From the NCBI GenBank assembly GCA_905178155.1, contig CAJINV010000008.1:3931420-3995419 (forward strand): a DNA stretch of 64,000 bases, in the 5' to 3' direction. The notes beneath the pieces are model-generated. The model made no database searches and had not been told where the DNA came from. It saw nothing but the letters and a program-made list of their open reading frames with translations. The position numbers were made by a program, and so were the translations under genes. Within the stretch, counting starts at the first letter, position 1. Every line of letters starts with the position of its first letter. This DNA comes from Amoebophrya sp. A120. Taxonomy: Eukaryota > Protista > Dinoflagellata. This document shows, piece by piece, positions 1 through 64,000 of the stretch.

Positions 1-63
1 GCCCTGTGTTCAGGCGTTATTCGCGGGCCTGTGCGTACGTCTGCCCTGCTCCAGCCGCTTACT

Positions 64-181
64 TGTGGTTGACCCCGCGCAGAAGCCTACGCGGCACTAC
101 TGGCTCACTTCGGCCGCGTCTTTGCGGTTGACCCCACGCAGAGGCCTAGACGGCGCTACTGGTTCACTTCAGCCGCACGGG
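64..181. repeat. Two imperfect ~59-bp tandem copies
   Basis: tgtggttgaccccgcgcagaagcctacgcggcactactggctcacttc at 64 recurs as tgcggttgaccccacgcagaggcctagacggcgctactggttcacttc at 123. Confidence 0.8.
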
Positions 182-339
182 CCCCATGAATGTGTTGCCG
201 CTTGGGACGGAAGGACACCAGGGCGAGCTCCCTGCCTGCGGCAGCGGGGCCGACTGCGCGGCGGGCCCCCGCTGCGTTTCCCCTGTTGCGGGCGCGGAGC
301 GATGTACGCGACAGGAGCCCTCCTTGCATGCGAGTGGGA

Positions 340-862
340 AAGGAAGGCGGGGGACCCCGAACAAGACGGGGGCCCCCCGCGAGCAGGTGAAAAAGGTGGG
401 GGGGCCCCCTTGGGCACCGCTGGTACAGGCCGGGGGCCCCCCGCGAGCAGTTGAAAAATGTGGGGGGGCCCCTTGGGTGCCCCCGGCCTCCAAAGGTGGA
501 GGCCGGGGGCCCCCTGCGGGCGGGAGGGATCTACCGCGGAGAAGGACGGGGCCCCCCCCGGCCTCCGGCGGGCGGCCCGGCCGGGAGAAGGGCGGGGGTC
601 CCCTGCGGAGGCGGACGCGCGGGGGCCCCCTGCGGGCGCGGGATGCCCAGCGGGTGGTAAGGCGGGAGGCGGGGGCCCCCTGTTTCACCAGGCAGGCGGC
701 CCGGGAGAAGGGCGGGGGCCCCCTGTGGAGGCGGAAGGGCGGGGGCCCCCTGCGGACGCGGGATACGCAGCGGGTGAGGTGGAGGCGGAAGCGCGGGGGC
801 CCCCTGCGGAGGCGGGATGCCCAGCGGGCGAGAGGGCGGGAGGCGGGGGCCCCCTGCTTTCC
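340..862. repeat. GC-rich degenerate minisatellite built on GGGGGCCCCC units
   Basis: Recurrent gcgggggccccctgcggaggcgga / gcgggatgcccagcggg / cccgggagaagggcggggg blocks. Confidence 0.8.
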
Positions 863-1132
863 CCGATGGTATGCGCGACACAAAAATAATAACCCTCATC
901 GTAGCATCGTGATTAATAATCTAGGCCTCAGCACGTGCCGGTCTCTCAAGAAATTATTATTATTACTAATTGCAGATACAGATAATTCTTACTCATGAAT
1001 AAAATTGCAAGCTCAACATAAATTTTCTCATCATGTGCAGCTAGCATACACACAGAGTGCCAGTGCGCCAGATTCTATCCAAGAAGAAACACGAACACTA
1101 CATCTTCTATCTTCATCACCCAGATCTTCATC

Positions 1133-4100
1133 GTGGCGATTGTCGAAGAACAGGACGGGAGCCACATGGGGAGGATGATGGCGATCCGTGGTAGTACAAC
1201 CATGTGCACGACCTCCCACCAACGAGTAGCACGACGAGGAGGAGCTTGGCCTTGGGGAACGACTTGGTGTTGGAGAGCCGGGCAGCTACAGCGATCTTAT
1301 TTCCTTACCCTCATCTTTGTTCTCTACTTGTGCGATTTGGTGGTGCCGCCTGCAGCAGGTGCAGCGCAAGGACGGAAATTGTTTTCACGAAGAGGAAGAC
1401 GAGCAGATCAAGCGCCGCGGTCGCCGCCCTCGTCGTCTATCTTAAACGCAACAACATCGTCCTCGCCGCGAGGACATCAAAAAATCTCGGCTGCAATAAA
1501 CAGTGAACAGCAAGAACTTCTACCATCGTCAAACTGCGCACCGCCTGGTGCAGCTGCCAGTGGTGTCAAAATCCTCGACGAAGCCTCTCAGGGCGGCGCT
1601 TGCGTCGAGACAGACGAGCCCGACGAGATATCAAATCAAAATCGTGCAGCTTGCTCAACTTCGCCACCACTTTCACCGGGAGCTGCAGAACCCACGGTGT
1701 GCGAAGCAACGGCCTTGCAGTGCCACAGCGTGGGCACGGTAGGGCATCCCCACACGTGTGCTCCGCCTTGCAAGTACGTGGCCAAAGCCAGGGGGTGCAA
1801 GGACGGGCTGGCTTGCCAGCGCTGCCATTTGTGCCGGTGGAGTGCCGCACAACCGCGAAGAGACAGGCGAGGAGCCGCGCGCGGGGGCCAGCATGCAGGA
1901 GCACGCGCGGAAGCCGAAGCACAAACGTCTGGCGGAAGTGTTGCCGACCCTGTAGTTCGCAAACACGCCGAGGAAGTTGTTGTACCAGCAGGAAATTCTT
2001 TCCAGTTTCGCGACGAAACCAAATCTAGGCTTGCGGAGCAACTACTGCTGGCCGCACGCAATATCGCACAAAACCACGACTTGGGGAAAGAGCAGGATGG
2101 TGATCTTTGTCCAGACACTTATACAACTGGAGCACCAGAACAGGCAGACTCACATTTCTTGGTACCACGACCACCGAGCCGTGCGACTTCTACCTCCACA
2201 ACAAATACAAAACAGGAGATAAAAGACGGACCAATAAAAAAAGTGGACAGTGGTGCCGCTAGCGCGAGCAGTAACACCACCCGTGAAGTAGAGTACCAGA
2301 ACAGCAAAATTTCAGCTTCATCTGCAAGAAGTTGCGCCTCTTCTAGTGCTCCTTGTGCATCTTCTTCAAAAGACGGCCGTGCGAGCGGCATCGCCGCACC
2401 ACTTGGATGGAATAATATGTCTCGGAGTCCAGCGTCAGACGAGTCATCAACGGCCGCCTCAGCGTCGTCGTTTGAGGTTCTTGAGCACCAACAACCTGGC
2501 GAAAAGGCCGCACTGGTGGATGTTGAACTCACCTCCAGGGGTGGGAAGACCGAGGCACAAGATGACACCAGCACAAAAAAGCCGAAAGACGTAAAGAAGA
2601 GACCTACTTCATCTTCGCCACTGCTCCTGCCAAGTGCCCCACGAAAGCGAGACAACCTAGAAGCAGGTGAACCCCTGCGCTACGAGCGTGGTGTGTTGCA
2701 GCCTGGCACCGCGTCCTCAAGTTCTTCGTTGGCTCCGTTCCAACATGCTCCAACGGAGCAGGTGAAGATGACACACGCGCTGCGGGCAGAGGAAAAGGCG
2801 GTGGAGCTCCTGCAGCTTCGTCCTTGAGTGCTGCAGGAAGCTGGCGCAGAAGTTCCTGTTCCGCCTTCTGCAGTAGCGGTCGTTCGTGTACACTCATCTT
2901 GCTGTGGGCCCCGGGCGGGCGGGGAGGGTCGAGCAGGAGGAGTCCCCGGTGTCGTAATAGCTGACATTACTAGTGTCCCCGACAGCAGATGGGTCGCGAA
3001 TCGGGAATGTTGGCAAGAAGAGTGCGGTCGCGGTCCAGAACAAGCACCTTCAGAGCAGGATGATGAAGACATGTTGGACGAGCGCCGCAGCTATCAAAGT
3101 TCCAGGAGCCGCGCCAGCGTGATGACCACATCGTCGCCATCCTTCAATCGGCCGACAGTCACAGAACTGATGCACTTGCGAGAACAAGAGCTGCTGCGCA
3201 GAAAACAAGCAAGTCGCGCGAAAAGAACGAGAGAAGATGAGGACAAAATGAACGGCACTACGTCCTCCGAACACCAGCAAGAAGAGGCGCATGATAAAGA
3301 AGAACCCTGGTGCCCACCTCCGTCCTCGCCCTACTTCGACGGTCCAAACCCAGAAGAGGAGTTTGTTGCCTTTTGCTCCGCTCTGGAAGCGGCAAAGGAC
3401 GCCGAAACTCCGGTGAAGGTGAACGCCGCCCTGAGGAAAGACGGGAAGAACCTCGGTAGCTGTGCAGCTAGCGGTAAAATACTTTCGCCGCAAGACCGCG
3501 CACTGTCGCCGTTGGCCGCCGAGACGCTTGCTTCGCTTTCCTCTAGATTGTCGCTTTGCTCGCAGGGAACGAGCTTGGAAGAAGGAGAAGTCGACCGCGG
3601 CTCGCAAAGATGCGCATCTCCTGTCGTGCCAGCGGGCGCCAGAAGTACTATTTCCCATGGCGGGAGCAGCGGTGGCGGTCATGGTTATAGTTTTGTTCTT
3701 TCTGCTCCCGCCGAGGCCGACACTGTTGCTGGTCCGGGTGGAGGTGGTCCTCCGAAGCAAGAAGCACTCGCGGGGGCGGAGTGGAGGGGGACTGCGTCAT
3801 CTTCAACTTCGGTGCGATCCGGACCGACGGAAATTGAATTTGCAAATCTTGCAAACAGCTTGCAGATGAAATGCGCGCAACTTCTCTCTGAGAACGTATG
3901 CTTGTTGCAACTTATCTACGTGTCGTCCATGCCGCGCCGATTCCGATCGAGTCATGTGTCTGTAGTATTACTGCTTCTCGCAAACCGAAGTTCAATTAGA
4001 TTTTTTACCGCCTCCTGTGACCATGTTCATGAGTATATTAATTTGTACTTCGTAAATGTAATTCCACACTTCAGTCCTCAATTTGCGCAACGAGGCAGGG

Positions 4101-4562
4101 CACACTGCAGCTGCTCATGATCAGCGTAGCCATACATTTGATGACTTGCCAGGGCGAAGCAAACAACACGATAACGCTTTTTTGTCTGCATAGCGCGATC
4201 GCCTCCGTGACGAAGCAGTTTCAATCCCGGCGCCTCCAAAGGTCAGAGCGTTCCTTGAAGCTACGCTGGAACGGCCCTTCCAAGAGGTGGAAGACGAAGA
4301 CCTGGAGCTCTGCAAATCAAAGCTTGAGGCATTTTTAGCGTCCACCGAGCTGCCAAGCAAGTTGTCTGAAGGTAGTTCTACGCAAGGAAGGCCAGGTGGA
4401 CGTGGAGCAGGCGTTGGAGGTGGAGGTTATCTTCTGCGTCCTCACATGGGCGCAACGACGCCGACGTCACCCGTACGCGTACCCGAAAACTTTTACAATG
4501 ATAACGAGGATGGCTCTGGAAAAGGAAAAGTCCTTCTCGCTGCCCGGTATAACTTTAACTAG
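1133..4562 (+). CDS. Multi-exon low-complexity protein with CCCH-like Zn finger (exon boundaries approximate)
   Basis: HSVGTVGHPHTCAPPCKYVAKARGCKDGLACQRCHLCRW at ~1720-1840; consecutive long + ORFs; intron ~3896-4193 joins ...LLSEN to RDRLRDE...; junction near 2827 unresolved. Confidence 0.55.
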
Positions 4563-4649
4563 TTCAAAATCAAAATGAAGTCATGACACAACTGCAGGTC
4601 GAGATATAACAAGTACAAGTAGTAGAACTACTAGCATCAGCTGAATCTG

Positions 4650-5947
4650 TATCCAGAAAAAAACACCCATCCCCATCCATTTTGCTATTTTTTCAACAAA
4701 CAAAAACAAGTTTTTTTTCAAAAAATTTTAAGGGTTTTCATCAATCGGCATCGGAAGCAATCACTTTAGTGCTGACATAGCTAAAGTGGCGTCATAGCTA
4801 AGAACTTTTGACATGAATTAAAGTAGCTAGGTCCATCGCAGGTCATCGCAGCAGGCGACGACTTCCAGATCCTGCAGAAGCCTCTTTTCGCCGCCGCGCA
4901 TCGACTCTGGCCCCATCGCTTGGCCCATTTTGTAGTGGCCATATCGCCATGCCACCGCGTCGCCACATGGGATGAACGCGACGGACCTGGGATGGATTTT
5001 GACATGTGCTCTCCTTTCGGTTCGAGTGGATAATACAAATTCCGGACGGGGAGACTTTTGCTGTTCGGCAAGGCTGCCGAAGCAAAAACTTTTTTGATTT
5101 TGTTTTTTTCCAAAAAAATTTCGTTTTTGAAATTGACCTTGTTTTTGATGGATGATGTTTTTTCGCACGACGGTACCACAAATATTGGGTCGACCCATCC
5201 AGTCCATTTTCTTTTAGAAGTGGCTGGATGGGTCGAAGCAATATTTGTGGTACCGTCGTGCGAAAAAACATCATCCACAAATTCTAGTGTCATTTTGAAA
5301 ATTGCAACAATTCCTACTTTTTTGTGGATGATGTTTTTTCGCACGACGGTACCACAAATATTGCCTCGACCCATCCAGCCATTTCTAAAAGAAAATGGAC
5401 TGGATGGGTCGATCCAATATTTGTGGTACCGTCGTGCGAAAAAACATCATCCATCAAAAAAGTGAGCATTTTCAAAAACGTGGCATTTTTTTGCAAAAAA
5501 AAAAAATGTTTTTTTTTCGTGAGCTGGAACGCAAGATCTGCTCTGCAATTATCGATGATAATTGCGCAGCTGGTGCTGCTCCCGCTAATTCCAATGGTGC
5601 AGCCGCGGCGTTCTTGGCGGGTTGTCCTCTACCTCTGGGTATCTGTGCGTGACTGCGCCAAAAGTTCAAAACCTCCATGGGGCCAGAGGTGCCCAACGAC
5701 GAGAACGGGCTTCGGCGAGTTGTATTTCTCGGTCGTGGTTCGGATCTCGGTTTCAGCTAGCTACCTCAAAATCACTTAGCGAAAGTATGTGCCACTGACG
5801 CCACTAGCTAGCTCCATCAATTAGTACTTCTCGCAAATGCCATGCAAAAAATATTTCGGAGTTTTTTATTTCTTTATTTATTTTTCATGATTTTTTTGCA
5901 TTGAAAAAATGGCAAAATGGATGGGGATGGGTGTTTTTTTCTGGATA
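4650..5947. mobile_element. 1.3-kb non-autonomous TIR element (MITE-like) with central double hairpin
   Basis: ~47-bp TIR tatccagaaaaaaacacccatccccatccattttgc... / ...gcaaaatggatggggatgggtgtttttttctggata; 5-bp TSD atctg at 4645-4649 and 5948-5952. Confidence 0.9.
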
Positions 5948-6019
5948 ATCTGTACATTCTTTTAGCTTGATTTTCGACCTGCATCATTATAATGTAACAT
6001 CTTTACCAGGGCGCTTGCC

Positions 6020-9000
6020 GTGGACGTAGATTTTCTCGAGGACGATTTTCCGGAAAATTGCGGGAACCAGATGCAGCACGCTGTGGAAATAAAGCACGAC
6101 ATCCAGCGACCTTTTTTGCGAACAAGACCAGATCAACATGTACCAGCCGAGGATCACGGCCACAGCGGGGGAGTGGGTCGCGCCAAGGAGAAACCAGCGG
6201 AGGGGGCTCCATCCCAGCGCATGCAGAAAAAGCTGGCGGCAAAGCAGCTCCTTCCCAGGACTCGCTCACTTCCCGACGCAGTGGGTGCAGAACACGACAG
6301 CATTGCTGGAGGAGGGCCACGAGGTCGAGTAAGGTATGGCAGCTCATATATAATAAAGCGAGTGATTTGATGATTTGTATAGGTGCAGTATATTACACGA
6401 AGTTCATGATTGTGGTGGACAAAATTTGGAATTTGAGCTGCAGGCTTTCGTGGCCATTTTCATTTTCAACAAAAACGTGAAGAACTGCAAGAAAAAGAAA
6501 CACGAAAAAGAAATCAAAAAATCTTATGTTCGTATATCAAACAGTTCCGCGAGCAGCTCTGTTTATTCCCTGGCGTCTTCTTCGCTGCCACACGAAAGAC
6601 AACACCTGCAGACCTGTCCAGCTACACCTTCCCCAGAGGGGGCACGCGAATTTTTCCAAACGCATGGGGGTCCTCCAGCTTCAAGAACTGCAACGCCCTC
6701 CGACGAGCGTGTCATCTTGAACTCCCCGCCTGGAACGGGAACTGATGCAGGAGCAGCAGGACCGCGTGCTCCTGCTGTGCAGCACTCCATCGATTTAGAG
6801 ATTCAATTGCTGCAACAACGCCTCACTGAGCTGCACCTGCAGAAACTGCAGCAAGCGCCAATGGGTCAAGATTGTACTTCGTCTCCGACGGCGCAGAATG
6901 ACCCAATGGGGGCGGGGGGTACTTGTTTGTCGCGTAGTGCGACGAGTGCCTCGGGGTTGCGAAGGAGATTCTCCTCGGAGCCTGTGCTGGGGCAGTCGAA
7001 GAACTACGCCAGCAACCCACCGGGTTCCTCTTCATCTCCAGAAGGAAGTTTGATGAGCAGCGTCGCCCCGGTGCAGCTCCTGCAGCGCTCGGCTTCTTTC
7101 TCTTTTCCCCCGGGTTTGGGAGGGTTCTTATGTTCGGAAGGAGACCGCGACGCTCAACATGGTCATGGAGATCGGGGCATCAAAGGCCGGTTTCACAGCG
7201 GAGCAGATGATCTACTAGATCAGCAACATGATATGGCGCATCGCAATCCAGCAAGAGATGGCATGCACTCAGCTCCACCAGGACTGGCCCAGCACGAGCA
7301 TTTTTCAGCACCACCAGGATCCTCCGCGACACCGACGGGGAGTCCGGTTTTTTCAGCTGGAGTTGACGATGCCGCCTTGGCAGCAAGAATAAAGCGTAAT
7401 CCCAATTTGAGGGCGTGGCACGATCGCGCAGCCTTTCACACAGCGCCTGCCTGTCCGTCGAGACGCAGTGAATCCGTTTCGTCGACGCAAAGCAGACGGT
7501 CAGTGACAAGCACAGTAAGCCAGTTGATCGCTCCAGGAGCAGGTCAAGGTCGTCATATGGTAGAATCGCAACCTCTGCGAGTGCAGCTGCAGTGCGGAGC
7601 AGCATTAGACTCCGCACACGTGGAGCAGCACAAGAACGCTGCAATACAGCTGCCCATGATGGGCAGAGCAACATCAAGTGCACCTCCGGGTCTCGTCTCG
7701 CCTCCTGGTCTTGTCTCGTCCCCATCACCAAGCCGTTCTTCGTCTCGAGGAGCTCTTTCGAACGCATCCGCACCCGCCGTACAACAGCTGCAGCCGCAAC
7801 ACCTGACTGCGCAGCTACTCCGGTCGTGGGGAAGCGCGAGCTCCATGTCGAGCTTGATGAAGGCAGGACTGCCCCCAGCGGCCACGAGCTCCAGGTCAAT
7901 GAAACGCGGTGCGCACGGCGGGTCCTCCTATCCTGCTAGTCCGTGTAGCCTCTCGGCCTTCGGCAGTATGAACTCCATGGTCGACTTTGCTGTGGACGAA
8001 GACAAGCCTTGCGACTTTCCCTACGCTCCCACGCCCGAGAGCGTGCTCTGCGGGTGGTCCCCCCGAAGCGCCGCCAGCGGCGGGGGCGGGGCGGCGAGGA
8101 CCAGCAGCGGAGGTGGTGGCACAACAACAACTGCTGTCGGATTCGGAATGGGGCCGCCGGGCGGCAGTAGAGCTGCGCCTGCCGGGCCGTCGTCGGGGTG
8201 GAGCTTTTGTGGTGCGTCCCACGACGACCAGATGCTTGCCGGATTAAACACGACCGGAAAAGAACCAGGAGGCGACGGAGGTGGTTCTTCTTCTTTCGGG
8301 CAGCAGCCGGCGCAATATCAAGACAGTGGTCAAGACACCTACGTAGTTCAGGATCATTTCATGACCTGGGACGATCTGGAGAACGACTTGTTTCCCGGGC
8401 CTGACGGCTCCGTGACGGTACAGAATGTTGCTGGTGCAGCTCCTCCTACTACTTCGTGCTCGTCCTGTAGTAGAGCGGGGATGAGCCAATCGCCCGCTTC
8501 TCCAAATGGTGGTGGCGCGCTTCCTAGTACTGCACACCCACAAGGTCTAATTTCCCCGATGTTGATCCAGGGACCCACGCCTCCGCGACATGAAGTAGAA
8601 GTTGTGCAGAACCGCGCGGCGGGAGCTTTTCATCCTGAGCAGGTGCCAGCAATGGCTGCAGCAGAGGGGTACAACTATAGTGGTCAACATCAATTTCACT
8701 ATGCTCCTTTTGTTCCGGAAAATCAACAACAAGGGGGACAACATTTTGCTCCTTTGCAGGAGCCGCAGCTAATCCAGTCGCCCGGCAGCTCCTTCAATTA
8801 CACGACAGCTCTCCAGCCGCCGCCAGGCTTAGCTGCACTGGGTCCAAATGAAAATAATGCAGGGTGCAACTGCTGGATCTGATTCTTGTCCTGGGCGCCG
8901 GGGGCCGGCTCCTACGACCAAGGGGAATGGCAACGCAACGGCGACCACTGCGCGACAGCAAAGAAGAACCTCTGGGTCCTCCTGCGAGGACACGACCGGT

Positions 9001-10080
9001 GCAGCTGGGGCGCACAAGAATCGTCCCAGCCGCGCCAGTGGTGCTGGAAGCGATGAGCGCCCCGGAGCTGCACCAGAAGATCAGCATGATTTTCAACAAT
9101 CGCCAGACGAACTAGCCAAGCCACACATCTTCTGCTGGAACGCGTTGCGGATGCCCTACTACTCGCTCCGGGGGTACAGACACGAAGTCGGCGAAAGCGT
9201 GTGGTCGGTGCGTGGTAGTGCTCTGCGTAGTTTCTCCAGCCGCGCCCCGCGAGGAGGATCATCAGGGCTCATCAACAAAACTACAAAGACAAAAACTACT
9301 ACTACGATCCATCGTTCTCATAGTTTCGCGGCCCACGAACACGATGCTGGTAGAAGGAAAAGTTGGCAGCTCTCTACCTCGCACGCTTCGACGGTACAAC
9401 AGCCGCACTCGCAGTCGCGCCCGCAAAGTCGAATCGCGGACTGGAACTGCCGTCCTCATCTCGGGGCTCAAGGTCATTCCAGTTCTACTGCAGCGCCGCC
9501 ACCGCCAATGTCATCTTCAATTTCCGCTTCTGGTCTCGGTGCTGGCACCGCGGCTCGAGGGTCACATCATCAAGATCAGGCTCAGCATGTTGACACACCC
9601 CTCCTGCAACAACGTGGGGACAGCGACCCTGCTGTGCTCCTGAATGCCGACGCAACTGCAGTGGATGCTGACTCGGCTCATCATCAGGGATATTCTGACA
9701 CGGGTCGTGTTTCCCTCGAACAATTATCGGATGCTGGCGTACATCATTCACAATCGGTCCCGGGGGTTGAAGCACAAGGGCGTCACATTTTGACCGATGA
9801 AAGTGAAGAAAGTAGAGATCCGGAAGAAGATGATCTGCATAAGAGCGATGATGAGTACCAGCTGCAAGAGGGAGAGACTCTTCAACCAGCAGATGAAAGA
9901 TCACCCCGACGACGAGGCGGTCGTGGTGGTGGCACGACAAACAGCACAGCTTCGAAAAAAAGTCGTCGGGGAGTGCGCGGAAAAAGACGCGGGCAGCCGG
10001 GACGAGGCGCGGCACAACAGGATGAAAACTACGAACAGGAAGTACCCGACGCAACTCGAGATCCGCGCTTTGTGGATTGA
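6020..10080 (+). CDS. Large Ser/Pro/Gly/Gln-rich protein of unknown function (multi-exon)
   Basis: Long ORFs 6020-6370, 6375-8882 and 8848-10080 of similar composition; no recognisable domain. Confidence 0.5.
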
Positions 10081-11711
10081 GAAGTGGTGCACCGAGACCG
10101 AACAAAACGAGTGTTGAGGTTTGTGCTCTATTGGATCTTATTCAGAGCACCTTTTGCTTCAAAATACTAAAATGTAAATGTTTTTGTAGGCATCACCAAA
10201 GACGAAAATGATATATGAATCCGGTACATTATTACTAAAACACAACGACGCAAACATAGCACGACGGTATTCGTATTGAAGATTTTCATTTTCCAGCTCG
10301 ACCTGTGCAGCTCTAAACTTTTGAAACATCGAGATTATGAGGCTATCCTTACTATCGGCATTGACAGGAGACGACTACTAGTTCTTGGGAATGATTGATT
10401 TTCATTTCCTGCACGCATTGTTATAGTACACCCACACCATCGCACTGCGGACCTCGAGGCTCGACTCCGATACCTTGTTACCGATAACTTCACCGTCGTC
10501 ACCACGACCGAAGGAACACTTGTCCAGAAGACAATACACACTTTTATGCGATGTTCTGCTTTTGACTAGTAAAGTACAGCAAGCCAATTTATTTTATTTG
10601 TCGGTGCACCTGCGGCGCACGTTCACATTCACAGCCATGAGCATGAGTCATGTTTCTGCAGCTTTAGTGCCCGATATTACCGCTAGTTCCTTCTACCGCA
10701 GATATTCCTCTACTAACATCCACATCTATTCGTTTCAACCTTGTGATTGTGTGAAGAACGTTAGATCAGCAGAAGAAGCATTTTATTCTCTTGAGACCGA
10801 TAAAAAGGGATACAACACGAAATGAAGGACCATCGAGCAAACTGCAAGACGCACACGCATTCCTAAATATAGAGACAGACGCAGAAGTGCCGCGCATCTA
10901 CTTATGACGTTCCTACGCCTTCAAATCGATTTTGCTTGGAAAGATTTAGTGACGACTACGCCCAAGCTAGTGAGTCCCGCTATTTGTCGTCCCTGTTAGG
11001 CTTGGTGGACACTCGGAACGTCTGATAGGAGCGGCAGGACGATGAAGCGATATTCTAAGTATCCCCGATGAAGCGCATGTAGCGTTGCCATTGCGCTTGC
11101 CTCGACAAGAAATGTAAATGCATGCGCTCCAGAGCGCAGAACTCCAACTCTATCTCTATGTTCCCGAGCGTCTTCGGCCTCCACATGTCTACCAGGATAG
11201 ATTTTTTCCTGTTCTTTTTGTTTGTCGCCGCGAAGCGGCGGATTCACATCAACGAACAAGATTATATCGAGATCGACATATAACGATTATTGCTCGTTTT
11301 CTTGTTGAAACACCCGAGGGAAAGGAGTGAAACTACAAGCTTGATTTTTTTTGTCCTCTTGACCGGCGTCGCCCAATAATGTACAGAATTTTCGTCGTTG
11401 AGGGTGTGATATAGATTATGGCGCGACACAAAATAAGGCATTGACGAGACGGCTCGGTATCAAGCGGAAGTACATATCACGACCTAAATTGATTTTCTCT
11501 ACTTTGGCTTGTTCGAGCAGGACCACCACACGGAATAACACTCATCAGAAAAGAACATAGAAATGGATGGACCCTAGTTCTGATCTCTTACTTGATTTTT
11601 TGCTTGCATTTACTTACTTTGCGTCCTCTCGGTGAACAAGTGCTTCATAGCAATTTTTACTCCGGGTCTTGTCGACAAGAATTTCCAGGCAAAGACCAAA
11701 ACCGAAGAAAG

Positions 11712-14386
11712 ATGCAGCAGCTTCAGGAACGCCGCCTCTCCTTCGGACGAGTTGTCACGAGGTGGATCTCCTCCGTGTGGTGTGGCTTCCTGGGCGTGTT
11801 CTTTTACTTTCACCTGCACCAACTCCCCGTTGCTAGTGCCATCGACTGCACTACGCTGAGCTCCTGTCAGCAGTGCTACAATGCGTCTTCCTGGTGCCAC
11901 TGGTGCAGCGATACTGGGTTAGAGGAAAACGCGGACCGAAAGGCGAGAATGTTGGACATGATATCGGGAAGGAAAACGGCGAGACGAGGGGACGAAATGA
12001 ACGTCGTATCAGACGAAATAGGCACTGCAGCTGCCACTCGGATTATACCTGGCCCGAAAGAACGATCCGGCCCAGGAGCAGGCGGGCAATGCAGAACGCG
12101 CGGGACCGGCTGTCTCTCTGGGGCTTCGTGCGGCGATGATCACACAAACAGCACCTGCGCAGCGTATAGATTGTTAACAACCATGAGGTGGCTCTTGACA
12201 AGAGTGATTCGACATCGTCCTTCATCGTGATTGGCCTTATTTTTTAAGTGTAGTTGTTGAAATATTGTGTGTGATTTAGTAGATTGAGACTTAGACTTAC
12301 ATCGTTTTTCTTCGTTCTACTTTGACCCTCTTCCGTTCTACAGCTACTTGTAATTAAGTAAGTAGAATGATTGACGCGACGACATCGCGACCACACAGGA
12401 GTTTATTTCTCGTCTGCAGCTATATACAACGAACATCTTCAACAGGCAACACGATTGTCAATCCTGTACGAACGTTTCCAGTCTGTGCCACTGGTGCGGT
12501 GATAGCTGCCACGTGCTCGGCAGCATGTACGGCTGCACGGTTGGCGTGTCCTGCATGGCGAACACGGAGTGCAAACGGAAACAACCGGAATACGTTATCC
12601 TGTGTAAAAACGTCCCCACCCCATAGTCAAGATGGGGAATCTGCTAGACAAATCGGCCAGCTTTGGTTGCTGTGCATGAGAAGCCTGGCCTCGTAGTGTA
12701 ATCCTCTTCAGCTTGTTCAGCAGCATCACAGACCTAGTGCGTATATGGTGACTCGAGCATCACAAATTCCGAAACGCGGCTAGTGATTGCTTCATCTCAT
12801 GGGGATCCGCATGGGAAACATTTTGAGCATGCTCATGCAGATTTGCATGACAACTATGTTGTAAGTTGTATGCGGCCCCCGGGACGTTTTTACATAGGAT
12901 ATACGTCGGGTTCGGTTCGGCGCCCGATTTCGTTTACTTCCTCACGTTCGGCATCCTCCTCCTTTTTGCCTTGATGGCGTTGTGTACGCAGTGCATCTGC
13001 TACCGGGTCTACAAATCCGTGCAGCAGGCCCGGGAAGAGATCGAGCAGTCGTACGAGTTACAAAATCACGCCAGTACGGAGGAGGAGGAAAGTCTCAACT
13101 ACGCGGAGGCCGCACGGCGCGCTGCGGAGAGAAGGCCGGCGCTGTGGGCAAGGATTGTGGACCGATTTGTCTCCGGCTGCTTCAAGAACTCATGTAGTGC
13201 GATATTATAGCACTTTTTAATTTATCAAGAACTTTTTTCGAGACAATTCATATCCTTATTCTGACTTTGTACGTAGCTCCTGCCCCCATGGGCGGCCTAC
13301 TGTCTAGGCAAAAACAAAATTTGTAACGTGCAGTTTTTGTTTTGCGAGCGGCAAGTGAACAGGAGCGCGTCCACTCTCCCGAACAAAAATACGTTCATCT
13401 CTTCAACTCCAGGTTTCTGCTGCGCCCTCCTGTTCCCCGTTCTGTTCCTGACCGGCACAGTTTTCGTTCTCCACTACCCGCAAATGCCGATCATCAACTA
13501 TTGCAGCAAGGAGCTCGAGTGGGGAAAGTTGATCGAGAATGTGGAAACGGTAATAACCGAGCAGGTGTACGCGGACTTCGAGTTTCTGCTTTCGGTCTAC
13601 AACCCGAACAAAGTGGAGGTGACGATCGAGGAGATGAAGGGCTCACTCTACTACCCGCCCACGAGCAGCTCCTCGAACAACCTGATCGGGACGGTAAATT
13701 TGAAAAACTTCACCGCCTCCGCGGGCAGCGTCTCCGACGGCCTGGCGGTGGTGTCCCTGGCGGTGGAGCGGTGGAGCGCCCTCAACCTTGCCAAAGAGTA
13801 CGCCCTGGGGAACCTGAAGATCCTGGCCAAGGGCGAGATCGTGTTCAGTTTGAAAATCTACGGCTTCCAGATGGTGCAAACCATGACGGCGGCAGTGCCC
13901 GACCAAGTAATCGACACGGCGGCGCCCTTAGACATGACGTACTGCAATTGCCGAGACGGACCGCCGCACCATCTTGTTCGCCCCCTGGTGCAGCAGCTTC
14001 CGATCAAGCAAATAACTACTGCGGTGGAGAACGATCGCATCGAAGTGACGACGTCGAAGGAAAGTGCAGCACAGAAGCCAGAGGCGGGGCAGCAGAAGAG
14101 TGACATGCAGCAGCCGAAAGAGCATGAGGACCAAAAGCTGCAAGTAGTGGACATGAAGAGGTCCGCGTCCTCACAGCGATATCACACACCGGCCGAAAGC
14201 ACAGGCAGCAGTGACAAGAACGGCGAGGAAAAAAAGGGAGGCGATCCCTCAGGAGCAACCGCAAGGCCACAGCCACCCGCAGTTGATGTTGGCTCCTCTA
14301 CAAGTACCAGTAGCGCAGCTAAAGCTATTAAAAATGGGGACAGCGACAATCACAATGCAGCTGAAGATGATGTGCACTATGCGTAA
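11712..14386 (+). CDS. Membrane protein with two PSI-like Cys repeats, TM helices and a LEA_2-like domain
   Basis: CTTLSSCQQCYNASSWCHWC and HDCQSCTNVSSLCHWCGDSC; TM FVYFLTFGILLLFALMAL; LSVYNPNKVEVTIEEMKGSLYY; GT-AG intron 12164-12445 plus introner at 12596. Confidence 0.7.
12596..12901. mobile_element. Introner (family A)
   Basis: TIR tatcctgtgtaaaaacgtccc / gggacgtttttacataggata; TSD tacgt; removal gives KQPE-YV-GFGS in frame. Confidence 0.92.
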
Positions 14387-15251
14387 GGAGAAACGCAGTC
14401 ACTACTCGTCTATGATATGGATCTCAATCACGAGTCGTACGTGTATCAAAAATAAAAAATCGAAACATGACTCCACTCGTAAATCTAATGACCACCCCCT
14501 CTGGAAAAAAGCCAACATCAAGGAACAAGTGAGCTTCGTTTGCTTCCTACACATCATGGCATTCAGGTCCGAAAAGAACAAAAACCCGATGCAATCTCAG
14601 TACAAGCAACACGCCTGGCAGCCTTCATTTTTCGAAAGCTTGTCCTATACGATTTTTTTTGCCGCTGGAAAAGGGCAACGCTATAAATTCAGAAAAAACA
14701 AGTAAAGGTAAGCCTCAAAGACTCGCCGGCTTGTCGCGGTGCTCAACAGCTGCTAAAAGTCTCAGGTTATTCACTGGTGAGACTGTTGTTCGCTGGTTTT
14801 TCAGGGAAGTGCAACTGTCAAACAATGGCGCGTCGTCTACTCCTCGTGACCTCTTATTCTCTGTAGAGGACAGACAAGCACTACACCTGGTTCCTTATTC
14901 TTCGTGTTTTCCTTCGGTGAGCAAGAACATGCTTATTTTTTTTCCTGCAGATGTATATGTAAAGATAAAGCAGTTGCAGTTTGTTCATGTTTGATGAGAA
15001 ATTGGTCCTCGGGAGGGGTCTATCCATGCATCGTCTTTTCAAACACAGATTAGGTTGTATTTCCTGCAGTAGATGAAAGCGAAAGGTAAAATCGCGAGGT
15101 CTCGGTTTCTTGCTGAAAAAACAGATGCAGATGCAAAGAGGATCAAGAACAGAACATGTACATCAACATTTTTTGATACAACCCGCTGGCTCGTCGGTCG
15201 TCTATAGAGACAGTCTAGTAACGACCACTGGTGAACTTGCAGACGATACGG

Positions 15252-16037
15252 TAGGGAAAACTGTCCCCACTACCCCGGTTTTCCCCAAAGACAGTTTTTT
15301 TCTTTCGATCCAATTGTAAGCAGGGCGGGCCCTTCGCAAGCGACCTGCGCCGCGAATGGCCAGACCGAAGCCCGCTCCCCCAGGTGTGTTGCTGGACTCA
15401 AAGACACTGCACGCCTTGCCCGGCTTTTTGGGGCGCAAGCAGCTCGGGGCCCGCGAGGCAGCGCCCTGGGCAAGGCGCCCATGCCAGACCCGCCCCCCGG
15501 CCACCTAAGGCTGAACGCAATGCCCCTTGCCGCGGACCTGTCTTCTCCGCTTGAGGCTGGCCGGCACCGTTTCCCTGAGTGCATGTTCGGACACGCTGGC
15601 GAGAAAAAAAACGTATGCTGGGGATTTCGGCCCTAAGCAGCTATCTACGCACTTTCGGCCACCAAAACGAGCACCAGAAACCTCCCGAAAAGGTACGCAT
15701 GCACGACCCCCAGGGAAACGGTGAGGCCGGAGCCTCAGAAGTTGGGCGCGGCCAGTGTGGCGGGGCCGCGTTGCAGTAGCCCACGCGCGGATGGGGCCGA
15801 AGTAGCTACACACATCCACAAAGCTTGCTGCCCCGTCAGCTCATGCGCCGACTTTTGCGCGCCGCTGTCCCGCTTGCTCCATTGCATACGTAACAGCCTC
15901 AGAAAGTATCCGTGAAGAAGATCCACTAGCGGACACTATCCGGGCGGGCTGCGCGGCCGGTGGCCGTGTTGTTGCATCAGTTCATAAAAAAATTTTTGAT
16001 TTGGGGAAAACCGGGGTAGTGGGGACAGTTTTCTCTA
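15252..16037. mobile_element. 786-bp intergenic TIR element with GC-rich interior
   Basis: 38-bp TIR tagggaaaactgtccccactaccccggttttccccaaa / tttggggaaaaccggggtagtggggacagttttctcta; TSD unclear (acgg/acgt). Confidence 0.85.
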
Positions 16038-17009
16038 ACGTAGACGAGAAGGAGAACATGATCAGACTTTATCTTTTTGGTATCTATTTCGTAAATATAC
16101 TTCTCCTTTTTTTTGGATCTCCACTTCGCTGGCCGCACTGCTGGCAAGAAGATAATTAGTGCGACTCGTTACTCCCTCCAGCGAGCAGCTGCGACGACTT
16201 TTTTGAAGGTAGAAGATTCAGATTCATTCGGTCTGGACCTGAACCAAAGAAACCTCGAACGTACGCGAACAAGGTGGACTCCCCCTGTAATGTACTAGTA
16301 TCAATCCGCTACCCATTATACGCCAAGCCCAAGAAAGCTATACTTCACGACCCTACCACGTACCTAGATTGAACAAGCTCCGTCCTTTCTTTGTCCCAAA
16401 AAGTTGCGCACGGTCTCTTTCAAAATGAGTATAAACCTTCAATAAGCTAAGTGCATGCTTCGAAACTTGTTTTCATCCAAAGTGCTGCTTTAGAACCTCG
16501 AAGTCGATTGTCGGTCCCGATTGCACTTAGTATCAAGTCTTCCTTACCTGTAGCAAAACAAGTAGCAGTATTTAAACGACTTCCTCTGCGATCGCATTTA
16601 TAAATCATGATAATTGCAGCTTTGCTGCGACACGGAGGCTCACACGATTCTGCACGTCGACGTCAAGAACAAGATACCTGCCTTTAAGTACCTCAAGTAG
16701 AGTGAGTCTAGTGCAAGCCGGGCCTAGTCGTCCACCACGACGACGTACTATGAGATTTTTCATCCAGAAGTCTCAAGTGCCAGACAGCTAGTGTGGAGGT
16801 GCCAGAGCCAAACGCGCCGCCAAAGCCAAGCACAATAAAGTGGAGTTGATGTCGGTGGAGGTGGGTTGACGATAATGATTCTCGCACAAACCAGCACTGG
16901 TTGCTGATGCGTTAGAAATACCGTCTAAAAAAGCCCTGGAGCCGCGGTGCCGTCCTACGCCTACGAGGGACCAGCTTTTAAGCCAGGATCAACGTAGGAG
17001 AAAATCAAA

Positions 17010-20000
17010 ATGGAGGTTCTGCTCCACCACGTGTCTTACGCGGATGTTTACTTCCACCTCGAAAACGGGGAGACCAAGCAGACGCTGCGGCTGCGCGCCC
17101 ACCGAGAGCGGCTGGAGCGGGTTTGCAAAAAGGTGTGTGCCTTTCTGGACCAGGATTTGGTCAACGAGAACGAGGGGGACGACATCCGGGCGAAGAACTG
17201 CACGACCAAACTATGGCGCGGGGACACGGGGGAGCAGGACAAGCAGCGGTCGCCAAAATCCATGGCCAGTCCACGCCCGGGGTTCGCGCAACATCGTGAC
17301 TCGAAGAACAACGCGAGCAAAGACTCCAATCGAGTTTCCCCGACCAGCGAGCAAGGAGGAACATTAGCGGTCGTCGGCCTCGGCGGGGGTGGCGTAGACA
17401 ATAACAACAGGCAGTTTTCGGCCGACAGCAGCGCAGACAGTAGCGCAGACGAACAGGAAGTTTTCCAGGATGTAGCACCTGAAGATGCTGCGGACCACGT
17501 CGAACAACAGAATGATCCCACGAGGCCGCCGTCCAGCTACCCCTCGGAACGGGAGAGCAGCACCCGGGAATTGGGCGCTTCTTTGGTGAGACCCTCGCTA
17601 GAGGATGTTGCGGGATGGAGCAGGAGCACTGGGAACAAGATGAACAATTCCAACCCGCCGGACGGGAGTGGCTCTACTTTGGGGTCCTTTCAGCTGGCCA
17701 GCCTACCGACCAGCCCGCTAGACGAGCAGGTACACTCCGGTGCGCCGGCGTCCTTCGTGCAGCGCTCTAGCAGTACCAGCACGCAAGTGCAGGTTGGGCA
17801 GGCGAATCCCGACAATACCAGCGATATCTGCATCGGGTTCGACCTGCAAGGTATGGACCAACCATTTTACAATCATGCCTCGACGCAGGACAGTATGACC
17901 ATAAATTTAGATGGTGGAAATACTACGAATTCTAATGGCGCAGTTCTTACGTCGGCGTTGAGCGGTGCGGGTGTCACTTCTTCTCTCCCGCAACTGAGTA
18001 AAAACTCCGCATCATCTCCAACGCCCGCACCTGCTTGCGCTGCAACCAACATGCCAATGGCCGCCACAGCTTCTTCAACCACCACAAAAACTACCATTTC
18101 GCTGCAGCTTCTCGCTGAGGCCTTTTTTGACGGTGACGCGGAGCACGCGAAAAAGTTCAAGCTGAATGCCATTGTGTTCCCCGTTTTCGCCTTGGCCGTC
18201 GAATCCTGGCTGGAGTCCATCCTGGTTCGGCGGGGCGGGTGCGACTTTCTGAAGATCTACTTCCTTTCCGGCTCGCACCAACGAACAAAAAGGAGCGAAA
18301 CCTTCACCACCGAGTCCGCGGCCCGGTGCCTGGTGCGGTTTGCGGAGCGCGTGCTGAAGACCCGGTTTTTCGCTGCGGCAACTCATTCGAACGCCAGCAG
18401 TGTCAGGAACTCCGCCCATTCAACAACGACAGAAAATACCAAGGTAGTGCCTCCGAAGTGGCTCCGGGATTCCACCAGCAGTCGTTTGGACGCGTTAAAC
18501 ATCTGTCTGCGCTGTATCAGAATGAAAAATCCCCCCTCCCCATATCAAAACGAAGTTTCTGATGCTGGATTTTCGTACACAAATCAGATTCGTCTTGCTG
18601 GCGAGGACTGCAGGCCCATACTAAGCCTGAGCAGACAGATTTTAGCCAAGGCGCTTTGCATGACAGACGTCTACGCTGTAGGTGCAACAGCATGACAAAC
18701 TGCCTGTAGAGTGCGGCGGAGCTTGTGGAGTTGCTTTCATGCAACACAGAGATGATTTGTGGTCACAAATCAGCAGCGCAAATTTTCGAAGGCGTGCCTT
18801 GTCGATATGGGGAGGGGGGATTTTTCCTTTTCATACGCTGCATTCACAGCGGCCCCGGGGTGTTTCTGTACGACGAGAATGTGCGGTTTATGAACAACGA
18901 GTGTCTACCCTATTTGGATTCGGATCGCCAGCAGTGCGTTCAGTACTTTCAGAAGCACTTCCCGCACAGGGACTGGGCACAGGTATAAAGGCCACGAATT
19001 TGATGGTCTTATCGAGTGTATTAACGTTGTAGCCATGTTTTTCGGAAGATTCACACCTTTTATTGATTTATATAATGACGAGACGAGCTCATTAACGATG
19101 TATGACCACCTGTGCTGGTCCTCGACTGGTGCCAAAGCCAAAAGTGACTCAATTACAACTCAGGAATTCGCTGTCTCCTTCATTCTCGCCGAGGGTGCGC
19201 CCGCCCGCGTTTCGGCGATCACGCAGTCCCTGCACCAGTTTCGGCCCAATTACGTGCATATCCTGCGCCCCAAATCCTACCGCGACGAGCCCTTCCTCCG
19301 CGCCGACGGGGTCCAAGCATTACCCTTTGACAAAGCCTCGGTCGCCCCTGCCATCCCCATCAATGGCCACTTTGTCAGTAGTTTGAATTTGTTTTTCCAG
19401 CAAGGAGCTGGAACATCAGGCAACATGGTGATGAGCCCAGGAGGCGGAATGCACAACCGGAGCCTGCTGCAGCAGCGGGAGCGCACCTACACGGGCGTGG
19501 CCGAGCTGGACAACCGCATCAGGCTCGTTTTGAAGGAGATGCTGGCCCACAAGAAGGCGGTGGAGCAGCTAGGATCCTCCAGGGACGCGGAGCTAGCCGG
19601 GTTTTGGCTTCGGAAGACGCGGAAGCCGGTTTTGTGCGTGTTGATGGTGGAGAAGGAGGAGGAGGTGCAAGTGGTCAACAGTTCCCAGCAGAAACTCGCG
19701 AAGGTCCGCAAGTTTTACCGCGGCCTGAACCTCGAGGTCAGCATGCCGACCGGGTCGCTGTGTGCGGAGCGGAATTGCATCGGCCAGGCCGTCGCCGCGG
19801 ATCCGACCTTGCGGCGGGAGCACATAAAACTCGTCGCGGTCCTCTCGCTGCCGCAAATTGGCAGTGGGGCGTCCTCGAGCAGTGCGGCGAATGTGAACAA
19901 GATGAGCAATCCTCATTTTGCAGGAGCTGCGACTACATCGATACTGAGTGACGCGCTTTTGTCGCCCACTTTTCAACCGATGAACAGCGGTGGAGTAAGT

Positions 20001-21620
20001 GGGGCGATGAATGGATATGGTATTCCTGGAATGCAAGCCTTGTCCTCGGACACCACTGGGAACGCCGCGGCCAGTCGTGTGGTGGGTAGCTACAACAACC
20101 ACGACAGTGAACTAGCAAAATTAGCGCCGGAAACGCCACCGCACCCACCTGCTCGCACACAGCACTCGTCACGAACGGCGACGCTGCTGAGTTCGGAAAA
20201 CGAGACTGATGTGCAGTTGCGAGGACTGGACACAACTTCTGCAGAAGAGGAGCAGGACGAGCAGGGGGAAGCAAAAGTAAAAATAGCACCACTTGCTGCA
20301 CCAACAAACGACACGGCGACTGCAACGGCTGGCACAAGAACAATAGAAAACACCCAACTGCTCGAGCAGGCGAAGGGTCTTATCGAGAAGCAGAACGAAA
20401 CATCGTCGAGGCTAGTAACCATGAAGCCACCTCCCGGTGGAGATCATGGAGGGCCACCGTCTTATGCTGCTCCGGTGAAACTTGCTGAAACTTCTACCCC
20501 AGCTGGTGGTGCACATCTTCAGGAGCAAACAGCAACAACACTCCAAATGTCCACGTCCATATTGTCGACTTCCTCAACGACCTCAAACAATAAAAGCCCT
20601 CAACTACGAGGACTAGATCAGAACGATTCCTCGCAGACGCAGTCGCCACGACAGATGGAACAAGCACAACAGCACCATGTAGTACAACTTCCGCAGCAAC
20701 ACCTCGTCCCCTCGCACCTTGTGCTCCATCCCGAACTAGAAGATCTTGGTCGGGTAGGAGATGTTGGAGTAGGCACTTTTGGTGGCTCAAGTGGCCAAAA
20801 CAACAGGGCCGCGGAGGATCTCGGCTCGGTGCCGGTCGAAGACCTCGACTCGCCGATGTCAAACAGCTACTCCACCTCGGTGAACCTGAATGGAGGCGGT
20901 TTTAGTATTCATCCAGAAGATAACCACTACAACACGACGCCGCATCAACTACCACTACAGGAACAGGGGGTTTTGTCGCCGGTATCTGCCGCAGCCACAG
21001 GAGCTTCGGCAAATTTCATGATGATGAATACCACGGTACTAAATAAAATTGGTGCCACGAGTACAACGCCATTGAGTGGCGGGCCACCGACGTCATCAAT
21101 AAATCAACCGACAAGCACAACAAGTCGGTACCGTATGAGCAGCGCTAACATGATGTCGCCATCGCAGCTGCAGTCCAGTACCTTTCTTCTCGACGACGTT
21201 GACGAGACGAAGCAAACCAGTGCTGGTGCAACCACGAGCACCTTCACGCCAGGTCCGCGCTCCTCGGCGGGGCAGGCCAGCCTGCAGGACTCCGCAGTAG
21301 AACAAATGGCGCCGTCTGCTGGTGGCGTCACCTCCTCGTCATCCAAGCTCGTGCCCGCTCGCAGCTCCTTTGCCTCCACCTCCACAACGAGTCGCGGTGG
21401 GTATAATTCCGCCGCGTCTCCATCGCTCTGGGGAAGTGGGGCAAACCAACCCTGCAACCACCGCAAAATGTCCGGCGACCTCAACCCCATAAACCCGTGT
21501 GGTGCCTGCATGGAGTGGCTCCGGAAAATCTCGGAGAAAGAGCCCAGTTTTCGCGTGATTACCTTTGACAGCTACGAATGCGAAGCCATCTACGTGAAAC
21601 GGATCGATCAGCTTTCGTAG
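17010..21620 (+). CDS. Cytidine/CMP deaminase-like Zn-binding protein with long low-complexity insertions
   Basis: GLNLEVSMPTGSLCAERNCIG at ~19720-19780 and NPCGACMEWLRKI at ~21490; exons joined via introner 18515 and GT-AG intron ~18983-19163. Confidence 0.8.
18515..18835. mobile_element. Introner (family B)
   Basis: TIR ...gaaaaatcccccctccccatatc / gatatggggaggggggatttttccttttcata; TSD cgctg; removal gives CL-RC-IHSGPG. Confidence 0.92.
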
Positions 21621-22916
21621 AAGACAAGAGCTCGAAGACGAGCAGGAATGGCGCCCTGCCTCGTTCTACTGCTCTTGTCGACGAGGTACTACGGTCCTAG
21701 AAAGCGTAAGAGATCAAAAAAACGCCAAGACCGGAAACGACAACAAGCAGCCTCTAGATATCACTCAGCTCACTGTTCATAGTAAAATTTAACACTTGTT
21801 TCTGATTTTTTGATTTTTTGAGTTGGAAAATGAATTGATATACTATTTCAATGTACAACGACGGCGCAGCCGCATCTTCACATGGCGATGTCATAAATCA
21901 GTTTTTTAAGCATCAGGTCACGACACAAGAACGAGGAATCCTGCCGTGGTTGGAAAAAAAAGGTACCAGAAGACCATACAGTTGACTCCTTGTTCTCAGA
22001 AGTGTGATCCGTTTTATTGCTCCTTTTGGTTTTGCTGTAAATGTAAAATTGTTTGGATGTGGTGTTCTGGTCGTAAGTGGCTTTCTGTTGCGAGGTAACT
22101 CCCTACATCATGCGTTAGTTGAGATTCCCTACATCAAGCTGTCCTTACTCTTTACGTTTACCATGTGCGTGTTGTTAGGTTGCCATCCGGCTACAACAAA
22201 GTCGTCCTCTTCCCTCGGTCAGTTTTTTCTTTTTTTTGTTTTCCATCAGCGTATATATCGTTTTGCGCACATATCGCCAACAATGTGGGAGCTATAATTC
22301 ATTCGCTCACTCCCCCACCCATTCTTTGATGTGTATCCGGTGGCTTTCAGTTTCAGTCGTTGTCTTCTTCGTGGGAGCTATAATTCAATATCGATGGAAA
22401 AAAGTAGGCGCTTTTAAATCAATGCGAAACGACTATTACGACGCGAACGGCCGCAACCTGCAACGGGTTAAAGAGTCAGGAGCGTTTAGATTTAAACTCA
22501 TGCTGAAAATAATTGCGACCTGCAGCAGGAGTCAGTCTTTTTAAAATATAGATAGATCATTTTGTTGTTGTTTATTATAGTTTTCAGCTTTAGTGCAATT
22601 CTATAGTCTACCAACTGAGAAACCAACCGTCTGGGCCGGAGCCCCTGTCTCTAAAGAAACAAAGACTCTCACTCGCAGCTTGCTCGTAAGATTTAATTTT
22701 CATAAGAAGAAACGACTACACTAGAAAAAATATCAGCTACGGTCGAAACTTGAAATAGCGCATGACAAACTCACTCGGATCAAAGTTAAAGGGTGAGAGC
22801 GTACCCTTCCTCCGCCGTAGTGTCCAGGATCAGCGTGAGGAACGACATCATGACGAACGTCGCGGCGCAAACACCGTGCTTGCTGACCAACGAAAAGATC
22901 GTCTTCAGGGAGAACG

Positions 22917-23079
22917 TATCCTGTGCAAAAGTATCGCACTCGTAGTAATCCTCGCAATTATGCATTACAGATTTTCTTCTTAACCTAAAGCCGCATTACA
23001 AATTCTATTTTTCATGCTGAGCAGGAAATTTGTCATGCGATTTCCACTAAGTAGTTGTGCGATGCTTCTGCATTTCATA
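22917..23079. mobile_element. Introner-type element (family C), host gene unclear
   Basis: Starts tatcctgtgcaaaagtatcg like 51342 and 58816; ends cgatgcttctgcatttcata; near-TSD gaacg/gaagg. Confidence 0.8.
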
Positions 23080-23180
23080 GAAGGCATCCAGTTGGATGCT
23101 CGTCTTCGCGGCCTGATAGGCGATTCGTTTTGCGCATATCAGTCAGTTGTCAGTCGGTGCGTCTATGCATATTTCTATCA

Positions 23181-23213
23181 GACCAAGGAGGACAGCTTGA
23201 TGTAGTGACTCTT
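23181..23213 (+). repeat. 33-bp dispersed motif, copy 1
   Basis: gaccaaggaggacagcttgatgtagtgactctt. Confidence 0.95.
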
Positions 23214-23481
23214 CGGTTGCAGAGGTGCCGGATATTTCCATTCTCGATGGCGTCGTCCATCCTCTGTCGCAGCACTGGTTCAAAGTCTTGAATGACGATT
23301 TCACTGCAGACGAGGTTGCCGCCGCTGTTCGCAACAGGAAGAATAGCGGCCAAACTGACGACTTTGATCAACTGATGCATTTGTACAAGGCGCTGGAGAT
23401 GATCAACTGATGCATTTTTTTTTTTTTTGACTTTGATCAACTGCTGCCCCAGGTGCAGTTGTAGAGAGTGGACTCCATCTT

Positions 23482-24108
23482 GTGCTCCAGCATGAAGCTG
23501 TTTGTCCTGGCCGGTCCCGTGCGAGTAACTCGTTTCTTTGTGGTGGGCTCGAGGACGGAGATGCGATTCGATCGGAGATCTACGGCCAAGTTGCTGCCTT
23601 GAAGGCCATTCCCGATCGCCCAGTCACGCGCGACTTCTCTGAAGCAGTGCGAAGCGCGAAGCCTAAGCCGAAGCTCTGTGCTGACGCGAAGGGGCGGCAG
23701 GAGAAGACCAGAGGACCAGATGATCTGAACCTCGCCGCAGTTAAGGGGGTCACCTGGTGGAAAACCGGGTCGGGGGCTACAAGCAAGTTTGGTGGCTGTT
23801 TTCGTGTTCAGGTCATTGTGCGAAACAGCGCAGGAGATAAAGTCCCTGTTTCTCGCACGGTCTTTGTTGAGGAGCACAGCGACGACATCGACCAAGCTTT
23901 TGCCGCTGCAGTTGCTCTCCGCGCCCGTATCAAAGCGGACCCCCGGACCTACCTTGCCAACCGCATTCAGAGGACCGCGAAGAAGAAAGATGCTGCTGGC
24001 GGCGCATCCGCACTACCGGTTATCAAAAGTTCGATCAAGTCCAACCGTGCTGGACCTAGTGCGCGACCGGGTTCTGTGTTTGCTGTGCGGAGGTTTTGGA
24101 AGCCGTGA
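23482..24108 (+). pseudogene. ORF/fragment with an AP2-like (ApiAP2-type) DNA-binding domain
   Basis: VKGVTWWK...GCFRVQV...GDKVPVSRTVFVEEHSDDIDQAFAAAVALRARI resembles the AP2 beta-sheet plus helix pattern; no ATG start, upstream frame disrupted. Confidence 0.5.
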
Positions 24109-24829
24109 TATTCTCTGCGCGGACACGGTTGTCAGAGCCGGCGGTTATTGGGATACAGGGGTCTGAGCATCGACCACGTGGGGCGGGACAAAAAAAATGG
24201 AGTTCTGTGGATGTAGATACTTTTCTCCTCCACCAATGTGCGAATGCTCCTGCGGCTATGATGCATTTTGAGTCTCGCCTTTTGTCCTGCTGTGTATCGT
24301 CTATGTGAGGATCTAAAATTCAACAAATTGACTCTACAACTTTCAGGCTATCTTGTCCAGGAGGCTACCAGGAGCTGTTGCTCCATTTTTCTGGATCTTT
24401 GTTAGACCGTACGTAACGCCTGGCTCGCATGCTATGATGGATTTTTTAACTTGAAGAGGGTATGAAATTTGTCTCAGAACTGCCATTTTTCTGCTACTTT
24501 AACAGCTCGCCTTGTCCCCACCTAAACGTAGATTCTTGATTTGAATTATTTTACTTGCTAGTCGAAGTGCTTTTAAGTTTAACTTACTTTGTTTACAGTT
24601 GCTTCATGAGATCTTTTTTCCTAGGTTTACTACAGGTACTTTGGTTCTTAGCGCGTATAGTTATTGTTATGCCTGCTCTACAGTTTAGTTCTAACCGGTA
24701 GGTTTTTTTTTTGCTATTTATTAAGCTTTTTCCCTTCTTTTCCATTGCCATTGCTATCTCGCCACTGCCATTGCTGACTTCGCGGCCATACCTTCGCAGG
24801 TGGTTCGCAGGTGGTTCGCACATGCATTC

Positions 24830-24862
24830 GACCAAGGAGGACAGCTTGATGTAGTGACTCTT
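24830..24862 (+). repeat. 33-bp dispersed motif, copy 2
   Basis: Identical to copy 1; continues ggcaca. Confidence 0.95.
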
Positions 24863-25687
24863 GGCACAAACGCGCATGGCCTTACAGGATCAGCATGGTT
24901 AGGCTGAGAGCTCTCGCCTTCTGTCTTTCGATGCGGACGCACCGCATTAGCGTCCCTCCATTCAGCAAGCAACACGAGCAGCAGTCCGGCCTCTTCCGGG
25001 GCTACGTGCAACAACCAAAAGCGACATATGTCCGAAAATATATCTGGGGACGCTTCTGGCGGGTGGCAGCTCTGGGGATATCCGCGTCGCTGCCGCTGCT
25101 ACCGAGCTGCCGAAGGTGACAAGGGTGACCCTGGACGAGCATTGTTGCGCCTTCAAGTGGCGGCAGTGCGTGAACTGCTGCAAAAAGGAACGCGACGCCA
25201 GGAGCGTTCGCGAAGCAGACGCGCCGGAGGAGACCCCGCCCCCCTTAGCGGAGGTTCTGCGGAAGGAAAAAAAAGTCGTATAAGCAGACCTAGAAGACAT
25301 ATTTGCAGCGCATAATCAGACAGTAACGATTTTCGTCTCCTGCTGCAAACGCTACAGCACAAGCGGGGACTGACTCTGGAGCAGGCTTTGGACGCAGTAA
25401 CGTCGGCAATGATAAGCCGCCACGTCGAACGGGTCCGAATAGAAGCATCACGGCAGTGGACGAGATATCTGACCTTTCTGGCGAAGGCGAAGACGTTTTA
25501 TCACCCCGCTGGACTCTTCGGAGACCGGGCCTGGCCCGAAGTAGAGCGGTCCCGTTTCTCACCTATTCTCGATGTGATTGGTCCCGTTTACACTCACCTA
25601 TTTTACGTCCCCTCTACAATCACACTTCCTATTTTGATTACAAGCCAAAGAAGCTTGCTACGTACACTTAGTTTTTTCGCTGCAGTA

Positions 25688-25953
25688 TATGCATTGCAAA
25701 TATGTCGGGGCCAGGGAATTTCTGATGCTAGTTTATGTATTCTCGGCGGCGAGGACACGGCAATAGGCAGCCACGCGCGGCGAGCTTCTGGGCTCCTTGT
25801 CCTCTGTGATCGTGTTTCGCTTTCTGCGTGATAAATTACTTACATTCTTGTGCGACAGGCAGGAGGCTCTCTCCTGCTCACGCACTACAGGCTCAGGAGC
25901 CACGCGTGACAAGCATGACAAACTTCGAGACCCAGACATATTTGCATTGGATA
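25688..25953. mobile_element. Degenerate introner-type element (family D ends)
   Basis: tatgcattgcaaatatgtc / gacccagacatatttgcattggata; TSD eroded. Confidence 0.75.
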
Positions 25954-26337
25954 GCTTATTCTCACGAAGAAAGCGAGAGCACCCATAGATAGTCAAGGTT
26001 TTTTTCAAGCACGTGACGCGCAGATCTATACTCCTCAGCACCACACCACTATAGCTGAGTCCCCGTAGATACAGCGTTGATCAAGTTGTATTGCAATAAC
26101 AGTTCCAATGATCAGCGCCCACGGGCTGGCCTCGCCGGCAGTGAGGTGGATAGATCCGCTTTTTACTTTTTCTATGTTTTTTCGACTTTTTCAATGATTT
26201 TCGCGCTTTTTAGTGAAAAAGTCGCGCTTCAGCGAGCGACTCAAGTAGAATTATTATAAAACTACTGATATTACTTTTATTCTATTTTCTTCTCTTTATT
26301 TTCTCCTTTTCTCTGTTTTTTTTTACTTTTTCTGTAG

Positions 26338-27225
26338 AATATTGTTATGTAGGTCAGTTTACCACAGCCGCTTGATGCTTTAAATACGTTGACAAAGTGA
26401 AAACTTACATTTGATTTTGCATGGCTAACCACATTCCAGTGACGCAAGACTATTCTAGTCTGGCTCACATGGGGAACAAAGATGGTGGGGCACGCGCGCG
26501 CGTCGGTTCGTTCTTTCGGATTCGCAAAATGGCATGAGAGCGAGATAGAAGAAAATCGCGCTCGTTTTTTCAAATTAATGTGTAGCAGCAAAAAAAAAAA
26601 TTGTCGCGCACGCGAAGCCGTCGCGCAGCCGTCCGGGCCGCTCGGCCGCCCCCGCGCCGGGGCGCAGGGCGGTGCCGCTCGCGCCCCTGGAAGCCTTCCG
26701 CTCCACCGAGCGCACCGTGGCGCCGCGAACGCAGCGAAGAGGCGCGAGCGGCCCGGGCGGTCCGAGCGGCGCAGCCGCCCGGGCCGCTCGCTGCGCCGCT
26801 CGAGCCCGTCCCGCTCCCGGCAGCGGCCCGGAGCGCCGGCAAGGGCCCGAGCGGCCGGAAGCGCCCCGAGCGGCGCGGGCGGCGCCAGGCCGGAATTCCG
26901 ACCGGCGCGAGCGGTCGTGGGCGCGCGGCGGCCGGAAGTCTCGGGGCCTGGCCGCTGGTGGTCCAGGTGTTCGGGCCACATGGTAGGGGCCCCAGGCTAA
27001 GAGTGCAGTCGCATTTTCGAAAAAAGTGCGGATTTCTCGGTGTTAAATTTGAAAAGCGGCAAGACCCTGGCTCAGATCATGGCGGCGCGCTGTGCGGCCA
27101 ACGTGGCGACCCCGGTCGGAGGCGCGGCGCTTTGGACGGATCCCATACATGACAAAAAATATTTAAAATCCTGAACACATTTAAAGACCCTAACGGTTGT
27201 GGTAGAACTGACCTACTTGAATATT
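26338..27225. mobile_element. Putative old TIR element with very GC-rich interior
   Basis: aatattgttatgtaggtcagtttaccacagccg...ctttaaat (26338-26385) is an imperfect inverted copy of atttaaag...cggttgtggtagaactgacctacttgaatatt (27179-27225). Confidence 0.6.
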
Positions 27226-27297
27226 GACTTTTTCAATAATTCTTGAGTTTTTCTCTGTTTTTCTTGTGTTCGATGATTCTCACCTCTAACCCTGCTC

Positions 27298-27330
27298 GAC
27301 CAAGGAGGACAGCTTGATGTAGTGACTCTT
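27298..27330 (+). repeat. 33-bp dispersed motif, copy 3
   Basis: Identical to copy 1; continues gtaagc. Confidence 0.95.
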
Positions 27331-28441
27331 GTAAGCTTGCGCAGGCCACTAGCAAAGATCCTGTCCCGGAGGGCCGCCGATTTTTTCTATTTTTTTTTCA
27401 AATTTTAAATTTTTTTGCATCCACTTCCTGAACGTGGTGCTCGACTTTGTTGCTCTGGGAAACGACGCTACGCCTTTTTGCTGCAGTCGGATGACGGGGA
27501 CGGCCTCGAACTATAGAGCTTGGGCGTGTCCGCCACACAGAAGGTCCACAGCAGTCCTCAAGCTGGTATGAAAAAGCGCAAAGCTTTATCAGTGTTCGCC
27601 CCCGTGCCGCGACGAATTGGCAGACTTTTTCGTCGCCTGTGTAGTGACGCTCTGGCACTACTCCGCCGCATTCGTTAAAAGCGCATGCCGAGCTTGGCTC
27701 TCGAGCGTTTGCGACGTCCCGCCCTGTGGGGGCCACGAGAAAATGCCGGCCTTTTGTCTTTGCTCTGCGCTATCTCGTAGCGCGCAAATCCTTTTTGCTC
27801 TTAGTGTTTCCTTTTCGAGGCGCCTGCGCCGGGCCTTCCGGGAAGATGATTCTTCAGGGGCGGGATGTTGCGAGCAAAGCCACCCTCCCTGCCGCGGGGG
27901 CCGGGGAGTTGTTCCAAGACGAAAAAAATGAAGCCCACCGAAGGACGGGGGGCGGCACCAGTCCAGGCGCGTTGGGCTCTTCAAAGATTGAAACTTCGAG
28001 GATCTGAGGGGGGAAATGCTATCGAGCTCGGCACCTCTAGGCCTTTGCGCCTTATAATAAATAGACACGGCCCCACGGCGCGCGTGTCCTTGCGTTTTCG
28101 CTCTTTTGCCCGATGTCGATATTTCTAACCCGCAACGCACCGCCGGGGCCTGATCCGGGAAGCATGAACGAACAAAGATCCCGCGATGGCCGATCTCTGC
28201 TCATGGGCATAACCCAAGTAGCCAAGAGGGCGGGCGCGAAGGAGGGGGCGAGGGCTTTGGGACGCGGCCATAGCCATGGCGAGAAACGAAAGAAGGGGCT
28301 GCCTCGCAGGCGGTGAGATGTTGAGCGTGCGATAGTGCCTCCAGCCCCGACTCGCTGGCTTAGAATTTGTCTCTGGAAAATCCGTGCACGCCGCCAAGCG
28401 GCAGGAGCCATCTCCACAGGAAGGGCCATCTCCACAGGAAG

Positions 28442-28474
28442 GACCAAGGAGGACAGCTTGATGTAGTGACTCTT
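28442..28474 (+). repeat. 33-bp dispersed motif, copy 4
   Basis: Identical to copy 1; continues ggcacgaagtt. Confidence 0.95.
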
Positions 28475-29528
28475 GGCACGAAGTTGTTACAAACGGCGAC
28501 GCACGTTACCGTCCTTGTGCGATAACGAGACCAGGACGAAACCAAAACGAAGCCAGGCGGACAGCTTTCACAAGCGCCCGCCTGTGTTGAAATTTGTGCC
28601 TGCGATAATGATCCTCCGAAAAGCTTCCCGGGCCCCCAGCCTTTGGGCGCCTGTTGCCTGTAAGCCGGGGCGCCCTTTATGTTGTGCGCCCGGTGGCCCC
28701 GGGCGCGTCGTGTTGTGCATGTGGATGATGTTGTGGCGCGGCGTGCCGCCGGGCTCAATTTTTGAGCCGCACGGCACCACAAACATGAAAAAGCGCTGGC
28801 CCTCGCAAGGCTTTGCATTTCTCGCATGCCCAGGGGGTGCCGCCTTCGTTTTGCCTGGCCGGTGCTGGCTTCCCTGGTGAGCCCCAGCGCCCCGCGCAAT
28901 CATGCTTGCAGGGAAGCACCGAGTGGGAGTGCTTCAGGAAGGCGGGGCCCCCCCGGCCCCGCGTGGCTCATGCCGGGCTTCGGGTGGGCTTGCGCATGGG
29001 GTTGCGCGCCGCCGGGCGAAACGACGTCGCGGCCCCCTCTTCTAAAAAGGAAAAGCGGGAAGGCGGTGTGTCCCAGGCTGGCATGCAGCGCGCACGCCCC
29101 CCGCTTGTGTTGTGGTGCCGCGCGTGGGCGTGCTCCCTGAAAAACGAAACTGGCGAAAGTATGGCGGCCGCGAGAGAGACCAGCTGCCCGCTTGCTCACT
29201 TTAGGGCCCCCCCATTGCCCCTTGTCTTTACCCTCCTTCGGCCCCCCAGCCCGGGCCCCTCGGCGAAACTAGCAGCCCGGGCCAGGCCCTCCCGCTGTTT
29301 TGCCTTATGCAGGACACACCGCCGCGCGGCAGCAGGCGCCGGCCCGGCCGCCCGCGCGCCAGGGCGGGGCCGGGGGAATTTTTGTGGGCGGCCGGCTGTG
29401 AACGGCACGCCCGGACCCCATGGACCTGCGCGGCCTTGCTATGCTTGAATGTATGATTGCCGGCCGGCACCGCTTTGTTGGGCTGCTCGCGGCGGCCCCA
29501 GGTCCCGGCGGCCATCAGCAGCCGCCCC

Positions 29529-29561
29529 GGCCGAGGTGGACTGCTTGATGTAGTGACTCTT
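29529..29561 (+). repeat. 33-bp dispersed motif, copy 5 (4 substitutions)
   Basis: ggccgaggtggactgcttgatgtagtgactctt, continues ggcacgaagtt as in copy 4. Confidence 0.9.
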
Positions 29562-30100
29562 GGCACGAAGTTCAACATCAGATGTGGCTTTCTTGTTTTG
29601 TGCTCCTGGGAAAAACCGCAGTGCAAACTGATTGGTCAACAGGACGAAGAAGAAGCGCGTGTTGGTGTTCATCTTCATCGTATATCCCTGGTTTAACCGG
29701 ACTGAGTCTGAGTGCCAGCCATAATTTGAAGGGAAACAAAGAGTCTCGCAAACAGACTTGCTTCTGCTCCTGGTTGAATGCTCGGAAGATTCGTCTGCGA
29801 GGAAGATCTTCTTGCACTACTGGTTGATGGAAGCTAGTAAAGGCGAATCCGCAACCGCAAACGAACCCTATGCTATCTTTTCCTGGACCGAGAGGTTGAA
29901 GTTCGTTGATACACGGTGCATGGCCGTAGAACTAGAAGTAGAAAAAGAAATAGTTTTTAGCGTCGGGGTCGGTTTCAGTATGAGTTTCACCATCATCTCT
30001 TTCCTTGCTCGATACAACTGAGAAAACCGTTTTTCTCAACAGGAGATCGGATTTCATTTATGTACAGTCGTCTTTCGGAAACAGAACGAAACAACCACGT

Positions 30101-32591
30101 ATGCCGGTTCTATTCGTTGACGCGTCGTATATGTTTTCCTCCGAAGGAGGCAGTGTGGGAAAACAAGAAGAGGAACCAAACGCACGATTTCTCGGGTCAT
30201 GTCCAGATTCCACTGTTCGCCCTTCACGCGGCCCCTTGTACGACGCAAAACTGCTCGAGAAAATTTGTCGTGGCTTCCTGCGAACAAAGGTATCAAGCTC
30301 GACCGCGCACCGGCGCAGCTCAGCAGCTGGAGCTGATTCATCTCGTGGCACAGCTGCTTTTTCATCTGGAAAAAACGAAATTGGTGCCGCGCCTTCGGGT
30401 AGCGCGCTTGAAGATGATGTTGAAGAAGATAGTAGAACTACAAATGAGAAAGTCCTGGCAGAACAGCGGCCGGACGAAAAGCTATTCCGCATTCCAGGCT
30501 CAAGTACAGCCGCAGCCATCCCGATTCCCGGTTTGATTTACGCCGACGATGACGTCGAGGAGGAACAAGGACAAGGAGTTCTGAAGCACGCTTCTGAGCA
30601 GCACCAGCATGCCTCCCCTTGTTCCTCGGCTCATGGTCCTCCTAGGATGGTTCACCTTCTCAGCGGAAATCGCTCGGCTAACCTTGCCTCGCCTGAGAAG
30701 ATATCAGACCAACAGCAGCTCCGGCAACTTGCCGCCTCCGTGCCGAATATTCTCGGCGTGATTTTTTTGCTGGACGCAACAAACCGGAAAGAATTGCACA
30801 GAGCGCATGTACGAAATGTTGGAAATTTTCTAGGCGAGAAGTTGATGGTCCTGCTGTTTCCCGCTGGTGTGGCTGTTTGTGCAAGGATGTTGACTAGGTA
30901 TGAATGTATCATCCTCGTCAAAGAACTGCCGCGAAGTCGCTCTTTGTGTTTTCCTTTGCTGGCCTCCTGGCCACTTTTCATCTTCGTTGAGGTGTGAGAT
31001 GAAATGCTGTCGGTGCACAGAGCCAGCAGGCAGCGCGACAACGAACAGCACTAAGATCTCTCTCTTTCACTCCGCTTCACTGTGGGAATACTAACTAACT
31101 AACTTTGCGCCAGTGCGTGGTAAGCAGTTGCTCGCCACAGCTTGGATAATTTCTTAGCTTGCAATACGGGCTTTGTTCACCGAACTTTTTTCGACTCTGG
31201 AGCAGAAATTTCTCGCCCAAGTCGGCGGGGCCGCAGACGCTGAGGACGACGTGGGAGACCACGAGCAAGACGAGCACAAGCGTCGTGTCGGAGCACGACC
31301 AGCCTCAAGCAGTAGAGGAAAGGGTAACCGCGAGCAGAAGAATCTGAATGACTATGACAGCGGCGACAGCCTCGCTGCAGCGACAAGCGCCGACGCCGAG
31401 ACATTTATGGCAGCTTTGCCATCAATGCCCTCCGCAGCTCCGCAAGTAGCGAATGAACGAGATGAATGGACAGAAAGCCAGCAGGAGGAGCATCTTCACG
31501 CGCTGTTACACACGCTGGATGCGTCGGATTCGCAGAATGTTTTTTCCGCAAACGAAATTGTGGGGGGAACGACGGACCTTACTTCAGAAGTGCTGGGACT
31601 GACGTCCGAGGACCTGCGTCGAGCCGATCTGGGAGGAACAAACGGCAGGACCACGGACACAACGATTTTGAACACTGCAGGAGCAGTGCCCGGCGCTGCT
31701 AATGTCGGTCTTCGCGAGAATAATGGAAAAATTCATGGCGCCAGGAGCAGCAGGAGCCCAACAAACCATGATCCAGAGGACTTACTCCTGTTCCCGGAGC
31801 TCGGCTCTCCCACGGCAAAGCAGCGAGACGCCACGCAGCGGGAATTTCACGAACTATACCTGACCGGCAAGACCTTGGTTCAAGAAGCGCAGCTTGCTGT
31901 CGGGCGTCATAGTGATAATCCTCATCATGACGGCGGCGGCGATCAATACAGGGTTCCTCGTCCTCCTGGGGGCATGAATGCTGGCGAAAATAATGTTCCT
32001 TCGGCACAACGGCAAAAGACATACCACAAGAAAAACATTTTCAAAATTTCTTGGCTGTTTCTGGCAAACGAGCCACAGGGGAGCGACATGAATTTCTCGG
32101 GTACTAACAAGTCCGTTGCCAGAAAATCTCTGCCGCTGTCCCCCCTGCAAATTGCGCAGGAATTTCGCCTACACGAGGTTTTTTCATCTTCGGAGACACC
32201 AGTTTTTAGCCTCGCACGCAACGGAAAAGCCGACTACAGCTCTTTCGAGCCTTCGTTTCTCGTGCAGCCCTGCGCCCTTTCTGTTTTCGAAGAGGTGAGC
32301 GAGGAGCTGCAGGAAGGTGGTGGTCCAGGAGGTGCTACAACTCGTCGTGGTCCCTCTGTTGATCCTAGAATTCTAGGTGGCACCTCTGATGTGCAACTAC
32401 ATCGTCGGAATCTCTTGACCAGTTTGGAGCGAGACTACGGACTGAAACAGGGAATCGATTGGCTTGTGCAAAGACTGGTGTTCGCCGGGCAATGTCGAAG
32501 GGTTGTTCATGGAGGACAGAAAGAAAAACTTTCTGATTTTCAGTCCACCTCCCAGGCGAAGAGTGTAGTAACTGGGCAGCAAGAGGAGTGA
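30101..32591 (+). CDS. Divergent Arf/Arl-like small GTPase-fold protein with large insertions
   Basis: QLRQL...GVIFLLDATNRKELHRAH, WLFLANE, VQPCALS and YGLKQGIDWLVQRL follow Arf-family motif order; intron ~30808-31160. Confidence 0.55.
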
Positions 32592-34534
32592 GACTGCATC
32601 TACTTCGGAGGTACTAACGCTCTCTTGTAGTTCTTCATCTAAGCATGACGAAGGCTTCACAGCTATCGCCTAAATTCTCGAAGCAGTATCTGGACAAAAA
32701 TAAATTCGCATTCGGCGCCGCACCAGGATAGACCCTAGACAAGTACTGTGTCTGTTCATAACTGCGACCGTTGATCCATATCTGTATCTGGTGTTGCGGA
32801 AAAACGCAATTGTGTGAAAGAAAGAGAAATATAATAAAGTTGCAATTGTTGTAACCGGCAGAACGTCGTGCGCCACTAAAATCGTCAACACGTGTTCGAC
32901 GAGACACAAAAAGATATCAAAATCATCCATAGATATCGGTGAAGGTACTTACTCATACTGAAAATTTCGAATTCGTTCACAAAAGTAACAATTCCGTTCG
33001 CAACAAAAAACTCCATACGTACAAACCACATTGCCACGACTCGAACTCGTGATGGTGCATAGAAGATACTCTCCTGACACTAAACTTCAGTCCTCGTACG
33101 AAGCAAAAACGCAGCTTCTCGTACAACGAAGCAAAAATGTTAATATGTACCCGTACATGAGTAGAGTCACGAACAAACGTGCAATTATGGTGCTTCGACA
33201 TCATGGCAGTGCTCGATCCACCTCGCAATAGGATACTGTGACTCAGCAACAGCTCGACATACCATCCTTAGTTGTGTGAGCGACACACCAATAGATCGGA
33301 GGTGAGTTTTCAAACTCAAAGAACACCAGGAGCGAGGACGAGAATAGACGTTCGCTTGTCGGCCTCGACTTCGAATTTGGAATCTTCGGACCACCACAAA
33401 TTCTATTGCATACAATTTGCAAACTCTAATACAGGGACCCGAGGTGTAGCAGCGGTTACAAACCGCTTTCGAACACGGAAGGTTCACCAAGGAAGCGCAC
33501 TACAGAAAAGCCCCGTAATAAATAAGTACAGCCCTTGTAGCGGACTTAAAGACTCTACTATAGCCCTCGACAGAGCACTCTTCTATTTGATCGTAACTCA
33601 AACAACTATTGACAGCTTAGCTTCGATATTGTTACACATCAATAAAAGTGGAGTTTTCTTCATCATAAGTACCCACCACGCTATCAGTGCAGAACCTTTT
33701 AGTCCTCATCCTCAAGTTGTGCTCGTATTTGTTTTAGGAACGCCAAAATAGTATACACTTGTGTGCTGTGAGCGACTTCGCGCTACTTCATCCAAATTTT
33801 GTACCGCACCTGAGCTGCAGACTGACTCCATCAACATTGTTGTCCGAAAACAACTCTACTTTCAATCAAAATCAAATCGAAATTCCATTGTACATTAGTT
33901 GAGCAGCAATCCAGGTGATTGTCAACAAAATCCTAAAAGAACGCAGATCAACAAAGTAAATCCTCCAACACAAAAAAAGAAAATCCACACACGACATTTC
34001 ATTTAAGTGAGCTATTTCTTTTGCTACCCGCCCAGTAGTATTTTTTCATCCTCCACGAACCAAATTTCGAAACCCCCGGGTAGACGACAACCTCCACGAC
34101 GAATTTCTCCAGCGTCGCTCTATTCTGACAGCATCATCATCTAACTATTCTGATTGCGACAAGAACCAAACTTTTGCAGGGACGAGGACGAGAAATCAGA
34201 AAGAAAAAAAACAAAAATAATAGCAACAACATCAGCTGCTTTTTTTTGATCATTCAGAGTCATCCTCTGTCGCGACCTGCGTCTCCTTTGTGCGCCACAG
34301 TGTCGCACGGAGCAGGTCCGCGACACCTAGAGTTTGATTTCTTGATATTAGACTATTTTTGTTTTTCTGATTCAAGGATCATTATAGGCTAAAGCTTCCA
34401 TCTGATATCCCTAGGTGTAAGACCACAACTACAGCACCAAGTTCGATAACGAGCTAGAGTTTGAGTTTGAAATTAATAAGTGCTCTTCCTGCACATTGCT
34501 AAATTAGAATAACATCCGAACAACCACAACTACC

Positions 34535-36882
34535 ATGGCGACTGTGCAACCAGTAGAAGATCTCCTTTTGTTGGAGCAGGCAGAGGTAGATATGCCTTTG
34601 CAGCGCAGCAGCGTGGAGCTCAGCATAGACGAAATGCTTCTCAGCATCGAAGGTAGGGCCTCCACCGGTGGCAACAAAACCAAGTCGCAAAAGAAGCGGG
34701 AGAAGCGAAAGGGAAAGCTCGTCCAGGCGAGTACCGCCGTCGAAGCTGCAGCAACAGGAGCAGCAGTGTCTACCACACCGCAAGTCTTCGCCGGTGCTGA
34801 TATTCCGGGTCCGGGTTGTTCACCCATGAAGAGTACGAAGACCCGACGGAGTAGCCAGCTGCTGACGACTCTAGTCGAGAACAGTTGCTGTGCACCAGGA
34901 GGCGGCGCATCGCTCGCAAACCATGGGTCTTCTTGTGTCGCTTCTTCTAGCGCACCAGGAGTTACGGTCACTTCGAAAACTGCGATGGCGCACCCAGCCG
35001 TCGCACGGCGCACGGTGACCGAAGAGGATTTGTCCGCGTTGCTGCTCCACCAGAAGACTTCTTCACCGTGCAAAGGTATGAAAAGTCGGGCGCCCGGCGC
35101 TCCTGCGCGTACTCCATGCAATAGGATCGCGGCTCAACAACACCTGAAGCAGCAGGACAACCAGCACCAAAACGGCGGAAAATACTTTTCTTCCGAACTT
35201 TTCGAGGATCTTCAGGACGGGAACTACAGTGAGGAGTCCCTAACACGAAGCAGCACCGCTGCTGGCGGCGTGAATCATGTTGCTGACGCCTGTACAACTG
35301 TCCAGGAACAGCTGCGGAACGTGTCGCAGCTGTCGCTCCTGGAGTTGGCGGAAATTCCAAGGAAGTCGCTGCTGGACAAGGATTGCGACGCTTTGCTGCA
35401 GCAATCCAACGATCCGACGCTGGTAGACGACCTGCGGGCGAGTGAGTACGGCGAAGGCGCGGCCACTTGTGTCGTTTTTAGAAAAATTTCCACGCAGGAC
35501 GACATTCTGGAGCAGGTACGTCGACGACGCGTTCGTTGTTTCTCTTTTATACGATCATTTTTACAGTCCAACTCCCTAAAATCATCAGTGTGTTGTTAGT
35601 GCTTGCTTTTTTGAACCACACCAAGATGCAAGATGCACCAAATTATTCCAACACAGATCCTCGCATCCGAGCTGGAACGCCACAGCCAATGCCAGAGCCA
35701 CGCTCCTCTCTCCGGCGATTCCCCGAGCACCCCCTCCACCCGTGTTCCGGACATCTCCCCGGCCGTGTTAACCGGGGCGCACGACCAGTCCATGTCCTCC
35801 GATGTGCCATGTCTCTCCCTGTCCCCAACCCTAAGCGCTGGTGCCTCAGCGATCACCCCCACAGCGACTGCGACGCCAGCGACTAGTAGTAGTACGAGAA
35901 ACGACCACCCCGAAGAAGTGAAGAGGATAAAGCTGCTTCCAGGCGACGTCGAAGGAGGTAGTTCTCTAGCAGCACTGCCAGCGATATTACACACAAAAAC
36001 TGCGGTTGATGACGCTACGACCGTCGAAGCGGACACCAGTTCCGCTCCGGTCGAGGAGGAAATAGCGGAAAAGCTCACCAGCAAACAGCCATCTGTGAAG
36101 GCGAAGAAAGAGGATGTACTGATTTTTTACAGCTTTCATTTTCATAATTTTTCTTGTGAGTTGTTCATGGCTCGTCGCGTAACGTAATTTAGTTAGTAGT
36201 ACTTGGCTGCACGACTTGTCGCCGTCCACGTGGTCCTGCAAATAGCTTATAGATAGTTCACCTAGAAGCTAGATTAGGACCCCCGAAAAACAAAATAAAA
36301 CAGCTGACCTTCCACGTCGATCTGCGGCCGAACAACAGGGAGACGCTGTCGGAGCTGGAGCTGGGCCTGGTTGAGCAGACCAAGCAGCTTTTTAATTCCG
36401 AGTTCGAGGAAGACTTCGCGACCCAGTGCAGCAAGAAGGGCGGCTACCGCCTGACGATCATGACGGAGAAGGACACGAACGAGGTCTGCAGCTTCGTCAT
36501 GTACAAAATCAACCCGAAGGAGAAATGCTTGTCCATCGCCCACGTGGCGGTTCCCGCGTCGAAGCGGCGGCGGGGGTTCGGGAAAATCATGATGCAGTGG
36601 GTGATCAAGTACGCCAAGAAGCAGCCGCGCTCCAACGTCGCCTTCCTCGCCCTGTCCAGCATGCCGGGCAGCATCAAGTTCCACCAGAGTCTCGGCTTCA
36701 AGAAGGACAAGAAAATGATGAACAAGTCGAAAGACAGTAGTACTTCTACTTCGCCTCTGTCGCCGCGAGGAGGTGGTGGTGGAGTGGAGAATCTTCAGAT
36801 GAACAATCCGGCGAACGAAGATGAAATTCAGTACGCGGAAGGACAAGTCTACATGACCTACCCCATCAAGGGCGGACGATGA
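34535..36882 (+). CDS. GNAT-family N-acetyltransferase with long low-complexity N-terminus (multi-exon)
   Basis: LSIAHVAVPASKRRRGFGKIMMQWVIKYAK (motif A) and SIKFHQSLGF (motif B) in the last exon. Confidence 0.75.
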
Positions 36883-39800
36883 ACGACGAGTAGCACTTCT
36901 ACAATCGGAATCGGACAACTGATGAAAATAAGCAAAAAGATGTTTGGAGAAGATGGAGAAAAATAAAAACACTTCTTCCACATCCTTCTACTCATGTCGT
37001 CTCCGAGGAACAGCTCTGCTTGTTGAAAACGTCGTCCAGAAACAATCAACATACTTCTTCAACTTCTACTTCTTACACGAAGTTCCATTGCTTCGCGCGT
37101 TTGAAGCACCAGGGAACTGCACTTACAATAACATCAACATCAACTACTCCACGCCAGCGACGGAGCTACGAAAATAAGTCACCTGGTGACTGTAGCAACT
37201 TCTGGCGCTCGTCCGTCCTCTCTGGCATTGTTCCGGGAAGATTATGTGTTCGCGAATTTAACAACTCGACAGGAAGCACATCATGATACATTTTGCGCTG
37301 CTGGATTCATCAATTTCCGGCTATTTCTGATGCAGAAACTACAGAAATTCGTCGCTCTTCTTCTCTCTCAGCTCCTGTAGTAGATGTCTCACAAGAAGAA
37401 CAACAATTTACAACAGAACTTCATCGGTCGCCTGCCGGTCTTTAGCTGCGACTAGACCTAATCTATCATCTTCATAATGCTATTAAAATGTAGCTTAGCA
37501 TTGTGGATTTTCGTTCACCTGAACGTCAAAAAACAACTTCTTCTTCTTCTCTTTCAAAAAACAACTGCATCATGGTGCTTCTTCGCGGTGTGGAGATGGG
37601 AACAGTGGCGGGCGAAAGTGAACGAAAGTAAGACGAACGTGTGAAATCTTATGGGCGGCGCAAACAACTTCTTCGCGAGGGTACTAGAAGAAGCAACAAG
37701 AAAGACAACACTTAGGAGACTCCAGACTTGAGCGACATCAAGACGACCATTCCTCCGGTCGTTCCCGTTGTACTTCTACCCGACGAGGACGACTCTGTGA
37801 GGAATAGAAGTTGTAGGGGAACATGTTTCTTCCGGGCTCTCTTCAGACTAATGCTGATAGATGTGAAGACGGCAGTAAGTAAGTATGTAGACAGGCCGTG
37901 CTTGTCGTGGCTGAGGCAATTGCTCTTTTCCAGGTAATGTCGTCCTCCAACAAGCACAAGCACCGAGGGAGATTACAGAATTGTGCCTGATGTAATATAA
38001 GAATCGAGCACGCCTCCAGAACCAGAAGAGCTATTCTTTTCTCCATGTTCATTTCCTGCTTCTGTTGCATAGTAGAGGCCATAGACTGTCGCATAGAGGA
38101 AGCCGTGCTTTATAGTGCTTGTGCTTGAAGATTTTTAGATTTTTTCGAAAAAATTAAATTATGGCTACGGTGCTTTTTTTTCAAGTTACCGTGAGAAGCC
38201 AGCGCTCTTGAGCTGTAGTTGCAAGGACTGCTTGTAGAACAAGTGCTATTTCTTCAGTTTCAATTTTTCACGGAGAACTTGCGTCGGACTTTAGATTCGT
38301 TGGTACTTATCGCTTTCAGCAGCAGCCAAAAATTAATCTCGAAAAATAGCGACCTAGAACTTCCATGCATAGCTGGCACACTGTCACTGACAACATGGTC
38401 AACATGGTGCATCGGCACTGTATCACCCTGGTGCCCTGCCTACCTTACAACATCGGAGCTGCTCGAGCAGTTCCTCATACATATCGATCCTCGCGCTTTC
38501 GCGGTAGTTGCGGTTGTTCTCTTTTTCCATACTGGTATCACTGACACTGACTGTTTTCATCACATCTGGGGAAGGATAGAAGAATTTGAATTTACTGCGA
38601 TTTTCACTATATTAATATTTGTTCGAACAGTAGTTTTAGTTTTTACTTACAAGCTCTTTTATGCATCTTATCCTATTAACTTTCTTAGTCCGAGTGTCAC
38701 AGAAAATGTTGACAGCTACATTCCTGCAGCAAACTACACCTTCTTTCAGTATAAACTAAACAACTTGCAATGGCATTTTTATGTTATTCACCAAATATCT
38801 TCAGATAAGTTTAACTTTCTTACTTGGGGGGCAATGCGGCCAAAAATTGTACTTTTACTTTTCTTTTTTCGTTTTCCGCCGGTAATAATGCAACTTTTAC
38901 AGTCGGTAATGATGCAACTAGGATTAGTAGCGGTAGAGGTAGTAGGCTCTAGTACCGAAAATCGCTAAACTATGGACTTGCACCACCTGCTAGTGTGACA
39001 ATCAGAATTGTATACCTTTACCTGCCACGCCTAACTACTTTTAGTTTTAATTGGATGACCTCTTCGCATTTACCTCTTGGTCTTGACTCAGTGACAGCAG
39101 CGGCACAACGACAACGACGACATTTCCTGTCACCGTAAATTATTCCCTTGTTTTCATAGCTACCTTTCTTTGACCACTCAGAGGTTATCTTCTGCTGCTG
39201 CTGCTGCTCGGTATTAAAATAGGACTTTTCGTTCCGGTTTTTACCGAAAATAAATGATATCGTCCAACGAGGAAGAACTTCGCTTTGTACAGAATTTCTT
39301 TTGGGGAACACTTGAACCACTCGCAGGAGATGTTGTAATGCGATGCTATCACAAAAAGTAACGAACACTGTGAACATTATACTTGATTCCAGCAAAGCAA
39401 CACACTCGGAGACTGGCCGCCAGCAGCTAGCGCAACGCGATTCGATGTTGTCGTAATATGTGTAGCTCCACGTAGAAGTAGTTGCTTCAATCAATATCAG
39501 TTGTGATTCGAGGAGATTATTTCACAGCGTTGCAGCGCCTGCTTTCGACATTTATTTTCATTTTCATGCTGATATAATTTCATTCGGTGGGATCGCGATC
39601 TTCGTCCATGGTATGTAAGAATTCATCAACATTTCGACGTACGTCTTCGTTGCACCGCAAATATTTTTTTCTCCGTTGCTAGGCCTTGGCATTTTCAATC
39701 ATGTTGCTCGTCGTGAGATGAGCATACTTAAACAAATAAGTAAGTACCAAAGTGGTGTCCTTCTGCTTCCACGACAACGAACTAGTGCCTAAAGGTAAAG

Positions 39801-40627
39801 CCGAATCGTAAATGAAAAAACAATTATCGTGTGTGCTCAACATCGTGCACGCGGGTGCCATTGTTCGACGAGAATGTCGTCTTTCGTCTGTAGCTATCTG
39901 GGACAAAATAAATGCAATCGTCGTAAAGCTGCCAAGTGGTCCAAGCTCCCTTGTCGGTCTGCTTTCTTGCTCACGTGGACTGGTTGACGTGACAACGGGG
40001 ACCGTGGTAATATTATGTCACTGATGTATAGAAAATAAAAATTTTTTTCTTTTTGAAATTGGGCTGGGTCGGGAAGAATATACTTACTAGATACAACGAG
40101 CTTGCGGACTACAAGACGAGGTCACCAGCACGATTTATTTTCCCAAGCAGAAACTACATTATTTTCTAGTATTAGAACTAGACACGTAGAAGAGGACAGA
40201 AAGCTGCGAAGGTAATTAGTTAGAAGCAAGGCCGAAATCAGTATCAGCAGTGGAGGTGCAACTACAACAACTACAACTGCAGAAAACTTCTCCTGTCTAT
40301 GCAATGCCAATGATTCCACGTCACTTCTCGTTGTCGTTCTCATTCAACCTCCGGAGGGCAGCCACGTAAAAATCGGCTTAAGTTCTTCGTGGACCGAGAC
40401 TCTGGGTAAAAACTAATGTAACTCAAGCAGAAGCTGAAGCCGGCCGTGCTCCACCACCACAACTACTCGGCTAAAACTCGCTTGCTTTTTCCGACCATCA
40501 ATACACTGGACGCTGCTTGGATAGGAGAATTCTCCGAGGACAGGGCCGTCGACGTAAAATGCCGGTCTCGAACACCGATCCCCTTCTACGCACGGATGGG
40601 TTCCGCAGGTCAAGATCCTCCACCCCC

Positions 40628-41430
40628 ATGTCGGGACAGGCGCTCGTGGAGAAATTCTCCAAGACTTACTCCGACAGGTATAGATCGATCCCTGCCAACA
40701 TGTGGCACTTATGTGGTTCTAGTCGTCTATCTGTGCTGCAGCTGAATCAGAAACTATAACTAACAAAATCGACGACAAAAACTCAAATAAAGAAAAATAA
40801 GGCAAACGAAGCACGACCTTTGTTCATCATCCCGTATAAGTCACTCTTTCTCCATAAAGATCGATCCTCATGATGAAGCTGGAACACCAACATTTTCTCT
40901 TCTATCAGGTTCAATTTCGTGACCCATTCCCCACCCAAGTTCAGCATGCGACCTCGCGTGAATTTTGGCGCGATGCCCGCCTTGTCCGACGGCGGGAAGT
41001 ACACGATAAAGAGAAAAAAGTCCGCCATAGACCGAACCTTTCGAAAACACGTAAGAAGTTGGTCCGCGACCGATGTCAACGTGTGGTTTAAGGACGCGCT
41101 CACGAGAAGAGACCGGACCGAGCTGCTGTCACATATTCCGCCGATCGAAAGCGAACTGGATGGGAAGGAAATATTGACCTGGACGAAGTACTGCTAATTA
41201 TTTTTCTGATGCATATAAAAAAAAGCACTTGCACTACAATGAATGAACAAGTTCCAGTGCAGCGTGAGAAAGCTGTGCGTGAGAAATTTCAATTGGTTAT
41301 GTGAATAAAGAACTCAAATTCTATCAGGGCCAAGTTTCGGGACGATGTTTGCCGTGGAGATGGAGAACTGGGAGCTAGTTTGTGGTCAGAATTGCGGTTC
41401 AACATAGAGGAATATCTCGCCATATCCATT
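40628..41430 (+). CDS. Multi-exon segment with SAM-like motif (may belong to the downstream gene)
   Basis: VRSWSATDVNVWF...LDGKEILTWT resembles a SAM domain; boundaries uncertain. Confidence 0.4.
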
Positions 41431-42093
41431 GCAAATATCATGTCTGAGGCGGCTGGACAAATGAAAAAGTTTTTCATTTTCATCGTCCAGGTTTTTTTCC
41501 ATCATGCTCGCCGGCGACGGCCAACACGTTGCCTGGAATGCAGCGTCTTGTAGTATTTTTACATACTGATACATCATGATATAGGAGAAGATAGTGATAG
41601 AGGTAGTACTTCGAGAGCTTATTTCACGCACCAGAAGGCCTTATTCTTCATGAGGGGTTGCCACCTTTCAGCGTGACGTGGCTACATCTGTCGAGCATCA
41701 CAAGTTTACTCCTTTCCAGACGCAGGAGACATATTTTCAATGCATACACTACGCACGGCTACGACGATCTGGCGCACGCCGTGAACTTCACAAAGTACTA
41801 ACTCCTGTTGATGTAGCACTAGTGCGACTGCGAGTGCCTCTCTCTGTTTACAATAACAATCGCCACACATGCACATGGTCGTGCTGATGCACTAGTCATA
41901 GCATGTTTGATGTTTCAAAATCAAAAGCAAAACTCTCACGAAGCAGCGACTTTCTTGTCGTTCTTGTTGCGCCACAACTCCTCCAGCGCGCAGGTCACTT
42001 CGCTTGTCGGGCGTCGAGTTGTCTGATGAAGTAGAAGTGTAAAAACGATTCTATTTCGAGATGATGAAAATTATCCCACCTCCGCTCCTGCAG

Positions 42094-43127
42094 GTATTGC
42101 GCCCCCCGTTGGTCCTGTCGCGGCATGCTGGACAAGCAGAAGAAGGGCACCGAGCCACCCGGCCCCGGTCGCTACCGCGCCCCGAGCTCCCTGGGCATGT
42201 CGGAATCCGGAAAAGGCCACCCAACCATACGGCAACTCGGACGGTTCGCCATGCCGCAAGCAGAGAGGATGGCAAAACCCAACAAGAACCCGGGTCCGGG
42301 GGCCTACTTTACGCCGGTCGGGAAAGACCACAGGCTGGTCTGGGCGCCAAAGTGGAGCGTCACAGGAAGGGGGGACTGTACTTATCCTTTGTTATTCTGT
42401 TAATATTGTTTCATTGTTAAACGTTTTGGTTTTCCATTCCTTCGGATTCATACTTCTCGTTTTCTCAAGAGCAAGCAGGTTTTTGTACACCACTACTTAC
42501 ATTTGAAAAAATGAACAGCCGTCCTGGTAAACAAAGAGGGCGGCCCGCTCGGTGCTTACGACGTCGACAAGCTGACCCGAAACGGCCCCGTCACCGTCCC
42601 GGCCTGGAGTTTGAAGGCCCGCATAGAAGACAAGACTGTCGCGCAGCGCAGCCCTGGACCGGCACGCTACGACCAGTACGGGAGTAAGAAAAAGATGCCC
42701 GGCGGTATTGTGAGGAAAAAAATCCCCCCTCCCCATATCGAAAAGGCACACCTCAGAAAATTTGCCATGCTGATTTGCGACCACAAATCGTCTCTGTCTT
42801 GCAAGAAGGCAACCGCACAGGTCCCGCGGCATTATGTAGGCGGTTCGTGATGCTATTGGGCCTACAAAGTCGACGCTTTTCATGCTAATCACCTAGGCCA
42901 ACACCTCTCTACTCGGGCTTGATATGGGCCTGCAGTCCTCTACTGCAAGAGAGATCCGATTTGTGTAAGCAAATCCAGCATTTGAGACCTCGTTTCGATA
43001 TGGGAAGGGCGGATTTTTCCTTTTGATAGGCGGCGACTTCTGCTACTGGCCCACCCAGGGGGAGGAAACCTCCAAGAACATCACGCGGAAACCCGCCTGG
43101 TCCTTCCGCACGGCATGGCGGAAGTAG
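42094..43127 (+). CDS. SHIPPO/ODF3-like PGP-repeat (axonemal) protein, 3' exons
   Basis: PGPGRY, PGPGAY, PLGAY, SPGPARY with APKWS/PAWS motifs; introner removal gives MP-GG-DFCYW...PAWSFRTAWRK*. Confidence 0.75.
42706..43028. mobile_element. Introner (family B, inverted relative to 18515)
   Basis: TSD ggcgg; TIR aaaaatcccccctccccatatcgaaa / tttcgatatgggaagggcggattttt; interior is the reverse complement of 18515's interior. Confidence 0.9.
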
Positions 43128-44485
43128 AATATACAGTAAAACATCCTGTTTGATATATACGTTGTAATTACATCACGGCTTTTTTTCTCCAGAAGTAGAA
43201 GCCTGTGTCCGGTGTACAATAAACTCCCGTTTTGCGGGAAGATACAATCAGTTTGACGTAAATTTACCTCGAATAAAGACAATTTGAGCTAGCATTCGAC
43301 TCATAGTTATGGCCTTAATAATATCGGCATTTTTTGGCTAATCTTTGCTCATCACATTTTTGACTAGCTACTTTTTCGTTTTGATTTATGTACGATACGC
43401 ATGTGCATTGTTCAACCGGCATAATTCTGAAAAATGTACACTTGGCTTTGAAAATCATGGCAAGCAAAAGGATGGATTGATCCGCCTCTTCTTGAAGATG
43501 GTGGCTCTACTTGTATAATTGTTGGCATGCTACTTGGTGCTTGAAAATTATGACAGACTAGCATCGGCTACGCAAAAAAGCTCTCTTTCAGACAGCCTCT
43601 TCGCCTGCGATATCCAATGTAGAAGTACACATTGTGAGGCGTCAGAGGAACGTGGTCTGTGAGACCAGCACCCGACATCGTCCCCGTCATCAATCTGCCG
43701 GACGAAAGGATCTTCGAGGCGGGACCGGCGGGCGACCGCACGCACACAGATTTTAGTACTGCGTGGGATCCTCCCCGCGAGGACTAATAGTACGTAAATA
43801 CAAAGATGGAGTAGAGCGTTTTTATTTGCGTCTTTTTTTTTGCCGAGCGCGAGCCGGAATTTTTGGAATTCTGATCTTCGCGAGATTCAGTGCCGGTCGT
43901 TCGAAACGTCGCCCTGTGGAGCACTCTACTTCATTCGGTCTTTTTTTTCTTCGTGCAGAGAGCAGCGCATGATCTGCTCTACAAGCCATAATGGATGCTG
44001 CGCTTGCAGTTCCGCTGGATCACGATGAAGACGTTGCGATAGCAGCACGAGGTTCTCGGTTCCTTCAATTACCTCAGTACCCCCTTAATATTTGCTTTGG
44101 GCACTGGGCACCTCACCATTGATGTTTCACTTGGTGGATGATGACAGGGCTCTGCGAGCTATTACGGGTGTCTATTGTCTTAATATTTGCTTTGAAGATT
44201 TTACTTTTAGGAGGTCTCTTCAATGTCTTCATGGTGGTGGTCAGAAAAATAAGTAGTCAATTAGTGACGAGTGTCTCAACATGTGTTTGTAACATGTACA
44301 AAGATAGATGTTCAGGAACCATCGTCCGATATTAAAACCGTTTGTTAGAGGCACCAACGCAACATCATGTGGCAGATAACCATCTTTTCCATGTGGCGCA
44401 CGAGATGAGGATGATTTACTTCGTTTGAATAAACCCATTCTGAGCTGCTCCTCTCCGTGGTCCGTCGCAGAGAAATAGAAATAGC

Positions 44486-46821
44486 ATGGGCCAAGCCGTG
44501 TCTGCGCTTTCCCAGAAAGTCAAGCCCAACGCCAGTGCTTCGTCCGTCGTTCCGTCGCCCGCGAGTAAGCGCACTAAGGAGCTGCTGGACCAAGAGAATG
44601 AACAGCCGTGGATTACCGCGCCCTCCTTGCAGCACCTACGCTCCATTGTGGAACAGGCGGGGACAAGGATAAACTTGAACAGCTTCGAGGTAAAGGCGAC
44701 GATCGGAAAGGGAAATTTCGGCCGGGTCCGGATGGTGCGCTTCAAAAACTCGCCCGACACCACCCCGTTCGCGCTCAAGATCCTGCACAAAATGAAAATC
44801 GCGAACGAGTGGGGCGGCAGCATTTCCCACGCGGCCCGGGCAGTTTTGCGGGAGACAACAATCTTGCAAGCTGTGGAGAACCCGTTCATTGTGAACGTTT
44901 TGAAGGTACTGAGCGATATTGCACTCGTGAAAGAACAAGAGCCGTAAGCTTATGAAAAATTTTCTGTGCGCTATTTCTTCTACTTGTTGGACTCGTTACG
45001 TTCGTTCTGACTTCTTCATCAATAATTACGTATTCTGTGCTCCTGGTGGAGGAGAAGGCATTGGTTGATGTTGATCGGTAATCATGTACGTTCGCTGCGC
45101 CACCATCTTTTACTAGGTCTTCCATAACGAGAAGAAAGTTTTCATTCTGATGGAGTTCGTCAATGGCGGGGAGATGTTCCGGCTGATACACAAGACCAAC
45201 GGCCTCACGTTGGACCTGATCCAGTATTTCGGCGCCGAGATCGTGATCACAATGCGGCACCTGCATGACCGTTTCGTTTGCTACCGCGATCTGAAGCCCG
45301 AGAACGTGTTGCTCGACTATCCTCTGTAAAAACGCCCTCAGATGACCACAGTCGAGGTCGGAAAGAACCTGCTATACAGTTTCAGTCCAATAAGTTTTGC
45401 TTTTGGCTGCTGCCGCGCATGACAAGTTTGAGTCTGTGGTGTAGTACTACGGGGACGGTTTTTCAGAGGATGCTGGTTGCTCCGGCCACATCAAGCTGAT
45501 TGACTTTGGTTTGGCGAAGATCCTGGAAAAGCAGAACGATTTCAAGACCCGCACCTGCTGTGGCACCCTGTGCTACCAAGCGCCGGAGGTCATTCTCAAC
45601 AAGGAGTACTCGTTTCAAGTCGACTGGTGGGGCGTTGGCGCCTTCATTTTCGAAATGATGAGCGGAAAAGCGCCCTTTGGCAACGACAACACCTTCGCAA
45701 TACAGCAACGTACCAACATATTCATTTTCATATCTGATTCACATTTATGGATTTTCGAGTTTTTCCTTGCACAACGCCGCCTTTAGCTTGGTCGTGTGTT
45801 TTGTTGGTCATCAAGAAGCAAACAAAAACTTCTCCTCGCGCATCCGTGGTTGATCTCTGTGAGAATCAATTTATGCAGCGGACCCTGCTTTTATTTCTAT
45901 GAAGAACCATCGCCATGCATGATGCAAAAAGAAAAACAATCAAAATTTGCACCAAAAAAAAGGTATCCTCTCCACCTCCATCCTGTGGCCAAAATCCCGA
46001 GACGTTGCCCTGGTGCGCAACAAGCCGCTCTCTTCTATGGCGTTCTCAACTGTTACATTCTCAACTGTTACATGAATTCGCGATGCAAGAATGGCAAAAG
46101 TCAAAGGGGTGACCTTGCGCGTCTAGCATGACAGATTTGGCACAGATTCTCAGCCTGTTTGGCTCTTCGAGAATTTGTCATGCGGAGCAGCTTGATCGTA
46201 TCAGTTCTAATTGTGATTTTGCATGACAAATCGTGTAACAGTTGAGAATGTAACGTCTGAGAACGCCATATCTTCGCTCATTTCCCAGTTTCTGACGCAG
46301 AAACCGGAAAAGCGGCTGGGATCCGCCGATCCCATGAAGATCGAGAAGCACCCGTTCTTTCAAACGATCTACTTCGAGTCCATCCGGAAACGCGCCGTCA
46401 AGCCACCGTACCGACCGAATCTGTCCTCCGCGGAGGACTTCTCCATGTTTCCAAAATACGCCGAGTCGGTGGAGGACTCTATGCCGGACCTGTATCACGT
46501 GAAAAAATGTCTGGGTCTGGAAGAATGGAAGGCTTGTCATGCTTGTCTGGCATGACCCATGATGCTTGTATAATGCATGACCCAGCATCACAGATTTTTG
46601 GAAAGCTTCCTGATGCCATTTCCGCATGACAAATGCCCTCCTTGCGTAGCACAAATGTGGCTCCTCTTGCTGGTCAACATGCAATACAGATTCTTTTAGA
46701 GTCCAAAGCTAGCATCACAAGTTCCAACTTTCCAGACCCAGACATTTTTACATTTGATAACCTGAGTAAAAAGGACAAACAGGCCTGGATCCACGAGTTG
46801 AATATGCCGCTGTGTCATTAG
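44486..46821 (+). CDS. AGC-group, PKA-catalytic-subunit-like Ser/Thr kinase
   Basis: MG start, GKGNFG, FALK, MEFVNGGEMF, YRDLKPENVLLD, GHIKLIDFGLAK, CGTLCYQAPE, VDWWGVG, KRLG, HPFF, VKPPYRP; two GT-AG introns (44906-45116, 45710-45962) plus three introners. Confidence 0.92.
45318..45472. mobile_element. Introner (family A-like ends, TSD diverged)
   Basis: tatcctctgtaaaaacgccc / gggacggtttttcagaggatg; removing element plus 5 nt restores VLLD-CSGHIKLIDFG. Confidence 0.85.
46036..46270. mobile_element. Introner (family E)
   Basis: TIR tatggcgttctca...gttacattctcaactgttaca; TSD tcttc; removal gives NKPL-SS-LISQFL. Confidence 0.92.
46493..46759. mobile_element. Introner (family D, inverted relative to 61629)
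   Basis: TIR aaaaatgtctgggtctggaa; TSD acctg; removal gives MP-DL-SKKD. Confidence 0.92.
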
Positions 46822-47736
46822 AACCCATGTTGAGGCCGCCGCCGCCTATCGTAGTATACAAACCAAAATCAAAATGAAATATAAGATCAGTGGCAGTATT
46901 TCAACGTGTAGTTTTTGGAGGCAAACTCCTTGAACAACAGTAACAAAAACAAATTTTCTGGTAGTGGTAGCTTAGAGTAAAAACCTACAGCACTGGAATG
47001 CTGTCAGGGCGTCGTGTTTGAAATGATATATCCATCTTGTGCCAGTTGTAGTGTAGCAGAAACTGAAAAATGGGCTGACTCAAACTCTTGTATGTGTATG
47101 ATGCGAATAAGATATGTCCATGATTGTAAAATGGCTTCGAAAATCAAAATTCGAATTTCTCAATGTCAACTCCCAAGGTCGCGGCGAAGGAGGGTCCTCT
47201 CTTTTCTTCTGTTCATCGATCCGTGTTTCTTCCTTGGTTCTGCTTGAGTTTTGAGGAAGAAGAATTCGTAAAAAAGCTCGTCGTTCTCATCTCGTGAAAC
47301 AAGGCAACGACCCAGAGAGAAAGTAAATTCATCCATCGCGCTTGAAGGGAACTCTTTGTGCAAGCTCGTTCTGGGAGAAAAATTTGACCACCACCACGAC
47401 ATCAAGACCATTATGACTCGAATTACGTTTAGTTGCGGTAGAGGTCGTCGTCGTGGTGGTCCAAAATCATCTGTCAAGTCGCAAACGTCGTGCCATTTGT
47501 TTTTATGCTTTCTTGCAACATTCCGTCGTAGAAGGAGAAGCAGATCACGATCCGGTGGTTTGTACATGATTGTTTCTCCAGTATTCCTTTCTGCTTTGGC
47601 CACCGCAGTTGAGGTTTCATTAGTTTTCAATTTCATCATTCAAAGCACCAACATTATAAGATCCGGAAACAGTACGCGGTAAAAATTTGAATTTCGACCC
47701 CGGACCTCGAGATTTTTTATCTTGTACGAGCAAAAC

Positions 47737-48187
47737 ATGGTAGAATTCGATGACAGCGAGGAAGAGGGCAATAGCCCCGGCGCTGGAGCAGCTGGAAAGA
47801 AAGGCGGGAAGGATCCAACACAGGCAGTGAAAGGTACTATTCCATCTACTTGATTGATGTTACGTCAAAGGCTCTGGCACAGTAATAAGACTGAAGACAG
47901 CAGTTTGGTATATTAGGAACCAGCAGGCAGCCCCCACCTCCAGGGTTATTTGTGATTGAACGTCTTTCTCATGTTCTTGGTAAAAGTATCCTCCTTCTTG
48001 TCCACCAGATCTCATGAAGCTTGCCCGAGGGAAGCTGGATAACACCAAGAAGCAGCTGGACGCGAACAGCGACAAGGTGCAGCTTTTGAAATCCGAGTTC
48101 AAAACCTTGAAGAGGCAAAACGTGCACCTTGCGAAGCAGCAGCAGGGCGCCATACAAGAGCTCGAAGCAGGACTGACAACCAAATGA
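47737..48187 (+). CDS. Small coiled-coil protein (2 exons)
   Basis: MVEFDDSEEE...AVK, GT-AG intron 47834-48008, DLMKLARGKLDNTKKQLD...LTTK*. Confidence 0.6.
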
Positions 48188-49314
48188 TCTTGATTTCGAT
48201 TTCTTGGAAGAGGATCAACATCATAGGCTTCAATTTTATCAGGAGTAGGTGATGAATGAACAAGGTCGCGGACGAGACTTCTCAGGAATTTAGTTTCCGA
48301 CCAGCTCCTCGAATAAAGCACCCTTGCTGCGCAGGCGCAGAAAAAAAAGTTAACATGTTGAAAACCGGGCTCGTTGGGGAGAAAGAGAAACGACTCTTCA
48401 CCCTCGTTGTTTGGACGTTAAGCGAATCCGAATCAAAATTCCGTGTGTGCCTGGGGCTGGGGCTTGAGAGAAGCCGACCGACCAAGTGAGCTGTACTTGT
48501 GTTCACTCAGTGCCCAGAAGATCGCTGGTCTATATTAATCCGGCGCTAGATGCAGCAGCTATGAAGGTTTTGACTATCGTGGATCAGTATGAACTCGATG
48601 ACAATGTATCAGATACAGATTTTATTTCTATCCGTACAATTATAAAATTATCGAGGATGTCGTCAATGAGGTCTGTGATACCCATCAAAGCGGTCGCTCG
48701 GTAGTACGTGTGTAGCGAATAAATAGCACTGGCATGGATATTAAGTCGGCAATGTTTTCGGTCGTGGTGGAGTTGGAGCTTTGAATGATTCCGCTGCCAG
48801 TCATCTCTGGTGTGTGATGACGCTCTGTCAGTCACACCAAGTGGCTTCCGTGTAGTAGCTTCCAAAGTGGAGTACGAGTAAATCGGTGCTGATATTAAAA
48901 TAAAAAAATCGGTGGTCGTGAAGATGTTGATGTAGTGTATTCTAAGCCCGCCCGACGTTCGGTCAATATACTCAGCTTTCGTTCATATGGTTTCGGACGG
49001 TCATGGCTATGCATATCCAGGAATAAAAAAATCAGTATTCGTAATTGTATTTTTTGAATTGTCTTCTCACAAAGCACCGTACGCCTGATACTAACTCGTA
49101 CTACTCACAATGAATCAACAAACAGTCCCGTTGTACGACCCCGACGAGTACATCAACATCATCCCACCGAATTAAGTTTTTCTTTATTCGCTACGTAGTA
49201 TTTATCCTATTCCCCCAACTGTATTCTCACTTATTAAAATTCGTTGATCTTTGAGCGACAAGGAATGTTGCGACACATCATCAACCCACGAACACGACAG
49301 CACCATCAATCATC

Positions 49315-52300
49315 ATGACAAAGGCGAAGTTGGAGCGCAGCGGCGAGAAGTCTGCCTCGGTGCAGCCGCTCCTGCGGCTTGCAGGCACTGCAGCGGTTCT
49401 TCTTGTAACCGATACCGCATCTTTTATTTCGCGCGCCGGTCCTTGCAGCTTGTTGTTTGCGGAGGTGGCAGCTGCAGGAGCCGTGTCGAACACTACCGCA
49501 AAGATCAACGCTGGCTCATCTACCTCGGCGACAATGTCTTCAAAGACCCCGGAAGTTGATGCACCTTCCTCGGCGGGAACTGCCGAAACTGGCGCGGAGT
49601 GGCGCCGACAACTGACGTCGAACTCCACCTCCGGCTCCTCGGCCCCGGCGGCGAATTCGAATTCAAATTCTGCATCCTCGACTGGAGGTGGCCAAACAGC
49701 AGCTACAACAACAGCTCCGGCCGTGGGAACAAAATCAACCGGATCGGCGGGTGGTGGAACGACGTCCTCACCTGGCCAGACGCAGTGGCAGTCGACCATC
49801 GTGACTACGACGACCCCCACTGTGACTACTACTCCGGCACCCCCTATCCTGAGTAAAAATGCCCCCACACCACCAGAGTCAAGATGGGGAATCCGCTAGA
49901 CAAATCAGCCACCTCTGGTTGTTTCGCATGACAAGTTTATCCTCGTAGTGTAATCCTGCTTAGCTAGTTCTGAAGCATCACAGATGTAGCATATCATGCT
50001 GATTCTAGCATCATAAATTCCAAAACAGGACTAGAGCATGGCTGTCATATGGCTCCGCATGAGAAACTTTTTCGGCATGCAGATTTGCATGACAACTCTG
50101 GGGTGGGGGCATTTTTCACTGTAATACCCCCCACTTCGTACCCGCACCCCTGCGACGTGCAGTGCACGGACTATGACACGCTGTCGGGCGTGCCGACCAG
50201 TGTGACCAACTACCTGCGGTACCACGGCGCGCCCGGCGAGGAAGTGGTCGTGTTTCCAGTCAAGGAGGAAAAGAGTCTGGCACTGAGCGGGTACGAGACG
50301 GAGTGGCAGTGCTTCGCAAAGACGACGCAGGCCGACACCAAGGCTATTGCGGTCTGGAAGACGTACAAGCTCGCGTCGCAGGGGGCCACCCAGCGGAGCC
50401 GGTGTGTGCGCAAGTTGAACGGCTTTGCGGACAACAACTGGTGTCAGCCGGACGTGTATCTTCCAGGAAAAAACACCCATCCACATCCAATTTGTCATGC
50501 AAAACATACATAAAATTCTGCGTTTGTCATCCAAAAAATGGATGTGGATGGGTTTTTTTCTGTGGATAACGTGACCGTGATGCAGCGCGTCTACATGGGA
50601 ACCGCGGGCGCTTACGAGCCGACGGCGATCAGCATGACCGGTACAACCGGCGCGACCGCCGCGAACGCCCGCATATGCGACATCGTCGGAGCTTTGAATT
50701 GCCAGGCGGGGAACACGCTGCCTTCGAGCTTGTCGGGCAAGAAGGTCTGGCGCTACTACGAGAAGAGCGTTTTCGCCCTCACGAGCGGTGACTTGAGCTA
50801 CAAGCGCCCCTGGCAAGCGTCGTCGGTGTCCTTTCAAAACCTGGACCTCTACGGCTTCCATTTCCCGACCGAAGCCATGCGAAAGGCGGTGATCGCAGAC
50901 GCGCGAGCGAAACTCGGGACGGACCAGACTGATGCGAGTAACGCGCAGCTCTCGGCTATGGATGTGTCAGGATTGAAAAAGACAAAGTTGAAATAACTTG
51001 TAATGCATAAAATGGATGAAAGTTGTGACCCAGTTTCCAAGTGGCGCATGAGAAACTTGGGTAAAGCCGAAATCCAGTCTGTCATGCTGTTTGGGTAAAG
51101 ACGATGCCTTTTCTCATGCTACTTTAGCAGCTCAGTTTCTCTTTCTACCCCTCAACAGGCTTATAATCTGCCTCACTTGCCTACTCTGCAAGACAGGCAC
51201 CTTGAGGGCTGCATTTTATGCATGACAAACTATTTCAACTTTGAGGATTTCAAACCTGACACTCCCATATCGGCAGACGCGCAACAACAGGCACGCGCAC
51301 GCCGGTCGTTGGCGATGGCCCCCTTGTTGTGGAAAGAGCAGTATCCTGTGCAAAAGTATCGTAGTCGTACTAATCGCAATCTTGCATGACAAATTAACCT
51401 TTTTACCTGAATTAGCATTACAAATTCCACTTTTCTTTCTGATAAAATTTGTAATGCAATTTATACTAGTACGATACTTTTGCAATGCATAAGCAGGACA
51501 TTCTGGGGCCGTGCGACATGAATTGGGTCCATCAAATGGCGTTTCCGAGCGGCACGGCGGATTTTAGAGGTGAAATCGAAGTGGACAGTCAAGTCATCGA
51601 AAATGCCAGCTTGGAAAGGCTTCGGCAGCAGTTCCCAACGATATGCATTTTTGCAAATATGTCTGGGTCTGGATGAAACTTGTGATGCTAATTCATGCAT
51701 CTTCACAAACTGACTCTTATTTGCAGCCATGCATGAGAAATTTCATCTGAGCAGTTATGTCAACATGCGTAACCCGCATCACAAATCGCGTTTATTTTGC
51801 TGGACATTACCAACATTTGCCCACGCAGAGCCGTCCTCTTGCCGGACACAGCCAACATCTGTCCGAAACAGCCTAGGGCCAAGACGACACCGTGAGGACG
51901 ACCACAGGGGGTCCGTCTCAATGAAATGAAACGAAATGAAATGACAGAGGGTCGGCCCTATTCCACAACATGCATCACAGAGTTCACGGGCATGCGAGTT
52001 CTTTAGCAATACAAATCTCGCAATCTTCCAGACCCAGACATATTTGCATTTGATACACGACGGTTGGGATCGATCTGCCGGCAAGCGAGTACCAGGGCAG
52101 CGGTTACCTGACGCACTACATGAACATCGCGTACCGCATTCGCTACGCCCCCTTTACTTCGGCCGACGGGAAAGACCCGGGGAAGTTTCTCGATCGTGCG
52201 TATTTTCCCGCGGGCGCGACCGGCGCCGCGTTGGGGCAGCGCTCCTACCTGGATTCGCTGTTCACGGTGAAACTCTCCGACCTGCAGCAGGCCACGATCA

Positions 52301-54989
52301 ACGGGGCCTCCTATTCCACCCTGACCGGCCAGTACGGCTTGGTCCAGACCTACCTTCCCGGGTGGCTGGCCCACGCGGTGGCGCAGGACGGCGGCCAGTC
52401 CGTGCTTGCGGTGCGAAAAACGGACAAGCGGGTCTTTCTGTACGAAAAGGACACGCGGCAGGTCACGGACCTGAAAACTTTGATTGGCACCGAGAGGGTG
52501 GAGGTCTACCCGGACGGCATGAACGTCATCGACCCGGCCGCGGGCTGGACGGCCTTCCGCGCGGGGACCAACTACAATGTTCCGTTTTTGACCTGTGCGG
52601 CCTGGTTCACCTGTGTCTCGAAGGCCAGCGTCGCGGCCGGCGCGCCGGCCCTGATCTACATTTCCGTTGATTTGGGCGCGTTGATCCCCTCCAAGATGGA
52701 GAGCCGCACCGAGCGCGCGATGAAGTTCAACTTTCCCGTCAACGATATCCAATCTCTCTGCCAGGACGGGAAGTTTTACTGGGACCCCCAGCTGAGCAAC
52801 GGCAAGATGGGTGGTGACGCCGCCGAGATGGCGCCGGAAGTGGCGGCCGAGCCCCCAAAACCGCCGCCCGCGATTTCCACATCCGCACCGAAAGCTGCAG
52901 CAGGAGGCGCAGGTCCAGGTGCCTCGTCCACGAATACCGGGACTAGTTCAGGATCCTCGTCGTCGGGCGGGGGCGGGTCACCCACCGCCCAAGGGGCGTC
53001 CGGTGGAGGAGGAGGAGGAGGAGCGGGGGGCACTTCTACTAGTAATACCAATACGAATACCGGAGCTCCTGGTGGTGCTACTCAAGAAGCAGGAGCCAGT
53101 ACAACTCCTGGCCGCGCAACAACTCCAACTCCGTCCACTAGCACCCCAAGCCCCACCACGACACTCCCACCCGTCACGCTGGACGCCTCCTACACCGCCA
53201 CCGAGTCTCTCCCCGCTTCTGCCACGGCAGAGCAGCTTCTCAGTTCGCCCGGATACGTGAGCGCGAAGAAAATGGGTCTGGCGCAGGGAATCCAGGTCCC
53301 GCCAGAAAGTATCGAAGTCACAGGCTTCGTCCTGTCGGTCGTCCCCTCCTCTTCGGCGAGCCGGAGAGCTCGTTTGCTGTCAACATCTGGTGCGACCACT
53401 ACGGACAAGCGCGTGGAGACGAAATTTCGTGTGACTTTTGAAGCAGACCTGCAGAAACAAGTGATCCAAGCGACGGCGACGACGCCGGCCGGTCTCGCCG
53501 CGGCGTCGGCCCCGACGGCGGCGGACGTGCAGGCGGCTTTCCAGGCGCGAATGACCAAGCCGCAAGTAACCCAGGCGATCCAGACGCAAACCAACACCGC
53601 CCTGCAGCTCACGGATTTCACCGCCGACCCGGTGATTGACACCGCACCCACCGTGCAGACGGTGGTGCCAGACGTGCAAGGCGTGTCCGTGTTGCCCACC
53701 ACCACCGTGCCGCCGCCGAGCACAACTTCAACGACGACCGCAGAGGACGACGATGATAGCGGACTGGAGATGCTGGCGTTCATCCTCGCGGGAGTTGTGG
53801 CAGTCGCTTTTACCTTTTCCGCTGCCGTCTACTGCCGCCCCGCAAACAAAATTCGCCGCCAGCTGGCATTATCCACGAGTAAACTACTATTGCCGGCGCA
53901 CAATCCAGTTGTAGCTAAATCTAATATCACAAGTCGCACGCTACTCCAGGACTGGACGTGAGCACGCTGGAAACCGGGCACGTTGACAGGTACAAGAAAG
54001 ATATAAGAACGCGTCTTCTCCTCCACTATCACGAAGGCTTCGGAAAAAATCATTTTTGGTCAACATTTGTTCCTGTTCTTCATTTCTCTTCTGTCACTAT
54101 CCGATGCGTGTAGCGCTACGGGAGTACAACACCTTGTATGATCGGCTGGAAGTTTGCTTTGCATAGGCAGGAGAGCAGGACGGCGCAACGGGATCAAAAC
54201 CCACGTCCGGGCAGGGTTTTGACAAGCCCAATGGACGGCAGTCTCTGATAAAGCTGAAACGGGAGGAAGGTGTGGAATACGAAGAAAAAGCTGCTGCTCT
54301 GCAGCAAGAAATCATCGATGTTCCTGCAGAGGAGCAAGAACACCTTCAAGTTCTCGACGAGGTTTCGCCAGGTGATGTCGTCGCGGCAATCGAAGATGAT
54401 GCGGGCGAGAATATGAAAGGAAAAACTTCTGTGGTAGCGGAAGGTCAGGCTGAATTTGTGATACAGATGAACATGCTGAAGCAACTTCTTAGAAGCCCAT
54501 TGAACTTGATTTATGTTGTGACTGCGCTCCTTTTCATGCCAAGGAATTATGCAGAGACGGGCAATTCCAATTTTTACCGAACAACCTTGTTTTCGCGGAT
54601 TTACCGCGCACAACAAGTAGTCGCTGGTTTGTTCTTACCTGGTCTTATGCATGCAACCGAATTTTCTATTTCTATTTGGTCGTCGAAAAAAGGTCAAGGT
54701 CGCATCACGACTAACGCCTACTACACAATCTTTTTCTTCCATAGAGAAGCGGAAAAGCAGGAAGAGCAAGAAGCGCAGGAGCAGTCGGTCGTCCCCGCTG
54801 GACGAGTCCACTGTTCTTGCTGAAGATGCGCAAGATGCTGCTGCTGCGGAAGATGTTACAGGAGAAGGCGGAGGCGAGATCACGACCGTCCTGGTGGACG
54901 ACGCACCTGCGGAGGTCGCGGATGTTGGGGAAAAACAAGACGATTCCGCGGCACAAACGACGACGCCTTCCTTCACATTCAATTACTAA
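49315..54989 (+). CDS. Large type-I surface/membrane protein with Cys-containing ectodomain, Thr/Ser-rich stalks, TM helix and acidic tail
   Basis: Continuous frame after removing six introners and one GT-AG intron; hydrophobic N-terminal stretch; TM MLAFILAGVVAVAFTFSAAVYC. Confidence 0.8.
49845..50126. mobile_element. Introner (family A, homologous to 12596)
   Basis: Shared interior gtcaagatggggaatc.gctagacaaatc; TSD ccccc; removal gives TPA-PP-TSYP. Confidence 0.92.
50457..50568. mobile_element. Introner, 112 bp, TIR shared with the 1.3-kb element at 4650
   Basis: aaaaaacacccatccacatcca / tggatgtggatgggttttttt; TSD acgtg; removal gives CQP-DV-TVMQ. Confidence 0.9.
50957..51269. mobile_element. 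Introner (family F)
   Basis: tatgg..gtgtcagg...aaagttgaaata / tatttcaacttt...cctgacac..ccata; TSD tcggc; removal gives QL-SA-DAQQ. Confidence 0.92.
51342..51491. mobile_element. Introner (family C)
   Basis: TIR tgcaaaagtatcgta; TSD agcag; removal gives WK-EQ-DILG. Confidence 0.92.
51642..52055. mobile_element. Introner (family D ends, 414 bp)
   Basis: TIR tgcaaatatgtctgggtctgga; TSD aacga/cacga; removal gives QFPT-TVGIDL in frame with ORF 52120. Confidence 0.9.
53870..54165. mobile_element. Degenerate introner
   Basis: tatccacgagtaaact / agtttgctttgcata; TSD ggcat/ggcag; removal gives RQLA-GEQDG. Confidence 0.7.
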
Positions 54990-56521
54990 AAATTTACCAT
55001 TTCGACCACGAGTCGTCAAAAGCTTCAGCTGCAAGGTGAAGCTCGTTTTATTGGAAATGTACTACTACTGTATGAATGTTTATGATTTTTAAGTATGTTG
55101 CTTTATTCCTTTCAATTATTTATTCCCTCGTTCTTGTTCTAATTTCATCGTACTTGCACAAGAAGTATCTCGCACGAGGCCAGGTTTTCATATTCATTCG
55201 TTCTTCTCTGTCTCTCTCTTGCTCGCTCGAAAAAACTCCCAGCACATTTTTTTTTCGCGGCCAGTAGGTCTTCTTGCACTGTATGGGATAGCTGCTCCTG
55301 AGCCTACTGCGCAACTACAGTATCAAAGGACACTCGTGCGTAGACCTGCTGCAGGGGCGCAAACCAGCCGAAAGAGACAACCGGCTGAAACTACGTGTAA
55401 AGTTGAAGCGTTACAAACCACCGGCAGGCAGCGCCTAGTGGTCCCAGCGAAAATCTTTCCTGTGGTTAGCTTACACAGTCACAGAGAGAGTAGCTTGTTA
55501 GTAGTTAGAAGCTGCTGACTGTAGAGCTTATTCCTCCTCCTCCTCAGTATCAAATAAACATAAAACACTCCATCGTAGTACAGAAGTAGAGTGCCAGGGC
55601 ATGGCAGCTGATGAATGTCTTCATAGTCTTCTTTGAGTTCTTTGTGATTTTCATGCATAATTGTAGTTATGATGTCTTTGATGTTTGTACGTTCGTTGTC
55701 ATTGTTTCACCCACGGATAGAACGTACAAATGAACACTACAAATTAACATCATGAAGGTTGTAGTAGAAAAAAATAAATGCGCAGAAGCAGCCGGCTCAG
55801 AACGAAGAAGGTGAACCACCGTCATTCGTTCCTGGAAAAAGATGTTGAGCCTTTCCAGTAGTTGTATGTCCTGTGTGTTCGTACCTTTGTTCATCTCGGC
55901 GGTTGGTGTAGAAAGGATTGCAACAGCAGCAAGATGAGACGCATTCACTGATATGCTAGGGGGAATCTAGGAAGATGAAGAGGAGTTCGAGTTGTGACTT
56001 AAAGTGAGCAGGTTCTGGTGACGAGTTCTTATTTTCATGGTGATCTCTGTCTGGTTTAATTTTAAAGAGATGTTGACGCACTAGACGTAGACCGCAGCCG
56101 AGCAGCTACAACTGTGGTCTTCATTCAATCATAGTATAGGGTTTTTTGATCTGTGTCCTCTGCGTCCGCGCTCGTCGTCTCCATTGACGAGCTACTACGT
56201 TCGTGCTATCCGTTGTAGTTCTTTTTCATCACCCCGTTTCGTCACGAAAAGAACCTTCCCAAAAAAAATTTAGCCACCAGTGAGAGTAGTAGATTCTATT
56301 CTCTTCTTCGAGCAGGGGCAGTAGAGCAGGACTCGCTTCCAGCTCTTTTGATTCTTCTTGACGCTGCTCGAGTCGTCCTACTTGTGGTTCAGAAGGACAA
56401 GGTCGTCTTTCTGCGCGGAGCCGAGCTGTAGGTGCTTGCGCGATTGTGGTTCGTGTCTTGCTCCTTGACAGAATCTACTGATTCGCAATAACCTGGTGCA
56501 AGACCAACAGCAACATCCACG

Positions 56522-59004
56522 ATGGAAGTCTTCTTCTACGTCCTCGCGAACGGGTTTTTCCTGCTTGCCGGTCTATTGCTGCTGAGGGACAGCACGAGAA
56601 AAAATGAATATGGGAAACCGGTGCAAGTCATGGTGGCCAGGGATACACAGGTAATACGAGATATTTTTGCATCAGTGATTTTCTTTAAGCTTCGCTTCTT
56701 GTTGCACGGGAGTCTTGCACCATGATGTCAAGTTCAAGATTTTCATCGTGCTCTGGATGTTGGAAGTGGAGTACGAGTATGATTGTGCAAAAAAATCAGA
56801 TAATGTTTTTTCTCGGCACGCTCTTGCGTTTCTACTGGAGCGCATCACCACCGGCAGTATGGAGCAACGAGGGCCCGATCGTGCGAACCCTGTGCCAGGC
56901 CGACATCTGCATTTCGCCGATAGTATGGGGCTGCGTGCTCGCGTTCGTGGCCATGCAGCAAACCAAATACTGCGAAAGTTTGTCCCTGCCACTGCCGCTC
57001 TTCAAGGACAGCACCAATGTTGCGGCGCTTTCCGCATCGGGGATGGCGAAGAACAGAATAAGATTGCCACTCAACTAGGCAAGGCAAAAACTTTTGAAAT
57101 ATATTGTGCTTCTGCATCTGCTCTCCATTTTTTTCGACGATGTAAAAAAGCGTCAGCGTCGCATGCATCGATTTTGGACATGATAATGCTGCAATGAAGA
57201 GGTTTGCACGAACACGCCAGGCGAGGCAGAGCCTGTCTCGGGCGGGACAAACACGAAACGCATTAGCATGCTGGAGAATCTGATTTTCCCACCTTAATCT
57301 ATGTGTCTTTCGTCTCTACTGTGGTCTCGCAACAAATAGTGCATCTACATCTACTTCAATCGAGTCTCGGCATGCGCTGCCGGTGTCAATAAACAAGCAA
57401 TACTAGACACTGAACACAAATCTGGGACGAGAACAACTGGCAGGGCACAATTTTCGCATTCTATAACACCTGGTTTACTCTCACAGTCGCTACGCTGCTG
57501 TTGTCCATCTTCCTCCACCACATGAATCCCCCATCCGTATGAACTGTAATTTCATTCTTGTTACCGTAGTACGGATACTACCTACTTGATGTACTTCTTC
57601 TACTTGCATTTTTGCATTAACAAGTTCTTATAGGCAGCTAAATTTCCTATGCAGCTGTCCCAAACTCAAACTTTGTCACGCATGTTGTTCCTGATTTGCG
57701 TCGCGTCTGCATGTACGGCTACGGTACTAAAAGCTTGTGATGCATAACCCACTTGGCACATTGACGAGGAGGATGACCAGCCCTGGCCAATGGCAGACGT
57801 GTCCGTAGTCTGGAATATGCTCCTGGACTGCGTTGCCATGGTATCGCTTATTTGAAATGTTTCAAGAACACAGTGATGCTCCACCGAATCTTCTTACTCT
57901 GAATAAACGCATAGCACAGCACCCGCCTTAATATCATTTTGCTTTTACTGCTGGATCATCAGACAACTCATATCTCATACACTTATGCGGCATCTCATCA
58001 AGCAAGAAGATATATGATGCGGCCTTTTGAAATCAATAACAATATCAATTTCAACAGTTTCCGCAACTCTACATCATCTACGTTACCCCCGAACCACCAT
58101 CAGACGGCGCAGCCAACTTTGTCGGAATCCTCTGCGTTGCACGGGTCCTGCGTATGGTTGCATGGGGCCACATCATCTTCACTGCATGTACTATTCGATT
58201 TCGCAGCTGCGGCCGTCATTTTCTTTATTTCATCATGCATCTTCAGGAGCGGTTGGTCCATGCTCCGTACCACAGAGAGAAAGAGCCAGGTGGAGCCAGC
58301 ACATGCGTACTAACAATTAGGCAAAATATTAATATGCTAATTACGCACGGCAAACATGAAAAATAAACAGGGGTCCGGTCCATTGGTGTTCCGGGGTTTT
58401 TGTGGTGCTACGTACTGCCGGACTTCTGCCACAGTTTGCTGATGGGCAAGTACTTGTGGCTGTTTCTGTATGGAAGCGTCAGGTGTGAAATCGACAAAGT
58501 TGAAATGATTTGTCATGCATAAAATGGAAATACCAGTTGGAAGACCAATTTCCACGCTGCGCATGACAAATTTTCGGAGCACCGGAATCCAATTTGTCAT
58601 GCTGTTTGGGCGCAGGCAGAAGACTGCTTTTGTCATGCTCCTTTAGCAGCTCTATCCCAAACCCTAAATAGGCTCACAATCTGCCTCTCTTGCCATCCCG
58701 GCAAGACAGGCGCTTTATGTCTTGCATTCTATGCATGACAAATCATTTCAACTTTGACGATTTCAATCCTGACAGATCCATATTCTGGCGCGAATCAAGA
58801 AGAACCACCTCGACCTATCCTGTGCAAAAGTATCGTACTCGTATAAATGCAGGTCTTGCATTACAAATTTCTTTGCCAAGGCAAATCAGCATTACAAATT
58901 TTATTTCTCATGCTGAGAAAATTTGTAATGCATTTATACGAGTACGATACTTTTGCAGTTCATACGACCGCTGGATGCACAACGTCGACGGAGAGATGGT
59001 TTAA
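56522..59004 (+). CDS. ERD2/KDEL-receptor-like multi-TM protein
   Basis: Reconstructed exons give ARDTQ-IMFFLGTLLRFYW, LLDCVAM-FPQL, ANFVGILCVARVLRMVAW and YVLPDFCH, matching ERD2-family motif order. Confidence 0.75.
57538..57746. mobile_element. Degenerate introner
   Basis: tatgaac...taccgtag / ctacggta...tgcata; near-TSD atccg/accca; removal plus 5 nt restores NPPS-xWHIDEED. Confidence 0.65.
58469..58782. mobile_element. Introner (family F, homologous to 50957)
   Basis: TSD ttctg; TIR tatgga...gtcagg...caaagttgaaatgatttgtcatgcata; removal gives LWL-FL-ARIK. Confidence 0.92.
58816..58964. mobile_element. Introner (family C)
   Basis: 29-bp perfect stem tgcaaaagtatcgtactcgtataaatgca; TSD cgacc; removal gives NHLD-RWMH. 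Confidence 0.92.
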
Positions 59005-60879
59005 CCGGACATCAAGAGAAGTCCTTTTTGATTTTGTCGTAGTGGAGGAAGTTGTAGACAGTGGAGGTCAGACTAGTTTTGAGTTTGTAGTCAGGATGAA
59101 GAACTTCTTACAATTTATATACAGATCGAATATCAGGTCGTGGTGGAAAAGGAGAGTCTTTCCTTTTACCACTAGCACTTCGGAGGTTATTTCTGCTGAT
59201 AGATTATCGGGGCGCTTGTTCTGCAGAAAAATTTAGAAAAAAGAAAGCAGCTGTAAAAGGTCGTAGATGAAGTGGTCGTGGCGCTGTGCTTCACTCCAAG
59301 AGACCTACGAAGTTACAGCTAGTCGCCACTCAACACTTTGACATGCAGCTTCAACACAGCAATCTGGATGTTGGTGAGAAATCTCCTTGTCCTGACGAAA
59401 CTTCAACCTTAGCAAAAAAAAATCAAAATAAACTTACATTTTACCATTGTTAATCGCAAAACTGCTCTGCACACACAAGAACTTGTTACCATTTTTTACG
59501 AGAATATAGAAATAGAAGCAAGTACTAGATCAACGCTAGCGCCGCTGGAAAGCTTATGGAGGACAACACAGACGACAGGGACGAGCGCACTGGCGAGCAA
59601 AACAAACTGGAACCGCAGCGCTTATGTACGGCCGCAAGGACGACAGCTGGAGCTGTATAACTGTACACAAAGAAAACTGTAGGGCGGAAATGAATTGTCT
59701 ATAAAACACCTGTCCTCACGAATCGCACGACCCCCAGCGGTAGACCTAGTTTTGTTGACTCGAAACTCAAACTTTGTTACCAAATATGACTCTGATTACG
59801 ATTGCACAGACACTGAAGAGAGAATGAAACACTTAATGCTTTTTTGATGAATGATTTTTTTTAGCTCGAGTATTTTTCTGTGGGGAAAAAAATTAGAAGC
59901 GAATGCGAACGCTTTTAATAACGCTATTGTTTCGAAGGACTCGAATGAGTTTACAACTCTTGCAATTTTGAAAAACATATGCTATGTAAAAAAAACCAAA
60001 AAAAACTCTTGTTTTATGAAGGTAGCTCACCTCTATTTATTTTTTCTGAGCAAGACGACGAGCAGCTTTAGCTTACGGAAAGCGGCCATCCCGCTCCCAT
60101 TTCAAATCCAAGGGCGAGTGCCACCTTGTGATTGGGTAGAAGTTTCAGCTGATCCTCAAAGTGGTGTTCGCTCCCTACTGGCAGAATACACGCGTAGCAG
60201 ATCGTGATGTGGTGTTGTTGTTGGTGAATGTTGATTTGTCGTTTGTGATAGTCGCCAGCCGATGTTCTTGGCCTGTGGGTGTCACTTTCTCGGCGCCGTC
60301 TTATGCGGCATCGTGTTTCTGACGGCGGTGGTGTCCTCGAGAGTAGCTGCGCGCAAACTAAGAACATCAGAATCAGATAGAATTCGACGAAGTTAAGTTT
60401 GTTATGTCACTGACGACGTCGTTGAAATAGAAATTTGAAGAAATTGCTGTTGGATGTACTGTTAGTTGCTCCCTCTAGAAGCTGCTCTACATACTATTTG
60501 GTCGTCGTGTAGCCGGATGTCAGGAGCAGGCCCACCAGGCTTGCAGGGCTGCAAGTAGAAGTGCCGTCCGTCGATCACCTAGCTACAAGTCGCAATGTAA
60601 ACATAGAGGGCATGTTGATGATCAAGTGGAAGTGGCGACAGCACAGGGCATCGCGAAGGCGAACGCATACTTACTAGAAGCATGGCGTCCTTACTTGATA
60701 TCAGCACGATCACATTACCACGTTACCAATTATCGAGTTTTTTGCTTCATGGCAGTAGAGCTGACGTAGAATTGTGAAAGTAGTATGTAAGCAGACGCGG
60801 CCACCGTAGTTGGTTATCGCCCGAGAAGTGGAAAACTACAGCCCGTCGACAGTACTACAACTACCACTTCCTGTGCAAA

Positions 60880-62766
60880 ATGAGTACCACATCGAAGAAG
60901 GCGGTGACGATGTTGAAAGACCTCTTGAAGTCCTCCTGGCTTCCGAACTTTCACAAGCAGGAGTACGACGAGTGCATCGTGGAGATCTCCCGCATGTACG
61001 AAAATTATCTGGATTGCACCAACCACCTGGAGCACCTGGAGTCCGAGTACGAGAGTATGACAATTGCAACAGCATGATCATGATACTCGTATAATAATTA
61101 AAGAATGCAAGTCTTGCATGATACAAGTACAACATTTTCACCTGATGAATCAGCATGACAAATCCGCCCATTTTTCCTTCTGAACAAATTTGTGATGCGA
61201 TTTATACGTAGTAAGATAGTTTGTCGCAAACATGCATAGAGAGGAAAAAGGAGCAGTTCGATGCCGACCCAGCGAGCGGGACGATGAGCCAGGAGGAAAA
61301 GGACACCCGAACCGCGGACCTGAAAAAGAAGCAGCAGGACGCCGAGACACGGTTCACGATGGGCCAGGTGATTTATGACACTGCACAACTCCCACTCCCC
61401 CTCATTTGTCATGCAAAACCTCAAATCCAGTCGCTGCCTTGTGGCACTGTTTGCATGACAAATTCCGGAAGCCCAAACAGTACTACATTACGCGCATGAA
61501 GTTGTCATGCACAAGCTCCACATGTGCGGGTGTTTGTATTGCTGCTCATGCAAGACAAATGAGGGGGAGGGGGAGTTGTGCACTGTCATATGATTTGGCA
61601 GGAGGACATCTTGCGGACGAAGCGCTGCTATGCATTGCAAAAATGTTTGGGTCTGGAAGAATACAAACTTGTGATGCGCATTTCAGAACACAGAAAAATC
61701 TCTCATGCATAGGTAGCAAAAGCTGCCCACTTTCTGTCACCAAAATGCGGGATTTGTCATGCGGAAGCGGCATGGCGGAAGCTTCTCGAAACCTGTGATG
61801 CTAGAGCTTCCATGCCAGACCTTCTGTGTCATGCAAAAACGGCATGACTCTGCCAGAGCCAGACCCAGACACTTTTGCACTTGATAGCTGCCTTCTGCAG
61901 TACCTGAACAAGCGGCTGCAGGTGATCCGAAGTACCAAGTGGGTGGAGGGCCGAGTCTTATCGGACGAAAAGCTTGCGAAGCTTTCCGCAGAAGAAATCG
62001 AGTACTTGAACAAGTACAACGACATTGTGGACGACTACATACAAGATTGGCTTCCGAACGCGCACGCACTAAACCTTCACAACGACTGCGAGCTGCAGCA
62101 GGTGGCCTTCAAGTGCATCACCATAGCGGAAAATCTATCCCAGTGCACAAGCAGAGCGAATCAACAACATCCCCACTCCGATCTCGTCCGCGTCATTTTC
62201 TTGTCGTGCTACAACTAGACAGGAACCAGGGTCATTCCAGCTCGTGGTCGTGGTGGTCATATTTTTTATCGTTCTCGGCATTAATTACTTAGCATTGTGA
62301 TTTTGTTTGCATGACATGCCCTTGGCAATGAGAGGGAGCAGGGGGCAAGTCCAAGTTCAGCTTGTGCAATTGAATACAATCAAGATGCCGACCACGAGGT
62401 GGTGTTAAGCGACGGAAGAGCAATAAAACTAATCCCGGGGACGACTTACAAGGTATGTCGAGTTGTATTTGAAAGTTCAATTTTCTACGTAGCACTAGCA
62501 CCCCCGGTATACAATTCGCACTCGCAGGTTGTCCTCGAGGTCCAGATTAGGCGGGTCTTGTTTACTCGATCACAGTCGTGCGCAGTCAAAATCACGCAGA
62601 AGAAAGGCGTAACATTGGCTAAGAACAAACCGAAATATAACCGCAGGTGCGCACGGAAGATGCGGAATTGCTGATCAAAGACAAAGTAGCAGTTTTGGCC
62701 AAGGGTTATCCAGGTCTGAATTATGAACTCCACCTCCGACTCTTCATTATAATTTGCAACGAGTGA
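60880..62766 (+). CDS. PSF1: GINS complex subunit Psf1
   Basis: After removing three introners: LPNFHKQEYDECIVEI, ILRTKRCLLQYLNKRL, LSAEEIEYLNKY, VRTEDAELLIK; 3' end approximate. Confidence 0.85.
61056..61238. mobile_element. Introner (degenerate, family C-like)
   Basis: tatg / cata ends; TSD gagag; removal gives SEY-ER-KKEQ. Confidence 0.85.
61374..61590. mobile_element. Introner (family G)
   Basis: TIR tatgaca.tgcacaactccc.ctccccctcatttgtc.tgc; TSD tgatt; removal gives GQ-VI-WQED. Confidence 0.93.
61629..61886. mobile_element. Introner (family D)
   Basis: TIR tgcaaaa.tgt.tgggtctgg; TSD gctgc; removal restores the conserved KRCLL motif. Confidence 0.93.
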
Positions 62767-63421
62767 ATAGAGTTAGAGGATCTCTCGAGCACCAGCGAGC
62801 GTCAGAAACACGTAGCTTAGCCCTCCTTCTGGACATTTATTTTGGTGACTCGATGCATAGAGCCACGGCACGGTACTGGTTCAGGTGCTGGCACTGACTG
62901 TAGCTTGTCATGGAGATCAGAAACGGACAGCATGGGCTCCGTCACAACACCAACAGCAAGATAAGCTGTAGTCTGATTTTTTTAGCATGTTGTGGTTGAT
63001 CTTGATCGTCGTGATCTATAAATCGAATGTGGGGGGCGAGGTGGACTACATCGGGTTGCGCAATGTTATAACCGCGCCGGCGCCAACACGACCGCGAAAA
63101 ACATCACTCCGTTTGGGAAGTACGGAAATTGAACTTGGTGTCCTGCCGCTTCAAGGTGGAGCAGGACAAAAAATTACAAGTGCAAAATATGCTCGCATTG
63201 GTGGACTACTAGGTAGCCTTTGGATTTGTTTGGTTCGCCTGGTTCGTGTGGTCGTGCGCCTTCGCATGGCTGTTCATCTGCTGCTGGGCTGGCGTATAAT
63301 CGACGATTGTTCCTTCCAACATCCGCGTAGGTGGTCCTCGTGGTGGAATTTTTGACAGGACCAACAAATCACCTCTAATCTCGTGTTCTTGCAGCTTTGG
63401 ATTTCATCCGTACTAGCAAGG

Positions 63422-63874
63422 ATGGATCTTGCTGCGGCGCACAACAAGACATACACCGAAGCTCCTGTTTACTTGCGCTTGATCCCGGTGCATGTTGGAA
63501 GCACGCGGCCAAGAGGAGTACAAACAGGTAAGACGGAGAGGACCAGTAAGAGGATCTACTTAGGTGGAAAAACAAGACGAGACTTCTCAACAAACTTGTT
63601 TGCTACAGCTCCTCCAAAGAAGATCGCCTTTGTAGTAGACTCCGACGTCGAGAAGTTCGTCTCCGGGAAGTTTCCCATCCCGGCTCGGCGATTCGCCAAA
63701 AGTAGTATCAACAAGAACGCAATAAAGGATACCAGGGAAGTGATGGGGCTCGTGATCTTCTCTGAGAGTCTTCTCTTGTGGCAGGGGTTCTTTCAGAGCG
63801 CGTTCGTGTATGCTGTATCACGGAGCGACCTAAAAGTAGCAGTGAGAAAAATAAACCAAGAGCTCCTATGGTAA
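63422..63874 (+). CDS. Probable exon of an uncharacterised protein
   Basis: ~150-codon open frame with ordinary composition; no motif recognised. Confidence 0.35.
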   Translation: MDLAAAHNKTYTEAPVYLRLIPVHVGSTRPRGVQTGKTERTSKRIYLGGKTRRDFSTNLFATAPPKKIAFVVDSDVEKFVSGKFPIPARRFAKSSINKNAIKDTREVMGLVIFSESLLLWQGFFQSAFVYAVSRSDLKVAVRKINQELLW

Positions 63875-64000
63875 TGTCGAGCAATGGTCCATAATTATTC
63901 CAACATTATGCGATTGCAAATCGAGACGGTGACGGAGACCGTCTTCTAGCGCCAGCATCAAGTCGCAGTAGAACGAGAAAAAGAATCACTGAAAATAAAG

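Follow-up and report, generated by a model that had tools for sequence, protein, structure and literature searches.

Introner elements of Amoebophrya sp. A120 lie in host genes in either orientation and may be removed through signals in their symmetric ends

Introduction

More than 60% of the introns of Amoebophrya sp. A120 are removed without GT-AG boundaries or a detectable U1, and the accessible part of the paper describing them treats the means of removal as an open question (PMC7789003). The 64,000-nt stretch of contig CAJINV010000008.1 analyzed here, referred to as the window, adds to it the question of how the same element can serve as an intron whichever way round it lies in its host gene.

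Results

Two Pairs of Inverted Elements

Family 0 is represented by E1 (18515..18835), a 321-nt TAT...ATA element in the reference orientation with a terminal inverted repeat of about 33 nt, which is flanked by the direct repeat CGCTG (18510-18514 and 18836-18840), and by E2 (42706..43028), a 323-nt element that is inverted relative to E1 and flanked by GGCGG (42701-42705 and 43029-43033). Family 1 comprises E3 (46493..46759), 267 nt long in the reference orientation, with a terminal inverted repeat of about 50 nt and the direct repeat ACCTG (46488-46492 and 46760-46764), and E4 (61629..61886), a 258-nt element inverted relative to E3 and bounded by GCTGC (61624-61628 and 61887-61891). All four elements are flanked by 5-bp direct repeats, and the four host genes are all on the + strand. 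The inversion proposed by the sequence-only reading was borne out, since E1 and E2 align on opposite strands with 79.7% identity across 311 nt (E 1e-74), as do E3 and E4 with 68.0% identity across 266 nt (E 6e-10); the shared words and 3' ends that it quoted were all found in the sequence, and its coordinates were exact. To keep the inverted repeats from driving the match, 40 nt were trimmed at either end; the E1 and E2 interiors still scored 206 inverted and 30 on the same strand (best of 300 shuffles, 29), and those of E3 and E4 scored 55 and 19, respectively (best shuffle, 26).

The window elements are the published introner elements of Amoebophrya sp. A120, with TAT...ATA inverted ends and a 5-bp direct repeat, and an A120 protein is 100% identical to a window exon. 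The TAT-N7-AAA(+) terminal inverted repeat, which fits the published A120 motif, was present at both ends of E1, E3, and E4, and the 5' end of E2 has an A run 1-2 bases longer than the motif. Within the window, 18 of 3832 TAT-ATA pairs carried exact repeats (3.7 expected), and of the 385 elements collected in all, 358 fell into 16 clusters. Terminal inverted repeats, a target duplication of fixed length, a short non-coding interior, and random orientation are features of the MITE type that these elements all show, and they are likely small, non-autonomous cut-and-paste transposons lying inside genes. An Rfam search of the window gave no match. The conserved inverted repeats observed here are about 30-50 nt long, versus 8-20 in the accessible published description of A120 (PMC7789003).

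Host Genes

The E1 host (17010..21620, +) encodes 1367 amino acids with a deaminase domain (PF14421) and also contains a canonical GT-AG intron (18983-19163, +); its spliced translation is letter for letter the annotated protein P0001, which equals CAD7958719.1. E2 lies in a + strand gene with approximate limits 42070..43130 that encodes PG-rich SHIPPO-like repeats (a weak match, E 0.004, under Pfam's cut-off) and whose frame is open across the E2 site. The E3 host (approximately 44444..46825, +) encodes an AGC-type kinase and has two canonical introns (44906-45116 and 45710-45962, +) and three elements (45318-45472, 46036-46270, and E3). The E4 host (60880..62218, +), whose 3' part may have further exons, contains 61056-61238, 61374-61590, and E4. 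Although a first protein search gave no match for Psf1, PF05916 was above Pfam's cut-off and a PDB Psf1 chain was matched at E 0.001. With E4 taken out, a single open frame for GINS Psf1 remains, which shares 97% identity with P0121 over 154 amino acids spanning the E4 site. P0121 itself, read from the protein alone, looks like the unspliced frame of a relative without E4 and 61374-61590.

Absence of the Elements from Transcripts

Runs X3-X6 are presumed to be RNA (here, RNA-type), no run being on record as RNA-derived, and the labelled raw RNA run X9 contributed 2 partial reads, which count neither for nor against removal. E1 was skipped exactly in RNA-type contigs of X4, X5, and X6, which omit 326 nt with a joint from 18509 to 18836; because they also skip a GT-AG intron, they point to loss at the RNA level. 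Removal of E3 was established by an exact length count, X6 record 16 resuming at 46760 with 720 letters that equal the predicted exons. For E2, the evidence is limited to a contig boundary at 43029, where RNA-type contigs pick up again with 1488 (X3) and 1435 (X6) letters upstream. Removal was thus seen directly for E1, by its joint, and by length count for E3, and it had indirect support only for the inverted E2, by the contig boundary, and E4, by the open frame. A further + strand gene contains five elements (49845..52055: 49845-50126, 50457-50568, 50957-51269, 51342-51491, and 51642-52055), each removed with 5 nt, since the 922 letters expected were the 922 observed in X3 record 12. Loss of the element together with exactly 5 nt from RNA-type contigs was shown for E1 and E3 and for seven more elements. 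The candidate at 60038-60493 was rejected as a chance pair because an RNA-type contig passes through its left end, and the element at 58816, a low-margin minus-strand call, was excluded from the confident set.

The sequence-only reading had also raised excision at the DNA level, in which the elements would be cut from the DNA in some life stage, like the internal eliminated sequences of ciliates, and transcripts would come from element-free genes. Precise loss leaving one repeat copy, independence of orientation and target, and the lack of GT/AG would all suit such a process. However, element sequence also occurs in RNA-type runs, and X1 contigs (records 1-8; single-copy depth 41-54) pass unbroken out of the exon into E2, into E3, and into four elements nearby, which argues against an abundant element-free allele in X1; contigs drop rare variants, so this falls short of proving absence, and the DNA basis is this one run, with 575 of its joints out of view. 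We regard DNA excision as extremely improbable.

Both Orientations across Related Loci

Orientation was tabulated across 119 loci of JACKZZ01 contigs (39 of them short) that were found via one family-0 terminal word; their best copies are 72-91% identical to window elements and are not necessarily of the same strain, they were judged from DNA alone, and they gave no long match to window exons. Strand was called for 227 of the 385 elements. On this scale, which is that of 119 loci rather than the genome, all six large families were found both ways round, with counts of 44:25 for family 0 (E1/E2), 13:20 for family 1 (E3/E4), and 12:13, 11:8, 13:3, and 10:10 for the other four. When neighbours of one family were considered without the strand call, removal left one open frame in 14 of 30 opposite-orientation and 18 of 45 same-orientation cases, and cutting out an element together with 5 nt left the frame intact, for either orientation, at 111 of the 114 sites that could be scored among 347 examined. 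These data support the conclusion that members of one family serve as introns whichever way they lie. In the literature examined, we did not find both orientations described for Amoebophrya-type introners without GT/AG.

Ends, Targets, and Splice Signals

As computed from position frequencies over 189 elements, each end consists of TAT, seven variable bases, an A run, and then about 20 family-specific bases, and a transcript consequently starts with TAT... and finishes with ...TTTT-N7-ATA either way the element lies. Targets are nearly free, with 170 different repeats among the 189 sites. The orientation independence pointed out earlier is thus likely due to symmetric terminal motifs or a terminal hairpin, and together with target independence it must confine the removal signals to roughly the outermost 30 bases, which are symmetric. 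The further step of taking it as pointing away from the spliceosome was not supported: signals within terminal inverted repeats read the same after inversion, and introners in either orientation are reported from Polarella glacialis and Aureococcus in the part of the preprint available to us (bioRxiv 10.1101/2020.10.14.339549).

Ordinary splicing, in which each strand would have a branch point of its own and the duplicated target would supply GT/GC/GA and AG sites, is the route reported for introners of either orientation such as those of Polarella and Aureococcus, and GC-AG can be read in one register at E2. In contrast, no GT/GC-AG register can be read in the sequence at E1, E3, or E4, and across the 189 sites GT-AG was possible at 8 (control 7.0), GT/GC-AG at 11 (11.6 +/- 3.1 for exon 5-mers, the chance level), and GT/GC/GA-AG at 17 (21.2 +/- 4.1 by chance). 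Ordinary splicing with recruited sites is largely refuted by these counts, and we hold it very unlikely for this system. There was no excess of G before TAT (91 of 189 versus 83.5 +/- 6.4), so that a GT-like start is not favoured.

The sense-strand 3' ends within each pair are indeed alike, but symmetric ends yield such likeness anyway, and the hint of selection on the downstream end drawn from it was rejected. Among opposite-orientation pairs, matches as good as those of the sequence-only reading occurred at the 5' end about as often as at the 3' end in family 0 (160 versus 131 of 1100) and in family 1 (134 versus 130 of 260), and in four of six families the variable bases track the element's own end and not the transcript. 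The terminal stems are strongly predicted (z -4.9 to -6.1), whereas positions 4-30 of 188 elements gave no G-U excess of the kind looked for as a sign of selection on the sense-strand RNA stem (202 G-U versus 221 A-C oppositions). Left-right covariation at positions 4-10 was above shuffles in two of six families and below them in family 0, a mixed result that probably reflects subfamily structure. A purine occupied the next exon base in the 5-base register at 107 of 189 sites (57%), and no repeat position was above 63% purine.

Position of the Cut

Within the window, the cut register is best judged from a worn element of the kinase gene that ends in ATG and, together with 5 nt (45318..45477, +), is removed as a 160-nt intron according to a length count. 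Its two repeat copies differ at four of five bases, the flanking exons abut where kinase chain 1fot_A passes from residue 140 to 141, and at least four repeat bases are kept from upstream. X3 record 12 resumes at 52057, and hence the first repeat base of element 51642 comes from the upstream copy, so that at least one base is kept there. Among 39 imperfect repeats (the usable ones of 105 imperfect candidates in the coding-model test, 3 more being excluded for frame mismatch) the upstream copy was favoured at 31 of 54 mismatches, a weak tendency (p 0.09) that runs the opposite way at position 1 (4 of 10). The direction of mutation, scored in 55 of 66 one-mismatch repeats, gave no cut register because the rates are symmetric. 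That the cut keeps four to five repeat bases of the upstream copy is therefore a lead, which we did not find in the literature examined; the cut position is left unresolved by Farhat et al. (2021) in the Fig. 3 legend, within the part of the paper seen (PMC7789003). Elements whose repeat copies differ would offer a cheap genome-wide readout of the true cut position from existing RNA-seq.

Discussion

A reading we think somewhat more probable than its competitors combined is that A120 introner elements, likely cut-and-paste transposons, are removed by a loosened spliceosome that reads the ends alone. A transposase or integrase would cut an almost unconstrained target with a 5-nt stagger and insert the element either way. 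An integrase-like enzyme would fit the 5-bp duplication. In the transcript, the ends are predicted to pair into a long stem that would bring both cut sites together. The 5' cut may fall at TAT or one base before, giving an N-T-A start similar to a GTA donor whose first base is free, and the 3' cut may fall 4-5 nt past ATA, at a place set by distance and not by AG. Orientation would be irrelevant because nothing is read in the element interior or the target. On transposition, the accessible part of Farhat et al. reports that no transposase was found in A120 and argues against general transposase mobilisation (PMC7789003). On the splicing side, the same source states that A120 keeps U2, U4, U5, and U6 and 83 of 89 spliceosomal proteins, U1 not being found (PMC7789003), and the nine commonest non-canonical boundaries of A120 all begin N-T (Table S4), which we take in favour of the spliceosome. 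The boundaries in Table S4 may also reflect the aligner's placing of ambiguous cuts. Against this reading count the lack of a G-U excess and the mixed covariation in the stem, the usual frequency of G before TAT, and the weak outcome of the register test on imperfect repeats.

Alternatively, the same symmetric-ended elements might be handled by a non-spliceosomal RNA machine that would measure fixed distances from the terminal stem to its cuts and join the exons, as proposed for the nonconventional introns of Euglena. Such a machine would need neither GT/AG nor a particular target, the predicted stems would serve it, the fixed 4-5-nt spacer that follows the 3' repeat arm is similar to the spacers of 3 nt and 5-6 nt described for Euglena in the part of that paper available (PMC12501133), and the failure to find U1 in A120 (PMC7789003, in part) is in its favour. 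However, the Euglena CD'G-CH'G motif and the purine rule at the next exon base are absent here, the sense strand lacks a G-U excess, and the three canonical introns mapped in the window begin with GTA, which the N-T-A start resembles. We consider this machine possible but doubtful.

Within the preferred reading of a loosened spliceosome, we tentatively propose, with more doubt than confidence, a splicing code in A120 that ignores the exon and the intron interior, starting at N-TAT and stopping a fixed 4-5 bases past ATA. The N-T-A start common to A120 (N-TAT) and A25 (TTA) would then be a degenerate GTA donor, used by a U1-less spliceosome without an AG check. If so, any copy at any site in either direction would be a perfect intron at birth, which would explain the cost-free spread of tens of thousands of introners.

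Comparison with Known Systems

The elements agree with the A120 introners of Farhat et al. (2021), as described in the accessible text, in organism, TAT-N7-A-run inverted repeats, boundary direct repeats of 3-5 nt, non-canonical boundaries, a size of about 240 nt, and many families (PMC7789003), and, as there, E1 (by its joint) and E3 (by length), neither with a GT-AG register, are removed without GT-AG. In the text seen, the word "orientation" is used four times in the main text and three times in the supplement, always for gene order and never for a family in both orientations (PMC7789003). The A120 families of Gozashti et al. (2025), as far as that paper was available, are likewise DNA elements with terminal inverted repeats and mostly non-canonical boundaries, several families of 250-320 nt having terminal repeats at least about 30 nt long, and they include the integrase-like family 38; the pipeline needed 5'-to-5' similarity, and inverted copies were consequently left untabulated (PMC12130899). 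Our families were set beside the published numbered ones by description and not by sequence, no family consensus sequences being found in the portions of the published supplements examined.

The nonconventional introns of Euglena, in the part of the account available, likewise lack GT-AG, have ends that pair, carry short direct repeats at their junctions, are cut at a set spacing from a paired motif, and probably derive from MITEs; they differ in having the CD'G-CH'G motif instead of TAT-N7-A run termini (TAT ... ATA) and a purine rule for the next exon base, and the A120 elements, unlike them, still fall into repeat families (PMC12501133). Roy et al. reported introner classes 1, 2, 3, 6, 7, 8, and 10 of Polarella glacialis in either orientation and, second-hand and within the part seen, those of Aureococcus anophagefferens (bioRxiv 10.1101/2020.10.14.339549). 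Introns are thus made in both orientations there as here, but those accounts, as far as available, describe GT/GC/GA donors and AG acceptors derived from the element or the duplication and a restricted target, neither of which applies here. The elements of the window are already described, and related introns of other algae are known to work in both directions. Given the published element class and the known introners of either orientation in other organisms, either-orientation use is a testable detail added to a known system rather than a new system.

Inverted copies in the window and their identity

The sequence-only reading had proposed that E1 (18515-18835) and E2 (42706-43028), and likewise E3 (46493-46759) and E4 (61629-61886), are inverted copies of the same elements, and this inversion was upheld. 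In a self-comparison of the window, E1 and E2 aligned on opposite strands at 79.7% identity over 311 nt and E3 and E4, also on opposite strands, at 68.0% over 266 nt. The shared words quoted earlier were present in both alignments, and the interiors, once 40 nt had been trimmed from each end, matched in the inverted sense only (E1/E2, score of 206 inverted vs 30 same-strand, best shuffle 29; E3/E4, 55 vs 19, best shuffle 26). All four elements start with TAT and end with ATA, and a 5-bp direct repeat, exact in each case, borders them on both sides (CGCTG, GGCGG, ACCTG, and GCTGC for E1 to E4, respectively). Exact 5-bp repeats were found at 18 of the 3832 TAT-ATA pairs spaced 40-600 nt apart in the window, vs 3.7 expected, and elements of the TAT...ATA type number 21 in the window and occupy 6382 bp.

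One exon of the E1 host, a deaminase-domain gene (17010-21620), was 100% identical to an Amoebophrya sp. A120 protein, and subtraction of E1 plus 5 nt and of one GT-AG intron from this gene yielded exactly that 1367-residue protein. The A120 introner elements, as described in Farhat et al. (2021, PMC7789003), have inverted repeats that start with TAT followed by seven variable bases and an A run, direct repeats of 3-5 nt, splice dinucleotides that are not clear, and 29,850 copies, and the same source did not find U1 in A120. The elements of the window are these introner elements. The portions of the text and legends of that paper that were covered do not mention element orientation, on which its Figs. 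3, S19, S23, and S25 may show more.

Other sequences in the window were also recorded. A 1298-bp element (4650-5947) has perfect 30-nt inverted ends and the repeat ATCTG and contains, at 5097-5507, a palindrome of about 410 bp; its ends match those of a 112-bp element (50457-50568), which may be a deletion derivative. An apparently intergenic 796-bp element (15247-16042), with the 5-bp repeat GACGA and an inverted repeat of 43 nt, shares the architecture of the TAT...ATA elements and differs in its terminal triplet (TAC...GTA). Two elements (25688-25953 and 41423-41746), whose location in coding exons is not clear, have family-1-like ends, unrelated interiors, and decayed repeats (2/5 and 3/5 matching). 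A direct repeat of 33-41 nt, not of the TAT...ATA type, occurs in five copies (23181-23213, 24830, 27298, 28442, and 29531) at a spacing of 1-2.5 kb, and the stretches 54-864 and 26600-26970 are very GC-rich, with internal repeats, and partly palindromic.

Orientation relative to the host gene

Retrieval with one terminal word gave 119 loci (424 kb) from JACKZZ01 contigs, in which elements with perfect repeats separated cleanly on terminal-repeat score; 370 elements from the loci and 15 from the window made up a set of 385 distinct elements. By their interiors, 358 of these fell into 16 families with consistent relative orientation, the conflicts among orientation links being 28 of 4487 in family 0, that of E1 and E2, and none in the other families. 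The host strand was taken from a self-trained coding model, which was confident for 227 of the 385 elements, and neighbouring strand calls agreed in 146 of 150 cases. The claim that one family may lie either way round to its host held in the loci and window, all six large families being split (44:25, 13:20, 12:13, 11:8, 13:3, and 10:10), and both orientation classes remained at strand margins of 6 and 8. Of 347 sites, 114 could be scored with each flank taken by itself, and at 111 of these the frame was preserved, in both orientations, when the element was taken out together with 5 nt. When strand calls were set aside, an open frame was common to 14 of 30 opposite-orientation and 18 of 45 same-orientation neighbours of one family, and a single 250-codon frame in locus L032 holds eight elements, four of which belong to family 0 and lie in both directions. 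These orientation results from the loci derive solely from DNA sequence. Two loci (L032, 1-8304, and L025, 1-8091) carry sixteen elements each, which take up more than half of the DNA, with orientations and families mixed.

Removal from RNA

The runs X3-X6, presumed to be RNA, represent two samples of one study and consist of assembled contigs, hence without strand or efficiency information. X4, X5, and X6 contigs join 18509 to 18836, omitting 326 nt (E1, 321, plus 5), and the E1-skipping records also omit the neighbouring GT-AG intron. The contig of the window also carries, at another place, a partial and nearly identical duplicate of the E1 host (P0002; 96% over 473 aa), and both copies are represented among the RNA-type contigs, which have loose ends at 17766 and 19889. 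Because the X4 contig with the E1 joint is unbroken for 63 letters before and 665 letters after it at a depth of 67, and the part unique to the host in the window has a depth of 35-39, we infer that E1 is spliced from the window's own gene copy. At E3, located in an AGC-type kinase gene, X6 record 16 picks up again at 46760, and the 720 letters that it does not list are identical, to the base, with the exons predicted once two canonical introns and three elements (E3 among them) are taken out. Five further elements of one gene, each removed with 5 nt, gave 922 letters, as expected. X3 and X6 records resume at 43029, the first base past E2, which is a contig boundary with the joint not displayed. 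Removal of E4 from the GINS Psf1 gene (60880-62218) leaves an open frame that matches the protein P0121 across the site, which is frame evidence with no RNA joint displayed. Removal from RNA was borne out for E1 by a joint and for E3 by exact length, the indication being a contig boundary for E2 and solely the frame for E4. P0121 (97% identical) has its start within the tail of element 61056-61238 and continues without interruption across the positions of 61374-61590 and E4. It resembles an unspliced frame of a close relative in which two of these three elements are absent (empty sites).

Excision of elements from DNA occurs in ciliates, and DNA-level excision had been raised for these elements as well. 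It is unlikely: in X1, the single DNA run analysed, in which a minority of joints is displayed, single-copy contigs pass unbroken from exon into E2, E3, and their neighbours.

Signals at the ends

The inserted elements might alternatively recruit canonical splice sites from their targets. The 189 sites carry 170 different repeats, and GT-AG was possible, in any register (the number of direct-repeat bases kept from the upstream copy), at 8 sites vs 7.0 for random exon 5-mers, GT/GC-AG at 11 vs 11.6, and GT/GC/GA-AG at 17 vs 21.2. Possible sites being thus at the random level, recruitment is nearly excluded; the target sequence is not what is read at removal.

Base frequencies at the sense 5' end were nearly identical to those at the sense 3' end when the latter was reverse-complemented; no transcript-specific end is read. 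The selection on the sense 3' end that had been hinted at did not hold up, opposite-orientation pairs being alike at both ends about equally. In family 0, 160 of 1100 pairs agreed at 14 of the last 15 bases and 131 of 1100 agreed at 14 of the first 15; in family 1, agreement at 8 of 9 bases was seen in 134 (last) and 130 (first) of 260 pairs. At positions 4-10, homologous ends were more alike than same-transcript ends in 4/6 families and equal in 2/6.

An interior motif, TTGT-[C/G/A]-ATGC, occurs in several copies per element in all nine largest families of the window and loci, with no preference for either strand (445 vs 416 matches), and is a possible binding site for a transposase or site for a splicing factor.

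Position of the cut

Where the direct repeat is perfect, the cut position is hidden. The two repeat copies of element 51642-52055 are unlike at base 1, and since the contig picks up again at 52057, base 1 comes from the upstream copy. A worn element in the kinase gene (45318-45477), in which ATA has changed to ATG and the downstream repeat copy has drifted at 4 of 5 bases, is still removed as 160 nt (element plus 5), so that removal tolerates flaws in both the repeat and the terminal ATA. Only if at least 4 bases come from upstream do its flanking exons abut at residues 140 and 141 of a kinase structure with the conserved Asp intact. In a coding-model test of 39 imperfect repeats, register 5 was best, followed by 4, a weak preference (p 0.09). 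The nine commonest non-canonical boundaries in Table S4 of Farhat et al. (2021, PMC7789003) all start N-T in A120 and TT in A25; the N-T starts fit a cut one base before TAT, a pattern that may be aligner-made. A register of 4-5 bases is a lead rather than a result. With the cut at TAT, 189 confident elements gave 48, 84, and 57 introns in phases 0, 1, and 2, counts that lack the usual phase-0 excess and move with the register chosen.

Mechanism and comparison with known systems

Integrases leave 5-bp duplications. The most likely explanation, which we consider somewhat probable, is that the elements would insert like transposons, with a 5-nt stagger, and that the spliceosome would then take them out of the pre-mRNA, recognising an N-T-A start and measuring the position of the 3' cut from the paired ends. 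Inversion would change nothing, because both signals sit in the inverted repeat. The main rival, possible though doubtful, is removal by a distinct machine guided by the hairpin, of the kind proposed for the nonconventional introns of Euglena (PMC12501133); RNA-level removal and dependence on symmetric ends are common to both explanations. End pairing was predicted to give long stems (z -6.1, -5.8, -5.9, and -4.9), as any inverted repeat would, and no sign of selection on an RNA stem was seen in G-U vs A-C oppositions (202 vs 221) or in left-right covariation, present in 2/6 families only.

Our literature search, with subscription papers and theses outside its coverage, returned no paper stating orientation independence for Amoebophrya; in the portions of the sources covered, neither a demonstration of the both-ways property for an introner class using no GT or AG nor a determination of the cut position from imperfect repeats was found. 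The pipeline of Gozashti 2022 (PMC9860276) permitted opposite-orientation matches. Gozashti 2025 (PMC12130899) required the same orientation and classed the A120 families as TIR elements, the ends of which are mostly non-canonical. Seven Polarella classes are described as creating introns in either orientation by Roy et al. (bioRxiv 10.1101/2020.10.14.339549), who cite the same for Aureococcus. The either-orientation introns reported here are genuine and belong to a system that has been described before; the property is expected of inverted-repeat introners and already known in other systems.

Follow-up and report, generated by a model that had tools for sequence, protein, structure and literature searches.

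Several site-specific non-LTR elements, such as rotifer R9, CRE/SLACS, and Tx1, nick their target at a fixed position and duplicate tens of its bases, and bacterial integrons form polarised arrays of unrelated units in which a repeated site is regenerated upon insertion. In Drosophila, R1 is described as forming tandem arrays at its target, in which the duplication stands between the copies and elements with internal deletions are intermixed (PMC3414825), and R1 junctions as precise on the 3' side, with variation at the duplication end at the 5' junction (PMC2718515). Further sources describe tandem-repeat 3' ends lacking poly(A) in RTE-like LINEs (PMC3747384), multimers of KolobokP made of tandem units in which neighbours share a direct repeat (PMC9587614), and the presence of non-LTR elements in Amoebophrya genomes (PMC7789003; PMC12130899).

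The locus analysed here lies in a window of 64,000 nucleotides from Amoebophrya sp. A120 (contig CAJINV010000008.1; positions are counted from the first letter of the window), and consists of five plus-strand copies of a motif with four segments (S1 to S4) between them. As originally predicted, four copies are identical over 33 nt, starting at 23181, 24830, 27298, and 28442, whereas any such match was reached in 0 of 100 shuffles; the fifth, at 29529, has four mismatches, and a recount gave the same spacings of 1649, 2468, 1144, and 1087 nt. The sharp 5' edge and ragged 3' edge were also confirmed: in 10 of the 10 copy pairs only 0–2 nt are common upstream of the motif, and copies 1 to 4 agree with the rightmost copy over 33, 38, 34, and 44 nt (an excess over 33 nt of 0, 5, 1, and 11 in array order). 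By edge comparison, copy 1, an exact 33-mer and presumed target-site duplication, occupies 23181–23213, copy 2 (38 nt) 24830–24867, copy 3 (34 nt) 27298–27331, and copy 4 (44 nt), the longest intact one and presumably the live target, 28442–28485. The right-hand extensions continue into the native right flank. Copy 5 (29529–29572) is exact from 29543 on, is joined to unique right flank, and has its four changes all within nt 2–14 (P 0.007 if random); we infer that it is the original right side of the site.

An inverted partial copy on the minus strand, overlooked in the original prediction, matches the motif at 22 of 24 positions (22122–22145), a score reached in 0 of 200 shuffles. It lies 1 kb upstream of the array and is accompanied by a second short sub-repeat at 22103–22110. 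The half-copies suspected within the array fared less well, since the one at 28555 is at chance level (77 of 200 shuffles) and the one on the plus strand of S3 (27640–27658), which may be the right half of a degenerate motif, is a borderline case whose score was reached in 4 of 200. The imperfect inverted arms CCAAG(G)AG...CTCTTGG do not amount to a stable hairpin, as the folding z-scores of the motif against shuffles were −0.29 to 0.06. A 10-nt match between 22076 and 29584 was not significant (p 0.076). No exact match was found for a motif 24-mer in metagenome contigs or prokaryote genomes, nor for a 20-mer in viral contigs.

Support for the assembly was sought in an Illumina DNA run (X1), which may be the source sample and hence not independent of the assembly. 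Its unitigs contain the junctions of copy 1 with S1, copy 2 with S2, S3 with both copies 3 and 4, and copy 4 with S4, with 0 differences and at depths of 43–46, and one contig spans copy 5; at the junctions sampled, an adapter or assembly artefact is very unlikely. Among the pieces listed, the joints of the left flank with copy 1, S1 with copy 2, and S2 with copy 3 were absent, no piece spanned the whole array, and no joint skipping it (an empty site) was seen. The bins with copies 1, 3, and 5 had depths of 57.6, 52.6, and 46.1, against 85,771 for an introner-like family. The motif is not a high-copy dispersed repeat, in a comparison that sees copies at 85% identity or more and that more diverged ones escape, and is unlikely to be the end of a dispersed SINE or MITE, as had been considered. 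The target looks near single-copy and intergenic. Likewise, the coding part of S1, the S2 core, S3, and most of S4 are without a further copy at or above 85% identity, so that no close donor locus appeared in this run for most of the inserted sequence; bin depths were 44–57 for these parts and 41–44 for most flank bins, although depth is no strict copy number by the tool's own warning. Two other runs gave little: X9 yielded 8 poor reads, and X3, RNA by guess only, yielded short contigs of depth 3–4 on S1 and S2; neither was taken as evidence of expression.

One segment could be identified through homology: S1 (23214–24829, plus strand) is probably the sense-oriented, 5'-truncated 3' end of an Amoebophrya-type LINE, consisting of a C-terminal ORF piece and 3' UTR. 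Its 223-codon open frame (23437–24108, plus strand) is homologous to the C-terminus of P0001, P0002, P0003, and P0004 (E 6e-60 and 74% against P0001; E 5.9e-26 against P0002), and P0002 and P0004 match each other at E 3.4e-21. P0002 and P0004 also match S1 weakly at a second place, about 220 residues upstream (p 0.008 each), which suggests an internal deletion, and S1 is probably internally deleted. Within S1, two 15-nt direct repeats (23360–23374 and 23429–23443) enclose a short insert that finishes with a run of T; this local duplication (23360–23443, plus strand) disrupts the reading frame and has 0 differences in the Illumina run. P0005, a repetitive wasp protein, was judged a chance match and left out of the alignments. 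A family HMM run on 249 frames of 21.6–30.3 kb found the S1 frame as its sole match, and no locus related to the AP2-like frame was recovered among 486 candidate stretches in metagenomes or 77 in viral contigs.

P0004 is predicted to start with a reverse transcriptase (RT)-like fold, of which it contains only the end, and to finish with the same AP2-like domain as S1. Its residues 1–260 align structurally with RT clusters (TM 0.60–0.74 over the 10 matches listed) in one Atlas search of the predicted model of a gene prediction. Among those 10, RVT_1 was present in 6, the bar for naming was reached by 1, and Exo_endo_phos was also present in 1; neighbours carry DUF6451 as well. No Pfam match at E ≤ 1 and no PDB sequence match was obtained for P0004, and in the AlphaFold model of the full-length protein (mean pLDDT 49) the N-terminus was too poor to use. 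From the pattern of the thumb region, its LINE clade may be RTE-like and APE-type. [quoted passage not shown] Its Z-scores were 5.6 against the AP2 domain of PfSIP2 and 4.3 and 3.9 against integrase arm-binding domains; against 6sy0 it gave Z 5.6 with an rmsd of 4.1 over 62 aligned positions, the best Z was 7.1, and every Z was below 8. The best Foldseek E was 0.18, Atlas gave a lead of 0.83, and Pfam found no AP2 match in the frame. The AP2-like ORF noticed originally has moderate support from frame homology, predicted fold, and structural matches. The 3' tail of S1 (24308–24829, plus strand) is common to a few other loci and closes with an 11-nt tandem of 2.5 units (24793–24820), 9 nt before copy 2. 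Two X3 contigs share this tail but leave it 21–38 nt before the motif, followed by 49–63 unmatched letters, which hints that the S1 family is not strictly site-specific.

The remaining segments are all in the plus orientation of the array. S2 (24868–27297) holds ORF-like fragments for which no homologs were found and two nested inverted-repeat elements, namely a high-copy introner-like one (25688–25953) and a low-copy, GC-rich (63%) MITE-like one with 31-nt imperfect inverted ends (26360–27204); many inverted-repeat elements occur in the window. S3 (27332–28441; 57% GC) closes with an 18-nt tandem duplication (28407–28446) that extends into copy 4. S4 (28486–29542; 67% GC) has paralogs elsewhere for its first ~290 nt, and its last 14 nt agree with the motif start at 10 positions. 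That the segments are mutually unrelated was borne out by blastn, where low-complexity GC sequence of S4 matching S2 (E 0.005) was the only hit, and by tblastx, which gave none. No common fold or sequence was found among the 3' ends or the 5' ends (lowest uncorrected p 0.033 over all pairs), and no poly(A) tail on any of the four segments. Tandem repeats of period at least 10 end two of the four, S1 and S3 but not S2 and S4, against 5 of 744 background windows in a post hoc test. Protein and frame searches detected no homologs of S2 to S4, and the comparison of 3' ends detected none shared with S1. For two S2 frames compared with longer proteins only, which is weak evidence, the result was 0 among 1248 and 2421 candidates; for related loci of an S2 frame it was 0 of 19 candidate stretches. 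A resemblance of S2 frames to the conserved helix of the family was rejected as not significant (E 0.62; p 0.02–0.6 uncorrected). In the window Rfam gave 7 matches at E ≤ 1, none within 21–31 kb; a tRNA scan gave 0. A bacterial promoter scan, a method not apt for this eukaryotic DNA, was empty.

We consider the motif copies to be, with a probability of about 0.65, target-site duplications left each time a LINE-type target-primed insertion entered a single site that regenerates itself. Such duplications have a constant left edge and a variable right edge when the first nick is fixed and the position of the second cut varies. As target-primed reverse transcription predicts, S1 lies in sense orientation with the sharp edge at its 3' end and the ragged edge at its truncated 5' end, so that the flanking duplication is fixed at the 3' end of the element and variable at its 5' end; that S1 is probably a plus-strand LINE 3' end also points to this process. 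The enzyme would be a LINE endonuclease nicking the bottom strand immediately left of motif base 1, and the free end would prime cDNA synthesis on an RNA template, in some cases (S3, S4) by way of a short stretch paired with the start of the motif, with slippage during priming leaving a tandem repeat (S1, S3). Cutting or joining of the top strand 33–44 nt further right would then duplicate that stretch on the 5' side of the insert, rebuilding the site so that the next insert could enter at the same base. The simplest order of insertion would be S4, S1, S2, S3. Since the lengths 33, 38, 34, and 44 are not monotonic, at least S2 and S3 would have used the full 44-nt copy and not the leftmost one. 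The C-terminal AP2-like domain, a predicted fold, is a candidate targeting module. We favour separate sequence-directed insertions, which we put at a little under even odds, over a single compound event, with the RT priming anew several times at an unsealed nick, which seems unlikely.

Several observations count against target-primed insertion. Only one of the four segments is tied to a LINE, RT-ORF homology having been found indirectly for S1, via P0002 and P0004, and for none of S2 to S4, whose RNA origin is presumed. Retrocopies normally leave donors, and the array looks young, as its motif copies are identical, yet most insert sequence has no close donor in the Illumina run. A site-specific element would be ill served by a target that is near single-copy, and the inverted copy at 22122 is not accounted for. 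Duplications of 33–44 nt are long, an odd feature under this reading. On the same side stand the lack of poly(A) tails, the lack of Pfam and PDB sequence matches for P0004, the X3 contigs that leave the S1 tail before the motif, and the lack of an empty site among the joints listed. The missing donors, together with the lack of poly(A) tails and shared 3' ends, the nested inverted-repeat elements of S2, and the 10/14 microhomology at the copy 5 junction, would suit DNA-level capture, in which repair of a recurrently nicked site adds excised or foreign fragments with a staggered duplication and the LINE piece is a passenger. That explanation is distinctly unlikely: S1 is oriented and truncated as reverse transcription would have it, otherwise a 1-in-2 coincidence, two of the four segments have tandem duplications at the fixed edge, and no nuclease or recombinase was found by Pfam in the 28 frames scanned, among 140 long frames in the window. 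DNA that was moved rather than copied would also lack donors if the motif were a recombination site at which a tyrosine recombinase encoded elsewhere adds circular cassettes and duplicates the core. Identical co-oriented copies between unrelated segments, a related inverted site 1 kb upstream, and the AP2 fold common to integrase arm-binding domains all agree with such an integron-like array. However, the copies vary in length by 11 nt at one edge, where a fixed crossover would not, shuffled sequences fold as well as the motif does, the segments consist of broken pieces, no tyrosine recombinase was among the frames scanned, and the ORF that contains the AP2-like domain is linked to an RT. Of the original proposal of an integron-like site duplicated at each capture we therefore retain the duplication, and regard the recombination as very doubtful.

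The inverted 22/24 copy, the borderline copy at 27640, and the many inverted-repeat elements of the window would instead be explained if the motif were the fixed end (a terminal inverted repeat or a 3' end) of a small element family, the array being nested or one-ended transposon remnants and the 22122 copy the partner end. Such a family may account for the origin of the target, but as an explanation of the array it is highly improbable: nothing is shared inward of the motif, five right ends face one left end, and the bins of copies 1, 3, and 5 are near flank depth. The motif had also been read as the 3' end of a minus-strand retroelement or Helitron, a poor fit for a sequence that is not dispersed, has neither a tail nor flanking duplications of its own, and continues into unique flank. 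Least credible of all are an assembly or adapter artefact and reinserted sequences joined to a leader RNA. Short-read contigs do leave segment order undecided where a repeat exceeds 31 nt, and the array is unspanned among the pieces listed; but junction-bearing unitigs exist, copy 5 is diverged and spanned, and the motif was absent from the metagenome, viral, and prokaryote collections searched. Against a leader RNA, the array holds no Rfam or tRNA match and the motif comes after the 3' ends of the inserts.

A far-reaching extension of target-primed insertion, which we hold to be decidedly improbable, is that an Amoebophrya LINE has its RT steered by a C-terminal AP2 domain to a self-regenerating 44-bp site and files unrelated RNAs into a polarised, growing array, some of them donorless in the genome (from host, virus, or other strains), as a retrotransposon-driven analogue of integrons. 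If the main reading of repeated target-primed insertion holds, stacking of the R1 kind at a regenerated target would be extended to cargo that is unrelated and to an ordinary intergenic site; it would also point to LINEs in which an AP2-type domain is fused behind the reverse transcriptase, a domain that would be a candidate for a new module targeting RNA-templated insertion to specific sites. AP2 domains are known in homing endonucleases and integrases (PMC4117751), and a LINE-borne one would therefore bear on the spread of myzozoan AP2 factors. Were the cargo truly donorless, the site would be a record of sequences that an intranuclear or intracellular parasite has taken up.

Literature searches returned nothing on a C-terminal AP2-like extension of a LINE or on such reuse of one site, and nothing on unrelated cargo at one non-LTR target or on tandem Alu insertions. 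Like integrons, the locus is a polarised array of unrelated 1–2.5 kb units with a repeated, regenerated site; unlike them, it shows no integrase in the frames scanned and no structured attC-like site, its site varies in length, and it holds fragments rather than intact genes. With R9, CRE/SLACS, and Tx1 it would share a long target duplication at a fixed nick, but those elements hit multicopy RNA genes or repeats and insert their own copies, and RLE-type enzymes (R9, CRE) are not indicated for this array. The S1 family resembles APE-type LINEs of the putative RTE-like clade in a predicted RT with a C-terminal extension behind it, in the tandem repeat near the 3' end of S1, and in 5' truncation, and differs from them in the length of that extension, which ends in an AP2-like domain, and in its apparent one-site reuse here. 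KolobokP multimers (PMC9587614) resemble the array in the direct repeat that neighbouring units share, but that repeat is ~450–660 bp long and has inverted ends itself, and one element supplies all the internal regions, unlike those of our array. The likeness to the Drosophila R1 arrays in 28S rDNA with R2/R1 SIDEs lies in the stacking of non-LTR insertions with the target-site duplication between them, in the edges of the copies, which match R1 junctions that are exact at the 3' side and vary at the 5' side, and in the presence of non-autonomous copies with internal deletions (PMC3414825; PMC2718515). R1 duplicates 14 bp in a multicopy rDNA target, whereas the duplications here measure 33–44 nt at a near single-copy intergenic site, where Rfam gave no rRNA match; and R1 inserts share the R1 3' end, whereas the four inserts of this array are unrelated to one another.

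The exact 33-nt motif occurs at 23181, 24830, 27298, and 28442, with 0 matches in 100 shuffles, and the fifth copy, at 29529, carries four changes, as the original prediction had stated. All four changes lie within nt 2–14 (P = 0.007 if random). The segments between successive copies, S1 to S4 (23214–24829, 24868–27297, 27332–28441, and 28486–29542), had been described as unrelated, and cross-comparison found no relationship among them. To the left of the motif only 0–2 nt are common in all 10 copy pairs, and to the right copies 1–4 track the rightmost copy over 33, 38, 34, and 44 nt in total, respectively, with the rightmost copy running on into unique sequence. The hairpin proposed for the motif folded no better than shuffled sequence; of the two proposed half-copies, the one at 28553–28567 is at chance level (77/200 shuffles), while that at 27640–27658 is borderline (4/200). 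An inverted copy absent from that earlier list was observed at 22122–22145 (22/24 nt, exceeding 200 of 200 shuffles). The motif core recurs twice in inverted orientation at 22098–22145, with 26 nt between the two sub-copies, ~100 nt beyond the end (22017) of a contig that covers the upstream gene in X3, a run guessed to be RNA.

Read support was evaluated by comparing four of the 11 runs listed with positions 21000–31500, among them the Illumina DNA run X1, which may be the assembly's own source sample. X1 unitigs with 0 differences and a depth of 43–46 contained the joints copy 1/S1, copy 2/S2, copy 3/S3/copy 4, and copy 4/S4, and one X1 contig spanned copy 5. None of the eight X1 pieces listed contains the three remaining joints, and the segment order is not fixed by short reads. 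An array produced by artefact was rejected on these junction-bearing unitigs. Because copies 2 and 4 adjoin multicopy stretches, copy number was judged from copies 1, 3, and 5, at which X1 bin depth, not a strict copy number, was 57.6, 52.6, and 46.1 (most flank bins, 41–44; an introner-like family, 85,771). A high-copy SINE or MITE was thereby excluded at 85% identity. Exact motif scans gave no match in metagenome contigs, viral contigs, or prokaryote genomes.

S1 is probably a LINE remnant. Its frame at 23437–24108 matches two database proteins, P0001 (74%, E = 6e-60) and P0002 (E = 5.9e-26), and its homologs carry Amoebophrya protein names. With P0002 as the query against 1.84 billion representatives, six matches were obtained: P0003, P0001, P0004, P0006, P0007, and a wasp protein, which was dropped as repetitive. 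The alignment of P0004 (784 aa) with P0002 starts near residue 250 and reaches the end of P0004, and the first 260 residues of P0004 match reverse-transcriptase (RT) clusters by predicted structure, with TM of 0.60–0.74 among the 10 matches listed; RVT_1 is in the cluster for 6 of these 10, one passed the bar for naming, and Exo_endo_phos is also found in one. Sequence searches of Pfam and PDB with P0004 returned nothing and the structure we predicted for these residues was too poor to use, so the RT link is good but single-sourced. We take this region to resemble the thumb of an RTE-like LINE. Since P0004 begins with an RT-like fold, the family's unnamed-protein gene models (P0001–P0004, P0006, and P0007) are probably pieces of LINE ORF2. 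A second, weak match of S1, ~220 residues farther upstream (p = 0.008 against both P0002 and P0004), suggests an internal deletion, and the first 59 codons of S1 match nothing. The last 520 nt of S1 are common to a few other loci in sequencing-run contigs. Also in S1, at 23360–23443, a 15-nt direct repeat, starting with GAC as the main motif does, flanks a short insert with a terminal T run.

This small Amoebophrya family and positions 23593–24108 of the window have in common a C-terminal AP2-like domain, predicted to consist of three strands and a helix. Among solved chains, three Toxoplasma mitoribosomal proteins of AP2 type come closest (Z 6.6–7.1), followed by the PfSIP2 AP2 repeat (Z 5.6, rmsd 4.1, 62 aligned); two integrase arm-binding domains and a GCC-box domain score lower (Z 3.8–4.3). 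As every structural match is below Z 8, the AP2-like assignment in S1 is of moderate confidence. AP2 domains are known from homing endonucleases and integrases, according to passages of PMC4117751.

The array lies between a deaminase-family gene (18894–21620) and a frame starting near 29984. The former, directly upstream, spans 908 codons and contains a split CDD/CDA-like deaminase domain of LmjF365940 type (E = 4.6e-55). Each of the four changes in copy 5 falls at an A, probably with no link to this gene. Inverted-repeat elements are abundant in the window and resemble the introners described for the genus (passages of PMC7789003). A very high-copy inverted-repeat, introner-like family is represented by three diverged copies (73%), at 22916–23079, 51341–51491, and 58813–58964. 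At 5098–5504, where spurious microRNA matches arise, long inverted repeats (184-nt arms, 90%) are nested; they look like two hairpin elements in tandem within a larger inverted-repeat element (4650–5947). Another small element has inverted copies (80%, 311 nt) at 18515–18825, interrupting the end of a long frame, and at 42718–43028. Positions 52–860 are GC-rich (69%) and contain tandem repeats in several layers, with periods of 27–120.

S1 is in the sense orientation; its 3′ end abuts copy 2 at the sharp edge, and its 5′ end, which is truncated, abuts copy 1 at the ragged edge. In R1, the Drosophila non-LTR element of 28S rDNA, the 3′ junction is precise and variation falls at the duplication's end, the 5′ junction (passages of PMC2718515), and copies, internally deleted ones included, stack at the target with the duplication between them (passages of PMC3414825). 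Considering both, we read the motif as target DNA and not as element DNA. The bottom strand would be nicked at one fixed position, with a second cut or join 33–44 nt rightward, and the target site would be restored at each insertion. Tandem repeats end S1 (period 11) and S3 (period 18), against 5/744 background windows in a post hoc comparison, and the 3′ ends of S3 and S4 resemble the motif start; both features fit priming at the nick. A motif-like segment end would also explain copy 5, its junction displaced 14 nt through partial pairing. Because a 34-nt duplication cannot template a 38-nt one, S2 would have used the 44-nt copy, earlier than S3, and the simplest order of insertion would be S4, S1, S2, S3. 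An old, diverged repeat may have given rise to the target, as the inverted copy at 22122 and the borderline one at 27640 suggest. Repeated insertion at one restored target is the likely reading; a bolder one, a capture array in which an AP2-guided LINE RT collects unrelated RNAs at the site, has a probability of roughly 0.12.

Homolog searches with S2–S4 were empty, and these segments have no 3′ end in common with S1. The array looks young, given its identical motif copies, and X1 held no second copy of the S1 coding part, the S2 core, S3, or most of S4. Donors lost by segregation, donors of foreign origin, or DNA that was moved instead of copied could each account for this absence, which keeps two rivals alive. 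The absence speaks for DNA-level capture at the site, itself an unlikely reading. Recombination would account for it if the DNA was moved, and the integron-like array of the original prediction is of this kind; a scan of 28 frames, among 140 long frames in the window, detected no recombinase family, the site is unstructured and variable in length, and the cargo is broken, which makes such an origin unlikely. The S1 tail is also present in two contigs from X3, where the match ends 21–38 nt short of the motif with unmatched letters beyond; this hints that the specificity of the tail family is relaxed. The same anatomy would result from a single compound event in which the RT, at a nick left unsealed, alternated between RNAs and the flap of the target; RNA-to-RNA jumps are documented in passages of PMC3414825, and our searches found no report of such cycling.

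Related features appear in passages of published work: tandem-repeat 3′ ends without poly(A) in LINEs (PMC3747384), non-LTR elements in Amoebophrya genomes (PMC12130899), and KolobokP multimers whose neighboring tandem units share a direct repeat (PMC9587614). Rotifer R9 appears in one reference-list line of PMC5035012. In open-licence papers we found no long duplication, non-rDNA near-unique target, or unrelated cargo of this kind, nor an AP2-like domain behind an RT. R1 recognizes its own 3′ UTR, as passages of PMC3414825 describe, whereas here S2–S4 are without the S1 3′ end; stacking at a regenerated target is a principle already known from R1.
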